DNA of 33,455 nucleotides from Alphaproteobacteria bacterium (lineage in GTDB: Bacteria > Pseudomonadota > Alphaproteobacteria > CACIAM-22H2): positions 1 through 33,455 of the forward strand of contig JBIKXN010000001.1 of NCBI GenBank assembly GCA_044355765.1. The letters run 5' to 3'. How positions within the stretch are numbered: position 1 is the stretch's first letter; each line of letters begins with the position of its first letter. Below are positions 1 through 33,455 of the stretch, in pieces. Below the pieces are notes generated by a model. The model saw nothing but the letters and a program-made list of their open reading frames with translations, made no database searches and was not told where the DNA came from. Both the position numbers and the translations under genes were made by a program.

Positions 1-1150
1 GAAGATCTCCTCGCGGCTGATGCGCATCGCGTTGGTCGCCTCGGTGAACAGCGCGGGCGCGAGATAGAAGCCCGGCGTGGCGCGGTTGAGGAGTTGGCCG
101 CCGGAGACGAGCTTCGCGCCTTCCTGTGTGCCGATGCGGATGTAGTCGAGGTCCTGGTCGAGCTGGCTCTGGTCGACCACCGGACCGATCTGCGTCCCGG
201 CCTTGAGCGCGTCGTCGACGACCACGCCGGAAAGCCGCTCGCTCAGCGCCGCGACGAAGCGGTCATGGATGCCCTCGGTCACGATCAGGCGCGACGAGGC
301 GGTGCAGCGCTGGCCGGTCGAGAAGAACGCGCCGTTGAGGGCGCATTCGACGGCGGTCTTGAGATCGGCATCGTCGAGCACGACCAGCGGGTTCTTGCCG
401 CCCATCTCCAGCTGGAACTTCGCCATCCGGCCCGCGCAGGTGGCGGCGACATGGCGCCCGGTGGCGGCGGAGCCGGTGAAGGTGACCGCATGCACGTCGC
501 GGCTCTTGAGGATCGCCTCGCCGACGACCGAGCCGCGGCCCATGACGAGGTTGAACACGCCCTTGGGCAGGCCGGAGCGCGAGATGATCTCGGCGATCGC
601 CCAGCCGCAGCCGGGCACGAGATCGGCCGGCTTGAAGACGACGGCGTTGCCGTAGCAGAGCGCCGGCGCGATCTTCCAGGCGGGGATGGCGATCGGGAAG
701 TTCCAGGGCGTGATGATGCCGACGACACCCATCGGTTCGCGGGTCATCTCGACCTCGACGCCCGGGCGCACGGACGCGATCTTCTCGCCCGCGAGACGCA
801 GCGCCTCGCCCGCGAAGAAGGCGAAGATCTGGCTGGCGCGGATCGTTTCGCCGATGCCTTCGGCCAGGGTCTTGCCCTCTTCGCGCGACAACAGCTTTCC
901 GAGTTCGTCCTTGCGCGCGAGGATCTCGTCCGCGACCCGGCGCAGGACGTCGTGGCGCTCCTGCGGCGTCGAGCGCGCCCAGCCATGGCTGGCCGCCTTG
1001 GCTGCGGCGATCGCGTTGGCGACGTCGGCGGCGCTGGCGCGAGCGTATTCACCCACCACGTCGCCGGTGTTCGAGGGATTGACGTTGCGCGATGTTTCGG
1101 CGCTCTCGATCCAGTCGCCGGCGATGAAGTTCGCGAATTGCTTGCCCATG
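1..1150 (-). CDS. NAD(P)+-dependent aldehyde dehydrogenase; N-terminus complete, C-terminus runs off the window. By context possibly alpha-ketoglutaric semialdehyde (2,5-dioxovalerate) dehydrogenase-like.
   Basis: Absent from the ORF track because it has no in-window stop. My translation of the minus strand from the ATG at 1150..1148 gives MGKQFANFIAGDWIESAETSRNVNPSNTGDVVGEYARAS...GIITPWNFPIAIPAWKIAPALCYGNAVVFKPA...LEMGGKNP...FFSTGQRCTASSRLIV. These are the ALDH catalytic Glu and Cys motifs. A GGAG lies 7 nt upstream of the ATG. The gene follows the enolase-family gene on the same strand, 33 nt downstream. Confidence 0.85.
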
Positions 1151-1183
1151 CTCCGTCTCCTGCGGTGATTCGATGCCGCGGCG

Positions 1184-2371
1184 TCAAATCGCCGGCGTGC
1201 GGTAGAGGACCTTGCCGCCGACCTTGATCTCGACATCGAGCAGGTACGGCTTGAAGCGCTTGGTGTCGACGGTCATGCCCAGGCCCGGCTTCTCGGGCAG
1301 ACGGACCATGCCGTCGGCGCCGCGGTCCAGACGTTCGACCGTGATGGCGTAGGCGACGTCGCGCGCTTCCATCGGATATTCGCAGATCTCGTCCTTCTCG
1401 ATGCCGGCGAAAGGCTGGATCGAGCCGTTGAGCGCAAGCTGCGACTGGAAGGAGTGGTTGACGAAGGTCACGCCCTTGGCCTGGGCGTAGTCGGCGACGC
1501 GTTTGGCGTCGGTCAGGCCACCGATGCGCCCGGCATCGACCTGCACGAAGCCGATGCCGCCATAGTCGATCATGTTGCGCGCCGTCTGCCAGTCATGCGC
1601 GCCCTCGCCGCCGGCGAGCCGCACGCGCCCGGCCGAGGCCTTCGCGAGATCGCCATAGGCGCCCAGCGCGCTGGAGATGAAGGGCTCCTCGAGCCAGGTC
1701 GCACGGGTCTTCTCCAGCGCGGGCAGGGTCTGCTTCGCGCGCTCGACATCGTCGCCCCAGATCGTGCCGGCATCGACCAGCAGGATCCCGTCCTTGCCCA
1801 TGCCCTCGCGCGCCGCGACCAGATGATCGGCGTCGTATTGCGCGTCCTTCGTGCCGAAAGGTCCCCAGCCGAATTTGGCGGCGCGAAAATTCTTCGCGGT
1901 CATGGCTCGCGCCTTCTCCAGCGTCTGCTGGGGCGTGTCGCCGAAAAGGACCGAGGCGTAAGGCAGCTTGGGATAGCATTTCTTCCAGCCCAGCAGCTTC
2001 CAGGCCGGTTCGTCGCGCAGCCGGCCAAGCAGGTCCCAGAGCGCCATGTCGACGCCCGACAGGATATGCGAGCTCTGCAGCATGTCGGCGCTGCGCGCGC
2101 GCACCCGAGCGGCGATGCGGTGGATGTCCGCGACGCTTTCCAGCGTCTCGCCCAGCACCGAATCGATCACGGGATGGCAGGCGCTGTGCGACATCGGCGC
2201 CACAAGCCCCGCGATCGAGGGCAGCGGGGCCGCTTCGCACTCGCCCCAGCCGACCTTGCCGCCGGCGGTCACCCGGACCACGCAGGCATCCTGGCTGCCG
2301 TCGCCGACATCCTCGATTGTCGGCATCGCAAGATAGAAGAAATCGACCGACTCGACCGACGTCCTTGCCAT
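1184..2371 (-). CDS. Enolase-superfamily enzyme (mandelate racemase/muconate lactonizing enzyme family), substrate unknown
   Basis: 395-aa ORF with ATG at 2371..2369. It has an N-terminal capping domain (GWGECEA) and barrel-domain metal-ligand contexts LLVDAG / WLEEP / LAGGEG, then VQVDAGRIGG...FVNHSF. Codon use is protein-like. It sits upstream of the ALDH in an apparent operon. Confidence 0.85.
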   Translation of the reverse strand: MARTSVESVDFFYLAMPTIEDVGDGSQDACVVRVTAGGKVGWGECEAAPLPSIAGLVAPMSHSACHPVIDSVLGETLESVADIHRIAARVRARSADMLQSSHILSGVDMALWDLLGRLRDEPAWKLLGWKKCYPKLPYASVLFGDTPQQTLEKARAMTAKNFRAAKFGWGPFGTKDAQYDADHLVAAREGMGKDGILLVDAGTIWGDDVERAKQTLPALEKTRATWLEEPFISSALGAYGDLAKASAGRVRLAGGEGAHDWQTARNMIDYGGIGFVQVDAGRIGGLTDAKRVADYAQAKGVTFVNHSFQSQLALNGSIQPFAGIEKDEICEYPMEARDVAYAITVERLDRGADGMVRLPEKPGLGMTVDTKRFKPYLLDVEIKVGGKVLYRTPAI

Positions 2372-2433
2372 GGCGCGCGTTTCCTCCGCATGTTTCGTCC
2401 CGGCGCCGGGTCGGGCGCGCTGGGAGGGATTCG

Positions 2434-3636
2434 ATGAAGATTACCGCAGTCGAGACGATCCAACTCGAGGAATTTCCCAACCTCATCTGGCTCCATATCC
2501 ACACGGATGCGGGGATCGTGGGCTTGGGCGAGAGCTTCTTCGGCACCGACATGACCGCGGCGTATCTGCACGGCACGGCGGCGCCGCAGCTGATCGGGCG
2601 CAATCCCCTGGAGATCGATCGCATCAGCCACGCGCTGCGCGGGCATTACCTGGGCTTCGCCGGACCGGGCGCGGAAATGCGGGGCGTGTCGGCGGTCGAC
2701 ATCGCGCTCTGGGACATCTTCGGCCAGTCCGTTGGCCATCCGATCCACCAGATGCTGGGCGGCCTCAGCCGCGAGAAGATCCGCATCTACAACACCTGCG
2801 CGGGATACCAGTATGTGCGTTCCAGCAAGGGTCAGCTGACCACGAATTTCGGTCTCGCCAGCAAGGCCGGTCCCTACGAGGATCTCGACGCCTTCCTCAA
2901 CCGCGCCGACGAACTCGCTCATTCCCTGCTCGAGCAGGGCATCACGGCGATGAAGATCTGGCCGTTCGACTACGCGGCCGAGGCCACCAATGGCTGCTAT
3001 CTCGGCGCCGAGCATCTGGCGCGCGCGATCTCGCCTTTCGAGAAGATCCGCAAGGCGGTCGGCAATCGCGTGGACGTGATGCTGGAGATGCACTCGCTGT
3101 GGAACCTGACCGGCGCCAAGCAGGTGTTTCGCGCGGTCGAGCCTTTCGAGCCCTTCTGGTTCGAGGACCCCGTCAAGATGAACAATCTCGACGCGGTCGC
3201 CGAACTGGCCCAGTTCACCCGCGTGCCGATCACCGCCAGCGAGACGCTGGCCACGCGTTTCGCCTTCCGCGAACTGATGGCGAAGAAGGCGGCGGGGATC
3301 GTGATGCTCGACCTCGCCTGGTGCGGCGGGCTCAGCGAGGCGAAGAAGATCGCGACGATGGCCGAGGCCCATCACCTTCCGGTCGCGCCGCATGACTGCA
3401 CCGGCCCCATCACGCTGATCTCGTCGATTCACCTGTCGATGAACTGTCCGAACGCGCTGATCCAGGAGACGGTGCGCGCCTATTACACCGGCTGGTACAA
3501 GGAACTCGTTACGGACCTGCCGCGGATCGAGAACGGCTACGTGTATCCGATGGCAAAACCCGGTCTCGGCACGCGGCTGCTGCCGGATATCGGGCGGCGC
3601 AAGGACGCGCTGGTCCGGCGGACCGACAGCGTCTGA
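2434..3636 (+). CDS. Enolase-superfamily dehydratase-like enzyme (mandelate racemase/muconate lactonizing enzyme family)
   Basis: Real start taken at ATG 2434 (MKITAVETIQLEEFPNLIWLHIHTDAGIVGLGESFFG), preceded by GGGAGGGA at 2422-2429. The track ORF start at 2317 adds an Arg/Pro-rich non-protein-like leader. Metal-ligand contexts are RVDVMLEMH / FWFEDP / ITASETL, plus LPVAPHDCTGP. Confidence 0.85.
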   Translation: MKITAVETIQLEEFPNLIWLHIHTDAGIVGLGESFFGTDMTAAYLHGTAAPQLIGRNPLEIDRISHALRGHYLGFAGPGAEMRGVSAVDIALWDIFGQSVGHPIHQMLGGLSREKIRIYNTCAGYQYVRSSKGQLTTNFGLASKAGPYEDLDAFLNRADELAHSLLEQGITAMKIWPFDYAAEATNGCYLGAEHLARAISPFEKIRKAVGNRVDVMLEMHSLWNLTGAKQVFRAVEPFEPFWFEDPVKMNNLDAVAELAQFTRVPITASETLATRFAFRELMAKKAAGIVMLDLAWCGGLSEAKKIATMAEAHHLPVAPHDCTGPITLISSIHLSMNCPNALIQETVRAYYTGWYKELVTDLPRIENGYVYPMAKPGLGTRLLPDIGRRKDALVRRTDSV

Positions 3637-3658
3637 TCGCGGCCGGCGGCGGTCGTCG

Positions 3659-4720
3659 TCAGGCCGCCCGCAGCGCGGCTAGGTCGAGCGCCAGCAGGCG
3701 CTGCGCTTCGCCGCGCCGGTCGCGCAGCGCGAGTTCGATCTGCCCTGCGGACCAGTCCACGCCGACGGTGCCGAAGTTGATTTCGCCCAGCGTCTCGCCC
3801 AGGCGGTTGGGACCGGGCTCGGCGGAGCGATAGGATTTGGTCAGTCCGCTCGACGTCATCTCGTGCAATGGATAGGGAACGTCGTCGGCTTGGCGGTAGA
3901 ACGCGCCGAGATGCCGGTCGCCCGACAGGAAGACGACGCCCGAAGCGCGGGTCGCCGCGATCAGATCCAGGAGCCGGGCGCGCTCGCGCGGCAGATTGCC
4001 CCAGCGCTCCCATCCATGGCCTTCGGCGAGCACCTGGATCGACGAGACGATCAGCCGCAATTCGGCGGGCCGCCGCAACTGCTCTTCCAGCCAGGTCCAC
4101 TGCGCGTCGCCAAGCATCGTCTTCGCCGCGTCGTCGTCCGGGACATAGCGCTCGCGCCCAGGCGCGCCGAAGCGGTCCGTCCGGCGCAGCTTGGACCGAA
4201 ACCAGCGCGTGTCGAGAAGGACGATCTGCGTGCGCCGGCCAGGCGGTCCGAAGACCGCGGCGTGGTGAAGCCCCTCGCGCCGACGCCGCGGATCGTCGCG
4301 TGCGACGCGCCAGAACTCGCAGAACAGGTCCTTACTCTGCTGCTTCCAGGGAAATTCCGCGCCCGCGTCGTTGCGGCCGTAGTCGTGGTCGTCCCAGATC
4401 GCCAGCATCGGCACATCGCGCTTCATCCGCGCGAAGCCCGGATTCGCCTCGGCCCTGTCGTAGGCGGCGCGCAATTCGCGCAGCGCTGCGGACCGCGAGT
4501 CGCCGTAGACGTTGTCGCCACCCATCACCATCACCTCGGGCCGCCAGGCGTGGATGGCACTCCAGATGCCCTGGTCCTCCTCCTGGTGGCAGCATGAGCC
4601 GAAGGCGATGCGACGCAGCGGGGGCCCCGCCGCATCCGCGCGGGTCGCCGCCGCCAGCGGCGCGACGAGCGCGGTGGCGAGAAGGGTACGGCGGCGCGGC
4701 GCGAATCGGGGCCGAAGCAT
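3659..4720 (-). CDS. PhoD-like metallophosphatase (alkaline phosphatase D family) with twin-arginine signal peptide
   Basis: Start chosen at ATG 4720..4718, giving MLRPRFAPRRRTLLATALVAPLAAATRADAAG (RRR + hydrophobic stretch + A-x-A, Tat-like). Metallophosphoesterase motifs are GGDNVYGD and AIWDDHDYGRNDAG. The 88 residues upstream in the track ORF are not protein-like. Confidence 0.8.
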   Translation of the reverse strand: MLRPRFAPRRRTLLATALVAPLAAATRADAAGPPLRRIAFGSCCHQEEDQGIWSAIHAWRPEVMVMGGDNVYGDSRSAALRELRAAYDRAEANPGFARMKRDVPMLAIWDDHDYGRNDAGAEFPWKQQSKDLFCEFWRVARDDPRRRREGLHHAAVFGPPGRRTQIVLLDTRWFRSKLRRTDRFGAPGRERYVPDDDAAKTMLGDAQWTWLEEQLRRPAELRLIVSSIQVLAEGHGWERWGNLPRERARLLDLIAATRASGVVFLSGDRHLGAFYRQADDVPYPLHEMTSSGLTKSYRSAEPGPNRLGETLGEINFGTVGVDWSAGQIELALRDRRGEAQRLLALDLAALRAA

Positions 4721-4793
4721 GGCGGAATCTTCGCAGTCGGTAGCATGCTGCGCTAGTCTGGATCGGACAAGAACGTTCCCACGGGAGAAACGC

Positions 4794-5990
4794 ATGCCCA
4801 AGCCGACCGCCAGGCCCGCCGCGCGCGCGGGCCGCAAGGATTGCCGCGTGACGCGCATCGACGTCCATGTCGTGGACGCGCGGTGGCGCAACTTCGTGTT
4901 CGCGCATGTCCATACCGACGACGGCATCTCGGGAATCGGCGAAGGCTCGTGCGAATTCCAGCCGCAGATGGTCGCCGCGGGCATCGAGATGCTGGCGCAC
5001 CGCGTCGTCGTCGGGCAGTCGGCGTTCCAGATCGAGAAGCTCTGGCAGGAGATGTTCCGTAACGAATTCGCGCGCGGCAGCCCCTACCTGAATAGCGCCA
5101 TCGGCGCGATCGAGCAGGCGCTGTGGGACATCGTCGGCAAGGCCGTCGGCCGGCCGGTCTACGATCTGCTCGGCGGACGCATCCACGCCACGCTGCCGGC
5201 CTATGCCAATGCCTGGTACGGGGCCGGATCCAGCATCAAGGACATCGCCCGGGCGGCCAAGGCGGTGGCGAAGAAGGGCTATCGCGGGATGAAGCTCGAT
5301 CCCTTCGTCAATGCCGGGCGCGATCCCGATTCGCGGACGGTCGCCAACGCGGTCGAGATCATCGGCGCGGTACGCGAAGCGATCGGACCGCATGTCGAGA
5401 TCCTGATCGACTGCCACGGCCGCTTCAGCCCGGGCAGCGCGATCGCGATCGCCCAGGCGCTCGAGCCCTTCAATCTCTACTGGTTCGAGGAGCCCTGCGA
5501 TCCCGAGAATGTCGGCGCGCTGCAGAAGATCGGCCGTTCGATAAAGACGCGCCTGGCGACGGGCGAACGCTGCTACACCAAGTACCATCTGCAGTCGTTG
5601 CTGGCGACCAACGACGTCGACGTGCTGCAGCCCGACATCATCCATGTCGGCGGCATCCTGGAGTCGAAGAAGATCGCCGCGATAGCCGACGCAGCCTACA
5701 TCCCCGTGTCCTTCCACAATCCGTTCGGTCCGGTGGCGACGGCGGCCGCGGTGCAGCTCGACGCCTGCACGACCAACATCATCATGCAGGAGTCGTTCTG
5801 CGAGTATTGCGTGCCCTGGCGCTTCGACCTGCTGGAGCACGCGCCGCGCCCGGTCGGCGGGCATTACGAATTTCCCGACCGGCCGGGGCTCGGGGTCGGC
5901 GAGTTCAACGTCGAGGTCGCCAAGGCGCATCCCTACAACAAGGACGCGTTCCTGCCGATGTGGACCGAGGCGTGGGCGCGCAAGTTCTGA
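4794..5990 (+). CDS. Enolase-superfamily dehydratase, D-galactonate-dehydratase-like (acid-sugar dehydratase family)
   Basis: Start at ATG 4794 (MPKPTARPAARAGRKDCRVTRIDVHVVDARWRNFVFAHVHTDDGISGIGEG), with GGGAGA at 4783-4788. Supporting motifs are AIEQALWDIVGKAVGRPVYDLLGG and the metal-ligand contexts ILIDCHG / YWFEEP / LATGERC, plus IPVSFHNPFGP. Confidence 0.85.
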   Translation: MPKPTARPAARAGRKDCRVTRIDVHVVDARWRNFVFAHVHTDDGISGIGEGSCEFQPQMVAAGIEMLAHRVVVGQSAFQIEKLWQEMFRNEFARGSPYLNSAIGAIEQALWDIVGKAVGRPVYDLLGGRIHATLPAYANAWYGAGSSIKDIARAAKAVAKKGYRGMKLDPFVNAGRDPDSRTVANAVEIIGAVREAIGPHVEILIDCHGRFSPGSAIAIAQALEPFNLYWFEEPCDPENVGALQKIGRSIKTRLATGERCYTKYHLQSLLATNDVDVLQPDIIHVGGILESKKIAAIADAAYIPVSFHNPFGPVATAAAVQLDACTTNIIMQESFCEYCVPWRFDLLEHAPRPVGGHYEFPDRPGLGVGEFNVEVAKAHPYNKDAFLPMWTEAWARKF

Positions 5991-6024
5991 ACCCGTCGCT
6001 GCGCCGTGCCGCCAGGTGCGAGGT

Positions 6025-6052
6025 TTGACCGCGCCGCGCGCGGCCCGATACT
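6025..6052 (+). promoter_or_regulatory. Candidate sigma70-type promoter for the 2-hydroxyacid dehydrogenase/aldolase/SDR unit
   Basis: TTGACC (6025-6030), a 16-nt spacer, then GATACT (6047-6052). It lies about 50 nt upstream of ATG 6102, in the 111-nt gap after the dehydratase gene. This is a pattern match only. Confidence 0.2.
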
Positions 6053-6101
6053 CTGCGTCGGCTACGCGCCGGCGTGGCCATCCGACCCGTCGAGGACCAA
6101 G

Positions 6102-7124
6102 ATGACGAAGCTGCGTGTCGCGATTTCCAGGGACGTCGTCAGCGCGGAAGGACCGCCGATCTACGATCCGGCTGTGTTGTCGCTGCTCGATCATCCGCGC
6201 ATCGAGTGGAGCTATCTGTCCGGGCATCTGGCCGAGATCACCGCCGATTTCGCCGCACGCTACGACGTGCTATGCGCGATGGTGGAGCGCGTCGGTGCGG
6301 CAAGCCTCGGGCGGGCCGACCAGCGCCTGCGGCTCGTGTCGCGCTTCGGCGTCGGCTACGACGCGATCGACGTCCCGGCCTGCACTGCGAACGGCGTGCT
6401 GCTCAACATCGCGCCCGACGGCGTGCGCAGGCCGGTCGCGACCAACGTGATCACCTTCGTCCTGGCGCTGGCGCAGAAGCTGTTCCTCAAGGACCGTCTG
6501 ACCCGCACCGGACGCTGGGCGGAGAAGACCAGCCACATGGGGATGGGTCTGACCGGCAGGACGCTGGGCCTGATCGGGGTCGGCAATATCGGCGCCGAGG
6601 TATTCCGTCTCGCCGGGCCCTTCGAGATGAAGCACATCGCCTACGATCCCTACGCCGATCCCAGGCAGTTCTCCGGTCTCGACGTCGAACTGGTTCCGAC
6701 GCTCGACGACCTGATGCGCCGCGCCGACTTCGTCTCGGTCAACTGCCCGCTCAGCGCCGCGACGCGTGGTCTGATCGGCGCGCGCGAGATCGCGCTGATG
6801 AAGCCGACCGCGTACATCATCAACACCGCGCGCGGTCCGATCATCCAGGAGAAGGCGCTCTACGAGGCGCTCGCCGCGGGTCGTATCGCCGGCGCCGGGC
6901 TCGACGTCTTCGAGGTCGAACCGACGCCGGTCGACAACCCGATCCTGGCGCTGGACAACGTCATCGTGACCCCGCACGGGCTCTGCTACACGGACGAGTG
7001 CTTCACCGGCATCGCCCGCAACACCTTCGAGGCTGTGCGCGCGCTCGCCGACGGCGTGGCGCCCCGCTACCTCGTCGATCGCGACGCTCTGCGGCATCCG
7101 GCGCTTTCCCATCTCTCTGTCTGA
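6102..7124 (+). CDS. D-isomer-specific 2-hydroxyacid dehydrogenase family protein
   Basis: Start at ATG 6102 (MTKLRVAISRD), with GAGGA upstream. Rossmann motif GLIGVGNIGAEV, then INTARGPIIQEKALYEAL..GAGLDVFEVEP...VTPHG (catalytic His context). Confidence 0.85.
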   Translation: MTKLRVAISRDVVSAEGPPIYDPAVLSLLDHPRIEWSYLSGHLAEITADFAARYDVLCAMVERVGAASLGRADQRLRLVSRFGVGYDAIDVPACTANGVLLNIAPDGVRRPVATNVITFVLALAQKLFLKDRLTRTGRWAEKTSHMGMGLTGRTLGLIGVGNIGAEVFRLAGPFEMKHIAYDPYADPRQFSGLDVELVPTLDDLMRRADFVSVNCPLSAATRGLIGAREIALMKPTAYIINTARGPIIQEKALYEALAAGRIAGAGLDVFEVEPTPVDNPILALDNVIVTPHGLCYTDECFTGIARNTFEAVRALADGVAPRYLVDRDALRHPALSHLSV

Positions 7125-7135
7125 AAGAGGCTTCC

Positions 7136-7984
7136 ATGCGCGACAATCCGGTCAAGGCCAAGATCACCGCCGGCGGCAATTCCTTCGGCGCGATGATCTT
7201 CGAGTTCTTTACCCCCGGCATCGCCCAGATCTGCAAGGCGGCGGGCGCCGAGTTCATCCTCTACGACATGGAGCACACGGCGATCAGCACCGAGACGCTG
7301 CGCCAGCAATTTGCGCTCTGCCGCGGTCTGGGGATCGTGCCGCTGGTGCGCGTGCCGACAACCGAATACGACTTCATCGCGCGCATGCTCGATGTCGGCG
7401 CGATGGGCATCATGGTGCCGATGGTCGATACCGCCGAACAGGCCGCCTTCATCGCGTCCTGCTGCAAGTATCCGCCGGTCGGCCGGCGCGGGGCGGCGTT
7501 CGGCGTCGGTCACGACGATTTCACCGGTGGTTCGGTGCTCGACAAGATGAAGGCGGGCAACGAGCGTACGCTCGTCATCTGCCAGATCGAGACCGCGAAG
7601 GGGGCCGAGAACTGCGATGCGATCGCGGCTGTGCCGGGCGTCGACGTCCTCTGGCTCGGGCATTTCGACCTGACGAATTTCATGGGTATCCCCGCGCAGT
7701 TCGACAACCCGCGCTATCTCAAGGCGGTCGACGACGTCGTGAGCGCCTGCGATCGCCACGGCAAGACCCCTGCCTTCATGGCGGCGGACCAGAAATGGAT
7801 GAAGGACTACCTGGCCAAGGGATTCCGGCTCATGGCCTATGGGGTGGATATCGGGATCTTCCAGAACGCGTTGGCCCAGGGCATCGACTTCATGCGCGCG
7901 AACGCCGCGCCGGCGCGGCCCGGGCCGAAGGTCAAGGCCAAGTCCAAGGCGAAGCCGAAGCCGAAGCCCAAGGCGGGGAAGTGA
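7136..7984 (+). CDS. HpcH/HpaI-family 2-keto-3-deoxy-acid aldolase with a Lys-rich C-terminal tail
   Basis: ATG 7136 lies 11 nt after the stop of the upstream gene, with AAGAGG at 7125-7130. Family-typical segments are FILYDMEHTA, VRVP, DVGAMGIMVPMVDTAEQA, YPPVGRRG, ICQIETAKG and VDVLWLGHFDL. The C-terminus is PKVKAKSKAKPKPKPKAGK. Confidence 0.85.
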   Translation: MRDNPVKAKITAGGNSFGAMIFEFFTPGIAQICKAAGAEFILYDMEHTAISTETLRQQFALCRGLGIVPLVRVPTTEYDFIARMLDVGAMGIMVPMVDTAEQAAFIASCCKYPPVGRRGAAFGVGHDDFTGGSVLDKMKAGNERTLVICQIETAKGAENCDAIAAVPGVDVLWLGHFDLTNFMGIPAQFDNPRYLKAVDDVVSACDRHGKTPAFMAADQKWMKDYLAKGFRLMAYGVDIGIFQNALAQGIDFMRANAAPARPGPKVKAKSKAKPKPKPKAGK

Positions 7985-8727
7985 CTGGGGTCCTGATCGT
8001 CACGGGCGCGTCGCGCGGCATCGGAGCTGCCGCGGCGCGCATCGCGGCGCGGGAAGGTTTCGCGGTCTGCCTCAACGCGGCGCGCAGCGTCGCCGCCGCC
8101 GAAGCGATCGCGGCGGAGATCCGGACGGCGGGTGGCCGCGCCATCGCGGTCCAGGGCGACGTCGCGCGCCGCGAGGACGTCGTGCGTCTCTTCGCGACCT
8201 GCGATCGCGAACTGGGCGCGGCGACGGCCCTGATCAACAATGCGGCCATCGTCGGCGCGCGCCGCGAGATTGCCGACGCCGATGCCGATTTCCTGCGCCG
8301 TATCTTCGCGACCAATGTCGACAGCGTCTTCTTCTGCGTCGGCGAGGCCGTCAAGCGCATGTCGACCCGCCACGGCGGAAGAGGCGGGACGATCGTCAAC
8401 ATCTCTTCGGCGGCGGCGCGCATGGGGGGCGTGCCCGGCTGGGCGGCCTATGCGGCGAGCAAGGGCGCCGTCGACGCCTTCGTCATGAACGCCGCGAAGG
8501 ATCTTGGGCCGCAGGGCGTGCGCATCTGCGGCCTGCGGCCGGGCATGACGCGCACCGAGATGCTGGAGGAGATCGGCGGCGAGGCGCGCATCCAGTCCGG
8601 CCTGTCGACGATCTCGCTCGGCCGCGCCGCGGACCCCGAGGAGATCGCCGAGGCGGCGGTCTTCCTGGCTTCCGCACGCGCCTCGTATATCCACGGCACG
8701 ACCATCGACGTGACCGGCGGACGCTAG
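7981..8727 (+). CDS. Short-chain dehydrogenase/reductase (SDR)
   Basis: GTG at 7981 overlaps the aldolase stop (GTGA). The N-terminus VTGVLIVTGASRGIG is the TGxxxGIG cofactor motif. Also present are NNAA and the catalytic YAASKGAV (YxxxK). The upstream part of track ORF 7795 lies inside the aldolase gene. The start codon is the least certain element. Confidence 0.8.
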   Translation: MTGVLIVTGASRGIGAAAARIAAREGFAVCLNAARSVAAAEAIAAEIRTAGGRAIAVQGDVARREDVVRLFATCDRELGAATALINNAAIVGARREIADADADFLRRIFATNVDSVFFCVGEAVKRMSTRHGGRGGTIVNISSAAARMGGVPGWAAYAASKGAVDAFVMNAAKDLGPQGVRICGLRPGMTRTEMLEEIGGEARIQSGLSTISLGRAADPEEIAEAAVFLASARASYIHGTTIDVTGGR

Positions 8728-8754
8728 AGCGCGTCTCGCTTTGGTGGCTGGCGT

Positions 8755-8812
8755 CGCGCGCCACGCCTCTCGTCCTGACGCTTCCTGCCCTGCGCGCGCC
8801 ACGCCGCTCGTC
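8755..8812. repeat. Imperfect 20-bp direct repeat in a 279-bp non-coding gap
   Basis: CGCGCGCCACGCCTCTCGTC (8755-8774) and CGCGCGCCACGCCGCTCGTC (8793-8812) match at 19 of 20 positions. Their start positions are 38 bp apart. Confidence 0.5.
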
Positions 8813-9006
8813 GCTGTCCACCGCAGCGCGACGCGACGTGCCCTGTTCAACCGTTGCTACGGTCCGACGCCGCAGGGCGTTCGACAAAGCTGCGGCCGTC
8901 CAATGCCGGCCTCCCCGCCGCAGTCGCCAGCTCCATTCGCATTTCGCGCCGCCAGGGAATCCCTCTCCGGTTCCAAGCGGCCGGAAACTGCGCGAGACGC
9001 GAGGGG

Positions 9007-9660
9007 TCAGCCCGCAGCCTTGGCGGCGAGCCACGCGGCGACCTCCGCGCGATAGGCCTCCATCACGCTCTCGATGCGCGGATCGGCGGTGACGGCCTCG
9101 CGCCAGCGTCGCGTCCGGGGTCCGTAGACAGGAGGCCGCCCGAGCATCGCCAGCAGACCGTCGGCGATCGCGAGAGTCGGCGGAAAGCCGCAATCGGCGA
9201 GCGTCGGGGCGGGGCCCGCGGCGAAGGGGCCGCGGTCGTCCAGGAACCCGTCGAGCAGGGCGAGACGGCGCGCGAAGGTGTCGCCTTGCGCCGCGACGAT
9301 GGCGGGATCGCGTGTGGCCGGCGCCGCCTGGCCAAAGAGCGCGCGCAGCGGTGGCTCCAGATGCAGGTCGTGGAAGCGCGACAGGAACCGGATCCGGGCA
9401 CGCTCGCGCGCCGTTCCGGGCAGCAGAGCGGGATCGGGGAAGCGCTCCTCCAGATACTCGACGATCGTGTCGCTTTCGCTCAGCACCATGTCGCCCTCGA
9501 CCAGGGCCGGCACCGTGCCGAGCGGGACGATCCGCCGATAGGCCTCGCTGCGATAGCTGCCCTCGGGCGGCAGCCGCAGCTCGGGCACGATGCGCTTGAG
9601 CGCGCAGGCGATGCGCGTCTTGGCGCTGTAGCTGGAGAGCTTCGTCCAGTAGAGGATCAT
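9007..9660 (-). CDS. Glutathione S-transferase family protein
   Basis: Start at ATG 9660..9658 (MILYWTKLSSYSAKTRIACAL), overlapping the Rieske gene stop (ATGA). It has the thioredoxin-like GST N-domain signature VPALVEGDMVLSESDTIVEYL and a helical C-domain. The upstream 214 residues of the track ORF are Arg/Gly/Pro junk inside the Rieske gene. Confidence 0.8.
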   Translation of the reverse strand: MILYWTKLSSYSAKTRIACALKRIVPELRLPPEGSYRSEAYRRIVPLGTVPALVEGDMVLSESDTIVEYLEERFPDPALLPGTARERARIRFLSRFHDLHLEPPLRALFGQAAPATRDPAIVAAQGDTFARRLALLDGFLDDRGPFAAGPAPTLADCGFPPTLAIADGLLAMLGRPPVYGPRTRRWREAVTADPRIESVMEAYRAEVAAWLAAKAAG

Positions 9661-10982
9661 GACGCGGCCTCGTCGCCGCGCGGCGCGGCCAGCCGCGCGT
9701 CGATCCAGTCGGGTCTGGCGGCGGCCGGCTCGCGCGCGCTCGCCAGGACCAGATCCGCGACCCGTTTGCCGAAGGCGGCTAGTGCCTGGCGATCCAGGGC
9801 CGTCGCCGGTTCGACCGTGTCCTGGACGAAGGTGGCGACCAGACCGTCGGCGCCGGCCGGGACATGCGTGGGCGCGGTCCCCTCGGCGAGGGCGCGGATG
9901 TTCTTGCGCAGCAGGCGCCGCAGCATCGCCACGCCCTGATCGGAAGAGGCGAGCGTCTCGAGCGCGTGGACGGCGATGCGACGCTGCGACACCAGGACCT
10001 CGTAGTCGCCGGGCTGACGCTGGCGCTCCGCGTAGCTGCGCTCTTCCTCGGTCTGGCCGATGAAGTCGATGCTCTGCCTGCCGACCTTGGCGCGATCGCC
10101 GAGACCCTGCGGATCGAGTGCGTCGCTGAAATAGCGCCAGCCGATGACGAGCGTCTCGTGGTCGTCGATCGGCACCATCCAGCGCGTGAAGGCGGCGCGC
10201 TGGAAGACCTTGCGCCGGTCCGCCGCCTCCCAGATCGCGCCGCCCTGGTTGCAGTTCGGCAGGATCGTCTCGGTGCAGCGGGTCCAGAAATTCCCCGACC
10301 ACAGCCGCGTCTGGACGTTGATCATGCCGAGCGGGGTCTGGCGATACTCGATCTCCTGGTCGGCGCCCGAGGCGTCGCCGAACTGCGCGCCGGAGATCCG
10401 GGTATGCAGATAGACGACATGCACGGGATCTTGCGTGTTCTCGTAGACCTGTAGCCAGTTGCAGGGCATCCGGATCGCGAAGGGCACGGGCTCGGCGCCG
10501 GCGCGCGCGGTGTCGAAGATCGGGAAGGGCGGCGTCGTTTCGGGCGGCCCGAGATAGGCAAAGACGAGCCCGTCATGCAGATGCACGCGATAGGCGCCCT
10601 GGCAGCGCGTGTCGCGGATGCGGCTGGAGGGCGGTTCGGCAGGGGTCGAGAGGATCGTGCCGTCGATGTCGAAGGTCCAGCCGTGATAGCAACACGAGAT
10701 CCCGCGCTCCATCGGGATCCCGTATTCGAGGCTGGCGCCGCGATGCAGGCAGTGCCTGTGCAGCAGCCCGATCCGCCCCGACAGGTCGCGGAACAGCACC
10801 AGATCCTCGCCCAGGATGCGCAGCGCCAGCGGCCGCTCGCCCAGCTCCGACAGCATCGCGACGGGCTGCCAGGCGCGGCGGATGTATTCGCCGCAGGGCG
10901 TGTCGGGGCCCACCGACGTCAGCTCGGGATCGGGCGCGGGCACCGCGCGGCGCAGATAGCCGGAATAGGGCTGTGCCTTCAT
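9657..10982 (-). CDS. Rieske [2Fe-2S] non-heme-iron oxygenase, alpha (catalytic) subunit type
   Basis: 441-aa ORF. Rieske motif CLHRGASLEYGIPMERGISCCYHGW (CxH...CxxH). Mononuclear iron motif NTQDPVHVVYLH (DxxHx4H). No ferredoxin or reductase gene lies nearby. Confidence 0.85.
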   Translation of the reverse strand: MKAQPYSGYLRRAVPAPDPELTSVGPDTPCGEYIRRAWQPVAMLSELGERPLALRILGEDLVLFRDLSGRIGLLHRHCLHRGASLEYGIPMERGISCCYHGWTFDIDGTILSTPAEPPSSRIRDTRCQGAYRVHLHDGLVFAYLGPPETTPPFPIFDTARAGAEPVPFAIRMPCNWLQVYENTQDPVHVVYLHTRISGAQFGDASGADQEIEYRQTPLGMINVQTRLWSGNFWTRCTETILPNCNQGGAIWEAADRRKVFQRAAFTRWMVPIDDHETLVIGWRYFSDALDPQGLGDRAKVGRQSIDFIGQTEEERSYAERQRQPGDYEVLVSQRRIAVHALETLASSDQGVAMLRRLLRKNIRALAEGTAPTHVPAGADGLVATFVQDTVEPATALDRQALAAFGKRVADLVLASAREPAAARPDWIDARLAAPRGDEAAS

Positions 10983-10995
10983 GGGGAACGGATCT

Positions 10996-11766
10996 TCATC
11001 GGCGATCGCCGCCGTTGCGGGCCAGCCTGCGCTCGAGGCGGCGGACGAGGAACGAGACGAGCAGGATCAGCAGCAGATATTCGAGCACGAGGAACGTATA
11101 GATCTCCAGCGGCCGGTACTCGACCAGGGTCAATTCGTTGGCGCGCCGCGTCAGTTCCTGGAAGCCGATCACCGAGACCAGCGAACTCATCTTCAGGACA
11201 TAGACGAACTGGTTGCCCAGCGCGGGCAGGATGCGGCGGATCGCCTGGGGCAGGACGATCAACCGCATCGTCTGCCATCGGTTCAGCCCAAGGCTCTGGG
11301 CCGCCTCGGTCTGGCCGCGCGAGATCGACTGGATGCCGGCGCGGAAGATCTCGGCCTCGAACGCCGCGTCGCTGACGGCGAGGCTGATCACGCCTGCGGC
11401 GAAGACGCCGAACTGGATCCCGAGCACGACCGGCAGGCCGTAATAGACCCAGAGCAGCAGCACCAGCAGCGGTATGGATCGCACGCCCTCGACATAGATC
11501 CGGGCCGCCGCCCGCAGCAGCGTGTTGCGCGACAGCGCGAGCATGGCGAGCGCGGCGCCGGCCACCACGGCGATCGCGATCGCGGTCACCGAGATCGTGA
11601 CCGTCGCCAGCAGCCCGTCGAGCAGGAACTGGAGGTTCTTGCGACCGCGCGGGTCGAAGGGCGAGACGACGTACCAGCCCCAGCTATAGGTGCCGGGCCC
11701 GCAGCCGCTCGTCGCGGCAAGCAGGGCCGCGGCGAGCGCCAGTCGCGCGAGGCGCATGCCGGCCAT
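10996..11766 (-). CDS. Polar amino acid/opine-type ABC transporter permease
   Basis: Multi-helix hydrophobic protein with the His/Glu/Gln/Arg/opine permease core (YVEGVRSIPLLVLLLWVYYGLP ... EAAQSLGLNRWQTMRLIVLPQAIRRILPALGNQFVYVLKMSSL, the EAA loop). The track start 11769 is a TTG; the ATG is at 11766. Confidence 0.85.
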   Translation of the reverse strand: MAGMRLARLALAAALLAATSGCGPGTYSWGWYVVSPFDPRGRKNLQFLLDGLLATVTISVTAIAIAVVAGAALAMLALSRNTLLRAAARIYVEGVRSIPLLVLLLWVYYGLPVVLGIQFGVFAAGVISLAVSDAAFEAEIFRAGIQSISRGQTEAAQSLGLNRWQTMRLIVLPQAIRRILPALGNQFVYVLKMSSLVSVIGFQELTRRANELTLVEYRPLEIYTFLVLEYLLLILLVSFLVRRLERRLARNGGDRR

Positions 11767-11797
11767 CAATCTGTCAGGCCGGCCTGCGCGCCGCGGG

Positions 11798-12616
11798 TCA
11801 GGCCTTGGGCAGCCACTTGGCTTCGAGCGCGTCGAAGAAGCCTTCGGTGGTCTTGAGGGTCACCCAGGTGTTCACGAAGTTGAGCCAGGTCGGTTCGTCC
11901 TGGGCGACGACGAAGGCGAGCGGGCGGCGGTTGCGCGGACGCACGTTCTCGCCGAGCAGGGTCAGCTGGTCGAAGCGGCGGACCAGCGTGGACGCCTCGA
12001 TCGTGCTGGTGATCGTCACGTCGGCGCGGCCGGCGAGGACTTCCTGGAACCCCGTGGCCGGCGCCTGCACCGCGCGCAGCTGGGCGCGCGGGAAATGCGC
12101 CTTGGCCTGCTCCTCGAACACGGTGCCCATGAAGGTGGCGACGCGCACGCCGGGGTCGTTGATCGACTCCCAGGTCCGGTACTTGCCGGCATTGGCCTTA
12201 AGCGCCAGCGGCACGGTGCCGAGTTCGATATAGGGGATCGAGAACGCTGCCGTGCGCGCCCGCGCCATGCTGACCGAGGCGCCCGAGAAGATGTCGAAAC
12301 GGCCGGCGGCAATTCCCGCCACCAGCGTCGCCCACTCGGTCTGCACCCATTCGATCTTCGTGCCCATGTCGGCCGCCAGCTGCGTCATCGCCTCGATGTC
12401 GAAGCCGCGATACTCGTTGGAGCCGGGATCGCGGAACGACATCGGGTTGAAATCGCCGGTGGTCCCGATCCGGATGGTGCCGCGCTCCAGGATCTGCGCC
12501 AGGCGCGACCTGCCGGCCGTCTGGGCCTGGGCGATCTGCGGCGCAGCGGCGGCCGCGAGCAGGGCGCCGGAGGCGGTGCCGAGGCCGATCATTCGGCCGA
12601 GGTCGCGACGATTCAT
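11798..12616 (-). CDS. ABC transporter substrate-binding protein, family 3 (polar amino acid/opine type)
   Basis: ATG at 12616..12614 with GAGGA upstream. Signal peptide MNRRDLGRMIGLGTASGALLAAAAAPQIAQAQ (RR-containing). Family segments are GFDIEAMTQLAADMG and WATLVAGIAAGRFDIFSGASVSMARARTAAFSIPY. Confidence 0.85.
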   Translation of the reverse strand: MNRRDLGRMIGLGTASGALLAAAAAPQIAQAQTAGRSRLAQILERGTIRIGTTGDFNPMSFRDPGSNEYRGFDIEAMTQLAADMGTKIEWVQTEWATLVAGIAAGRFDIFSGASVSMARARTAAFSIPYIELGTVPLALKANAGKYRTWESINDPGVRVATFMGTVFEEQAKAHFPRAQLRAVQAPATGFQEVLAGRADVTITSTIEASTLVRRFDQLTLLGENVRPRNRRPLAFVVAQDEPTWLNFVNTWVTLKTTEGFFDALEAKWLPKA

Positions 12617-12719
12617 CGGATCATCCTCATTTCTGACGGGGGTAGCATCAGGATAGTCCGCCCCCGGCGAGGGTCAAATGCAGAAATCCTTGCGCCGCGC
12701 GCGCCGAGGACGGCAAATC

Positions 12720-12749
12720 GGGATCGTCGTTTCCTGGCCCGGGATCGTC
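12720..12749. promoter_or_regulatory. 9-bp direct repeat GGGATCGTC x2 upstream of soxB (candidate regulator site)
   Basis: The copies lie at 12720-12728 and 12741-12749, 21 bp apart (about two helical turns). The second copy ends 9 nt before the soxB ATG, within the 141-bp divergent region. Confidence 0.25.
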
Positions 12750-12757
12750 CTCCGACG

Positions 12758-14005
12758 ATGCGCTATTCAATCCTCTCGCTCGCGCGCAACGCCCTTACCG
12801 GCCACGCGCGCTGGCCGCGCGCGTGGCGCGACCCGCCGCTGCAGCAGGCCTACGACGCGGTCATCGTCGGGGCCGGCGGCCATGGGCTCGCCACCGCCTA
12901 CCACCTGGCGCGCGACCATGGGCTGACGCGGATAGCGGTGCTCGACAAGGGATGGCTTGGCGGCGGAAACACCGCGCGCAACACGGTGACGATCCGCGCC
13001 AATTATCTGCGCGAACCTTCGATGCGCTTCTACGCCGCGAGCATCGCGCTATGGGAGAACCTGTCCCGGACGCTGAACTTCAACGTGATGTTCAGCCAGC
13101 GCGGCCAGGTCGACCTGATCCAGACCTGGGGCAAGCTGCGCGACGTCAAGCGCCGGCAGGCCGCGCTGCGCCTGATCGGCGTGCCGTTCGACATCCTGAC
13201 GCCGGCCGCCGCGAAGGCGCGCATCCCGTTCCTCGACCTCGACGCGTCGGCCCGCCTGCCGGTGCTCGCGGCGACCTGGCATCCGACGGCCGGCGTCGCG
13301 CGGCACGACGCGGTCGCCTGGGGCTATGCGCGCGCCGCCGACGCGATGGGCGTGGACATCGTGCAGAATTGCGAGGTCCGCGCGATCCGGCGCGAGGCGG
13401 GGCGGGTGGTGGGCGTCGAGACCGCGCGCGGCTTCGTCGCCGCGCCGCGCGTCGCGCTCTGCGTCGCCGCGCATGCCGGCGTGCTGGCGGCAAGCGCCGG
13501 GTTCCGCCTGCCGATCGAGACCGTACCGCTGCAGGCCTTCGTGTCCGAGCCGCTGAAGCCGATGCTGGATGTGATCGTCAACATTCCCCATTTCGCGACG
13601 TATTTCTCGCAGAGCGACAAGGGCGAGTTGGTGATCGGGGGCGGCGCCGACGGCTACCCGTCCTATGCGTCGCGCGGCAGCTTCGCGGTCGTCGAGGAGG
13701 CGGTCGGCGCGATGCTCTCGCTGTTCCCGGCGCTGCGCCGGGTCAGGATGCTTCGGCAATGGGCGGGGTCGATCGATCTCTGCCACGACATCACGCCGAT
13801 CCTGTCGCCGTCGCCGGTCGAGGGGCTGAGCCTCAGCGTCGGCTGGGGGTCCGGCGGGTTCAAGGCGATCCCGATCGGCGGCGTCGCGCTCGCCCATCTG
13901 GTCGCGACGGGAACGCCGCATCCGCTGGCCCGACATCTGTTGTTGTCGCGTTTCGCCGCCGGTCGGCCGTTGTTCGAGACCGCCGGCGCGTCGAACCGGA
14001 TCTGA
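12758..14005 (+). CDS. soxB: Heterotetrameric sarcosine-oxidase-type beta subunit (FAD/FMN N-methyl amino acid oxidase)
   Basis: Start at ATG 12758 (MRYSILSLARNALTGHARWPRAW, the typical SoxB N-terminus). FAD fingerprint YDAVIVGAGGHGLATAYHLA. Followed by delta, alpha and gamma genes in the canonical order. Confidence 0.9.
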   Translation: MRYSILSLARNALTGHARWPRAWRDPPLQQAYDAVIVGAGGHGLATAYHLARDHGLTRIAVLDKGWLGGGNTARNTVTIRANYLREPSMRFYAASIALWENLSRTLNFNVMFSQRGQVDLIQTWGKLRDVKRRQAALRLIGVPFDILTPAAAKARIPFLDLDASARLPVLAATWHPTAGVARHDAVAWGYARAADAMGVDIVQNCEVRAIRREAGRVVGVETARGFVAAPRVALCVAAHAGVLAASAGFRLPIETVPLQAFVSEPLKPMLDVIVNIPHFATYFSQSDKGELVIGGGADGYPSYASRGSFAVVEEAVGAMLSLFPALRRVRMLRQWAGSIDLCHDITPILSPSPVEGLSLSVGWGSGGFKAIPIGGVALAHLVATGTPHPLARHLLLSRFAAGRPLFETAGASNRI

Positions 14006-14012
14006 GGCGCGC

Positions 14013-14252
14013 ATGTTGAGCATCGCCTGCCCTTTCTGCGGTCCGCGCGCCGAACTGGAGTTTTCCTGCGGCGGCGAGATCGTGCGCCGGCCGGATGCCG
14101 CCGCGCCGCCCGACGCGGCCGCGCTGGCCGAGATCCTGTACATGCGCGACAATCTTCGCGGCGTGCACGAGGAATTGTGGTGGCATCGTCTGGGCTGCCG
14201 GCGCTGGTTCCGCCTACGGCGCGACACGCGCGACAACGGCATGCTGCCATGA
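14013..14252 (+). CDS. soxD: Sarcosine-oxidase-type delta subunit
   Basis: 79 aa: MLSIACPFCGPRAELEFSCGGE ... WWHRLGCRRWF, i.e. CxxC plus H/C zinc-ligand contexts. Sits between the beta and alpha genes. Its stop overlaps the soxA start (ATGA at 14249-14252). Confidence 0.85.
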   Translation: MLSIACPFCGPRAELEFSCGGEIVRRPDAAAPPDAAALAEILYMRDNLRGVHEELWWHRLGCRRWFRLRRDTRDNGMLP

Positions 14253-17191
14253 CCGGCTATCGTCTGCCGTCGTCCGGGGCGACGCAGGGCGGGGCGCAGA
14301 TCGCCTTCCGTTTCGATGGTCGGCGTCTGGCCGGGCGCGCGGGAGAGACCCTCGCGGCGGCGCTGCTCGCCGCGGGCGAGCGTATCGTCGCGCGCAGCTT
14401 CAAGTATCACCGGCCGCGCGGGGTCTACGGCTTCGGCCTCGAGGAACCGAACGCGCTGGTGCGCTGCGGCGAGGATCCGCTGGCGCTCGCGACCCGCATC
14501 CGTCTCGCCGATGGGCTGGATGCGCATCCGGTCAACGCCGCGCCGAGCCTGCGCTTCGACTGGCGGGAAATCCACGACTGGCTGTCGCCGCTGCTGCCGG
14601 CGGGTTTCTACTACAAGACCTTCATGGGACCGGCTGGCGCCTGGCCCCACTGGGAGCGCGCGATCCGCGCCGCCGCGGGGCTCGCGCGGCTCGACGGCAG
14701 CGCGCCGTCGTGGCGTCGCGACACGCGTCACGTCCATTGCGACGTGCTGGTGGTCGGGGCGGGCCCGGCGGGTCTGGCGGCCGCGCGCGACCTGGCGGCG
14801 AGCGGCGCGCGAGTCGTGCTCGCCGACGACGGCGCCGCGCCGGGCGCGGCCAATCTCGACGGCATGGAAGCCTGGATCGACGGCGAGCCCGTGGCCGACT
14901 GGGCGCGGCGCGCGACGGCGGAGTTCGACGGGGCGCAGGCATGCACGCGTCTGGCGGACACGCTGGTCTTCGCGCTGCACGACCATGGTTTCGCGCTGGC
15001 GGTCCAACGCGATCCTGCCGACGGGATGGATGCCCGTCTGTGGCGCATCCGCGCCGGTCGCGTGATCCTGGCGACCGGCGCGCTCGAGCGGCCCGCGCTG
15101 TTCGCCGGCAACGATCGCGCGGGCGTCATGTCGCTCGCGGCCGTACGACGCTACGCCGAGCGCTTCGCGGTCGCCTGCGGTCGCGATCTGGTCGTCGTCG
15201 CGAACAACTCCGCGGCCTATGGCGACGTCGCGCGGCTCCGGCGGATGGGAGTGGCTGTTTCGGCGATCGTCGATCCGCGGCGGCGCATCCCCGCCGGCGC
15301 GCTCGATCTGGCCGGCCGGTTCGGCGTCGCGGTGCTTGGCGGCCAATCCGCGATCGCGGCGGTCGGGCGGACGGTCGAGGCCGTGCGCGTGTCCTCTTCG
15401 GGCAGCGCCGGCCGCCCGCGTACCCTCGACTGCGATGTCCTGGCCGTCTCCGGCGGCTGGACGCCGCTGGTTCATCTGCACAGCCAGGCAGGCGGGCGGC
15501 TGGACCACGATGCGGCGCTCGACGCGTTCCTGCCTCGCCTCGACTCCCGGCCGGTGACGAGCATCGGTTCCTGCGCCGGCCGCATGACGCTCGCTGCCGC
15601 GCTCGCGGACGGGAAGGCGACCGCGCGGGCGATCGCCGCTGGCCTCGGACGAACGGTCCCGGCGGCGCGGATCGAGGACGTGATCGCGCCGGAGGATTTC
15701 GACCCCGATCCCGCCGTGCTGGTCGAAGCCCCAGGCGCGGCCGTGGCGGGCAAGGTCTTCGTCGACCTCGCCGCCGACGTCACGACAGCCGACATCCGGC
15801 TGGCGGCGCGCGAGGGCTACGATTCGGTCGAACTGATGAAGCGCTACACCACCGCGGGCATGGCCGGCGACCAGGGACGCCATGGCAATCTCGACGCGAT
15901 CGCGGTGCTGGCGCAGGCGCGCGGCGATCTGCCCGGCAGCGTCGGCACCACGACCTACCGGCCGCCCTTCGCGCCGGTCGAGTTCGGGACGATCGCGCCG
16001 CGCGCCGGCTGGTTCCTCGCGCCGGCCCGCGCGACGCCGCTCACGCCGTGGCACGAAGCCGCCGGCGCGGTCATGTACGATGTCGGCGCGAACTGGCGGC
16101 GACCCGGCTACTACCCGCGGCCGGGAGAGACGCTGGAGACGGCGACTGCCCGCGAATGCGTCGCCTGCCGCACCGGCGTCGCCATCTACGATTCGAGCCC
16201 GCTGGGGAAGTTCGAGTTCGGCGGACGCGACGTCACGACCTTCCTGGAGCGACTCTACTGCAACGCCTGGGCGGATCTGCCGCCCGGCATGGGGCGCTAC
16301 GGCATGATGCTGTTCGAGGACGGACGGGTCTTCGACGACGGTATCGCGTTCCGTCTCTCCGCGCGGCGCTTCCTCGTCACCACGACCACCGGCAACGCCG
16401 ATACTGCGCTGGCGCGGTTCGAGTACCATCGCCAGATCGTCTGGCCCGAACTCGACGTGCGCATCGTGCCGGTCACCGCGCAATGGGCGGATATCGTCGT
16501 ATGCGGACCGAAGGCGCGGGAGGTGATCGCCGCTGCGGGCACCGATATCGACCTCTCCAGCGAGGCCTTCGCGTTCATGGGCCTCCGCACCGGGCGCGTC
16601 GCCGGCATCGACGCCCGCGTTATGCGCGTCAGCTTCACCGGCGAACTCAGCTACGAGATCAACGTGCCCGCCCGCCGCGCGCTCGACCTCTGGACGGCGC
16701 TGATGCATGCCGGTGCGGCGCACGACATCGTGCCGCTCGGTTCCGAGGCCAACCATGTCCTGCGGATCGAGAAGGGGTTCATCTCCGTCGGGCACGAGGC
16801 GGACGGCGTCGTCGATCCATACGATCTCGGCATGGGGTGGATCGTCGCCACCGGCAAGCCGGATTTCGTCGGAAGGCAGGCGCTGCTGCGCAACCGCGCC
16901 GATCCCGCGCCGCGCGTCCAGCTCGTGGGCCTGCTCGCCGCCGATCCAGCCGCGGTGCCGGCGGAGGGCGCCGTGGTCCTCGCCGAGGACGGACGTTGGG
17001 GGCGCGGGCATGTGACGGCCAGCTGCATGAGCCCGACGCTGGGGCGTTCGCTGGCATTGGCGCTGGTGGAGGACGGACGACGGCTGATCGGCACGCGCGT
17101 GCGGCTCTTCGCGCCGTCCGGCAGCGAGAGCGAGGCGGAGGTCGTCAAGCCGGTCTTCTTCGATCCCAGGGGTGAGAGGATGCGCGCATGA
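14249..17191 (+). CDS. soxA: Sarcosine-oxidase-type alpha subunit (NAD-binding plus GcvT-like tetrahydrofolate-binding domains)
   Basis: Start at ATG 14249 (MTGYRLPSSG...FRFDGRRLAGRAGETLAAALLAAGERIVARSFKYHRPRGVYG). Dinucleotide fold VLVVGAGPAGLAAARDLA. The C-terminal aminomethyltransferase-like region reads YDSSPLGKFEFGGRDVTTFLERLYCNAW ... ELSYEINVPA. Confidence 0.9.
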   Translation: MTGYRLPSSGATQGGAQIAFRFDGRRLAGRAGETLAAALLAAGERIVARSFKYHRPRGVYGFGLEEPNALVRCGEDPLALATRIRLADGLDAHPVNAAPSLRFDWREIHDWLSPLLPAGFYYKTFMGPAGAWPHWERAIRAAAGLARLDGSAPSWRRDTRHVHCDVLVVGAGPAGLAAARDLAASGARVVLADDGAAPGAANLDGMEAWIDGEPVADWARRATAEFDGAQACTRLADTLVFALHDHGFALAVQRDPADGMDARLWRIRAGRVILATGALERPALFAGNDRAGVMSLAAVRRYAERFAVACGRDLVVVANNSAAYGDVARLRRMGVAVSAIVDPRRRIPAGALDLAGRFGVAVLGGQSAIAAVGRTVEAVRVSSSGSAGRPRTLDCDVLAVSGGWTPLVHLHSQAGGRLDHDAALDAFLPRLDSRPVTSIGSCAGRMTLAAALADGKATARAIAAGLGRTVPAARIEDVIAPEDFDPDPAVLVEAPGAAVAGKVFVDLAADVTTADIRLAAREGYDSVELMKRYTTAGMAGDQGRHGNLDAIAVLAQARGDLPGSVGTTTYRPPFAPVEFGTIAPRAGWFLAPARATPLTPWHEAAGAVMYDVGANWRRPGYYPRPGETLETATARECVACRTGVAIYDSSPLGKFEFGGRDVTTFLERLYCNAWADLPPGMGRYGMMLFEDGRVFDDGIAFRLSARRFLVTTTTGNADTALARFEYHRQIVWPELDVRIVPVTAQWADIVVCGPKAREVIAAAGTDIDLSSEAFAFMGLRTGRVAGIDARVMRVSFTGELSYEINVPARRALDLWTALMHAGAAHDIVPLGSEANHVLRIEKGFISVGHEADGVVDPYDLGMGWIVATGKPDFVGRQALLRNRADPAPRVQLVGLLAADPAAVPAEGAVVLAEDGRWGRGHVTASCMSPTLGRSLALALVEDGRRLIGTRVRLFAPSGSESEAEVVKPVFFDPRGERMRA

Positions 17192-17589
17192 CGGGTGTCG
17201 AGGTTTTGCCGCTAGGGCCCGAGCGCATCGTCGCGATCGACGGCCGGCCGGACCCGACGGCGCTTGCGGGTTTCGTCTGCCTGCGTCTGGGCGAGGCGGA
17301 ATACATGCTGCTCGGCGCCACGGTCACCGATCTGCCGCCCGCCGGCGATGTACTCGCCGTCGATGTCGGCGACGCGTGGGAGGGTTGGTCGGTGGCTGGG
17401 CCCGGCGCGGCGGATTTCCTGGCGCGGATCTGCGCGCTCGACCTCGCCGGCTTCGCGCCCGGCGCCGCCGTGCGCACCGCGATGGGCGGGATCGCCGTCC
17501 TGCTGCGACGTATCGGCGAGACGAGCTGGGAGCTGCGCGTCGAGCGCAGCTATGCCGGCTGGTTCGAGGCGTGGCTGCGCGCGCCTTGA
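17188..17589 (+). CDS. soxG: Sarcosine-oxidase-type gamma subunit (short form)
   Basis: 133-aa ORF whose ATG overlaps the soxA stop (ATGA 17188-17191). Assigned by position, by the C-terminal segment GIAVLLRRIGETSWELRVERSYAGWFEAWL, and by SoxG-like character. It appears shorter than I expect for gamma subunits. Confidence 0.7.
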   Translation: MTGVEVLPLGPERIVAIDGRPDPTALAGFVCLRLGEAEYMLLGATVTDLPPAGDVLAVDVGDAWEGWSVAGPGAADFLARICALDLAGFAPGAAVRTAMGGIAVLLRRIGETSWELRVERSYAGWFEAWLRAP

Positions 17590-17593
17590 GGGT

Positions 17594-18490
17594 CTATCGG
17601 CGCGCCGCGTAGACGCGCTCCAGCCTGGCGAAGGCCAGGGACAGGAGGAGGCAGACCGCGAAATACACCGCCGCGACGGTCATCCAGACCTCGTAGATCC
17701 TGGTCGTGGATACCGCGACATCCGTCGCCATGAAGGTCAGTTCCTGGATCGAGACCAGCGAGACGATCGACGAGTCCTTGACCAGCGAGACGAACTGGTT
17801 GCACAGCGGCGGGACGGTGCGCGCGACCGCCTGCGGCAGGACGACCTTGCGCAGCGTCTGGCGCCGCGACAGGCCCATCGAAGCGGCTGCCTCCCATTGA
17901 CCCTTGGGGATCGATTCGATCCCGGCGCGGACGATCTCGGCGATGTAGGCCGCTTCGAACAGGGCGAGGCAGAGCAGACCGGAGACGAAGTTCTCGATCA
18001 TCCGCGGGTCGCCGAACAGGAAGGACAGCGTCGCCCGAGTCCCCGGCGAGAGCGCGGCGATCTTCTGCTCGAGCCCGAACTGGGGAACGATCTGGCTCGA
18101 CAGGAAGAAATAGAGGACGAAGATGATCACCAGCGGCGGTGTGTTGCGCATCAGTTCGACATAGCTGCGTGCGACCAGCCGCAGGAACGGATCGCGCGCC
18201 GTGCGCATCAGTCCGATGGCGAAACCGATCGCGGTCGCCAGCGCCATGCCGAAGATCGTCAGCCGGATGGTGTTGAACAGTCCATGCAGCAGGATGTTGG
18301 TGACCCAGCTCTGGCTCGCCTCGTCCCAGCGCAGGAAGAATTGCGGGATCGGCGCCCAGTTCCAGCGGTAGTTGTCGAGATGCGAGACGCGCCAGACGAA
18401 CCACGCCGCCGCGAGCGCGACGAGGGCGAGCAGCACCCAGTCGATCGTCTTGAGGCGCCGCCTTCCGGCGGGCGGCGGTGGCTGGCTCAT
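17594..18490 (-). CDS. Polar amino acid/opine-type ABC transporter permease
   Basis: 298 aa with ATG at 18490..18488. Contains an N-terminal TM helix, the core YVELMRNTPPLVIIFVLYFF, and the EAA loop EAAASMGLSRRQTLRKVVLPQAVARTVPPLCNQFVSLVKDSS. Confidence 0.85.
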   Translation of the reverse strand: MSQPPPPAGRRRLKTIDWVLLALVALAAAWFVWRVSHLDNYRWNWAPIPQFFLRWDEASQSWVTNILLHGLFNTIRLTIFGMALATAIGFAIGLMRTARDPFLRLVARSYVELMRNTPPLVIIFVLYFFLSSQIVPQFGLEQKIAALSPGTRATLSFLFGDPRMIENFVSGLLCLALFEAAYIAEIVRAGIESIPKGQWEAAASMGLSRRQTLRKVVLPQAVARTVPPLCNQFVSLVKDSSIVSLVSIQELTFMATDVAVSTTRIYEVWMTVAAVYFAVCLLLSLAFARLERVYAARR

Positions 18491-18506
18491 GGCGGCGGGA
18501 GATGCG

Positions 18507-18531
18507 GGGGAGCGGCGGCGCGCCGCTCCCC
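18507..18531 (-). promoter_or_regulatory. Intercistronic GC-rich stem-loop between the binding-protein gene and the downstream permease gene
   Basis: 18507-18517 (GGGGAGCGGCG) pairs perfectly with 18521-18531 (CGCCGCTCCCC), giving an 11-bp stem and a 3-nt loop. It lies in the 64-nt gap between the stop at 18555 and the start at 18490. No U-tract follows on the transcribed strand. Confidence 0.4.
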
Positions 18532-18554
18532 TGCTCTGGATCCGGCCCTATGCG

Positions 18555-19361
18555 TCAGGCCACGCGATCCGCCCAGTCGCGGGTCTCGAACCAGTAGGCG
18601 CGGCGCTCGCGCAGGAACCCGTCGGCATGGCGCGCCTTCACCCATTCGTTGAGCGCGGCCATCGACTTGGGATCGTTCTTGCGCATCGCGATGCCTTCGC
18701 GCTGCGGCTCGAATGGCTCTTTGAACGGCACGTACATCGTGGTCGGGTTGTTCAGCGCCGAGAACATGGGCCGGGGCGCCGATGCGACCCAGGCATGGGC
18801 CCGGCCGTTGACGACCTCCTGCTCGGCCTGCGCGTCGTCGTCGAACTGTCGCACGGTGGCCTTCGGCATCAGGCGGCCGATGACGCCGGGGACCGTCGTG
18901 CCGCGCCGACAGGTGATCGTGTAGTCGGCCCGGTCGAAATCGGCGATCTTGGAGTGGTTGGCGGCGATGCGGCTGTTGGCGACGATCAGCAGACCCGAAG
19001 TCGAATAGGGTTCGCTGAAATCGACCTGCTCCAGACGCGGCGGCGTGATCGACATGCCGCCGATGATGAAGTCGAAGCGTCCGGCCAGCAGCGCCGGGAT
19101 GATGCCGTCCCATGCGGTCGGGGTCGGTTCGTAGCGCACGCCCCAGTCCTGGGCGAGGCGGTTGCCGACGTCCAGTTCGAACCCGATCAGGCCGCCCTGC
19201 TTGTCGCGCATCGCCCAGGGGATGAAGGTCGACAACCCGGCCCGCAGCACCCCGCGCTGCTTGACCTGGTCGATGGCCGGCGTGGCTCCCGTCTGCGCGT
19301 GGGCGATGGACGGCGCGGCGGCGAGCGCCGCGGCTGTGGCGATGAAACTGCGTCTCTTCAT
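18555..19361 (-). CDS. ABC transporter substrate-binding protein, family 3 (polar amino acid/opine type)
   Basis: 268 aa with ATG at 19361..19359 and GGGAG upstream. RR-type signal peptide MKRRSFIATAAALAAAPSIAHAQ. Family segments are GFELDVGNRLAQDWG and WDGIIPALLAGRFDFIIGGMSITPPRLEQVDFSEPY. Confidence 0.85.
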   Translation of the reverse strand: MKRRSFIATAAALAAAPSIAHAQTGATPAIDQVKQRGVLRAGLSTFIPWAMRDKQGGLIGFELDVGNRLAQDWGVRYEPTPTAWDGIIPALLAGRFDFIIGGMSITPPRLEQVDFSEPYSTSGLLIVANSRIAANHSKIADFDRADYTITCRRGTTVPGVIGRLMPKATVRQFDDDAQAEQEVVNGRAHAWVASAPRPMFSALNNPTTMYVPFKEPFEPQREGIAMRKNDPKSMAALNEWVKARHADGFLRERRAYWFETRDWADRVA

Positions 19362-19416
19362 GGTCGATGCTCCCTGGTTGAAATGTCGGTTCGCGGGTCT
19401 TGGGCGATGTGCGGCC

Positions 19417-20211
19417 TCAGCCCTGTCGCGCCAGGCGGCGTTCGAGCACGCCGACGAGCAGGGACAGGGCGGTGGTGACGACGAGGTAGATCGCGCCGGT
19501 GATCAGGTAGATCTCGTAGGCGAGGAAGGTCTCGGAGACGATCGTGCGCGCCTCGTTGAAAAGATCGAACATGGCGATCGCGCTCACGATTGCCGAATGC
19601 TTGATCAGCGAGACGCCGAGGCTGGTGAGCGGCGGCAGCATGATCCGTATGGCCTGGGGCAGGACCACGAGGCGGTAGGTCGCGCCGCGGCCGAGGCCCA
19701 GGCTCATCGCCGCCTCTGTCTGCCCGCGCGGCACGGACAGGATGCCGCCGCGGAAGATCTCCGCCGCGAAGGCGCCCTCGAACACCGCGAGGGCGAAGAC
19801 GGCGGCGAACCAGCGGTCGAAGCCGAGGATGGGCGCGAGCACGAAGTAGAGCAGGTAGATCTGCACCAGCAGCGGCGTGTTGCGTACGGATTCGAGATAG
19901 CAGCGTGCGATCCCCCGCGCGACGACGCTGTCCGACAGGCGGCAGAGCGCGGTCAGCAGGCCGATCGCCAGCGCCAGGACGAAGCTGGCGGCCGAGATCT
20001 CCAGCGTGACCAGCAGACCTTTGAGCAGCGGCCCGGGATAGGCGGCGCCGTCGATGAAGCGCACGACGAAGCGCGTCGTCTGGTCCCACTTCCATGTGTA
20101 GTCCATCCGCGACGCGCCCCAGGCGACGGCGCCGACGACGGCGGCGGCGAAGAGCGCGAACTTGCTCCACGCGACGGCGTCTGCGGCGCGCGCCTGCGAG
20201 CGCGGGGTCAA
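19417..20211 (-). CDS. Polar amino acid/opine-type ABC transporter permease
   Basis: Core YLESVRNTPLLVQIYLLYFVLAP and EAA loop EAAMSLGLGRGATYRLVVLPQAIRIMLPPLTSLGVSLIKHSA. The only start that keeps the first TM helix is a TTG at 20211..20209, overlapping the upstream stop (TTGA). The start is therefore uncertain. Confidence 0.8.
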   Translation of the reverse strand: MTPRSQARAADAVAWSKFALFAAAVVGAVAWGASRMDYTWKWDQTTRFVVRFIDGAAYPGPLLKGLLVTLEISAASFVLALAIGLLTALCRLSDSVVARGIARCYLESVRNTPLLVQIYLLYFVLAPILGFDRWFAAVFALAVFEGAFAAEIFRGGILSVPRGQTEAAMSLGLGRGATYRLVVLPQAIRIMLPPLTSLGVSLIKHSAIVSAIAMFDLFNEARTIVSETFLAYEIYLITGAIYLVVTTALSLLVGVLERRLARQG

Positions 20212-21125
20212 GCGCCGCCCCTAAGGCCGCGCGTCGCGAGATGGAACTGCGTCGCGGCGTAGCCGCGCCGCGCATCGGCGAGATGCGGGGCCAGGATCTC
20301 GTGCAACTGCGCAAGGGCGTGGAATGGCACCGACGGAACGGCGTGGTGCTCGGCATGGAAAGCCATGTTCCAGCCCAGCCAGCGGACCGGCCGCCAGGTG
20401 ACCACCGTGCGGGTGTTCGACAGCCAGTCCGCCACATGCGGGCGGCCGACATGCTCCGACATGCGGATCAGCCGCATCACGGGCTCGCCGAGGATGCGCG
20501 GGATCAGCCAGTACTCGATCGCCGCCGTGCTGCCGGTCGCGACGGACAGGCCGGCGATCGCGGCGTAGACGACCCACATGATCCGGGTCTCGCGCGTCGC
20601 CTCGCGTTGCCGCTCGGGAGCGAGGAAGGATGCATCCTCGGCGGTGAAACGCCCGACGGGCAGGCGCAGGAGGACCGAGAACAGGCCGCGGAAATAGGGC
20701 CAGGCGCTGGCATAGAGCAGATAGCCGCGCAGCGTCTCGGCAGTCGCGATCATCTCCGGATCGCGGCCGGGTTGCTGCGTATGAGCATGATGCGCGGCAT
20801 GCTCGAAGCGGAAATGCGTCGGCGGAAGTCCAAGGGCGAGCGCGGCGAACCACTCGACGGCCTCGTTCAACGGCCGCGAGGCGAAGGCGCTGCCATGCGA
20901 GGTCTCGTGGAACGGGGCGAAGAGATGCACGACGACGATGCCCTGCGCGAACATCGCGACCAGCGCCCAGGGGCTCCCGCTCCAGGCCCAGATCCACGCC
21001 GCGCCGGCGACCAGAAGGGCAAGATGCGCCGCGAGGAAGACCAAGCCGGGGCCATCGCGGCGCGCACTCAGGGCGCGCACATGCGCGCGTCCGACGAGGT
21101 TCCGGATCTCTTGCTGCGAAGCCAT
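20208..21125 (-). CDS. Membrane fatty-acid-desaturase/hydroxylase-family di-iron protein
   Basis: 305 aa with ATG at 21125..21123. Hydrophobic N-terminal helices are present. The three histidine boxes read HETSH (HxxxH), HAAHH (HxxHH) and HAEHH (HxxHH), in the order and spacing typical of the family. Confidence 0.8.
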   Translation of the reverse strand: MASQQEIRNLVGRAHVRALSARRDGPGLVFLAAHLALLVAGAAWIWAWSGSPWALVAMFAQGIVVVHLFAPFHETSHGSAFASRPLNEAVEWFAALALGLPPTHFRFEHAAHHAHTQQPGRDPEMIATAETLRGYLLYASAWPYFRGLFSVLLRLPVGRFTAEDASFLAPERQREATRETRIMWVVYAAIAGLSVATGSTAAIEYWLIPRILGEPVMRLIRMSEHVGRPHVADWLSNTRTVVTWRPVRWLGWNMAFHAEHHAVPSVPFHALAQLHEILAPHLADARRGYAATQFHLATRGLRGGA

Positions 21126-21152
21126 CGCCGCCGATGCCGCCCGGCCCGCGCG

Positions 21153-22136
21153 TCAGCCGGCCCGTTGCCGGTACTTGAACGCCTTGTCGAAGCGGCCGAC
21201 GATGTATTCGCCGCAGGTCGTCGGCGGGTACTTCGCGGTCGCCGGATCGTCGAGCAGGTCGCGCGGATCGATCACCGTGTCGAAGGACGGGTCGAAGAAC
21301 ACCGCGACCGAATAGCGCTCGCGCCCGGACGTGTTGATCACGCGATGCGCGTTCGAACTGAAGCGGTTGTTGGTCCAGCGCGCCATCAGGTCGCCGACGT
21401 TGATGACCAGCGTGCCGGGGATGGGATGCGCGGTGATCCAGTCGCCGGCCTTGTTCAGCACCTGCAGGCCGCCGGTCGTGTCTTGCGACAGCAGGGTCAG
21501 GCCGCCGTAGTCGGTATGCGGCGCGACGCCGAACTGCTGTTCGCCGAGATCTGGCGGCTGCGGCGGGTAGTAGACCATCGATCCGCGCGCGAGCGGCTTG
21601 CGGAAATGCGGCTCGAAGAAGCCCGCGGGCCTGCCGAGGCTGAGCGCGAAGCCGCGCAGCAGACGTCTCCCGCAGCCGAGGATCGCGTCGTAATATGCCG
21701 ACAGGGTCGGGCGCATCTCGGGCATGAAGTCGGGCCATTGGTTCGGCCCCATCAGCTTCTTGCCGGCCTTGACGTCCGGGTCGTCGGCGCCGAGTTCCAG
21801 GCCCCAGAGGAAGCTCTCCTTGAGGTCGATCCTGGCGCCGGCATACATCTTGGCCTGCCCGACTGCGAGCCAGCCGCGATGGATCGCGTCGATCGTGGCG
21901 CGCGCCTTGGTCTCCGGCGGCAGGGCGAAGAAACGCCGGCTGACGTCGAAGATCGCGTCCACCTCGGCCTGCGGCACGCCATGGTTGCTGACATAGAAGA
22001 AGCCGATGCGCTCCGCGGCCTCGCGCATCCGGTCGGCGACGTCGCGCTGCGCCTGCAGGTCGTCGGCGGCGAGCGCCGCGACGTCGATGACCGGGATCTC
22101 CTCTACGGCGATGGTCTTGGCGGTTGCATAGGCCAT
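21153..22136 (-). CDS. 2-oxoglutarate/Fe(II)-dependent oxygenase, isopenicillin-N-synthase-like family
   Basis: Start at ATG 22136..22134 (MAYATAKTIAVEEIPVIDVAAL), with GAGGA upstream. N-terminal DIOX_N-like segment GFFYVSNHGVP. Facial triad HTD (APHTDYGGLTLL) plus distal His (SNAHRV). 2OG-binding context RYSVAVF. The upstream 113 residues of the track ORF are junk. Confidence 0.85.
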   Translation of the reverse strand: MAYATAKTIAVEEIPVIDVAALAADDLQAQRDVADRMREAAERIGFFYVSNHGVPQAEVDAIFDVSRRFFALPPETKARATIDAIHRGWLAVGQAKMYAGARIDLKESFLWGLELGADDPDVKAGKKLMGPNQWPDFMPEMRPTLSAYYDAILGCGRRLLRGFALSLGRPAGFFEPHFRKPLARGSMVYYPPQPPDLGEQQFGVAPHTDYGGLTLLSQDTTGGLQVLNKAGDWITAHPIPGTLVINVGDLMARWTNNRFSSNAHRVINTSGRERYSVAVFFDPSFDTVIDPRDLLDDPATAKYPPTTCGEYIVGRFDKAFKYRQRAG

Positions 22137-22212
22137 GGTCGATGTCCTCGGGACTGGCGCTTGCCGGAGATCGGCGCGCGCTGGCCAGACTAGCGCCGGG
22201 CCGGGGCGCGCG

Positions 22213-22821
22213 TCACGGCGGCAGGGGCAGGGCCCGCGGCGGCCGGGAAAAGACCCGGTGCACCATCGGTTCGAACACGGACAGCGGCGCCTCCGGCAAT
22301 CCCGGGGCGATGGTGTTCTGATCGTACTTGGCCACGAATTCCGCGGTCGCCGCGAAGGCGGGGTGCCCGCGCCAGCGTTCGCGCACGAAACGGTCGTTGC
22401 CCTCGAGCTCGCGGCAATGGAGCGACTGAAAATACATGTGTCGTTCGAGCATCCAGACCAGGTCGTCGCCGACATAGGGGGCGAGCAGCTGCGCGGCGAA
22501 GGCGCCGTGGTTCTGCGGACAGGCTATGAAGCCGATGTCGTGGAGCAGGGCGACGACCACGTAGTCCTCGGCGCGTCCATCGCGCATGGCGAGCGTCGCC
22601 GCCTGAACGCAGTGGCGGAAATTATTGACCCGATAGCCGAAGGTCGCGTCGTCGGCGCCGGCCGACAGCAGGCGCAGGGCCTGCCTCGCCTGCTCCTCGG
22701 CATAGTAGCTCCGGCGCTGGCTGTTGAGCAGGTCCCAGTCCACGGCGCGGAAATCGTCGAGCGTGTCCTTTTCCACGTAGGACCAGGACGGGTCGAGCAG
22801 ACGGCAATTGGCTTCGGTCAT
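22213..22821 (-). CDS. HD-domain protein with a PhnZ/TmpB-like (mixed-valent di-iron oxygenase) ligand pattern
   Basis: Start at ATG 22821..22819 ([15 protein letters not shown]), with GGGAAG upstream. Candidate ligands read directly from the translation are H70 (NNFRHCVQ), H94-D95 (ALLHDIG), H105 (PQNHGAF), H128 (LERHMYF) and D166 (AKYDQN). The segment [32 protein letters not shown] resembles my recollection of the PhnZ core. Confidence 0.75.
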
Positions 22822-22846
22822 GCAGCTTCCCGGCGCTTCGACCGGC

Positions 22847-22878
22847 AGAGTGCTATGGCTGGACGAAATTTGCACTCT
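22847..22878. promoter_or_regulatory. Inverted repeat in the divergent HD-operon/hutH control region (candidate operator)
   Basis: AGAGTGC (22847-22853) and GCACTCT (22872-22878) are perfect 7-bp inverted repeats, separated by 18 nt of the most AT-rich DNA in the window. CGTTTTTC follows on the + strand. Confidence 0.3.
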
Positions 22879-22910
22879 CGTTTTTCTGCCGCGCCGCGTT
22901 AGGTTTGCTT

Positions 22911-24464
22911 ATGACGCATGTGATTTCTCCCGGCGGGCTTTCTCTCGCCGCGCTGCGGCGCTGGCACGACGATGCCGGTCCGCTGGTTCTCGATCCGGCA
23001 GCCGCGCCGGCCGTCGCCGCCTCCGCCGCGGCCGTCGACCGGATTCTCGCCAAGGGCGACGCCGTCTACGGGGTGAACACCGGCTTCGGCAAGTTGGCGA
23101 CGACGCGCATCGCGCCCGACCGGCTGCGCGACCTGCAGACCGCGCTGGTGCTGTCGCATAGCGTCGGCGTCGGTCCGGCGCTGCCGCCCGAGACGGTGCG
23201 GATGATCGCGATACTCAAGGCGGCAAGCCTCGCGCGCGGCCATTCAGGCGTGCGCCCCGCGGTGATCGAGGCGCTGCTGGCGGCGATCAATCGCGGCGTC
23301 GTTCCCGTAATCCCGGCCAAGGGGTCGGTCGGAGCGTCTGGCGATCTGGCGCCGCTCGCGCATCTCAGCGCCACGCTGATCGGCCATGGCGAGGCGTTTC
23401 TCGGCAACGAGCGCATGCCGTCGGCGCAGGCCCTGCAGCGCGTGGGGCTCGAGCCGCTGCGCCTCGAGGCCAAGGAGGGGCTTGCGCTGCTCAACGGCAC
23501 GCAGGTCTCGACCGCCCTGGCGCTCGTGGGACTGTTCGCGGCCGAGGACGCCTTCGCCGCGGCGGTGATCGCGGGTGCGCTGAGCATCGACGCCGCGAAG
23601 GGCAGCGATGCGCCGTTCGACGACCGCATCCATGCCATCCGCGGCCAGCGCGGCCAGCGCGACGTCGCGGCGGTATATCGCCACCTGCTCGAAGGCTCCG
23701 CGATCCGGGCTTCGCATCTCGACTGCGAGCGGGTGCAGGATCCCTACTGCCTACGTTGCATGCCGCAGGTGATGGGCGCTTGTCTCGACTCGATCCGGCA
23801 TGCCGCCGACATCTTCCTGCGCGAGGCCAACGGCGTTTCCGACAATCCGCTGGTCTTCGCGGACGCCGGCGAGATCCTGTCCGGCGGAAACTTCCATGCC
23901 GAGCCGGTGGCGATCGCCGCCGATCTTCTGGCGATCGCGATCGCCGAGATCGGCGCGATCGCCGAGCGCCGCATCGCGATGCTGGTCGATCCTTCGACGA
24001 ATGGCGGGCTGCCGGCCTTCCTGGTCCGCGAGCCCGGCCTGAATTCCGGCTTCATGATCGCCCATGTCACGGCGGCCGCGCTGGCCAGCGAGAACAAGTC
24101 GCTGGCGCATCCCTCGAGCGTCGACAGCCTTCCGACCTCCGCCAACCAGGAGGACCATGTCAGCATGGCCACGCATGCCGCCCGCCGCCTCGGTGAGATG
24201 GCGCGCAATACCGCGACGATCGTCGGGATCGAGCTGATGGCTGCGTGCGACGGCATCGGCTTCCACGCGCCGCTGGCGACCAGCGCCCGGCTGACGACCG
24301 CGATCGCGGCGCTGCGCGCGCGGGTGGCGCCGGTGGAGCGCGACCGCTTCCTCGCGGGCGACATCGACGCCGCGCGGGAACTGGTCGAAAGCGGCGTGTT
24401 CGGGCGTTGGATGACCGAAGGGCTTATGCCCAGCGGTGGTGCGCAAGCGGAGGGCGGACGATGA
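22911..24464 (+). CDS. hutH: Histidine ammonia-lyase (MIO-dependent aromatic amino acid lyase family)
   Basis: ATG at 22911; the track start 22905 is a TTG two codons upstream. Supporting segments are [11 protein letters not shown] and the MIO-forming [16 protein letters not shown] (Ala-Ser-Gly encoded at 23334-23342). Length is 517 aa, and urocanase lies downstream. Confidence 0.9.
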
Positions 24465-25069
24465 CGAGTTGGATCAGGATGCTGCAATACGAAGAGTCGG
24501 AAGGCCATCTGCGCCAGCTCTACGACCGGGTGAAAGGGCCGGGCGGATCCATCGACAACGTGATGAAGATCCACTCGCTTCGCCCGCACACGATGGAAGG
24601 GCATTCGGCGCTCTACAAGAGCGTGCTGCACCATACCGGCAACACGACGCCCGTCTGGTTCCTGGAATGCCTGGGCATCTACACCTCGCTGGCCAACCGA
24701 TGCGACTATTCGGTCGCGCACCACTTCGCCGGCCTGACCCGTCTGCTCAAGGACGAGGCGCGTGCGAAGGCGATCTACGAGGCGCTGGCCGCAGGCGCGC
24801 CCGAGCGCGTCTTCGCGGGCAAGGAGCTGGCTCTGCTTCGCTACGTCAGGAAACTGACCCTGCAGCCGCAGAAGATGGAGCAGGGCGACGTGCAGGCATG
24901 CCGCGCCGCGGGCTGCACCGATGCCGAGATCTTCGAGGCCAATCAGGTCTGCGCCTATTTCAACTACTCGAACCGGCTGCTGAACGGGCTCGGCGTCACG
25001 ACGCAGGGCGATCTGCTCGGCTATTCGCCGCCCAACACCGACAAGCTCGACGATTGGGAGCATCAATGA
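24461..25069 (+). CDS. Carboxymuconolactone decarboxylase/AhpD-like 'peroxidase-related enzyme' family protein
   Basis: The ATG at 24461 overlaps the hutH stop (ATGA). [58 protein letters not shown] matches my recollection of the N-terminus of the uncharacterized peroxidase-related CMD subfamily. The Cys/His context is [12 protein letters not shown]. Confidence 0.75.
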
Positions 25070-26766
25070 CGATGGCCACCGTACCTTCCCGGCGCGACAA
25101 TGCGCGCCGCATCGCGGCGCCGCGCGGTTCCGACCTCACCTGCCGGTCCTGGCAGTCGGAGGCGGCGATGCGCATGCTGATGAACAATCTCGACGCCGAG
25201 GTCGCCGAGCGACCCGAGGAACTCGTCGTCTATGGCGGCATCGGCCGCGCCGCGCGCGACTGGCAGAGCTTCGACCGCATCGTCGCAAGCCTGAAGACGC
25301 TTGCCGACGACGAGACGCTGCTCGTGCAGTCCGGCAAGCCGGTCGGCATATTCCGCACCCATGCCGACGCGCCACGTGTCCTCCTGGCCAATTCGAACCT
25401 GGTTGGGCACTGGAACAACTGGTCACATTTCCACGAACTCGACCGCAAGGGCCTGATGATGTACGGCCAGATGACGGCCGGGTCGTGGATCTATATCGGC
25501 TCGCAGGGCATCGTGCAGGGCACCTACGAGACCTTCGTCGAGGCCGGACGCCAGCATTACGGCGGCGACCTGCGCGGGCGCTGGATCCTCACTGGCGGAC
25601 TCGGCGGCATGGGGGGTGCGCAGCCGCTCGCCGCGGTCTTCGCCGGCGCCTGCATGCTGGCTGTCGAATGCCAGCCGAGCCGGATCGAGAAGCGGCTGGA
25701 GACGAAGTATCTCGACCGCTGGACCAAGGATCTCGACGAGGCGCTGGACATGATCCGGGCCGCGACCGCGAAGGGCGAGGCGATCTCGGTCGGCCTGCTC
25801 GGCAACGCCGCCGAGGTGTTCCCCGAACTGGTGCGGCGCGCCAAGGCAGGCGACGCGCGCGCGCGGCCGGACATGGTCACCGACCAGACTTCGGCGCATG
25901 ATCCGATCAACGGCTATCTGCCCGTCGGCTGGACGCTCGACGACCATGCGCGGCTGCGCGAGAGCGACCCGGCGCGCGTCGAGAAGGCGGCGAAGGAATC
26001 GATGGCCGTGCATGTCCGCGCCATGCTCGATTTCCATCGCATGGGCGTACCCACGCTCGACTACGGCAACAACATCCGCCAGATGGCCAAGGAGATGGGC
26101 GTCGCCGACGCCTTCGACTTCCCGGGTTTCGTGCCCGCCTATATCCGGCCGCTCTTCTGCCGCGGTGTCGGGCCGTTCCGCTGGTGCGCCCTGTCCGGCG
26201 ATCCCGAGGACATCTACCGCACCGACGCGAAGATGAAGGAGTTGTTCCCCGAGGACCGGCATCTGCATCGCTGGCTCGACATGGCGCGCGCGCGTATCCG
26301 GTTTCAGGGTCTTCCGGCGCGCATCTGCTGGGTCGGCCTGGGCGGCCGCGCAAAGGCAGGGCTCGCCTTCAACGAGATGGTCCGGCGCGGCGAACTCAAG
26401 GCGCCCATCGTGATCGGTCGCGACCATCTCGACTCCGGGTCGGTCGCCTCGCCCAACCGCGAGACCGAGGCCATGCTGGACGGCTCCGACGCTGTCGCGG
26501 ACTGGCCGCTGCTCAACGCGCTGCTCAACACCGCGTCGGGCGCGACCTGGGTCAGCCTGCATAACGGCGGCGGCGTGGGCATCGGGTTCTCGCAGCATGC
26601 CGGCATGGTGATCGTATGCGACGGCAGCGAGGCCGCGGATCGTCGGCTGGAGCGCGTCCTGACCAACGATCCTGGCACGGGGGTGATGCGGCACGCGGAT
26701 GCCGGCTACGATATCGCCGTCGCCTGCGCGCGCGAGCACGGGCTCAAGCTGCCGATGCTCGGGTGA
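25066..26766 (+). CDS. hutU: Urocanate hydratase (urocanase)
   Basis: The ATG at 25066 overlaps the upstream stop (ATGA). Segments [50 protein letters not shown] and [12 protein letters not shown] (NAD site) are characteristic of urocanase. Length is 566 aa. Confidence 0.92.
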
Positions 26767-26773
26767 GCCTGGC

Positions 26774-27073
26774 ATGGATGCGGCGGTGCTGAAGGCCTCG
26801 TTGGCCGGGCAGGTCGCGCCGCAGGGGCTGGCGCGTCCGGTCCTGGCGCTCTGGCATTGCGGGCGCGGCGAGTGGGATGCGGCGCACGGACTGGTGCAGC
26901 AGGCGGAAGGCGAGCCCGCGCATGACTGGGTGCATGCGCATCTCCACCGTGTCGAGGGCGACCTTGCGAATGCCGGCTACTGGTATCGGCGCGCAGGCAG
27001 GCCGGTCGCGCGCGGATCGCTCGAGTCCGAGTGGGCCGAGATCGCGGGGGCGCTTCTGGCGAGGTTGGAATGA
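26774..27073 (+). CDS. Small conserved-looking protein of unknown function (99 aa)
   Basis: The ATG at 26774 lies 7 nt after the hutU stop, and its own stop overlaps the next start (ATGA 27070-27073). The sequence has ordinary composition, including WVHAHLHRVEGDLANAGYWYRRAG. Coding status is inferred mainly from tight operon packing and frame-consistent codon bias. Confidence 0.55.
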   Translation: MDAAVLKASLAGQVAPQGLARPVLALWHCGRGEWDAAHGLVQQAEGEPAHDWVHAHLHRVEGDLANAGYWYRRAGRPVARGSLESEWAEIAGALLARLE

Positions 27074-28026
27074 AGACCGTCGTCTGCATCGAGCGCGCGT
27101 CGCTGGGGCCCGGCGTCAGCCTGCGGGCGCCGCGGTTCGCGCATGTCTGGCGCGACCATGACCGTACCTCGGCCGGAGACATCGTCGCCCGGCTCGCCGG
27201 CGCCGATATCGCGGTGGTCAATAAGCTGCCGATCGGCGAGGAGGTCCTGGCCCGTACCCCGGATCTGCGCATGATCGCGGTGACGGCGACGGGTACCGAC
27301 AATGTCGATCTCGCAGCCTGCCGCAGGCGCGGCATCGTGGTGTCGAATGTTCGCGGCTATGCGACGACGACCGTGCCCGAGCATACTTTCGCGCTGATCC
27401 TGGCGTTGCGGCGCGGTGTGGTCGGATACGCCCAGAGCGTCCAGCGCGGCGATTGGCAGAAAGCCGCGCAGTTCTGCTATTTCGACTTTCCGATCTCCGA
27501 CCTCCGCGGTTCGCGCCTGGGCATCGTCGGCGGCGGCGCCATCGGCGCGGCGGTCGCGTCGCTCGGTCGTGCCTTCGGGATGGACGTCGTCTTCTCGACC
27601 CAGCGCGGCGGGCCGGAACGCCCGCATTACATTCCGTTCGAGGCGGTCATCGAGACCGCGGACGTGCTGACGCTGCATTGCCCGCTGACGGCTGCGACCC
27701 GCGGCATGATCGACCGGTCCGTGCTGCGGCGCATGAAGCCGGGGGCGATCCTGGTCAACACGGCGCGTGGCGGCCTGATCGTCGACGCGGATCTGGTCGA
27801 GGCGCTGCGCGGCGGCTGGATCGCCGGTGCGGCCATCGATGTCACCACGCCCGAGCCGCCGCCCCCCGACCATCCCTTCATGCTGCTCGCCGGCCATCCC
27901 GGGTTCATCCTGACCCCGCATGTCGCCTGGGCCAGCGTCCAGGCGCGCCAGGCGGTGGCCGACCAGGTGATCGACAATATCGAGGCCTTCGTCGCCGGTG
28001 CGCCGCGCAACGAGGTGGTCAGATGA
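27070..28026 (+). CDS. D-isomer-specific 2-hydroxyacid dehydrogenase (glycerate dehydrogenase/hydroxypyruvate reductase-like)
   Basis: Start at ATG 27070 (MKTVVCIERASL). Supporting segments are TATGTDNVDLAACRRRGIVVSNVRGY, the Rossmann motif LGIVGGGAIGAAVA, VNTARGGLIVDADLVEAL, AAIDVTTPEP and LTPHVAW. Confidence 0.85.
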   Translation: MKTVVCIERASLGPGVSLRAPRFAHVWRDHDRTSAGDIVARLAGADIAVVNKLPIGEEVLARTPDLRMIAVTATGTDNVDLAACRRRGIVVSNVRGYATTTVPEHTFALILALRRGVVGYAQSVQRGDWQKAAQFCYFDFPISDLRGSRLGIVGGGAIGAAVASLGRAFGMDVVFSTQRGGPERPHYIPFEAVIETADVLTLHCPLTAATRGMIDRSVLRRMKPGAILVNTARGGLIVDADLVEALRGGWIAGAAIDVTTPEPPPPDHPFMLLAGHPGFILTPHVAWASVQARQAVADQVIDNIEAFVAGAPRNEVVR

Positions 28027-28805
28027 TTTCGGCCCGCCGCCGCGGCGAGTTTCCGGCGGGCGTGCCGCGCGGCCTGCCGGGCGGCCGGGAGGCCGCGCTC
28101 TATCGGCGCGTCTACGACGTGATGCGGCGCGCGATCGCGGACGGCGCCTGGGCGCTCGGCGAATCGCTGCCCAGCGAGGCGGGGCTCGGGGCGCGGTTCG
28201 GGGTCAGCCGCATCACGATTCGCCAGGCGATGCAGATGCTGCAGAACGCCGGCTATATCCGCACGCAGCGGGCGCGGCGCGCGGTCGTGATCGCGCGCGA
28301 CCCGCTCGGCGCGTCGGGAGACACGATCGACACGATCGAAGAACTGATCGAGGCTGCAAGCGACACGCGGCTGCGCATCCTGAGCTGGCGCAGCGAACTG
28401 GCGCCCGAGGCGGCGCAGATCCTGGGCGTGCCGCCGGGAACCGATCTCAAGTGCCTGCGCGGCGTCCTCATGCGCGCGCGCACCCCGCACGCGCGGTCGA
28501 TCATCTATTTCCACCCCTCGATCGGCGCCCGGCTCAAGCGCGCCGATTTCGACGACGTGATCGTCTTCCGGGTCATGCGCCGCGAACTGGGCATCCAGCT
28601 CGTCGACGTCAAGCGGACGATCTGGGCCGAACTTGCCACTCCGGAGGACGTCGCGCAGCTCGGCGTCAAGCGGGGCGACGCGATGCTATGCACCCGGCTG
28701 GTGTATCGCGGGCCGCAGGGGCTGCCCGTCGAGGTCACCCTCTCGCGCTACCCGGGCCGCGAATTCAGCCTGACCTACAGCATCGATGTCGGTGGCGACG
28801 CTTGA
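28023..28805 (+). CDS. GntR-family transcriptional regulator, HutC/UTRA subfamily-like
   Basis: The ATG at 28023 overlaps the upstream stop (ATGA). The winged-helix segment is LPSEAGLGARFGVSRITIRQAMQMLQNAGYIRTQRARRAVV, followed by a C-terminal effector domain of about 170 aa. It is the last gene of the hut-like operon. Confidence 0.85.
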   Translation: MISARRRGEFPAGVPRGLPGGREAALYRRVYDVMRRAIADGAWALGESLPSEAGLGARFGVSRITIRQAMQMLQNAGYIRTQRARRAVVIARDPLGASGDTIDTIEELIEAASDTRLRILSWRSELAPEAAQILGVPPGTDLKCLRGVLMRARTPHARSIIYFHPSIGARLKRADFDDVIVFRVMRRELGIQLVDVKRTIWAELATPEDVAQLGVKRGDAMLCTRLVYRGPQGLPVEVTLSRYPGREFSLTYSIDVGGDA

Positions 28806-28876
28806 CTCCCGTCCCCGGGAAGGGATGATGTCATAACAAGTTGCACGGCCGCGTCGCGGCCGGCGCGGGAGGGAAC

Positions 28877-29656
28877 ATGCAGGTCGATCTGAAGGGCCGG
28901 GTCGCATTGGTGACCGGCGCCGCAACGGGCATCGGCAAGGCCTGCGCGCTGCGCCTGCGCGATAGCGGAGCGACGGTCGTCTTCAGCGACCGCGACCTCG
29001 ACCGCGCCCGCGAGACGGCCGGCAACGACGGCGACGCGATCGCGCTCGACGTCGCCGACCGTGCGGCGATAACCCATGCCGTCGACGACGTTCTTGCCCG
29101 TCATGGCCGGATCGACATCCTCGTCAACAATGCCGGGATCGGCGTGCGCGCCGCCGACCGCAAGACGGTCGACGAGTTCCCGGTCGAGGCCTGGGACGAG
29201 ATGATCGCCATCGACCTGACCGGCGTGTTCCTGATGAGCCGCGCCGTCGCAGCCGCCATGCGGCGCGCGCGCGCCGGTGCGATCGTCAACATCGCCTCGG
29301 TGCTGGGGCTGGTGCCGATGCGCCTGCAGAGTTCCTATGTCGCGGCCAAGTCCGGCGTCGTCAACCTGACGCGCAGCATGGCGCTGGAGCTCGCCAAGGA
29401 CGGCATTCGCGTCAACGCGGTGGCTCCCGGATCCACCGCCACCGAAGGCTGGCAGCGCTGGATCCAGGACCCGTCGAGCGAGGTTCAGGATCTGCATCGC
29501 AGCCTGATGTCCCATATTCCGATGGGGCGGCCAGCGCGCACGGAGGAGATCGCCAACGGCGTCCTCTTTCTCGCGTCGCCGGCCGCATCATACGTGACCG
29601 GCCATACCCTGGTCGTAGACGGCGGCTGGACCGCTGGCTACGCCCGCGACTGGTAA
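28877..29656 (+). CDS. Short-chain dehydrogenase/reductase (SDR)
   Basis: Start at ATG 28877 (MQVDLKGRVALVTGAATGIGKA), with GGGAGGGA at 28867-28874. Also present are NNAGI and the catalytic YVAAKSGVV (YxxxK). Confidence 0.85.
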   Translation: MQVDLKGRVALVTGAATGIGKACALRLRDSGATVVFSDRDLDRARETAGNDGDAIALDVADRAAITHAVDDVLARHGRIDILVNNAGIGVRAADRKTVDEFPVEAWDEMIAIDLTGVFLMSRAVAAAMRRARAGAIVNIASVLGLVPMRLQSSYVAAKSGVVNLTRSMALELAKDGIRVNAVAPGSTATEGWQRWIQDPSSEVQDLHRSLMSHIPMGRPARTEEIANGVLFLASPAASYVTGHTLVVDGGWTAGYARDW

Positions 29657-29678
29657 ATCCGACGGAGGCAGAGAGAAG

Positions 29679-32126
29679 ATGACCATCGCCGTCAAGCGCA
29701 AGCCCGCCGCAAAGCAAGCGGCGCGTCCTGCCGCCCGCCCGAAGCCGAACGATGCGCTCGCAGATCTCGATCGCGAGCAACTTGTCGGCATGTATCGCGA
29801 GATGCAGCTGCTGCGGAAATTCGAGCTGGCGGCGCAGGTCGCCTGCCGCGCGGGCGAGACGCCTGGCTTCCTGCATCTCTATGTCGGCGAAGAGGCGGTC
29901 GCGGTCGGCGTCTGCGCGCATCTGCGCCGGTCGGACTGGATCACCTCGACGCATCGCGGGCACGGCCATGCGCTCGCCAAGGGCATGGATCCGAACGTGC
30001 TGATGGCCGAACTCTACGGCAAGGGCGACGGATGCTGCGGCGGACGAGGCGGCACGATGCATCTCTACGATCCCACGGTCGGCCTGTTCGGCACCAACGG
30101 GCTGGTCGGCGGCGGGATCCCGTCCGCTGTCGGTGCCGCGATCTCTGCGAAGCATCGCAAGACCGGCGACGTCGCGGTCGCCTTCTTCGGCGACGGCGCG
30201 ACGAACCATTCGGCCTTCCACGAGTCCGTGAACTTCGCCGGGTTCATGCGCGCGCCGGTGATCTTCGTGTGCGAGAACAACCTCTACGCGACGGCGACGG
30301 CGTTGAGCAGCGTGACGCTCAATCCCGAGATCGCGACGCGGGCGGCCGCCTACGGCATCCCGGGCGTCGCCGTCGACGGCAACGACGTCGTCGCGATGTG
30401 GCGGGTGATGAAGCAGGCGGCGGAGCGCGCGCGGCGCGGCGAGGGACCGACGCTGATCGAGGCCAAGACCTATCGCACGGTCGGCCATCACGAGGGCGAC
30501 CCGGTCACCGGCGTCTACCGCACCCAGGGCGAGGTCGACCAGTGGGCCGAACGCTGCCCCATCAAGCGACTGCGTGCCCAGATCGTCGACGATCTCGAAC
30601 TTGTCGAAGCCAGGGAACTCGACGCGATCGACGCGGAGATCGACAAGGTCGTCGCCGGCGCGATCGACTTCGCGCGCAAATCGCCAGAGCCCGATCCGCA
30701 CGCCTATGCGCGCCATGTCTTCGCCGACCAGCTCAATCCGGCCGAGGCGATGCTGCCCGGCGCGGAGAAATCCGGCGGCCCCGAGACCAGCTGGCTCGAC
30801 GCCGTGCGCGACGGCATCGCCGAGGAGATGCGGCGCAACCGCGACATCATGTACTTCGGCGAAGGCACGGGCGAGCGCGGCGGCACCTTCGCCCACACCA
30901 AGGGGCTGTGGCAGGAATTCGGCGCCCATCGCATGGTCGATACGCCGATCTCCGAGCTGGGCTTCACCGGCGCTTCGCTGGGCGCCTCGGCGACCGGCGT
31001 GCGCTGCATCGCCGACCTGATGTTCGCCGATTTCCTGTTCGAGGCGGCAGGGCAGATCGCGCTGCAGGCCGCGAAGCTGCGCTACATGTCCAACGGCCGC
31101 ATGCAGGCACCGATGATCGTGCGCGTGGGCTGCGGCGCGGTGCGATCCGCAGGGCCGCATCATTCGGGGACGTATCATCCGGCCTGGGCGCATATCCCCG
31201 GGCTGATCGTCTGCATGCCGTCGACGCCGGCCGATGCCAAGGGCCTCATGAAGACGGCGCTGCGCGCGAGCGACCCGGTGCTGATGCTCGAGACGAAGGC
31301 GCTGTTCTCGACCAAGGGACCGGTGCCGGCGGGCGAGCATTTCGTGCCCTTCGGCGTCGCGCGCATCGCGCGCGAGGGTCGCGATCTGACCATCGTCTCG
31401 GCCGGGCAGCTGGTCCATCGCTCGCTCGAGGCCGCCGCGGCGCTGGCCAAGGAGGGCATCGAGTGCGAGGTGATCGATCTGCGCACGATCCAGCCGCTCG
31501 ACGTGGAAACCGTCGCGGCGAGCGTGCGCAAGACCCATCGCTGCCTGGTCGCCGACGAGGGCTGGGCGCCGTTCGGCGTCGGTGCCGAGATCGGCCAGTC
31601 GATCCAGGAGGCCTGCTTCGACCATCTCGACGGTCCGGTCGCGCGGCTGCACACGGATTTCGTCTCGCATCCCTTCGCGCCGTCGCTCGAGCGGGCGATG
31701 CTGGTCAACACCGACCGCATCGTCGCCGCGGCGCGGCGTGTGCTGTCGGGCGAGGCGTTGCCGATCCGCCGTCCGCGCGCCGGCGGGATCGACCGCGCGG
31801 TGCCGGCGCCGGCGGCGCCGGTCGCGGCGCCTGCTTCGGCTCCTGTGCAGGCGGCGGCCGCGCCGCCCGCCGCGCCGGCCGAGGTCCAGGTGCCGGGCAC
31901 CGCGATCAAGATGCCGTTCGGCGACCTGACCGTCAGCGAGGGCAAGGTGGTCCGCTGGCTCAAGCAGCCGGGCGACGCGGTGCAGGCGAAGGAGACGGTG
32001 GTCGAGGTCGAGACCGACAAGGCCGTGGTCGAGATCGAGGCGCCGGTGGGCGGTCGGCTCGGTCCGCAATTGCGTATCGCGGGCGAGATCGTGAAGATGG
32101 GCGAAACCATCGGCTCGGTGGCGTGA
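29679..32126 (+). CDS. Fused thiamine-diphosphate-dependent 2-oxoacid/acetoin dehydrogenase E1 alpha + E1 beta + C-terminal lipoyl-attachment domain (815 aa)
   Basis: One uninterrupted frame. The alpha part (aa ~28-345) carries the ThDP motif FFGDGATNHSAFHESVNFAGFMRAPVIFVCENN. The beta part (aa ~369-690) includes RMVDTPISELGFTGASLGASATG and CMPSTPADAKGLM. An Ala/Pro linker follows (aa ~700-740). The lipoyl domain (aa ~741-815) has VVEVETDKAVVEIEAP, with the target Lys codon at 32019-32021. Confidence 0.85.
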   Translation: MTIAVKRKPAAKQAARPAARPKPNDALADLDREQLVGMYREMQLLRKFELAAQVACRAGETPGFLHLYVGEEAVAVGVCAHLRRSDWITSTHRGHGHALAKGMDPNVLMAELYGKGDGCCGGRGGTMHLYDPTVGLFGTNGLVGGGIPSAVGAAISAKHRKTGDVAVAFFGDGATNHSAFHESVNFAGFMRAPVIFVCENNLYATATALSSVTLNPEIATRAAAYGIPGVAVDGNDVVAMWRVMKQAAERARRGEGPTLIEAKTYRTVGHHEGDPVTGVYRTQGEVDQWAERCPIKRLRAQIVDDLELVEARELDAIDAEIDKVVAGAIDFARKSPEPDPHAYARHVFADQLNPAEAMLPGAEKSGGPETSWLDAVRDGIAEEMRRNRDIMYFGEGTGERGGTFAHTKGLWQEFGAHRMVDTPISELGFTGASLGASATGVRCIADLMFADFLFEAAGQIALQAAKLRYMSNGRMQAPMIVRVGCGAVRSAGPHHSGTYHPAWAHIPGLIVCMPSTPADAKGLMKTALRASDPVLMLETKALFSTKGPVPAGEHFVPFGVARIAREGRDLTIVSAGQLVHRSLEAAAALAKEGIECEVIDLRTIQPLDVETVAASVRKTHRCLVADEGWAPFGVGAEIGQSIQEACFDHLDGPVARLHTDFVSHPFAPSLERAMLVNTDRIVAAARRVLSGEALPIRRPRAGGIDRAVPAPAAPVAAPASAPVQAAAAPPAAPAEVQVPGTAIKMPFGDLTVSEGKVVRWLKQPGDAVQAKETVVEVETDKAVVEIEAPVGGRLGPQLRIAGEIVKMGETIGSVA

Positions 32127-32145
32127 GCCGGAAAGCGGGGGCGGG

Positions 32146-33174
32146 ATGGGACGGCGTCTTCTTCTGGTCAACTATCTCCATGCGGACGATGCGTTCGAGC
32201 GCGCGGTGGCGGCCGAACATGGCGCGCATCTCGACATCCTGAGGCCGACGGACGGCAAGGCTTCGGAGATCCCGACGGCGTTGGCCGCCGGGGCGGAGGG
32301 GTTGATCAGCTATTCGGCGGTGCTGAAGATCGCGCTTCCGCCCGAAGCCTTTCCCAATGTGCGCTGCGTGCTCCGCTCGGGCGTGGGCTACGACACGATC
32401 GACGGCGCGGCCTGGGGCGCACGCGGCATTCCGGTCTTCAACGTGCCCGACTACGGCACCTCGGAAGTGGCCGATCACGCGATCGCGCTGATGCTGGCGC
32501 TGACCCGCGGCACTGCCGCCTATCACGACGCGATGCGTCGCGATCCGCGCAAGAACTGGACCTATACGGTTGCGCCGACGGTCCGGCGGCTGCGGACCTC
32601 CGTGTTTGGCGTCCTCGGGCTCGGGCGCATCGGGCTCGCCGCCGCGCGCCGCGCGCAGGGCTTCGGCATGGACGTGGTGTTCTACGACCCCTACCAGCCC
32701 AGCGGTTTCGAACTGGCGACCGGGCTGAAGCGCGCCCGCAGCCTCGAGGACCTTCTCAAGGTCGCCGACGTCGTCAGCGTGCATACGCCGCTCAGCGACG
32801 AGACGACAGGGTTGCTCGGCGCAAAGGCCTTCGCGGCCGCGAAGCCGGGGCTGATCGTCATCAACACCGCGCGCGGCCCAGTCGTCGATCTCGATGCGCT
32901 CTACGACGCGCTCAGGAGCGGCCGCGTCGCGGCGGCCGGTCTCGACGTGCTGCCCAAGGAACCGGCGGATCCGGATCACAAGCTCATCCGGGCCTTTCTC
33001 GATCGCGAAGAGTGGCTCGAGGGCCGCTTCACGCTCAGCCCGCACGCCGCCTTCTACAGCCCGGCGGCGAACGACGACCTGCGGCGCAAGACGATCGAGA
33101 CGGTACTCGAGCATCTGGAAACCGGAGCGCTGGCCAATTGCGTCAACCGCGACCGGCTCGTCCGCAAGGCCTGA
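32146..33174 (+). CDS. D-isomer-specific 2-hydroxyacid dehydrogenase, CtBP-like
   Basis: 342 aa starting 19 nt after the E1 fusion stop. Supporting segments are GVGYDTIDGAAWGARGIPVFNVPDYGTSEVADHAIALMLAL, the Rossmann motif GVLGLGRIGLAAA, INTARGPVVDLDALYDAL..AAGLDVLPKEP and LSPHAAFYS. Confidence 0.85.
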   Translation: MGRRLLLVNYLHADDAFERAVAAEHGAHLDILRPTDGKASEIPTALAAGAEGLISYSAVLKIALPPEAFPNVRCVLRSGVGYDTIDGAAWGARGIPVFNVPDYGTSEVADHAIALMLALTRGTAAYHDAMRRDPRKNWTYTVAPTVRRLRTSVFGVLGLGRIGLAAARRAQGFGMDVVFYDPYQPSGFELATGLKRARSLEDLLKVADVVSVHTPLSDETTGLLGAKAFAAAKPGLIVINTARGPVVDLDALYDALRSGRVAAAGLDVLPKEPADPDHKLIRAFLDREEWLEGRFTLSPHAAFYSPAANDDLRRKTIETVLEHLETGALANCVNRDRLVRKA

Positions 33175-33455
33175 TCCGCGCTCCCGGGCGCGCGGCGCGC
33201 GCGGTGCCGATCGGACAGGCGCCGGCGAAGGTCATGTGACGGATCTGGCGGAAGAGAACACGCGGGAGACGGCGGGCAGGCCGGTGGCGCTTCGGCGTGC
33301 GGCGTCGGATGGCGTCCGTGCATCGGTGCGGAGGGTGGCGGGCGCCCAGCCGGGCCCCGTGGGCGTGGACTTTCCCTTACCGCTCATATGGGGATGTGCG
33401 GCATCGGCGGGCGGGCGCCCTTGACGGCACGCGGGGCGACGGGGGAGGTTATCAT

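Follow-up and report, generated by a model that had tools for sequence, protein, structure and literature searches.

A widespread alphaproteobacterial gene module, probably for an N-methylated compound, interleaved with hutH and hutU in a lake bacterium

Glycine betaine and proline betaine are degraded by stepwise N-demethylation through enzymes of the GbcAB/Stc2, DgcAB/StcD and SoxBDAG types. Caffeine N7-demethylase, NdmCDE, is a Rieske-type oxygenase with a GST-like subunit, NdmE. A two-step logic, with a 2OG oxygenase followed by an HD oxygenase, is established for PhnY/PhnZ, TmpA/TmpB and SmaO/SmaX (PMC12186529). The SAR11 binding protein Pu1068 binds none of the 20 proteinogenic amino acids, and binds carboxylates and a sulfobetaine weakly.

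Here, a contiguous stretch of about 20 kb in the DNA of a lake bacterium encodes importers, a sarcosine-oxidase-like demethylase, iron oxygenases, and HutH and HutU. The evidence supports one functional catabolic unit that probably breaks down an N-methylated compound, with a histidine-type N-methyl compound as the foremost, though unproven, candidate substrate. Our full reading, to which we give a probability of roughly 45%, is that the block is a single catabolic set, a genus-specific assembly of a widespread alphaproteobacterial module, in which an N-methylated zwitterion would pass from the Sox-like enzyme through the oxygenases to HutH and HutU.

Gene content of the block

Genes were called using frame analysis, Pfam, NCBIfam, and inspection of gene junctions. 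Every gene named in an earlier sequence-only reading was found where that reading had placed it, and a fatty-acid-desaturase-like membrane oxygenase, a CMD gene, a 99-aa open reading frame, and a 2-hydroxyacid dehydrogenase were added. The operons are a minus-strand operon of SBP1, permease, Rieske oxygenase and GST; a plus-strand sox operon (soxB, soxD, soxA, soxG); a second minus-strand operon of HD protein, 2OG oxygenase, desaturase-like protein, permease, SBP2 and permease; and a plus-strand hut operon of hutH, AhpD/CMD-like gene, hutU, 99-aa frame, 2-hydroxyacid dehydrogenase and GntR/UTRA regulator. The starts of HD and hutH are only 89 bp apart, and the two divergent promoter regions yielded no operator in common. 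Within the window (the whole 33,455-nucleotide stretch of DNA analysed) there is no ABC ATPase gene for either importer, no Rieske reductase gene, and no hutI, hutG or hutF; a candidate importer ATPase lies on contig C481. The flanks of the window carry catabolic genes unrelated to the block.

The GST-like protein (217 aa, 9007..9660, minus strand; Pfam GST_N_3 and GST_C_2) has a weak top match to zeta-class maleylacetoacetate isomerase (TIGR01262, 71 bits vs a cut-off of 171). Its gene joins by an ATGA overlap that of a Rieske non-haem-iron oxygenase alpha subunit (441 aa, 9657..10982, minus strand; Pfam Rieske, weak LigXa_C) with motifs CxH..CxxH at residue 78 and DxxHxxxxH at residue 185. 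The latter does have the size typical of betaine N-demethylases, as had been proposed, but belongs to another family, grouping with the phthalate/isophthalate dioxygenases that are its nearest solved structures (E 2.6e-38). Assignment to the betaine-demethylase type was rejected, with Stc2 and CntA distant (E about 1e-6).

Importer 1 comprises a permease of polar-amino-acid type (10996..11769, minus strand; Pfam BPD_transp_1), EhuC/GlnP-like with an NCBIfam score below the cut-off, and the binding protein SBP1 (11798..12616, minus strand; Pfam SBP_bac_3), a member of the Pu1068 ("pseudo-cyclohexadienyl-dehydratase") clade whose top solved relative is Pu1068 itself (5KKW, E 7e-69). This permease adjoins SBP1 in every related locus, and of 397 alphaproteobacterial genomes sampled, 20 carry an SBP1 homologue. 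Importer 2 (17594..20211, minus strand; Pfam) consists of a permease (17594-18490), SBP2 (18555-19361) and a permease (19417-20211), and the closest solved relatives of SBP2 are 9E2B and the arginine-binding ancestor AncCDT-1.

Between the importers lies a predicted divergent heterotetrameric THF-dependent N-methyl oxidase (12758..17589, plus strand; NCBIfam, Pfam), consisting of soxB (12758-14005; NCBIfam SoxB 541 vs a cut-off of 529), soxD (14013-14252; Pfam SoxD), soxA with a GCV_T/THF domain (14249-17191; NCBIfam SoxA 1046 vs 1164), and soxG (17188-17589; NCBIfam SoxG 49 vs 144), all on the plus strand. The gamma subunit encoded by soxG is short (133 aa), a trait seen again in related modules. 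A second sox set is present on contig C272.

The remaining oxygenases begin with a predicted membrane di-iron oxygenase of the fatty-acid-desaturase family (305 aa, 20208..21125, minus strand; Pfam FA_desaturase, His boxes), with weak NCBIfam matches to CrtR, DesB and GntB; it is a sporadic module member, found in the window's genus and three further loci (L038, L164, L183). Next to it is an IPNS/EFE-like Fe(II)/2OG oxygenase (327 aa, 21153..22136, minus strand; Pfam DIOX_N and 2OG-FeII_Oxy) with an HxD motif at residue 207, and the closest solved structures are the EFE ancestor Anc357 (9OVH) and PaIPNS (6JYV), neither of assigned function. The HD-domain protein (202 aa, 22213..22821, minus strand) carries the ligand set of mixed-valent di-iron oxygenases (H70, H94, D95, H105, H128, D167), has weak matches to TmpB/PhnZ (E 6e-4, N-terminal part only), TIGR03276 and NF049941, and has at least 292 homologues.

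The hut operon starts with hutH, histidine ammonia-lyase (22911..24464, plus strand; TIGR01225, 671 bits vs 539), which has the MIO motif GASGD at residue 142 and is 59-66% identical to hutH from canonical hut operons of related genera. The AhpD/CMD-like gene that follows (24461..25069, plus strand; Pfam CMD, TIGR01926) overlaps hutH at its start and hutU at its stop; its product has AhpD-like solved relatives, and its orthologous group is tightly conserved, with C81 and H88 invariant and CxxC absent. The CMD gene thus overlaps both hut genes here, yet elsewhere it belongs to the HD/2OG set and adjoins those two genes. Urocanate hydratase, hutU (25066..26766, plus strand; TIGR01228, 970 bits vs 375), is 76-78% identical to canonical hutU and single-copy in this genome and in each congener; it scores below the thiourocanate-hydratase cut-offs. 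HutH and HutU are ordinary, vertically inherited, and the organism's only copies, and must also serve plain histidine catabolism.

Downstream are the 99-aa frame (26774..27073, plus strand), which has no Pfam or NCBIfam match, falls in Atlas clusters of hypothetical proteins only, and adjoins HD in Tagaea-like genomes; a D-isomer-specific 2-hydroxyacid dehydrogenase (27070..28026, plus strand; Pfam 2-Hacid_dh and 2-Hacid_dh_C) that is syntenic across congeners; and the GntR/UTRA regulator (28023..28805, plus strand; Pfam GntR and UTRA), which is downstream in some congeners (L078, L105). As an orthologue of HutC the regulator was rejected (TIGR02018, 77 bits vs 220). In this 90%-complete MAG no hutI, hutF or hutG scores above cut-off, and there is no trace of the hutI region of the congener G010. 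Elsewhere in the genome, hutI is present in six of eight congeners, and hutG and hutF in G010, the sole congener checked.

Linkage across Alphaproteobacteria

Gene neighborhoods were collected separately with the HD oxygenase, SBP1, SBP2 and the CMD protein as anchors. Continued linkage in other genomes, which the sequence-only reading had named as a test of its proposal, holds: any anchor recovers the same partners in shuffled order in many alphaproteobacterial families, and the N-methyl oxidase is recurrent, in support of the four operons as one functional unit. The core is an importer around a Pu1068-type (SBP1) or AncCDT-type (SBP2) binding protein, with divergent soxBDAG with the short gamma subunit, GST, 2OG oxygenase, HD oxygenase and CMD protein, and in some lineages a phthalate-family Rieske oxygenase. 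Frequent additions are a creatininase-like hydrolase, a HisC-like aminotransferase, a split TPP decarboxylase, this Rieske type, and a NicX-like protein; the creatininase-like and NicX-like genes, common in the module elsewhere, are absent here.

In HD-anchored loci (15 GTDB genomes; 23 of 50 genomes of the order), the neighbors include SBP1 with its permease, GST, Sox, 2OG and CMD, in an order that varies, and Pfam-annotated contexts give the same partner set. In an even sample of the class, SBP1-anchored loci have creatininase, GST and SBP1 divergent from ATPase, permease, CMD and 2OG. Among 26 CMD-anchored metagenome contigs (at least 8 kb, under 75% identity), HD is present in 16, 2OG in 17, SBP1 in 13, GST in 12, creatininase in 10, SBP2 in 8, SoxB in 6, and Rieske in 5, all of them minimum counts, since flanks are truncated at contig ends. 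SBP2-anchored loci from a class-wide sample return the same partners (CMD, 2OG, Sox, Rieske, GST), and the two binding-protein systems take the same position in the otherwise equal operons L083 and L184. Modules of other families include some with a Rieske orthologue (46-60% identity), and the majority of module versions are without this type. GST repeatedly adjoins SBP1 and its permease, mainly with the creatininase-like gene and without this Rieske type. In Roseomonas AR75 (L036), an MTOX-like monomeric oxidase takes the place of the divergent SoxBDAG. Searches of the literature returned no paper on this gene set.

Within the window's genus the module is interleaved with the only hutH and hutU: the order hutH-CMD-hutU-small frame-dehydrogenase, divergent to HD, is found in at least six congeners and is conserved across the genus. 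Such synteny inside a single genus could reflect common descent and not selection. In three other lineages (L085 of family f77, L086 of family f168, and L106) the module borders a canonical hut operon. A HisC-like aminotransferase is part of the HD operon in three congeners and in other genera, at the matching place in the latter. No hut neighbor was found at 26 HD-anchored loci (under-75% identity filter) or 12 SBP2-anchored loci, and the majority of modules are without hut. The proposal that hut serves as the end pathway is partly supported: the genus-wide arrangement beside HD and the three other lineages favor it, and the hut-free majority and the vertical inheritance of the hut genes count against it.

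Candidate substrates and alternative readings

The domain content points to N-methyl chemistry because SoxA has a THF-binding GCV_T domain and the MTOX-like oxidase stands in for Sox in Roseomonas. A non-proteinogenic substrate is suggested because Pu1068 binds no proteinogenic amino acid and SBP1 and SBP2 take the same operon place. The link to histidine is drawn from the hut/HD synteny in congeners, the CMD-hut overlap, the abutting hut operons, and the HisC-like aminotransferase. In the predicted order, a non-proteinogenic N-methylated zwitterion, probably N-heterocyclic of imidazole or histidine type, would be imported, and the Sox-like enzyme would transfer its N-methyl group to THF. The oxygenases would then strip further decoration or side-chain carbon, with the 2OG enzyme hydroxylating the carbon beside the acid group and the HD enzyme cleaving oxidatively, and the product would pass through HutH and HutU to glutamate. 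Hercynine, favored in the sequence-only reading, is disfavored by the phthalate-like Rieske enzyme, the ordinary vertical HutH and HutU, and the binding behavior of Pu1068. Our reading is weakened by the absence here of the creatininase-like and NicX-like genes and by links to phosphonate metabolism, where the HD protein, the aminotransferase and the Ppd/ComDE-like decarboxylase each have relatives.

These relatives suggest instead that the module degrades an N-methylated aminophosphonate and that hut adjacency is incidental, which we consider unlikely. With N-methyl-2-aminoethylphosphonate as substrate (or phosphonoalanine in genera with the aminotransferase and decarboxylase), the 2OG enzyme would hydroxylate C1, HD would cleave the C-P bond to sarcosine or glycine plus phosphate, and Sox would demethylate sarcosine. 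The only solved relatives of the HD protein are TmpB and PhnZ, its NCBIfam matches are two phosphonate HD oxygenases, and AEP and trimethyl-AEP are known to be handled by a 2OG-HD pair, but the similarity to TmpB and PhnZ is very weak and confined to the N-terminal part, and the 2OG partner is of the IPNS class, not TauD/PhyH. In other genera, the split TPP enzyme has matches to phosphonopyruvate/sulfopyruvate decarboxylases, and the aminotransferase is in the HisC/CobD group, which handles phosphorylated substrates; however, phnW, phnX, phnA and PEP-mutase genes are in none of the contexts seen. SoxB exceeds the sarcosine-oxidase beta cut-off, but SoxA and SoxG fall below theirs, and while Pu1068 weakly binds a sulfobetaine, the importer is of polar-amino-acid type. 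The scheme gives no role to GST, CMD or the creatininase-like, Rieske and NicX-like members, and it does not account for the fusion of hutH, CMD and hutU or for the repeated hut adjacency.

We consider it quite improbable that the substrate is an N-methylated N-heteroaromatic carboxylate with no relation to histidine, for instance a pyridine betaine such as trigonelline or a hydroxylated pyridine carboxylate. This route would assign ring hydroxylation to Rieske/2OG, ring cleavage to the NicX-like protein, deformylation to the creatininase-like protein and isomerisation to GST, with Sox demethylating an N-methyl amino acid product, in parallel to homarine, which is degraded via N-methylglutamate. 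Homarine induces a sarcosine-oxidase-like complex (PMC13236597). A conserved 370-aa partner groups with NicX (2,5-dihydroxypyridine dioxygenase) and Peptidase_M29-like Atlas clusters (scores of 0.93-0.97), a lead rather than an alignment. Hyphomicrobiales versions combine a VanA-type Rieske and reductase with Amidohydro_2, Sox, creatininase-like and GST genes, but NicX-like, creatininase-adjacent and Amidohydro_2 genes are absent from the window and its genome. The window's Rieske is closest to aromatic dicarboxylate dioxygenases, the GST top match is a cis-trans isomerase family, and Pu1068 weakly binds N-methylpiperidinium sulfonate and carboxylates; however, the known hom and tgn gene sets differ from the module, HD and CMD have no obvious role, and hut adjacency is again left over. 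A catabolic island with no common pathway, in which two amino-acid importers, a sarcosine oxidase and various oxygenases simply adjoin an ordinary hut operon, is very unlikely. HutH, HutU and SoxB do exceed generic family cut-offs, the flanks hold unrelated catabolic genes, the divergent promoter regions lack a common operator, and regulators vary by lineage (GntR here, LysR or XRE elsewhere), but four independent anchors recover the same partners in shuffled order in many families, CMD is translationally coupled to hutH and hutU, and HD and hutH start within 89 bp of each other.

Comparison with known systems

Like the betaine routes, the block places a Rieske enzyme and a SoxBDAG-type THF-dependent oxidase by an importer and fits the logic of stepwise N-demethylation. 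The analogy drawn in the sequence-only reading is nevertheless not supported by the Rieske enzyme, which is of phthalate/isophthalate-dioxygenase type, far from Stc2/CntA, without a reductase, and missing from most modules. A middle enzyme of DgcAB or StcD type is missing, the scores of SoxA and SoxG are below family cut-offs, the gamma subunit is short, and the importer is of polar-amino-acid type, not ProX/OpuA. As in NdmCDE, Rieske and GST are encoded together, here by translationally coupled genes, but similarity to NdmA/NdmB is weak (E 2.5e-10), and in most related loci GST accompanies a creatininase-like gene with no Rieske gene.

As in PhnY/PhnZ, TmpA/TmpB and SmaO/SmaX, a 2OG gene adjoins that of an HD protein with the H..HD..H..H..D ligand set, and hydroxylation next to an acid group followed by four-electron cleavage would be expected. 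In contrast to these pairs, the 2OG partner is of IPNS/EFE (DIOX_N) class, the HD protein is only marginally similar to PhnZ/TmpB (E 6e-4), and its neighbors are Sox, GST, CMD and an importer of amino-acid type. The HutH and HutU proteins qualify as true equivalogs, with the MIO motif, and are vertical orthologues of those in canonical hutUHIGF operons, whereas the order here is hutH-CMD-hutU-small frame-2-hydroxyacid dehydrogenase-GntR, hutI, hutG and hutF are absent, and the regulator is not HutC. SBP1 adjoins ABC permease genes, as does the orphan binding protein Pu1068 (SAR11_1068) of Pelagibacter ubique, but the SBP1 family is tied here to a defined enzyme set, a context that could aid in finding the ligand of the Pu1068 family.

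Layout, flanks and expression of the block

The source is a lake-water alphaproteobacterial metagenome-assembled genome (MAG; 3.7 Mb, 562 contigs, 90% complete) of which the window is one entire contig, and 17 or more metagenome runs from lakes or fresh water contain near-identical DNA. Because the G+C content of the window is 68-72%, genes were placed by third-position G+C, and junctions were checked by translation. Scans with Pfam and NCBIfam confirmed every gene named in the sequence-only reading and added several more. The block (9007-28805) comprises four operons arranged as two divergent pairs. Operon 1 (minus strand) encodes the binding protein (SBP1) and permease (perm1) of importer 1, a Rieske oxygenase, and a GST; operon 2 (plus strand) consists of soxB, soxD, soxA, and soxG. 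Operon 3 (minus strand) encodes an HD-domain protein (HD), an IPNS-like Fe(II)/2OG oxygenase (2OG), a fatty-acid-desaturase-like membrane protein, and importer 2 (permease, binding protein SBP2, permease), and operon 4 (plus strand) contains hutH, an AhpD/CMD-like gene (CMD), hutU, a 99-aa ORF, a D-2-hydroxyacid dehydrogenase gene (HADH), and a GntR/UTRA regulator. ATGA overlaps occur at Rieske/GST, soxD/soxA, soxA/soxG, hutH/CMD, CMD/hutU, 99-aa ORF/HADH, and HADH/GntR, and the HD and hutH starts lie 89 bp apart. The convergent stop codons of soxG (plus) and the importer 2 permease (minus) are 4 bp apart (17589-17594), leaving no space for separate terminators. The window contains no ABC ATPase gene; a likely one is located on another contig of the MAG (C481). 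Four block genes have paralogues elsewhere in the MAG, on contigs C101, C30, C272, and C504. The genome carries a second aromatic-amino-acid lyase (42% identity to HutH), a second Rieske oxygenase (56%), a second HD-domain protein (35%), and, on C272, a second soxBDA set.

To the right of the block is an 815-aa fusion of the E1 alpha and E1 beta (transketolase-like) parts of a 2-oxoacid dehydrogenase with a C-terminal lipoyl domain (29679-32126, plus strand), flanked by an SDR gene (28841-29656) and a further 2-hydroxyacid dehydrogenase gene (32146-33174); the fusion is not syntenic with the block in the same-genus genome G006. The left part of the window (1-8727) looks like a sugar-acid catabolism cluster, with three MR_MLE enolase-superfamily paralogues, an HpcH/HpaI aldolase, a 2-hydroxyacid dehydrogenase, an SDR, an aldehyde dehydrogenase truncated at the contig end, and an inserted PhoD-like phosphatase gene (3659-4984).

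A shared operator was sought in both divergent intergenic regions (12617-12757 and 22822-22910), and none was found. The HD-hutH spacer holds a 7-bp inverted repeat, AGAGTGC(N18)GCACTCT (22846-22877), which is absent from the SBP1-soxB spacer and could be an operator. The GntR/UTRA regulator scores 77 bits, below the HutC cut-off of 220. One lake metatranscriptome (contig-level data) contains an identical piece over SBP2 and its permease (18472-18708) and near-identical pieces over hutU; the expression runs were available as contigs, and uncovered parts carry no meaning. A wastewater run labelled 'RNA' is probably DNA.

Conserved linkage of the module

Linkage was assessed from four independent anchors: HD, SBP1, CMD, and SBP2. 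The HD anchor covered 15 genome loci, nine Pfam-annotated contigs, and the whole order of the MAG, which is a single family of 50 genomes; an HD homologue is present in 23 of these, including all eight congeners. Recurring partners of HD are SBP1-perm1, GST, a creatininase-like gene, soxBDAG with a short gamma subunit, the 2OG oxygenase, and CMD, often joined by a LysR regulator, a HisC-like aminotransferase, and a split TPP decarboxylase. HD homologues in plasmid records share only 33-45% identity, and their annotation is uninformative or missing. SBP1 homologues (E 1e-60 or better) were found in 20 of 397 good genomes (about 5%) of an even alphaproteobacterial sample, and eight of the 20 carriers have a creatininase-GST-SBP1 operon divergent from one encoding ATPase, perm1, CMD, 2OG, sometimes an XRE regulator, and a NicX-like protein. 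When CMD was aligned to metagenome contigs, the commonest arrangement was a single operon (SBP1-perm1-creatininase-GST-HD-CMD-2OG) with soxBDA divergent. With SBP2 as anchor in the same 397 genomes, the partners were CMD, 2OG, Sox, a phthalate-type Rieske oxygenase, GST, and RidA; among the 12 loci, every one that has partners carries module genes. The two importer types also swap at the same position (locus L083 vs locus L184).

The linkage of operons on which the sequence-only reading depended is thus seen from all four anchors, with one set of partners recurring in many families in differing gene order. This argues that the block is a functional unit, to which we assign a probability of about 0.8, and the core of the earlier hypothesis holds. 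In many families the module also comes with a conserved protein of roughly 370 aa (for example 13640-14800 of locus L085 and 8128-9240 of locus L079). It has no Pfam or NCBIfam match and is absent from this MAG, and in the ESM Atlas it falls with the clusters of NicX (2,5-dihydroxypyridine dioxygenase) and of Peptidase_M29-like proteins.

Oxygenases, oxidase, and binding proteins

The sox genes follow the B-D-A-G order of heterotetrameric sarcosine oxidase, and the alpha subunit has the THF-binding GCV_T domain, but not all subunits reach curated family scores: SoxB passes narrowly (541 vs a cut-off of 529), whereas SoxA (1046 vs 1164) and the 133-aa SoxG (49 vs 144) fail. The Sox-like enzyme probably performs N-demethylation.

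The Rieske oxygenase had been likened, by its size, to the betaine N-demethylases (the GbcA, Stc2, CntA, and BmoA type), with the GST as its partner. It shares with that type the CxH..CxxH cluster (residue 78) and the mononuclear-iron motif DxxHxxxxH (residue 185), motifs generic to all Rieske oxygenases. Its catalytic domain resembles phthalate and isophthalate dioxygenases, the nearest solved relatives being those of Comamonas testosteroni (E 2.6e-38 to 3.6e-34). Stc2 (3VCA, E 2.7e-6), CntA (6Y8J, E 5e-7), and NdmA match over the Rieske domain only (together E 1e-6 to 1e-10). No cognate reductase or ferredoxin gene is present in the window, and a search of the MAG with the reductase of locus L079 returned only a 30%-identical match. 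The GST is best matched by a cis-trans isomerase family, and comparative data show that it is not tied to the phthalate-type Rieske oxygenase.

The HD protein carries an H..HD..H..H..D set of six ligands (H70, H94, D95, H105, H128, and D167) and, judged by these residues, would qualify as a mixed-valent di-iron oxygenase; its match to TmpB and PhnZ is marginal only. The 2OG enzyme is nearest to a reconstructed ethylene-forming-enzyme ancestor and to PaIPNS. In AhpD-type peroxidases a CxxC pair is expected. The orthologous group of the CMD protein (24461-25069) has one invariant cysteine (C81) with an invariant histidine (H88) nearby and no CxxC pair, so a thiol-peroxidase role is doubtful.

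The closest solved relative of SBP1 is Pu1068 of Pelagibacter (SAR11), which does not bind any of the 20 amino acids and whose ligand a screen of several hundred metabolites failed to identify. Two streamlined genomes carry SBP1 homologues with 46-50% identity (locus L095 in a 1.3-Mb genome and L081 in a 1.4-Mb genome), and in the 1.3-Mb genome soxB and soxA are the immediate neighbours of SBP1-perm1; L095 and L081 may represent the SAR11 Pu1068 locus. For SBP2 the nearest solved relatives are 9E2B and the arginine-binding ancestor AncCDT-1. The idea that importer 2 is a general-purpose histidine importer belonging to hut operons was rejected, as hut genes occur in none of the 12 SBP2-anchored loci.

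The hut link, candidate substrates, and known systems

HutH (671 vs a cut-off of 539, MIO motif GASGD present) and HutU (970 vs 375) are ordinary Hut enzymes, and their identity to genes of canonical hutI-hutH-hutU clusters in related genera (59-66% and 76-78%, respectively) marks them as vertical orthologues. Each congener has one hutU. The order hutH-CMD-hutU-99-aa ORF-HADH, divergent to HD, is found in six congeners (G006, G007, G009, G010, G011, and G013) and in three metagenome contigs (L101, L102, and L105), three of these loci having a HisC-like aminotransferase between HD and hutH. HutI, HutG, and HutF are not found above cut-off in the MAG, nor is there a trace of the hutI region of G010; since congeners have these genes elsewhere (hutI on another contig in six of eight, and also hutG and hutF in G010, the one congener checked), a gap in the assembly may explain their absence. 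The genome of G006 (93% complete) likewise yielded none of the three. The creatininase-like gene is unlikely to substitute for HutI because L085 carries both.

The proposal that the block ends in the hut pathway is only partly borne out. In its favor are the conservation within the genus and three abutting loci elsewhere: a complete hutI-hutH-hutG-hutU operon ending 5 bp from the module in L085 (family f77), hutF-hutC-hutH adjoining it in L086 (family f168), and hutIHGU upstream of importer 2, CMD, and sox in L106. Against it, the hut clusters of Tagaea, an Asaia MAG, and Falsiroseomonas are canonical and distant from HD. With one hut locus per 2.7-5 Mb genome, a 20-kb window is expected to hold it in about 1 of 100-200 loci, and the two hut hits in about 30 module loci outside the family give a rough P of about 0.02, chosen post hoc and uncorrected. 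A stronger argument than this estimate is that CMD and the small ORF, which flank HD/2OG elsewhere, are here translationally coupled to hutH and hutU. The evidence is moderate that, at least in some lineages, the module yields histidine or an intermediate of the Hut pathway; for this genus, histidine or urocanate as product is a tentative assignment with somewhat less than even odds.

Several module members are enzymes whose reactions take place on the alpha-carbon of an amino, hydroxy, or keto acid, or next to it: the Sox-/MTOX-like oxidase (N-methyl amino acids), RidA (imines), the HisC-like aminotransferase, 2-hydroxyacid dehydrogenase, TPP decarboxylase, and HutH. The phthalate-type Rieske, NicX-like, creatininase-like, and GST members suggest a heteroaromatic carboxylate, the creatininase-like hydrolase belonging to a family that includes deformylases and cyclic amidases. 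These signs, taken with the hut link, make an N-methylated imidazole-type compound the leading candidate. An N-methyl pyridine carboxylate remains an alternative, as does an N-methyl aminophosphonate, for which the phosphonate-metabolism relatives of HD, the Ppd-like decarboxylase, and the HisC/CobD-like aminotransferase speak. The sequence-only reading, a stepwise N-demethylation of a betaine-type amino acid such as hercynine, stands for the unity of the block but not for hercynine, which has no specific support and is very improbable: the Rieske oxygenase is of the wrong type for a betaine demethylase, most modules do not have one of its kind, and a middle demethylase is missing.

A more far-reaching reading, to which we give only a small chance, is that the module is an undescribed aerobic route that frees natural products derived from histidine of their decorations and delivers plain histidine to hut. 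Candidate substrates would be N-alpha-methylhistidines, hercynine, and ring-N-methyl histidines, and possibly thiohistidines (ovothiol or ergothioneine, for instance). In this scheme the Sox-like and Rieske enzymes would take off N-methyl groups and a new 2OG/HD-oxygenase pair other substituents, with the AhpD-like and GST-like proteins assisting. If true, this would identify the ligand class of Pu1068. Whatever the substrate, the gene set is widespread and often met in metagenomes from lakes, soil, and the sea, and it supplies a genomic context for Pu1068, a solved SAR11 binding protein. Once identified, the substrate would reveal a further route for N-methylated dissolved organic nitrogen in fresh water and seawater; should the hut link prove genuine, this would be the first route by which methylated histidines are demethylated to histidine. 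The module is present in cultured bacteria (Roseomonas sp. AR75, Falsiroseomonas oryzae, and Tagaea), so the question is directly testable.

A literature search on the gene combination, HD oxygenases, methylhistidine demethylation, and hercynine/ergothioneine catabolism found no description of the module. The ergothioneine pathway was rejected for HutH and HutU: HutU falls below both thiourocanate-hydratase cut-offs (696 vs 930 for NF058530 and 720 vs 880 for NF058531), and HutH retains the MIO motif. By description, the hercynine lyase HBTL of Shewanella differs in route and gene set. The homarine operon homABCDER is likewise set apart by description, as its FAD-binding HomA, HomB, peptidase-like HomC, and ALDH-like HomD have no counterparts in the block (PMC13236597). 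In PhnYZ and TmpAB the hydroxylase partner is of the TauD/PhyH class, whereas here it is of the IPNS/EFE class (DIOX_N and 2OG-FeII_Oxy), so that an HD-domain oxygenase, of which only four have been characterised so far, is paired with an unexpected class of 2OG enzyme. As a class, the block belongs with N-methylamine catabolic clusters and 2OG/HD oxygenase pairs.

Follow-up and report, generated by a model that had tools for sequence, protein, structure and literature searches.

The hutH-hutU operon described here is best regarded as a variant, specific to its genus, of an operon of known type; it probably supplies half of a five-step Hut pathway that is ordinary except for being split between two loci. 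It lies in a stretch of 33,455 nucleotides (the window) from an uncultured lake bacterium of the Alphaproteobacteria, represented by a MAG that is 90% complete, in 562 contigs, with a 3.7-Mb assembly. Under this explanation, HutH would convert histidine to urocanate and HutU would convert urocanate to 4-imidazolone-5-propionate, and the enzymes of the later steps (imidazolonepropionase, HutI; formiminoglutamate deiminase, HutF; and N-formylglutamate amidohydrolase, HutG) would come from a separate, unlinked locus that would lie in a gap between contigs of this MAG. In this genus only, hutH and hutU have come to lie on either side of a CMD gene that belongs to a conserved, widespread catabolic module; its companions there are an HD-like gene, a 2OG-oxygenase gene, and an ABC importer. 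A first-pass annotation of the same DNA had read the operon as noncanonical. Its gene calls, its MIO motif, its overlaps, and the absences it listed for the window all stand, and its truncated pathway, histidine-like substrate, inserted AhpD-like gene, and stoichiometric cotranslation do not.

Layout of the operon and identity of HutH and HutU

The six genes are all present and co-directional on the + strand, as first called:

22911-24464, +, hutH, histidine ammonia-lyase, 517 aa (TIGR01225; alignment with P. putida HAL)
24461-25069, +, AhpD/CMD-fold "peroxidase-related" protein, 202 aa, single-Cys variant ([10 protein letters not shown]) (PF02627, TIGR01926)
25066-26766, +, hutU, urocanate hydratase, 566 aa (TIGR01228; 1UWL match)
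26774-27073, +, 99-aa protein with a six-helix TPR-like fold (AF2 model, pLDDT 96.4)
27070-28026, +, D-isomer-specific 2-hydroxyacid dehydrogenase, 318 aa, glyoxylate/hydroxypyruvate-reductase-like (PF02826, PF00389)
28023-28805, +, GntR-family regulator with a UTRA effector domain, 260 aa (PF00392, PF07702)

Start and stop codons overlap in the ATGA manner at the hutH/CMD, CMD/hutU, 99-aa/dehydrogenase, and dehydrogenase/regulator junctions, and the hutU/99-aa junction is a 7-nt gap. Given that NTGA overlaps occur at ~12% of close same-strand ORF pairs in a rough genome-wide count, ATGA at four of the five operon junctions represents packing above the average. This layout suggests that the genes are cotranscribed and that translation is coupled across the ATGA junctions. 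The further proposal of stoichiometric cotranslation is weakened by the fact that the overlaps are not kept in congeners, with the single exception of CMD/hutU, which recurs in six of the seven. The other junctions in congeners are gaps of 13 to 35 nt or multi-kb insertions, such that in two of these loci (L046 and L047) the dehydrogenase gene lies 3.7 to 4.3 kb from the 99-aa gene. Conservation of the CMD/hutU overlap fits a functional tie between the two proteins, although the split-pathway explanation does not require one. Lake metagenomes contain contigs of identical DNA, showing that the locus exists in situ, and an RNA library yielded two contigs, lying on the CMD gene and on the 3' end of hutU, which hint weakly at expression of the locus.

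HutH scored 671 bits against TIGR01225, for which the equivalog cut-off is 539.15 (670.6 bits in the genome search), and 569 bits against P. putida HAL over residues 5 to 508. Its MIO triad is intact (Ala142-Ser143-Gly144), and its Y53, S82-H83, ASG, NGT, QDPY..R, FHAEP, and NQEDH motifs align with those of the P. putida enzyme. In published HAL structures, Tyr53 is catalytic, the Ser-His pair governs selectivity, and Ala-Ser-Gly forms the MIO group. HutU, encoded by a gene that is single copy in the assembly, scored 970 bits against TIGR01228 (cut-off, 375) and 972 bits against P. putida urocanase (1UWL). Judged by sequence, both enzymes are canonical, and annotation pipelines will call them correctly because the hut genes are textbook genes.

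These comparisons also bear on the proposal that the operon acts on a histidine-like compound, for which the first-pass annotation had suggested a check of the substrate pockets. Thiourocanate and S-methyl-thiourocanate hydratases are homologues of HutU, and ergothionase and histidine-betaine trimethylammonia-lyase are homologues of HutH; the routes in which they act degrade N-trimethylated histidine derivatives via (thio)urocanate. Both window enzymes exceed their equivalog cut-offs, and HutU falls below those of the thiourocanate-hydratase types (721 versus 880 bits for NF058531 and 696 versus 930 bits for NF058530). Whereas ergothionase and histidine-betaine trimethylammonia-lyase are without the MIO triad, HutH of the window keeps it, and the match of its active-site motifs with those of P. 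putida HAL argues against a histidine-like substrate.

The second hut locus of the genus

No hutI, hutF, or hutG gene is present in the window, as first noted, and a profile search of the entire assembly found none above the family cut-off. The best matches were 44.5 bits for hutI (cut-off, 298), 82.6 bits for hutF (cut-off, 413), 89 bits for TIGR02017 (cut-off, 279; the matched paralogue is cut by a contig end), and 117 bits for TIGR01227 (cut-off, 229). The first-pass annotation proposed to look for a second, canonical hut cluster in the genome; a second hut locus was found in relatives. Six of eight same-genus genomes carry hutG-hutI and a divergent hutF above cut-off at a separate locus (304 to 362 bits for hutG by TIGR02017, 462 to 469 for hutI, and 463 to 617 for hutF), on a contig other than that of hutH-hutU (e.g., G004:C165 8987-12460), and all three genes are present in the closest congener, the CMD protein of which is 96% identical. 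When the congener locus was compared with our assembly by blastn, its left flank was found on contig C254, ending ~260 nt from the contig end, and its right flank was found on contig C206 from base 4, with nothing between the flanks. Because both flanks stop at contig ends, the absence of hutI, hutF, and hutG is best explained by an assembly gap. Most likely, then, the apparent loss is an artefact of a fragmented MAG in which hutG-hutI/hutF went unassembled, and a truncated-pathway reading is unwarranted. One pattern scan of metagenome contigs found none bridging C254 and C206.

The first reading had the pathway ending at imidazolone propionate or feeding a different chemistry; on that model, the species would truly be without hutI, hutF, and hutG, and imidazolone propionate would be handled by the CMD, 99-aa, and dehydrogenase proteins or be excreted. 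It would account for the subthreshold scores throughout the assembly, for the tight packing of the accessory genes with hutH and hutU, and for the two congeners that also are without the second locus, one of them 75% complete (G005) and the other 93% complete with 8% contamination (G008). We nevertheless consider it very unlikely, given the incompleteness and fragmentation of the assembly, the breaks at both contig ends, and the three genes of the closest relative. Moreover, the CMD and 99-aa genes occur in non-hut contexts in other lineages, and inserted genes part the dehydrogenase and regulator genes from the core in congeners. Genuine loss of hutI, hutF, and hutG in some species of the genus is possible.

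In the five-step Hut pathway of Pseudomonas and Caulobacter, the genes are hutH, hutU, hutI, hutF, and hutG, the last encoding N-formylglutamate amidohydrolase, and the repressor is HutC. The presence in congeners of hutI, hutF, and an FGase-type hutG implies that the route is this HutF/FGase five-step variant. The arrangement differs from that of Pseudomonas and Caulobacter in that the genes are split over two loci, hutU is parted from hutH by an AhpD-like gene and followed by genes for a TPR-like protein and a 2-hydroxyacid dehydrogenase, and the promoter region is common to an HD-like oxygenase operon. A canonical hutF | hutI-hutH-hutG-hutU cluster occurs in a neighbouring genus (G036).

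The AhpD-like gene and the oxygenase module

The AhpD-like protein marginally passes TIGR01926 (82.9 bits; cut-off, 81.8), and its closest structure is the AhpD protein 6K40 (60 bits). It shares its fold and family with the AhpD-like TIGR01926 proteins (PDB 6K40 and 2OYO), and in its active-site helix the first Cys and the His-His after it are conserved, but Ser replaces the second Cys of CxxC. The resulting C-D-Y-S, which aligns with C-V-Y-C of 6K40 and matches neither CxxC nor CxxU, is invariant among 23 aligned orthologues (mean column identity, 85%). Since the second Cys is replaced, canonical dithiol chemistry is unlikely.

Orthologues 58 to 96% identical occur across Alpha-, Beta-, and Gammaproteobacteria, and a comparison of 80 species loci found the order hutH>CMD>hutU only in the seven loci of this genus. 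At the other loci, the CMD gene is found with HD-like and/or 2OG genes and transporter genes, often as a co-directional HD-like/CMD/2OG triad. No hut gene lies within 10 kb in ~70 of these 73 nongenus loci, and the CMD gene occurs even in genomes without any hutU or hutI (G014 and G019). The CMD gene thus belongs to the oxygenase module. The earlier description of it as inserted into a hut operon is reversed by these data: oxygenase genes are its partners elsewhere, and it is flanked by hut genes in this genus only, where it adjoins hutU in all eight genomes. The first-pass annotation had allowed that the gene order might prove common and already explained; it is common, being found in all eight genomes of the genus, and no explanation of it was found in the literature searched.

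The retained CMD/hutU overlap could also be read as a sign that histidase or urocanase has a dedicated helper in the single-Cys AhpD-like protein, which hut operons would have recruited repeatedly. It might, for example, shield an active site prone to oxidation, or restore it, as the neighbouring oxidases produce H2O2. Several observations make this improbable. Among the matches listed for a sample of 400 Pseudomonadota genomes (93 weaker ones aside), that of the window was the only TIGR01926 match less than 5 kb from hutU, a search for fusions of CMD with HutH or HutU came up empty, the usual partners of the orthologue are HD-like and 2OG oxygenases, and the second Cys of CxxC is missing.

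The 99-aa protein has 2286 homologues, with invariant His, Glu, Asp, and Trp in the family alignment; it gave no Pfam or NCBIfam match, its atlas clusters are unnamed, and searches of the PDB returned weak TPR-type matches only (E >= 0.2). In other genera, its homologues adjoin malic-enzyme and prephenate-dehydrogenase genes in non-hut contexts. The dehydrogenase has both catalytic and NAD-binding domains, with 5TX7 and glyoxylate reductases as its best PDB matches, and it falls below the cut-offs of all NCBIfam equivalogs (best, PRK06487, 356 versus 448 bits). We infer that the CMD, 99-aa, and dehydrogenase genes contribute no new hut step and instead act for the island next to them or in general redox maintenance.

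In the window, the HD-like and 2OG members of the module lie in a divergent arm (Pfam and NCBIfam assignments):

17594-22821, -, divergent island arm
22213-22821, -, HD-like di-iron protein (start codon, 22819-22821)
21153-22136, -, 2OG/Fe(II) oxygenase
20208-21125, -, membrane FA-desaturase-like enzyme
17594-20211, -, amino-acid-type ABC importer

The order of this arm is the same in seven other loci (L029, L034, and L042 to L046). In comparison with the module elsewhere, the CMD gene of this genus is flanked by hutH and hutU and lies on the other strand from the HD-like and 2OG genes. The nearest characterised analogues of the module are PhnY*/PhnZ and TmpA/TmpB, each a 2OG hydroxylase with an HD-domain di-iron oxygenase. 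Similarity of the HD-like protein to the PhnZ and TmpB models is confined to the surroundings of the HD motif, and the 2OG enzyme is of the DIOX_N/IPNS type, as opposed to the TauD/PhyH type.

At least three other lineages (L068, Elioraea [L071 and L077], and G036) also have hut genes immediately next to the oxygenase island, which is more than pure chance suggests. These contacts raise an alternative in which the whole island, hutH and hutU included, forms one pathway for a histidine-derived N-methylated compound (hercynine or N-alpha-methylhistidines). The ABC importer would take up the compound, a Rieske enzyme, a Sox-type oxidase, and DAO would demethylate it, other oxidative trimming would fall to the 2OG, HD-like, and CMD enzymes, and the product, histidine or urocanate, would leave through HutH and HutU. 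The window does encode a soxBDAG-type oxidase and a Rieske oxygenase. The divergent hutH/HD-like promoter arrangement has arisen independently in L068 (hutH, 66% identical; 673 bits against TIGR01225), the complete hut cluster of G036 abuts the island's ABC importer together with the CMD gene, and in Elioraea a hutF-like gene abuts that importer. We regard this alternative as unlikely, however, because so many genomes have the CMD gene, mostly accompanied by HD-like and/or 2OG genes, with no hut gene within 10 kb, because genomes without hutU or hutI have it too, and because phosphonate C-P cleavage is, to our knowledge, the only other process in which a 2OG enzyme pairs with an HD oxygenase. 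We are similarly doubtful that hutH and hutU form the exit steps of an undescribed N-methylated-histidine pathway fed by the Rieske, Sox-type, HD-like, AhpD-like, and 2OG proteins; were this so, the repeated juxtaposition of hut genes and module in several lineages would reflect a common substrate. The assembly also encodes an additional HAL paralogue that is MIO-less, and loss of MIO marks ergothionase and histidine-betaine trimethylammonia-lyase (bioRxiv 10.1101/2025.08.13.670108), but this paralogue is on an unlinked contig (C101) and scored 207 bits against ergothionase 6S7J versus 355 bits against its top PDB match.

The split-pathway explanation leaves a lead, in that the histidase and urocanase of an abundant lake-water genus are tied by promoter and probable cotranscription to a widespread uncharacterised module. 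Should the link prove functional, the HD-like/AhpD-like/2OG module would have a concrete candidate substrate in histidine or one of its derivatives.

The divergent control region and the regulator

The two arms of the locus are separated by a short intergenic region:

22822-22910, no strand, divergent control region, 89 bp, between the HD-like gene (-) and hutH
22847-22853 and 22872-22878, perfect inverted repeat AGAGTGC-N18-GCACTCT, candidate operator

From this divergent promoter, hutH and hutU would be transcribed with the TPR-like, 2-hydroxyacid dehydrogenase, and GntR/UTRA regulator genes. In an alignment of this region with two congener loci, the inverted repeat is kept while its flanks diverge, and AGTGC-N18-GCACT is present upstream of hutH in L029, L042, L043, L044, and L045, five of the seven congener loci examined. 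The pattern GAGTGC-N12-24-GCACTC occurs once in the 3.7-Mb assembly, against 0.13 occurrences expected. The repeat is thus a candidate operator, possibly for the encoded GntR regulator.

Like the Hut systems of Pseudomonas and Caulobacter, the operon encodes a GntR/UTRA regulator. Its architecture is that of the HutC/PhnF subfamily, yet it is not a HutC equivalog (76.9 versus 220 bits for TIGR02018), and none of the nine genomes of the genus holds a TIGR02018 match above cut-off. The window contains no HutC-type box (GT[AC]TA[GT]AC), and the inverted repeat was not found in the hutI/hutF intergenic region of congeners. With a regulator below the HutC cut-off and no copy of the repeat at hutI/hutF, a single hut regulon is at most a possibility. 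In two congener loci (L029 and L047), a GGT gene lies between the dehydrogenase gene and the regulator gene.

Anatomy of the six-gene operon

The six-gene operon is real as anatomy. We regard it as a known pathway whose genes have been rearranged in a genus-specific way and now sit within an oxygenase island that is uncharacterised. The first-pass annotation had described six genes with four ATGA overlaps, and this description was borne out by the ORF listing and translation, by Pfam and NCBIfam domain scans and by the junction sequences.

Genes of the operon
22911-24464, plus strand, hutH
24461-25069, plus strand, AhpD/CMD-fold gene (CMD)
25066-26766, plus strand, hutU
26774-27073, plus strand, 99-aa gene, no family
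27070-28026, plus strand, D-2-hydroxyacid dehydrogenase gene
28023-28805, plus strand, GntR+UTRA regulator gene

The overlaps lie at the hutH/CMD, CMD/hutU, 99-aa/dehydrogenase and dehydrogenase/GntR junctions, and a 7-nt gap separates hutU from the 99-aa gene. Because NTGA overlaps occur at only ~12% of close same-strand ORF pairs genome-wide (a rough count), their presence at four of the five junctions means that the operon is packed more densely than average. It had been suggested that the overlaps serve as a device for stoichiometric co-translation, an idea that fails on conservation: the CMD/hutU overlap is the only one kept in other species of the genus (6 of 7), and hutH and CMD are separated in most of them by a gap of 13-14 nt. 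The overlaps are compatible with ordinary tight packing and translational coupling.

The whole island is reproduced in a JGI metagenome contig (L029) and in the congener G004 (locus L034), where the left arm carries Sox, ABC importer, fatty acid desaturase-like, 2OG oxygenase and HD-like genes on one strand, followed on the other strand by hutH, CMD, hutU, the 99-aa gene and the dehydrogenase gene. In the window, the family-3 binding protein of the importer is encoded at 18555-19502. Gene order downstream of the 99-aa gene varies among congeners, and inserts of 3.7-4.3 kb separate it from the dehydrogenase gene in loci L046 and L047. A gamma-glutamyltranspeptidase-family gene lies between the dehydrogenase and GntR genes in L029 (11346-13019) and L047 (9975-12197); the window has none, the two genes overlapping in the ATGA manner instead. 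On the 3' side of the operon (28841-33174, plus strand) are genes for an SDR, an 815-aa fusion of E1 alpha, E1 beta and lipoyl domains resembling acetoin/pyruvate dehydrogenase, and another 2-hydroxyacid dehydrogenase, an order kept in L029 and not in L047.

The 99-aa protein belongs to no family and has more than 2,000 homologues, with His38, His54, His58, Glu45, Asp51 and Glu61 invariant in the alignment. It is predicted to adopt a six-helix TPR-like fold (pLDDT 96), for which the fold search returned no informative neighbour, only generic TPR matches (E ≥ 0.2) and unnamed Atlas clusters. Since its homologues follow a malic enzyme gene in other genera, the protein is not hut specific. The dehydrogenase resembles glyoxylate/hydroxypyruvate reductases, falls under every equivalog cut-off and has three further paralogues within the window.

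Identity and completeness of the hut pathway

HutH and HutU are, to judge from their sequences, a genuine histidase and a genuine urocanase. HutH scored 671 bits on TIGR01225 (cut-off, 539) and aligned with the Pseudomonas putida histidase over residues 5-508, without gaps in the MIO region, retaining Tyr53, Ser82-His83 and the NGT, QDPY..R, FHAEP and NQEDH motifs. The Ala-Ser-Gly MIO triad was found intact, as had been noted, at residues 142-144. HutU scored 970 bits on TIGR01228 (cut-off, 375) and 972 bits against the P. putida urocanase, and it fell under the NCBIfam cut-offs for thiourocanate hydratase and S-methyl-thiourocanate hydratase. With active-site residues matching those of the P. 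putida histidase and both family cut-offs passed, neither sequence points to a modified substrate or to the histidine-like one that had been envisaged.

The first-pass annotation had also reported that hutI, hutF and hutG are lacking from the window. The same holds for the assembly of the genome itself, a 90% complete MAG whose 562 contigs, of which the window is C362, total 3.70 Mb: nothing in it reached the cut-off for hutI, hutF, an FGase-type hutG or formiminoglutamase. It does not hold for the genus. In all eight other species, hutU adjoins CMD. Six of these eight, including the closest relative (CMD protein 96% identical), carry hutG-hutI and a divergent hutF on a separate contig, all above cut-off; in G004, for example, the genes occupy positions 8987-9757 (hutG), 9796-10923 (hutI) and 11096-12460 (hutF) of contig C165. 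A blastn search of our own assembly placed the left flank of the G004 locus on contig C254, reaching to ~260 nt from the contig end, and the right flank on contig C206 from base 4, so that the ~5.4 kb holding hutG, hutI and hutF in between is unassembled; two other congener loci gave the same break. As the flanks stop at contig ends, the absence of the three genes is best read as an assembly gap, and the proposal of a truncated or diverted pathway is unsupported. An FGase fragment on our contig C282 is the counterpart of a weaker paralogue present in every congener. Real loss could still apply to the two congeners that also miss the second locus, G005 (75% complete) and G008 (93% complete, 8% contamination), where searches with the flanking DNA gave only short matches, too weak to judge it. 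No metagenome contig contained the exact 26-nt pattern taken from the C254 terminus, a result that carries no weight on the gap.

Control region and transcription

The 89 bp between the start of the HD-like gene (22821) and that of hutH (22911) contain a perfect 7-bp inverted repeat, AGAGTGC-N18-GCACTCT (22847-22878), which occurs nowhere else in the assembly (0.13 occurrences expected), is kept in five congener loci and stands out as conserved amid diverging flanks. We infer that it is a putative operator of divergent promoters. An operator common to both hut loci was rejected, as the repeat is missing from the hutI/hutF intergenic region of congeners. That region (8925-9096 of L030 from G004; also L031) has a conserved repeat of its own, CTTGCACGCGGGTCGA..GGGCAAG, which is unlike the one upstream of hutH, and an element, TTCTAGAC, that matches the HutC-type box GT[AC]TA[GT]AC at seven of eight positions. 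The window contains no such box; the GntR/UTRA protein does not qualify as a HutC equivalog, and no other protein of the genus does.

A scan of 22100-29800 for terminators and promoters found no terminator bounding the six genes, and none between the GntR and SDR genes; the sole promoter-like site was a weak one after the GntR gene. This stretch of DNA is present almost unchanged in at least 18 runs of lake-water metagenomes, and contigs identical to it exist there. One freshwater RNA-library run yielded two short, near-identical contigs, at 24751-24977 (CMD) and 26608-26768 (the 3' end of hutU), a weak hint of transcription of these genes, given that DNA carry-over is possible and that the uncovered parts carry no meaning.

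The AhpD-like gene and its oxygenase module

The AhpD-like gene had been viewed as an insertion into a hut operon. We fetched 80 species loci around CMD orthologues of 58-96% identity, mapped the window proteins onto them and found the order hutH > CMD > hutU only in the seven loci of the genus. In most others, CMD accompanies the HD-like gene, the 2OG oxygenase gene or both, often co-directionally as HD-like > CMD > 2OG, usually with amino-acid-type ABC importers and frequently with Sox-type oxidase or Rieske genes; a further example lies in a genome (G014) with neither hutU nor hutI. Carriers of the module among cultured bacteria include Falsiroseomonas, Roseomonas, Elioraea and Tagaea. Thus, the hut genes are wrapped around a module gene, the reverse of the proposed direction. 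The CMD proteins are extremely conserved (mean column identity, 85% over 23 aligned sequences); they retain the first Cys of the AhpD helix along with its His-His pair, and the second Cys of CxxC is an invariant Ser.

A general AhpD-hut linkage was rejected: among the matches listed for a 400-genome Pseudomonadota sample, which left out the 93 weakest, the TIGR01926 gene closest to hutU, other than that of the window, was 14 kb away (G116) and so outside the 5-kb range considered. No CMD-HutH or CMD-HutU fusion was found among the longer proteins searched, which is weak evidence. Directly upstream of the island are a Rieske oxygenase together with another amino-acid-type ABC set, the second of the window (9657-12616, minus strand), and a soxBDAG-type heterotetrameric oxidase (12823-17589, plus strand), orthologues of which recur near CMD in many of the 80 loci.

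Three lineages outside the genus also have hut genes right beside the module: L068, where hutH, scoring 673 bits on TIGR01225, and the HD-like gene are divergently arranged; Elioraea (L071 and L077), where a hutF-like gene (53% identity) adjoins the importer; and G036, where a complete hut cluster does so. The distance between hutU and CMD is 21-27 kb in three other Tagaea-type genomes. Since hut genes are missing from the 10 kb around most module loci, the association is no more than suggestive; the island may yet act on a histidine derivative, which, if true, would raise the interest of the finding. We found no published description of this arrangement in the literature on hercynine and urocanate degradation, HD-oxygenase neighbourhoods or hut genes in Alphaproteobacteria. 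In L068 (6622-9400), which comes from an alphaproteobacterial MAG unrelated to ours, a cobalamin-independent methionine synthase family (Meth_synt_2) gene follows hutH; on the opposite side, an HD-like > CMD > 2OG > ABC unit runs divergently, and no hutU lies within 10 kb.

Our own assembly encodes a second HAL homologue (contig C101, 3287-4822, minus strand; locus L033), a 511-aa protein 40% identical to HutH that scores just below the TIGR01225 cut-off (532.7 bits). It retains Tyr53 and the Ser-His pair and lacks the Ala-Ser-Gly triad, with GSVGY---IVHGAH at the aligned site. Lack of MIO marks ergothionase and histidine-betaine trimethylammonia-lyase (bioRxiv 10.1101/2025.08.13.670108), the MIO-less HAL homologues characterised so far. 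The paralogue gene adjoins a nucleoside hydrolase gene and an MR/MLE-family gene.

What the first reader, a model, noticed from the sequence alone, without database searches (positions are those of the whole stretch)
29679..32126. Single-polypeptide E1alpha-E1beta-lipoyl domain fusion with no E2 core or E3 nearby
The 815-aa ORF joins three parts in one frame: a ThDP-binding E1 alpha, an E1 beta (pyrimidine-binding plus C-terminal domains), and a canonical lipoyl domain (ETDKA, Lys781). A roughly 40-residue Ala/Pro linker (aa ~700-740) precedes the lipoyl domain. In classical complexes the lipoyl domain belongs to E2, whose catalytic acyltransferase core is absent here. The flanking genes are an SDR and a CtBP-like dehydrogenase. 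An E1 that carries its own swinging arm could mean a minimal, self-contained oxidative decarboxylase or acetoin-type cleavage system. In that case the acyl-lipoyl group would be discharged by an unlinked partner.
Basis: partly seen in the sequence, partly recalled or inferred. Interest (0 to 1): 0.65.

Follow-up and report, generated by a model that had tools for sequence, protein, structure and literature searches.

The report
E1 enzyme carrying its own lipoyl arm
This is a real, conserved bacterial enzyme that fuses both halves of a thiamine-dependent E1 dehydrogenase to its own lipoyl swinging arm, and relatives suggest it borrows the cell's pyruvate-dehydrogenase core instead of having its own.

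Summary
The 815-aa ORF (29679-32126, +) is real. Its parts are E1-alpha, E1-beta, a disordered 53-residue Ala/Pro linker and a lipoyl domain with ETDKA (Lys781). Independent assemblies and more than 120 homologue clusters share the architecture, so it is not an assembly error. No E2 core, E3 or lipoate gene lies in the 33-kb window or 10 kb beyond it.

It is not a stand-alone oddity.
- The E1 belongs to the acetoin-dehydrogenase-like branch (signature STHRGHGH).
- Distant relatives (Planctomycetota, Verrucomicrobiota) have SDR, then an E1-alpha-beta fusion, then a classical E2.
- In the triple-fusion family the lipoyl domain sits on E1, and three states follow it:
  - a lipoyl-less E2 with an intact DHRxxDG motif;
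  - a degenerate E2 that keeps only E3-binding;
  - nothing, as in the window's clade.
- Two relatives have the window's exact gene order plus a lipoyl-less E2. In one of them that E2 is 93% identical to the same genome's housekeeping PDH E2.

Best reading: an accessory, Aco-like E1 of a hydroxy-acid catabolic operon loads its own arm and uses a PDH-type E2 core and E3 encoded elsewhere. The substrate is unknown. This is a new variant of a known kind, and no characterised member was found.

The parts
28023..28805 (+). GntR/HutC-type regulator (GntR HTH + UTRA effector domain), first gene of the conserved module
   Evidence: Called gene with Pfam GntR and UTRA in L001-L004, converted to window coordinates. 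GntR/UTRA genes lie next to the module in most group-A loci.
28802..28829 (+). Sigma-70-like promoter match between the regulator and the SDR. It is a possible start of the SDR-fusion-2-HADH transcript.
   Evidence: This is the only promoter-like site in 27000-33455 (1 found against 0.2 expected). No terminator-like site lies in the region. It is a consensus match only.
28877..29656 (+). Short-chain dehydrogenase/reductase (SDR), 22 nt upstream of the fusion. It is the most conserved partner gene.
   Evidence: Pfam adh_short_C2 1.5e-62. An SDR-cluster ORF lies within 8 kb of the fusion in 26 of 31 lipoyl-fused loci and 34 of 46 loci with a full E2, at a median gap of 2.5-4.5 nt upstream. It is generic FabG-like by PDB and scores below all NCBIfam cut-offs, with BudC at 223 against 270.
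29679..32126 (+). E1-alpha / E1-beta / lipoyl-domain fusion protein, 815 aa
29799..30698 (+). E1-alpha (ThDP diphosphate-binding) part, aa 41-340. It contains STHRGHGH (29946-29969), GDG (30189-30197), NN (30276-30281) and the catalytic-loop GHH (30483-30491).
   Evidence: Pfam E1_dh. The motifs are invariant in 51 homologues. H270 aligns with the catalytic His of human PDH E1-alpha, and Tyr89 of human E1-alpha is His92 here.
30789..31721 (+). E1-beta part: pyrimidine-binding domain (aa 371-542) and transketolase C-terminal domain (aa 559-681). It contains E426 (30954-30956) and H494-H495 (31158-31163).
   Evidence: Pfam. In a 1:1 alignment to G. stearothermophilus E1p-beta, E59-beta maps to E426, F85-beta to F452 and H128-beta to H495. 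The roles of these residues are described in PMC2663715. All are invariant.
31746..31904 (+). Flexible Ala/Pro-rich linker, aa 690-742
   Evidence: Composition is 18 Ala and 11 Pro of 53 residues. AF2 pLDDT is below 50 for 701-732. Length and sequence vary among homologues.
31905..32111 (+). Lipoyl domain, aa 743-811. The lipoyl-lysine is Lys781 (codon 32019-32021) within ETDKA.
   Evidence: Pfam Biotin_lipoyl 1.7e-11. E778, T779 and K781 are invariant; D780 and A782 are at least 90% conserved. It forms a beta-barrel in the AF2 model. Outside its own family its closest lipoyl domains are alphaproteobacterial PdhB and PdhC (50% and 47%).
32146..33174 (+). D-isomer-specific 2-hydroxyacid dehydrogenase, 19 nt downstream of the fusion
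   Evidence: Pfam 2-Hacid_dh_C 1.7e-49. The same gene follows the fusion in L007, L010, L017, L020, L024, L027, L091 and L092.
27070..28026 (+). Second D-2-hydroxyacid dehydrogenase, upstream of the regulator. It is a possible member of the same catabolic cluster.
   Evidence: Called gene in L001. Pfam, and NCBIfam PRK06487 at 356 bits (cut-off 448).
33175..33455 (.). Start of the 310-355-bp spacer between the 2-HADH and DctP (two DctP start calls). Relatives L091 and L092 carry a lipoyl-less E2 gene at this position.
   Evidence: Gene orders are compared. tblastn with three lipoyl-less E2s finds no convincing remnant (best hit 34 aa at 32%, E 0.009 in a 700-nt search space).

Best explanation
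The ORF encodes a working E1 of the heterotetramer-type, ThDP-dependent family, on its acetoin-dehydrogenase-like (AcoAB-like) branch. The alpha and beta chains and a lipoyl domain are joined in one polypeptide.

**The operon.** The order is GntR/HutC regulator, SDR, fusion, D-2-hydroxyacid dehydrogenase, TRAP transporter, enolase-superfamily enzyme. This looks like a catabolic module for an imported hydroxy-carboxylate.

**Proposed mechanism**
1. The adjacent dehydrogenases make a carbonyl substrate, either a 2-oxo acid or an alpha-hydroxyketone. (Inferred.)
2. ThDP in the alpha/beta active site forms the hydroxyalkyl-ThDP intermediate, releasing CO2 or an aldehyde. (Inferred from conserved catalytic residues.)
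3. The intermediate reductively acylates the enzyme's own Lys781-lipoyl arm, which hangs on a roughly 50-residue flexible linker. (Inferred; the residues needed for this step are conserved.)
4. A PDH-type E2 core unloads the acyl-dihydrolipoyl arm to CoA, and E3 re-oxidises it. Neither is encoded in the operon. (Inferred from relatives.)

**Why a PDH-type core.** In sister lineages the same operon encodes a lipoyl-less E2 (E3-binding plus catalytic domain). In one genome this E2 is a 93%-identical copy of the housekeeping PDH E2. The window's lineage has lost that gene, so the housekeeping PDH E2 core and E3 are the most likely partners.

**Why the arm sits on E1.** E1s are selective for their cognate lipoyl domain, whereas E2 catalytic sites and E3 are more permissive. 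This point comes from established knowledge of these complexes.
For: **Anatomy and integrity**
-.

**Catalytic competence for both half-reactions**
- GDG...NN, E426, F452, H495 and H270 are invariant in 51 homologues and map onto the G. stearothermophilus and human residues. Their roles are described in PMC2663715.
- The core of the lipoyl ETDKA motif is invariant.

**Aco-like affiliation**
- STHRGHGH occurs in 80 of 81 fusions. It also occurs in E1-alpha of loci whose partner is AcoC-type (S. meliloti, lipoyl + alpha/beta-hydrolase) or NCBI-named acetoin dehydrogenase E2 (Aminobacter).
- Identity is 44-45% to these, against 36% to human PDH E1-alpha.

**Descent from a three-component system**
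- 35 of 46 group-B loci have a classical E2 (lipoyl + E3-binding + catalytic) about 10 nt downstream of the fusion.
- An SDR is linked in both groups.

**E2 states in the lipoyl-fused family**
- Lipoyl-less E2 with DHRxxDG intact (L012-L016, L038, L091, L092).
- Degenerate E2 with the catalytic His and the DG lost. Six loci were checked at the motif; two more were assigned by the E2 HMM.
- No E2-like ORF in 16 of 31 loci, including the window.

**The closest comparison**
- L091 and L092 have the window's gene order plus a lipoyl-less E2 between the 2-HADH and DctP.
- That E2 is 93% identical over 302 aa to PdhC of the same genome, whose pdh operon also has lpd and lipA.

**Placement of the window**
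- The window's clade is monophyletic (bootstrap 100). It is sister to the clade with a lipoyl-less E2, and includes L010, which still has a gene with E3-binding domains.

**Need for a cognate arm**
- AcoAB expressed in E. coli without AcoC and AcoL did not degrade acetoin (PMC3744081). This is consistent with that E1 needing its own lipoyl-bearing partner.
Against: - No genome-wide search of the window's own organism was possible. The presence of pdhC and lpd there is assumed from its alphaproteobacterial affinity, not shown.
- No interaction between this E1 and a PDH core has been tested.
- The clade with a catalytically dead E2 shows that some relatives keep E3-binding without a cognate acyltransferase. 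This fits an E2-independent chemistry as well as it fits borrowing.
- Thermus and Sphingobium plasmids carry Aco-like E1-alpha/beta pairs followed by a stand-alone 80-aa lipoyl protein with no E2 gene among the annotated neighbours (6 kb flanks). E2-free operation may therefore be a general mode.
- The 93% PdhC copy is known from one genome only.
- The substrate is unknown.
- The diagnostic value of STHRGHGH rests on a handful of Aco-like sequences. It was not checked against experimentally characterised AcoA.
Confidence: 0.5

Rival explanations
1. E2-free, CoA-independent oxidoreductase. The E1 oxidises its ThDP-bound intermediate with its own lipoyl arm. The acyl group leaves by hydrolysis, of acyl-ThDP or acyl-lipoyl, or passes to a non-CoA acceptor. 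The arm serves mainly as an electron relay to E3.
For: - In eight loci of Rhizobiaceae, Mesorhizobium, Kaistia and Prosthecomicrobium the downstream E2 keeps its E3-binding domain. It has lost the catalytic His and the DG in all six aligned at the motif.
- 16 of 31 lipoyl-fused loci have no E2-like ORF in the fetched locus.
- Aco-like E1 pairs are followed by a stand-alone lipoyl protein, with no E2 gene among the annotated neighbours, on Thermus and Sphingobium plasmids.
Against: - The closest syntenic relatives keep a catalytically intact PDH-type E2 in the operon.
- A dead E2 is also what E3BP is in eukaryotic PDH, where an active E2 is still used.
- No thioesterase or alpha/beta-hydrolase lies in the window or in the 10 kb beyond it.
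- Uncatalysed hydrolysis is slow (established knowledge).
Confidence: 0.2
2. A dedicated lipoyl-less E2 of the same family is still present in the window's organism but encoded elsewhere in the genome. The system would then be complete and private, only split between two loci.
For: - Lipoyl-less E2s (E3-binding + catalytic, about 300 aa) are abundant: most of the 120 best-scoring 90%-identity clusters.
- Operons of this family are rearranged often.
Against: - Every lipoyl-less E2 whose context I examined lies in the fusion's operon, either directly after the fusion (L012-L016, L038) or one gene downstream of it (L091, L092). None was an orphan.
- This is a small sample, and the window's genome could not be searched.
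Confidence: 0.2
3. A decaying remnant. After loss of its E2 the fusion no longer works and is drifting towards pseudogenisation.
For: The E2 gene is absent, and the spacer where relatives carry it holds nothing recognisable.
Against: - The whole E2-less clade keeps full-length ORFs, with all catalytic residues and the lipoyl-lysine invariant at 68-93% overall identity.
- The identical protein occurs on 22 contigs.
- The operon has tight gene spacing and a good Shine-Dalgarno.
Confidence: 0.04
4. Assembly or frameshift artefact that joins separate acoA, acoB and lipoyl-protein genes.
For: Separate-gene versions of the same components exist in other bacteria.
Against: - Independent assemblies and runs agree, with no indels at either junction.
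- More than 120 homologue clusters and 31 species-level loci have the same single ORF.
Confidence: 0.01

Closest known systems
Acetoin dehydrogenase enzyme system AcoA/AcoB/AcoC/AcoL (for example B. subtilis, P. carbinolicus; PMC3744081)
   Same: - It is a ThDP-dependent alpha/beta E1 that transfers an acyl group to a lipoyl arm.
- It shares the STHRGHGH signature and is 44-45% identical to Aco-like E1-alpha.
- An SDR is linked to it, as butanediol dehydrogenase is in aco clusters.
- Aco systems already show variable E2 partners: S. meliloti has lipoyl + alpha/beta-hydrolase.
   Different: - Alpha, beta and the lipoyl domain are one polypeptide.
- There is no AcoC or AcoL in the operon.
- The context (TRAP transporter, enolase-superfamily enzyme, 2-hydroxyacid dehydrogenases) points to a hydroxy-carboxylate, not acetoin.
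- Activity on acetoin is untested.
Alphaproteobacterial pyruvate dehydrogenase with a lipoyl domain on E1-beta (PdhB; NCBIfam NF008854). It was first described in Zymomonas mobilis by Neveling et al. 1998, J Bacteriol 180:1540, cited from my own knowledge because the paper was not readable here.
   Same: - An E1 subunit carries a lipoyl domain. This is seen directly in L093: PdhB is Biotin_lipoyl + Transket_pyr + Transketolase_C.
- Outside its own family, the window's lipoyl domain is closest to PdhB and PdhC lipoyl domains (50% and 47%).
   Different: - There the domain is N-terminal to beta, alpha is a separate chain, and the E2 keeps its own lipoyl domain.
- The window protein scores below the NF008854 cut-off (377 against 454).
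Actinobacterial OdhA and the hybrid PDH-ODH complex (PMC7568260, PMC10415282)
   Same: - It is a precedent for an E1 that lacks one module of its own complex and shares components of the PDH complex.
   Different: - It is the mirror image. OdhA fuses E1 to an E2 catalytic domain (PMC10415282) and, by established knowledge, uses the lipoyl domains of the PDH E2.
- The window protein has the lipoyl domain and lacks the catalytic and E3-binding domains.
E3-binding protein (E3BP, protein X) of eukaryotic PDH (PMC7494870, PMC10156792)
   Same: - The roughly 240-aa proteins that follow the fusion in Rhizobiaceae and Kaistia relatives keep an E3-binding domain and an E2-like body without the catalytic His, as E3BP does.
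   Different: - They lack a lipoyl domain.
- They are absent from the window itself.
- They are bacterial and arose independently.
Fused E1-alpha-beta '2-oxoisovalerate dehydrogenase E1 component' (the name JGI gives these proteins)
   Same: - The alpha-beta fusion is shared. Hundreds of 50%-identity representatives are fusions of 650-680 aa.
   Different: - Those end at about residue 690 and have no lipoyl domain.
- The branched-chain name is an automatic label. By PDB scores the protein is nearer PDH and Aco E1 than BCKDH.

Membership tests
Heterotetramer-type ThDP-dependent E1 (Pfam E1_dh + Transket_pyr + Transketolase_C) | All three Pfam domains above gathering score | tested here: met
   Scores are 270.1, 118.4 and 122.3 bits against cut-offs of 22, 27 and 25.9.
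Heterotetramer-type ThDP-dependent E1 (Pfam E1_dh + Transket_pyr + Transketolase_C) | ThDP/Mg-binding GDG...NN motif and the beta-chain Glu that activates ThDP | tested here: met
   G171-D172-G173, N200-N201 and E426 are invariant in 51 sequences. E426 aligns with G. stearothermophilus E59-beta.
Heterotetramer-type ThDP-dependent E1 (Pfam E1_dh + Transket_pyr + Transketolase_C) | The two His residues implicated in reductive acylation of lipoate (G. stearothermophilus H128-beta and H271-alpha) | tested here: met
   H495 and H270 align with them and are invariant.
Pyruvate dehydrogenase E1 (NCBIfam equivalogs TIGR03182 alpha, NF008854 beta) | Score at or above the curated equivalog cut-off | tested here: not met
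   337.4 against 393.85, and 377.3 against 454.
Pyruvate dehydrogenase E1 (NCBIfam equivalogs TIGR03182 alpha, NF008854 beta) | Active-site Tyr of the 'YR.HG' motif (human Tyr89, G. stearothermophilus Y102-alpha) | tested here: not met
   It is replaced by His92 ('THRGHGH').
Acetoin dehydrogenase enzyme system E1 (AcoA/AcoB) | Closer in sequence to Aco-type E1 than to PDH or BCKDH E1, with a shared active-site signature | tested here: met
   Identity is 44-45% against 36%, and STHRGHGH is shared. The Aco-like comparators were chosen by their AcoC-type or NCBI-named partners, not by experiment.
Acetoin dehydrogenase enzyme system E1 (AcoA/AcoB) | Operon partners AcoC (E2) and AcoL (E3) | tested here: not met
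   Neither is in the window or in the 10 kb beyond it.
Acetoin dehydrogenase enzyme system E1 (AcoA/AcoB) | Cleaves acetoin or methylacetoin | not testable with these tools
   This needs an enzyme assay.
Lipoyl domain (as opposed to a biotinyl domain) | PF00364 fold with the lysine in a (E/D)TDKA context rather than the biotinyl MKM | tested here: met
   Pfam 44.2 bits. ETDKA is at 778-782. The AF2 model shows a beta-barrel.
Lipoyl domain (as opposed to a biotinyl domain) | Lys781 actually carries lipoate | not testable with these tools
   This needs mass spectrometry.
Classical 2-oxoacid or acetoin dehydrogenase complex encoded as one locus | E2 with a 2-oxoacid_dh catalytic domain next to E1 | tested here: not met
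   It is absent in the window lineage. It is present in relatives.
OdhA-type 'two-in-one' E1 | E1 fused to an E2 catalytic domain, with no lipoyl domain | tested here: not met
   The arrangement here is the opposite.

The most novel reading that the evidence does not exclude
The fusion, and the E1 + stand-alone lipoyl-protein pairs on Thermus and Sphingobium plasmids, may define a class of ThDP/lipoyl oxidoreductases that work with no acyltransferase at all. The enzyme-borne lipoyl arm would accept the two electrons and hand them to E3. The acyl group would leave as a free acid or pass to a non-CoA acceptor. This would be a CoA-independent 'two-component' version of the 2-oxoacid/acyloin dehydrogenase complexes. 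The clade with a catalytically dead but E3-binding E2 would be its evolutionary intermediate.
Probability: 0.15. Interest if true: 0.8.

Novelty: new variant of a known kind. Interest (0 to 1): 0.55.

Why it matters
2-oxoacid and acetoin dehydrogenase complexes are textbook examples of a fixed division of labour, in which the swinging lipoyl arm belongs to E2. This family breaks that rule in a graded, natural series:
- arm on E2;
- arm moved to E1, with a lipoyl-less E2;
- E2 reduced to an E3-binding scaffold;
- E2 gone.

In one genome the dedicated core is a near-identical copy of the housekeeping PDH core.

If the borrowing model is right, it gives a clean natural system for three questions:
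- which module of these complexes confers specificity (E1 recognising the lipoyl domain) and which modules are interchangeable (E2 active site, E3);
- how accessory catabolic E1s plug into central-metabolism cores;
- how to engineer new substrate specificities onto an existing PDH core by supplying only an E1-lipoyl fusion.

It also corrects thousands of automatic annotations ('2-oxoisovalerate dehydrogenase E1 component', 'dehydrogenase').

If the E2-free reading is right, it would be a new reaction mode for lipoyl enzymes.

Tried and rejected
- **S. meliloti, S. fredii and Novosphingobium megaplasmid hits.** These were single-piece tblastn matches over residues 30-815. The S. meliloti locus turned out to be separate acoA, acoB and acoC-type genes, not a fusion. 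I used it only as an Aco-like comparator.
- **SDR as a substrate clue.** It is generic FabG-like in the PDB and below every NCBIfam cut-off, so it gave no substrate assignment.
- **Literature.** Six searches for a described E1-lipoyl fusion, a lipoyl-less E2 or this operon type found nothing relevant. The Zymomonas paper (PMC107055) is not held.
- **E2 remnant in the window lineage's 2-HADH to DctP spacer.** Only chance-level tblastn hits appeared.
- **Biopython bootstrap.** It timed out. I replaced it with numpy Kimura distances and NJ with 100 replicates. The tree is distance-based and approximate.
- **Plus-strand ORF picks in window 14-22 kb.** Several were high-GC shadow ORFs with no Pfam hits. 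Real genes there are mostly on the minus strand. The 919-aa minus-strand ORF 29412-32171 that overlaps the fusion was not tested; I take it to be such a shadow too.
- **Raw reads of 2026 runs X21 and X22.** They gave too little depth to add to the contig evidence.


Full report
**1. Observation**

The ORF at 29679-32126 (+) is present exactly as described: ATG start, 815 codons, stop at 32124-32126.
- Pfam places E1_dh at aa 41-340, Transket_pyr at 371-542, Transketolase_C at 559-681 and Biotin_lipoyl at 743-811, all far above gathering scores.
- The lipoyl motif ETDKA is at 778-782, so the modified residue would be Lys781.
- The segment 690-742 has 18 Ala and 11 Pro of 53 residues.
- An AlphaFold2 model built on 51 homologues has mean pLDDT 79.6. 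It gives confident alpha and beta folds, pLDDT below 50 for 701-732, and a separate beta-barrel at 741-814. Its other low-confidence stretches (267-279 and 489-494) contain the catalytic His residues H270 and H494; H495 lies just after the second stretch. This fits the mobile active-site loops described for E1s in PMC2663715.

**2. Not an artefact**
- The identical protein is called on 22 contigs from JGI, ENA and NCBI assemblies.
- The 120 best homologue clusters (68-93% identity) all have the same architecture except one partial sequence. They come from Microvirga, Alsobacter, Kaistia, Mesorhizobium, Terrarubrum, Prosthecomicrobium and Burkholderiales MAGs.
- In 51 aligned sequences the ThDP motif, the catalytic residues and E778, T779 and K781 of the lipoyl motif are invariant.

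**3. Surroundings**

The gene sits in a tight plus-strand cluster:

| Gene | Coordinates |
|---|---|
| D-2-hydroxyacid dehydrogenase | 27070-28026 |
| GntR/UTRA regulator | 28023-28805 |
| SDR | 28877-29656 |
| Fusion | 29679-32126 |
| D-2-hydroxyacid dehydrogenase | 32146-33174 |

- Gaps are 22 and 19 nt. A GGAGG lies before the fusion. One promoter-like site lies between regulator and SDR, and there is no terminator-like site.
- Beyond the window, the same contigs continue with a TRAP transporter (DctPQM) and an enolase-superfamily gene.
- An HMM built from 39 related E2s, run on all six frames of the window and of loci extending 10 kb beyond it, matched only the fused lipoyl domain.
- Pfam scans of the remaining window ORFs found three enolase-superfamily genes, an HpcH-type aldolase, sarcosine-oxidase-like genes, amino-acid ABC transporter genes and hutH/hutU. 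They found no E2, E3 or lipoate-handling gene.

**4. Which E1 it is**
- By PDB sequence search the beta part is nearest PDH E1-beta (about 240 bits). The alpha part is nearest human PDH E1-alpha (about 200 bits), ahead of the BCKDH chains.
- It nevertheless fails the curated NCBIfam PDH equivalog cut-offs.
- Alignment to G. stearothermophilus E1p-beta is 1:1 over the relevant stretch. It maps E59-beta, F85-beta and H128-beta to E426, F452 and H495.
- Alignment to human E1-alpha maps the catalytic His of 'YRYHGHS' to H270. It also shows that human Tyr89 ('AYRAHGF') is His92 here ('THRGHGH').
- The STHRGHGH signature is present in 80 of 81 fusions examined. It is also present in four E1-alpha proteins of Aco-like loci:
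  - S. meliloti, whose partner is lipoyl + alpha/beta-hydrolase (AcoC-type);
  - Aminobacter, whose partner NCBI names acetoin dehydrogenase E2;
  - Thermus;
  - Sphingobium.
- The alpha part is 44-45% identical to these, against 36% to human PDH E1-alpha.
- I therefore place the enzyme on the acetoin-dehydrogenase-like branch. The caveat is that I could not compare it directly with an experimentally characterised AcoA.
- The mechanism of that system is summarised in PMC3744081: ThDP-dependent C-C cleavage to a ThDP-bound 'active aldehyde', oxidation and transfer through lipoamide, then re-oxidation by E3.

**5. Comparative series: the key result**

A scan of species-representative genomes found at least 564 relatives, of which 80 loci were kept. 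They fall into two groups.

*Group B* (46 loci; Planctomycetota and Verrucomicrobiota; 44-50% identity)
- It has an alpha-beta fusion of about 665 aa with no lipoyl domain.
- In 35 loci a classical E2 follows within about 10 nt: lipoyl + E3-binding + catalytic domain with DH..DG intact.

*Group A* (31 non-redundant loci; 57-100% identity; mainly Alpha- and Betaproteobacteria, plus one Opitutaceae, one Verrucomicrobia and one Planctomycetaceae MAG)
- It carries the lipoyl domain on the E1.

An SDR-cluster ORF lies within 8 kb of the fusion, typically a few nucleotides upstream, in 26 of 31 group-A and 34 of 46 group-B loci.

Three states occur within group A:

| State | What follows the fusion | Loci |
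|---|---|---|
| A1 | Lipoyl-less E2 (E3-binding + catalytic, DHRxxDG intact) | L012-L016, L038 |
| A2 | About 240-aa protein with an E3-binding domain and a shortened E2-like body | L021, L025, L026, L029, L031-L034 |
| A3 | No E2-like ORF in the locus | 16 loci, including the window |

- In A2 the catalytic His and the DG are lost in all six proteins aligned at the motif. L029 and L033 were assigned by the E2 HMM. These proteins are E3BP-like.
- A bootstrapped NJ tree rooted on group B gives 100% support for a clade that holds the window and all nine loci typed A3. This clade is sister (79%) to the proteobacterial A1 clade. Seven further loci with no E2-like ORF were not typed, and three of them (L030, L035, L036) fall outside this clade.
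- L010, inside the window's clade, still has a gene with two E3-binding domains after the 2-HADH, cut by the contig end.
- At 50% identity the whole triple-fusion family collapses into one representative. Hundreds of other representatives are alpha-beta fusions that end near residue 690.

**6. The closest syntenic relatives**

A search with an A1 lipoyl-less E2 listed the 120 best clusters, most of which have the same two-domain architecture. I looked at the context of three hits.
- Two of them (L091, L092) lie in operons with exactly the window's gene order plus the E2: GntR, SDR, fusion, 2-HADH, lipoyl-less E2, DctPQM, enolase-superfamily gene, 2-HADH.
- The third (L093) is the housekeeping pdh operon of the same genome as L091: pdhA, pdhB (with an N-terminal lipoyl domain), pdhC, lpd, lipA.
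- The lipoyl-less E2 of L091 is 93% identical over 302 aa to PdhC of L093.
- The betaproteobacterial lipoyl-less E2 of L014 is 56% identical to that PdhC.
- Group-B E2s are only 30-36% identical to it.
- Outside its own family, the window's lipoyl domain is closest to the PdhB and PdhC lipoyl domains (50% and 47%), against 35-38% for group-B E2 lipoyl domains.
- In the window lineage the 310-355-bp spacer between the 2-HADH and DctP, where that E2 gene would lie, holds no convincing remnant.

**7. How it most likely works**

*Shown*
- An intact E1 has every residue needed for ThDP activation and for reductive acylation of lipoate.
- A conserved lipoyl domain sits on a flexible tether.
- The operon is linked to dehydrogenases that make carbonyl compounds and to carboxylate transporters.
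- Relatives pair it with a PDH-type E2 core.

*Inferred*
- The enzyme loads its own arm, and the arm is discharged at a PDH-type E2 active site and re-oxidised by the shared E3.
- In the window's organism the partner would be the housekeeping PDH core, because the dedicated copy has been lost.
- The rationale for an E1-borne arm comes from established knowledge of these complexes, not from a test here: E1s discriminate between lipoyl domains, while E2 catalytic sites and E3 are more permissive.
- The finding that AcoAB alone does not degrade acetoin in E. coli (PMC3744081) fits an E1 that needs its cognate arm.
- The PDH-type partner suggests that the transferred group is acetyl or similarly small.
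- The recurrent neighbours suggest the substrate is a 2-oxo acid or alpha-hydroxyketone derived from an imported hydroxy- or sugar acid. These neighbours are two unrelated families of 2-hydroxyacid dehydrogenase (2-Hacid_dh or Ldh_2), enolase-superfamily enzymes, and TRAP or ABC transporters. I could not narrow this further.

**8. Rivals**
- *E2-free chemistry.* The main rival is that E2-less members really work without an acyltransferase. The dead-E2 clade and the Thermus and Sphingobium E1 + stand-alone lipoyl-protein loci keep this open.
- *Private split system.* A second rival is an unlinked dedicated lipoyl-less E2. Every such E2 whose context I saw lies in the fusion's operon, but the sample is small and the window's genome could not be searched.
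- *Decay.* The conservation argues strongly against this.
- *Artefact.* The evidence in section 2 excludes this.

**9. Comparison with what is known, and novelty**

The parts are all known kinds, and several precedents exist:
- E1-borne lipoyl domains occur in alphaproteobacterial PdhB (NF008854).
- Sharing of components between complexes occurs in Corynebacterium (PMC7568260).
- A catalytically dead E3-binding E2 relative exists in eukaryotes (PMC7494870).

What I did not find described in six literature searches:
- the alpha-beta-lipoyl triple fusion itself;
- the lipoyl-less E2 that partners it;
- the graded loss of that E2.

The proteins carry only generic or misleading automatic names. 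I rate it a new variant of a known kind, of moderate to good interest. It is not a self-contained minimal complex. It is a natural experiment in how the modules of these complexes can be redistributed and shared.

**10. Limits**
- ORFs in loci were called mechanically, and shadow ORFs in high-GC DNA were filtered only by clustering and Pfam.
- The trees are distance-based.
- The 93% PdhC copy is one case.
- No function was tested.
- The window's full genome was not searchable.

Noticed in passing
L091:7001-7936 versus L093:7001-8314 (both from GCA_964482145.1): The lipoyl-less E2 in the fusion operon is 93% identical over 302 aa to the E3-binding + catalytic part of the same genome's housekeeping PDH E2. 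This implies a very recent duplication or gene conversion.
   Followed up: partly
L021, L025, L026, L029, L031-L034, immediately downstream of the fusion (for example L032:12452-13201): These are proteins of about 240 aa with an E3-binding domain and a shortened E2-like body. The catalytic His and the DG are lost in the six aligned at the motif (L021, L025, L026, L031, L032, L034). L029 and L033 were assigned by the E2 HMM only. They are bacterial E3BP-like scaffolds.
   Followed up: partly
L089:5992-8179 (Thermus thermophilus plasmid pAA2-2b) and L088:6001-8257 (Sphingobium sp. RAC03 plasmid): Aco-like E1-alpha and E1-beta genes are followed by a stand-alone 80-aa 'biotin/lipoyl-containing protein', with no E2 gene among the annotated neighbours (6 kb flanks). 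In Thermus a TRAP transporter follows. In Sphingobium two SDRs lie upstream.
   Followed up: partly
L010:13450-14030: In a 74%-identical relative inside the window's E2-less clade, the gene after the 2-HADH encodes two tandem E3-binding domains and the start of an E2 catalytic domain. It is cut by the contig end.
   Followed up: no
window 22905-26766: This is a histidine-utilisation block: hutH (aromatic ammonia-lyase, 22905-24464), a carboxymuconolactone-decarboxylase-like ORF (about 24480-25069) and urocanase (about 25066-26766). A 99-aa ORF of unknown function follows, directly upstream of the dehydrogenase cluster.
   Followed up: no
window 1184-5990: Three enolase-superfamily (MR_MLE) paralogues lie within 5 kb (1184-2371 minus, 2317-3636 plus, 4512-5990 plus). 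Another lies just beyond the window after the TRAP transporter, which suggests a region rich in acid-sugar or hydroxy-acid catabolism.
   Followed up: no
window 12823-17191: These are heterotetrameric sarcosine-oxidase-like genes: a DAO-type beta subunit and a 1004-aa alpha subunit with Fer2_4, SO_alpha_A3 and GCV_T domains. The only Pyr_redox_2 hit in the window lies inside this alpha subunit and is not an E3.
   Followed up: no
window 29412-32171, minus strand: A 919-aa ORF on the opposite strand spans the whole fusion gene. Similar long antisense ORFs cover most genes of this 69% GC window. I take it to be a compositional shadow, but I did not run it through Pfam or a homology search. Other ORF picks in 14-22 kb that gave no Pfam hit were of this kind.
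   Followed up: partly
L087:5903-11117 (S. meliloti megaplasmid): This Aco-like cluster reads SDR, alpha/beta-hydrolase, E1-alpha, E1-beta, then AcoC-type protein (lipoyl domain + alpha/beta-hydrolase fold, no CAT-like E2 domain). It is unannotated in the PLSDB record.
   Followed up: partly
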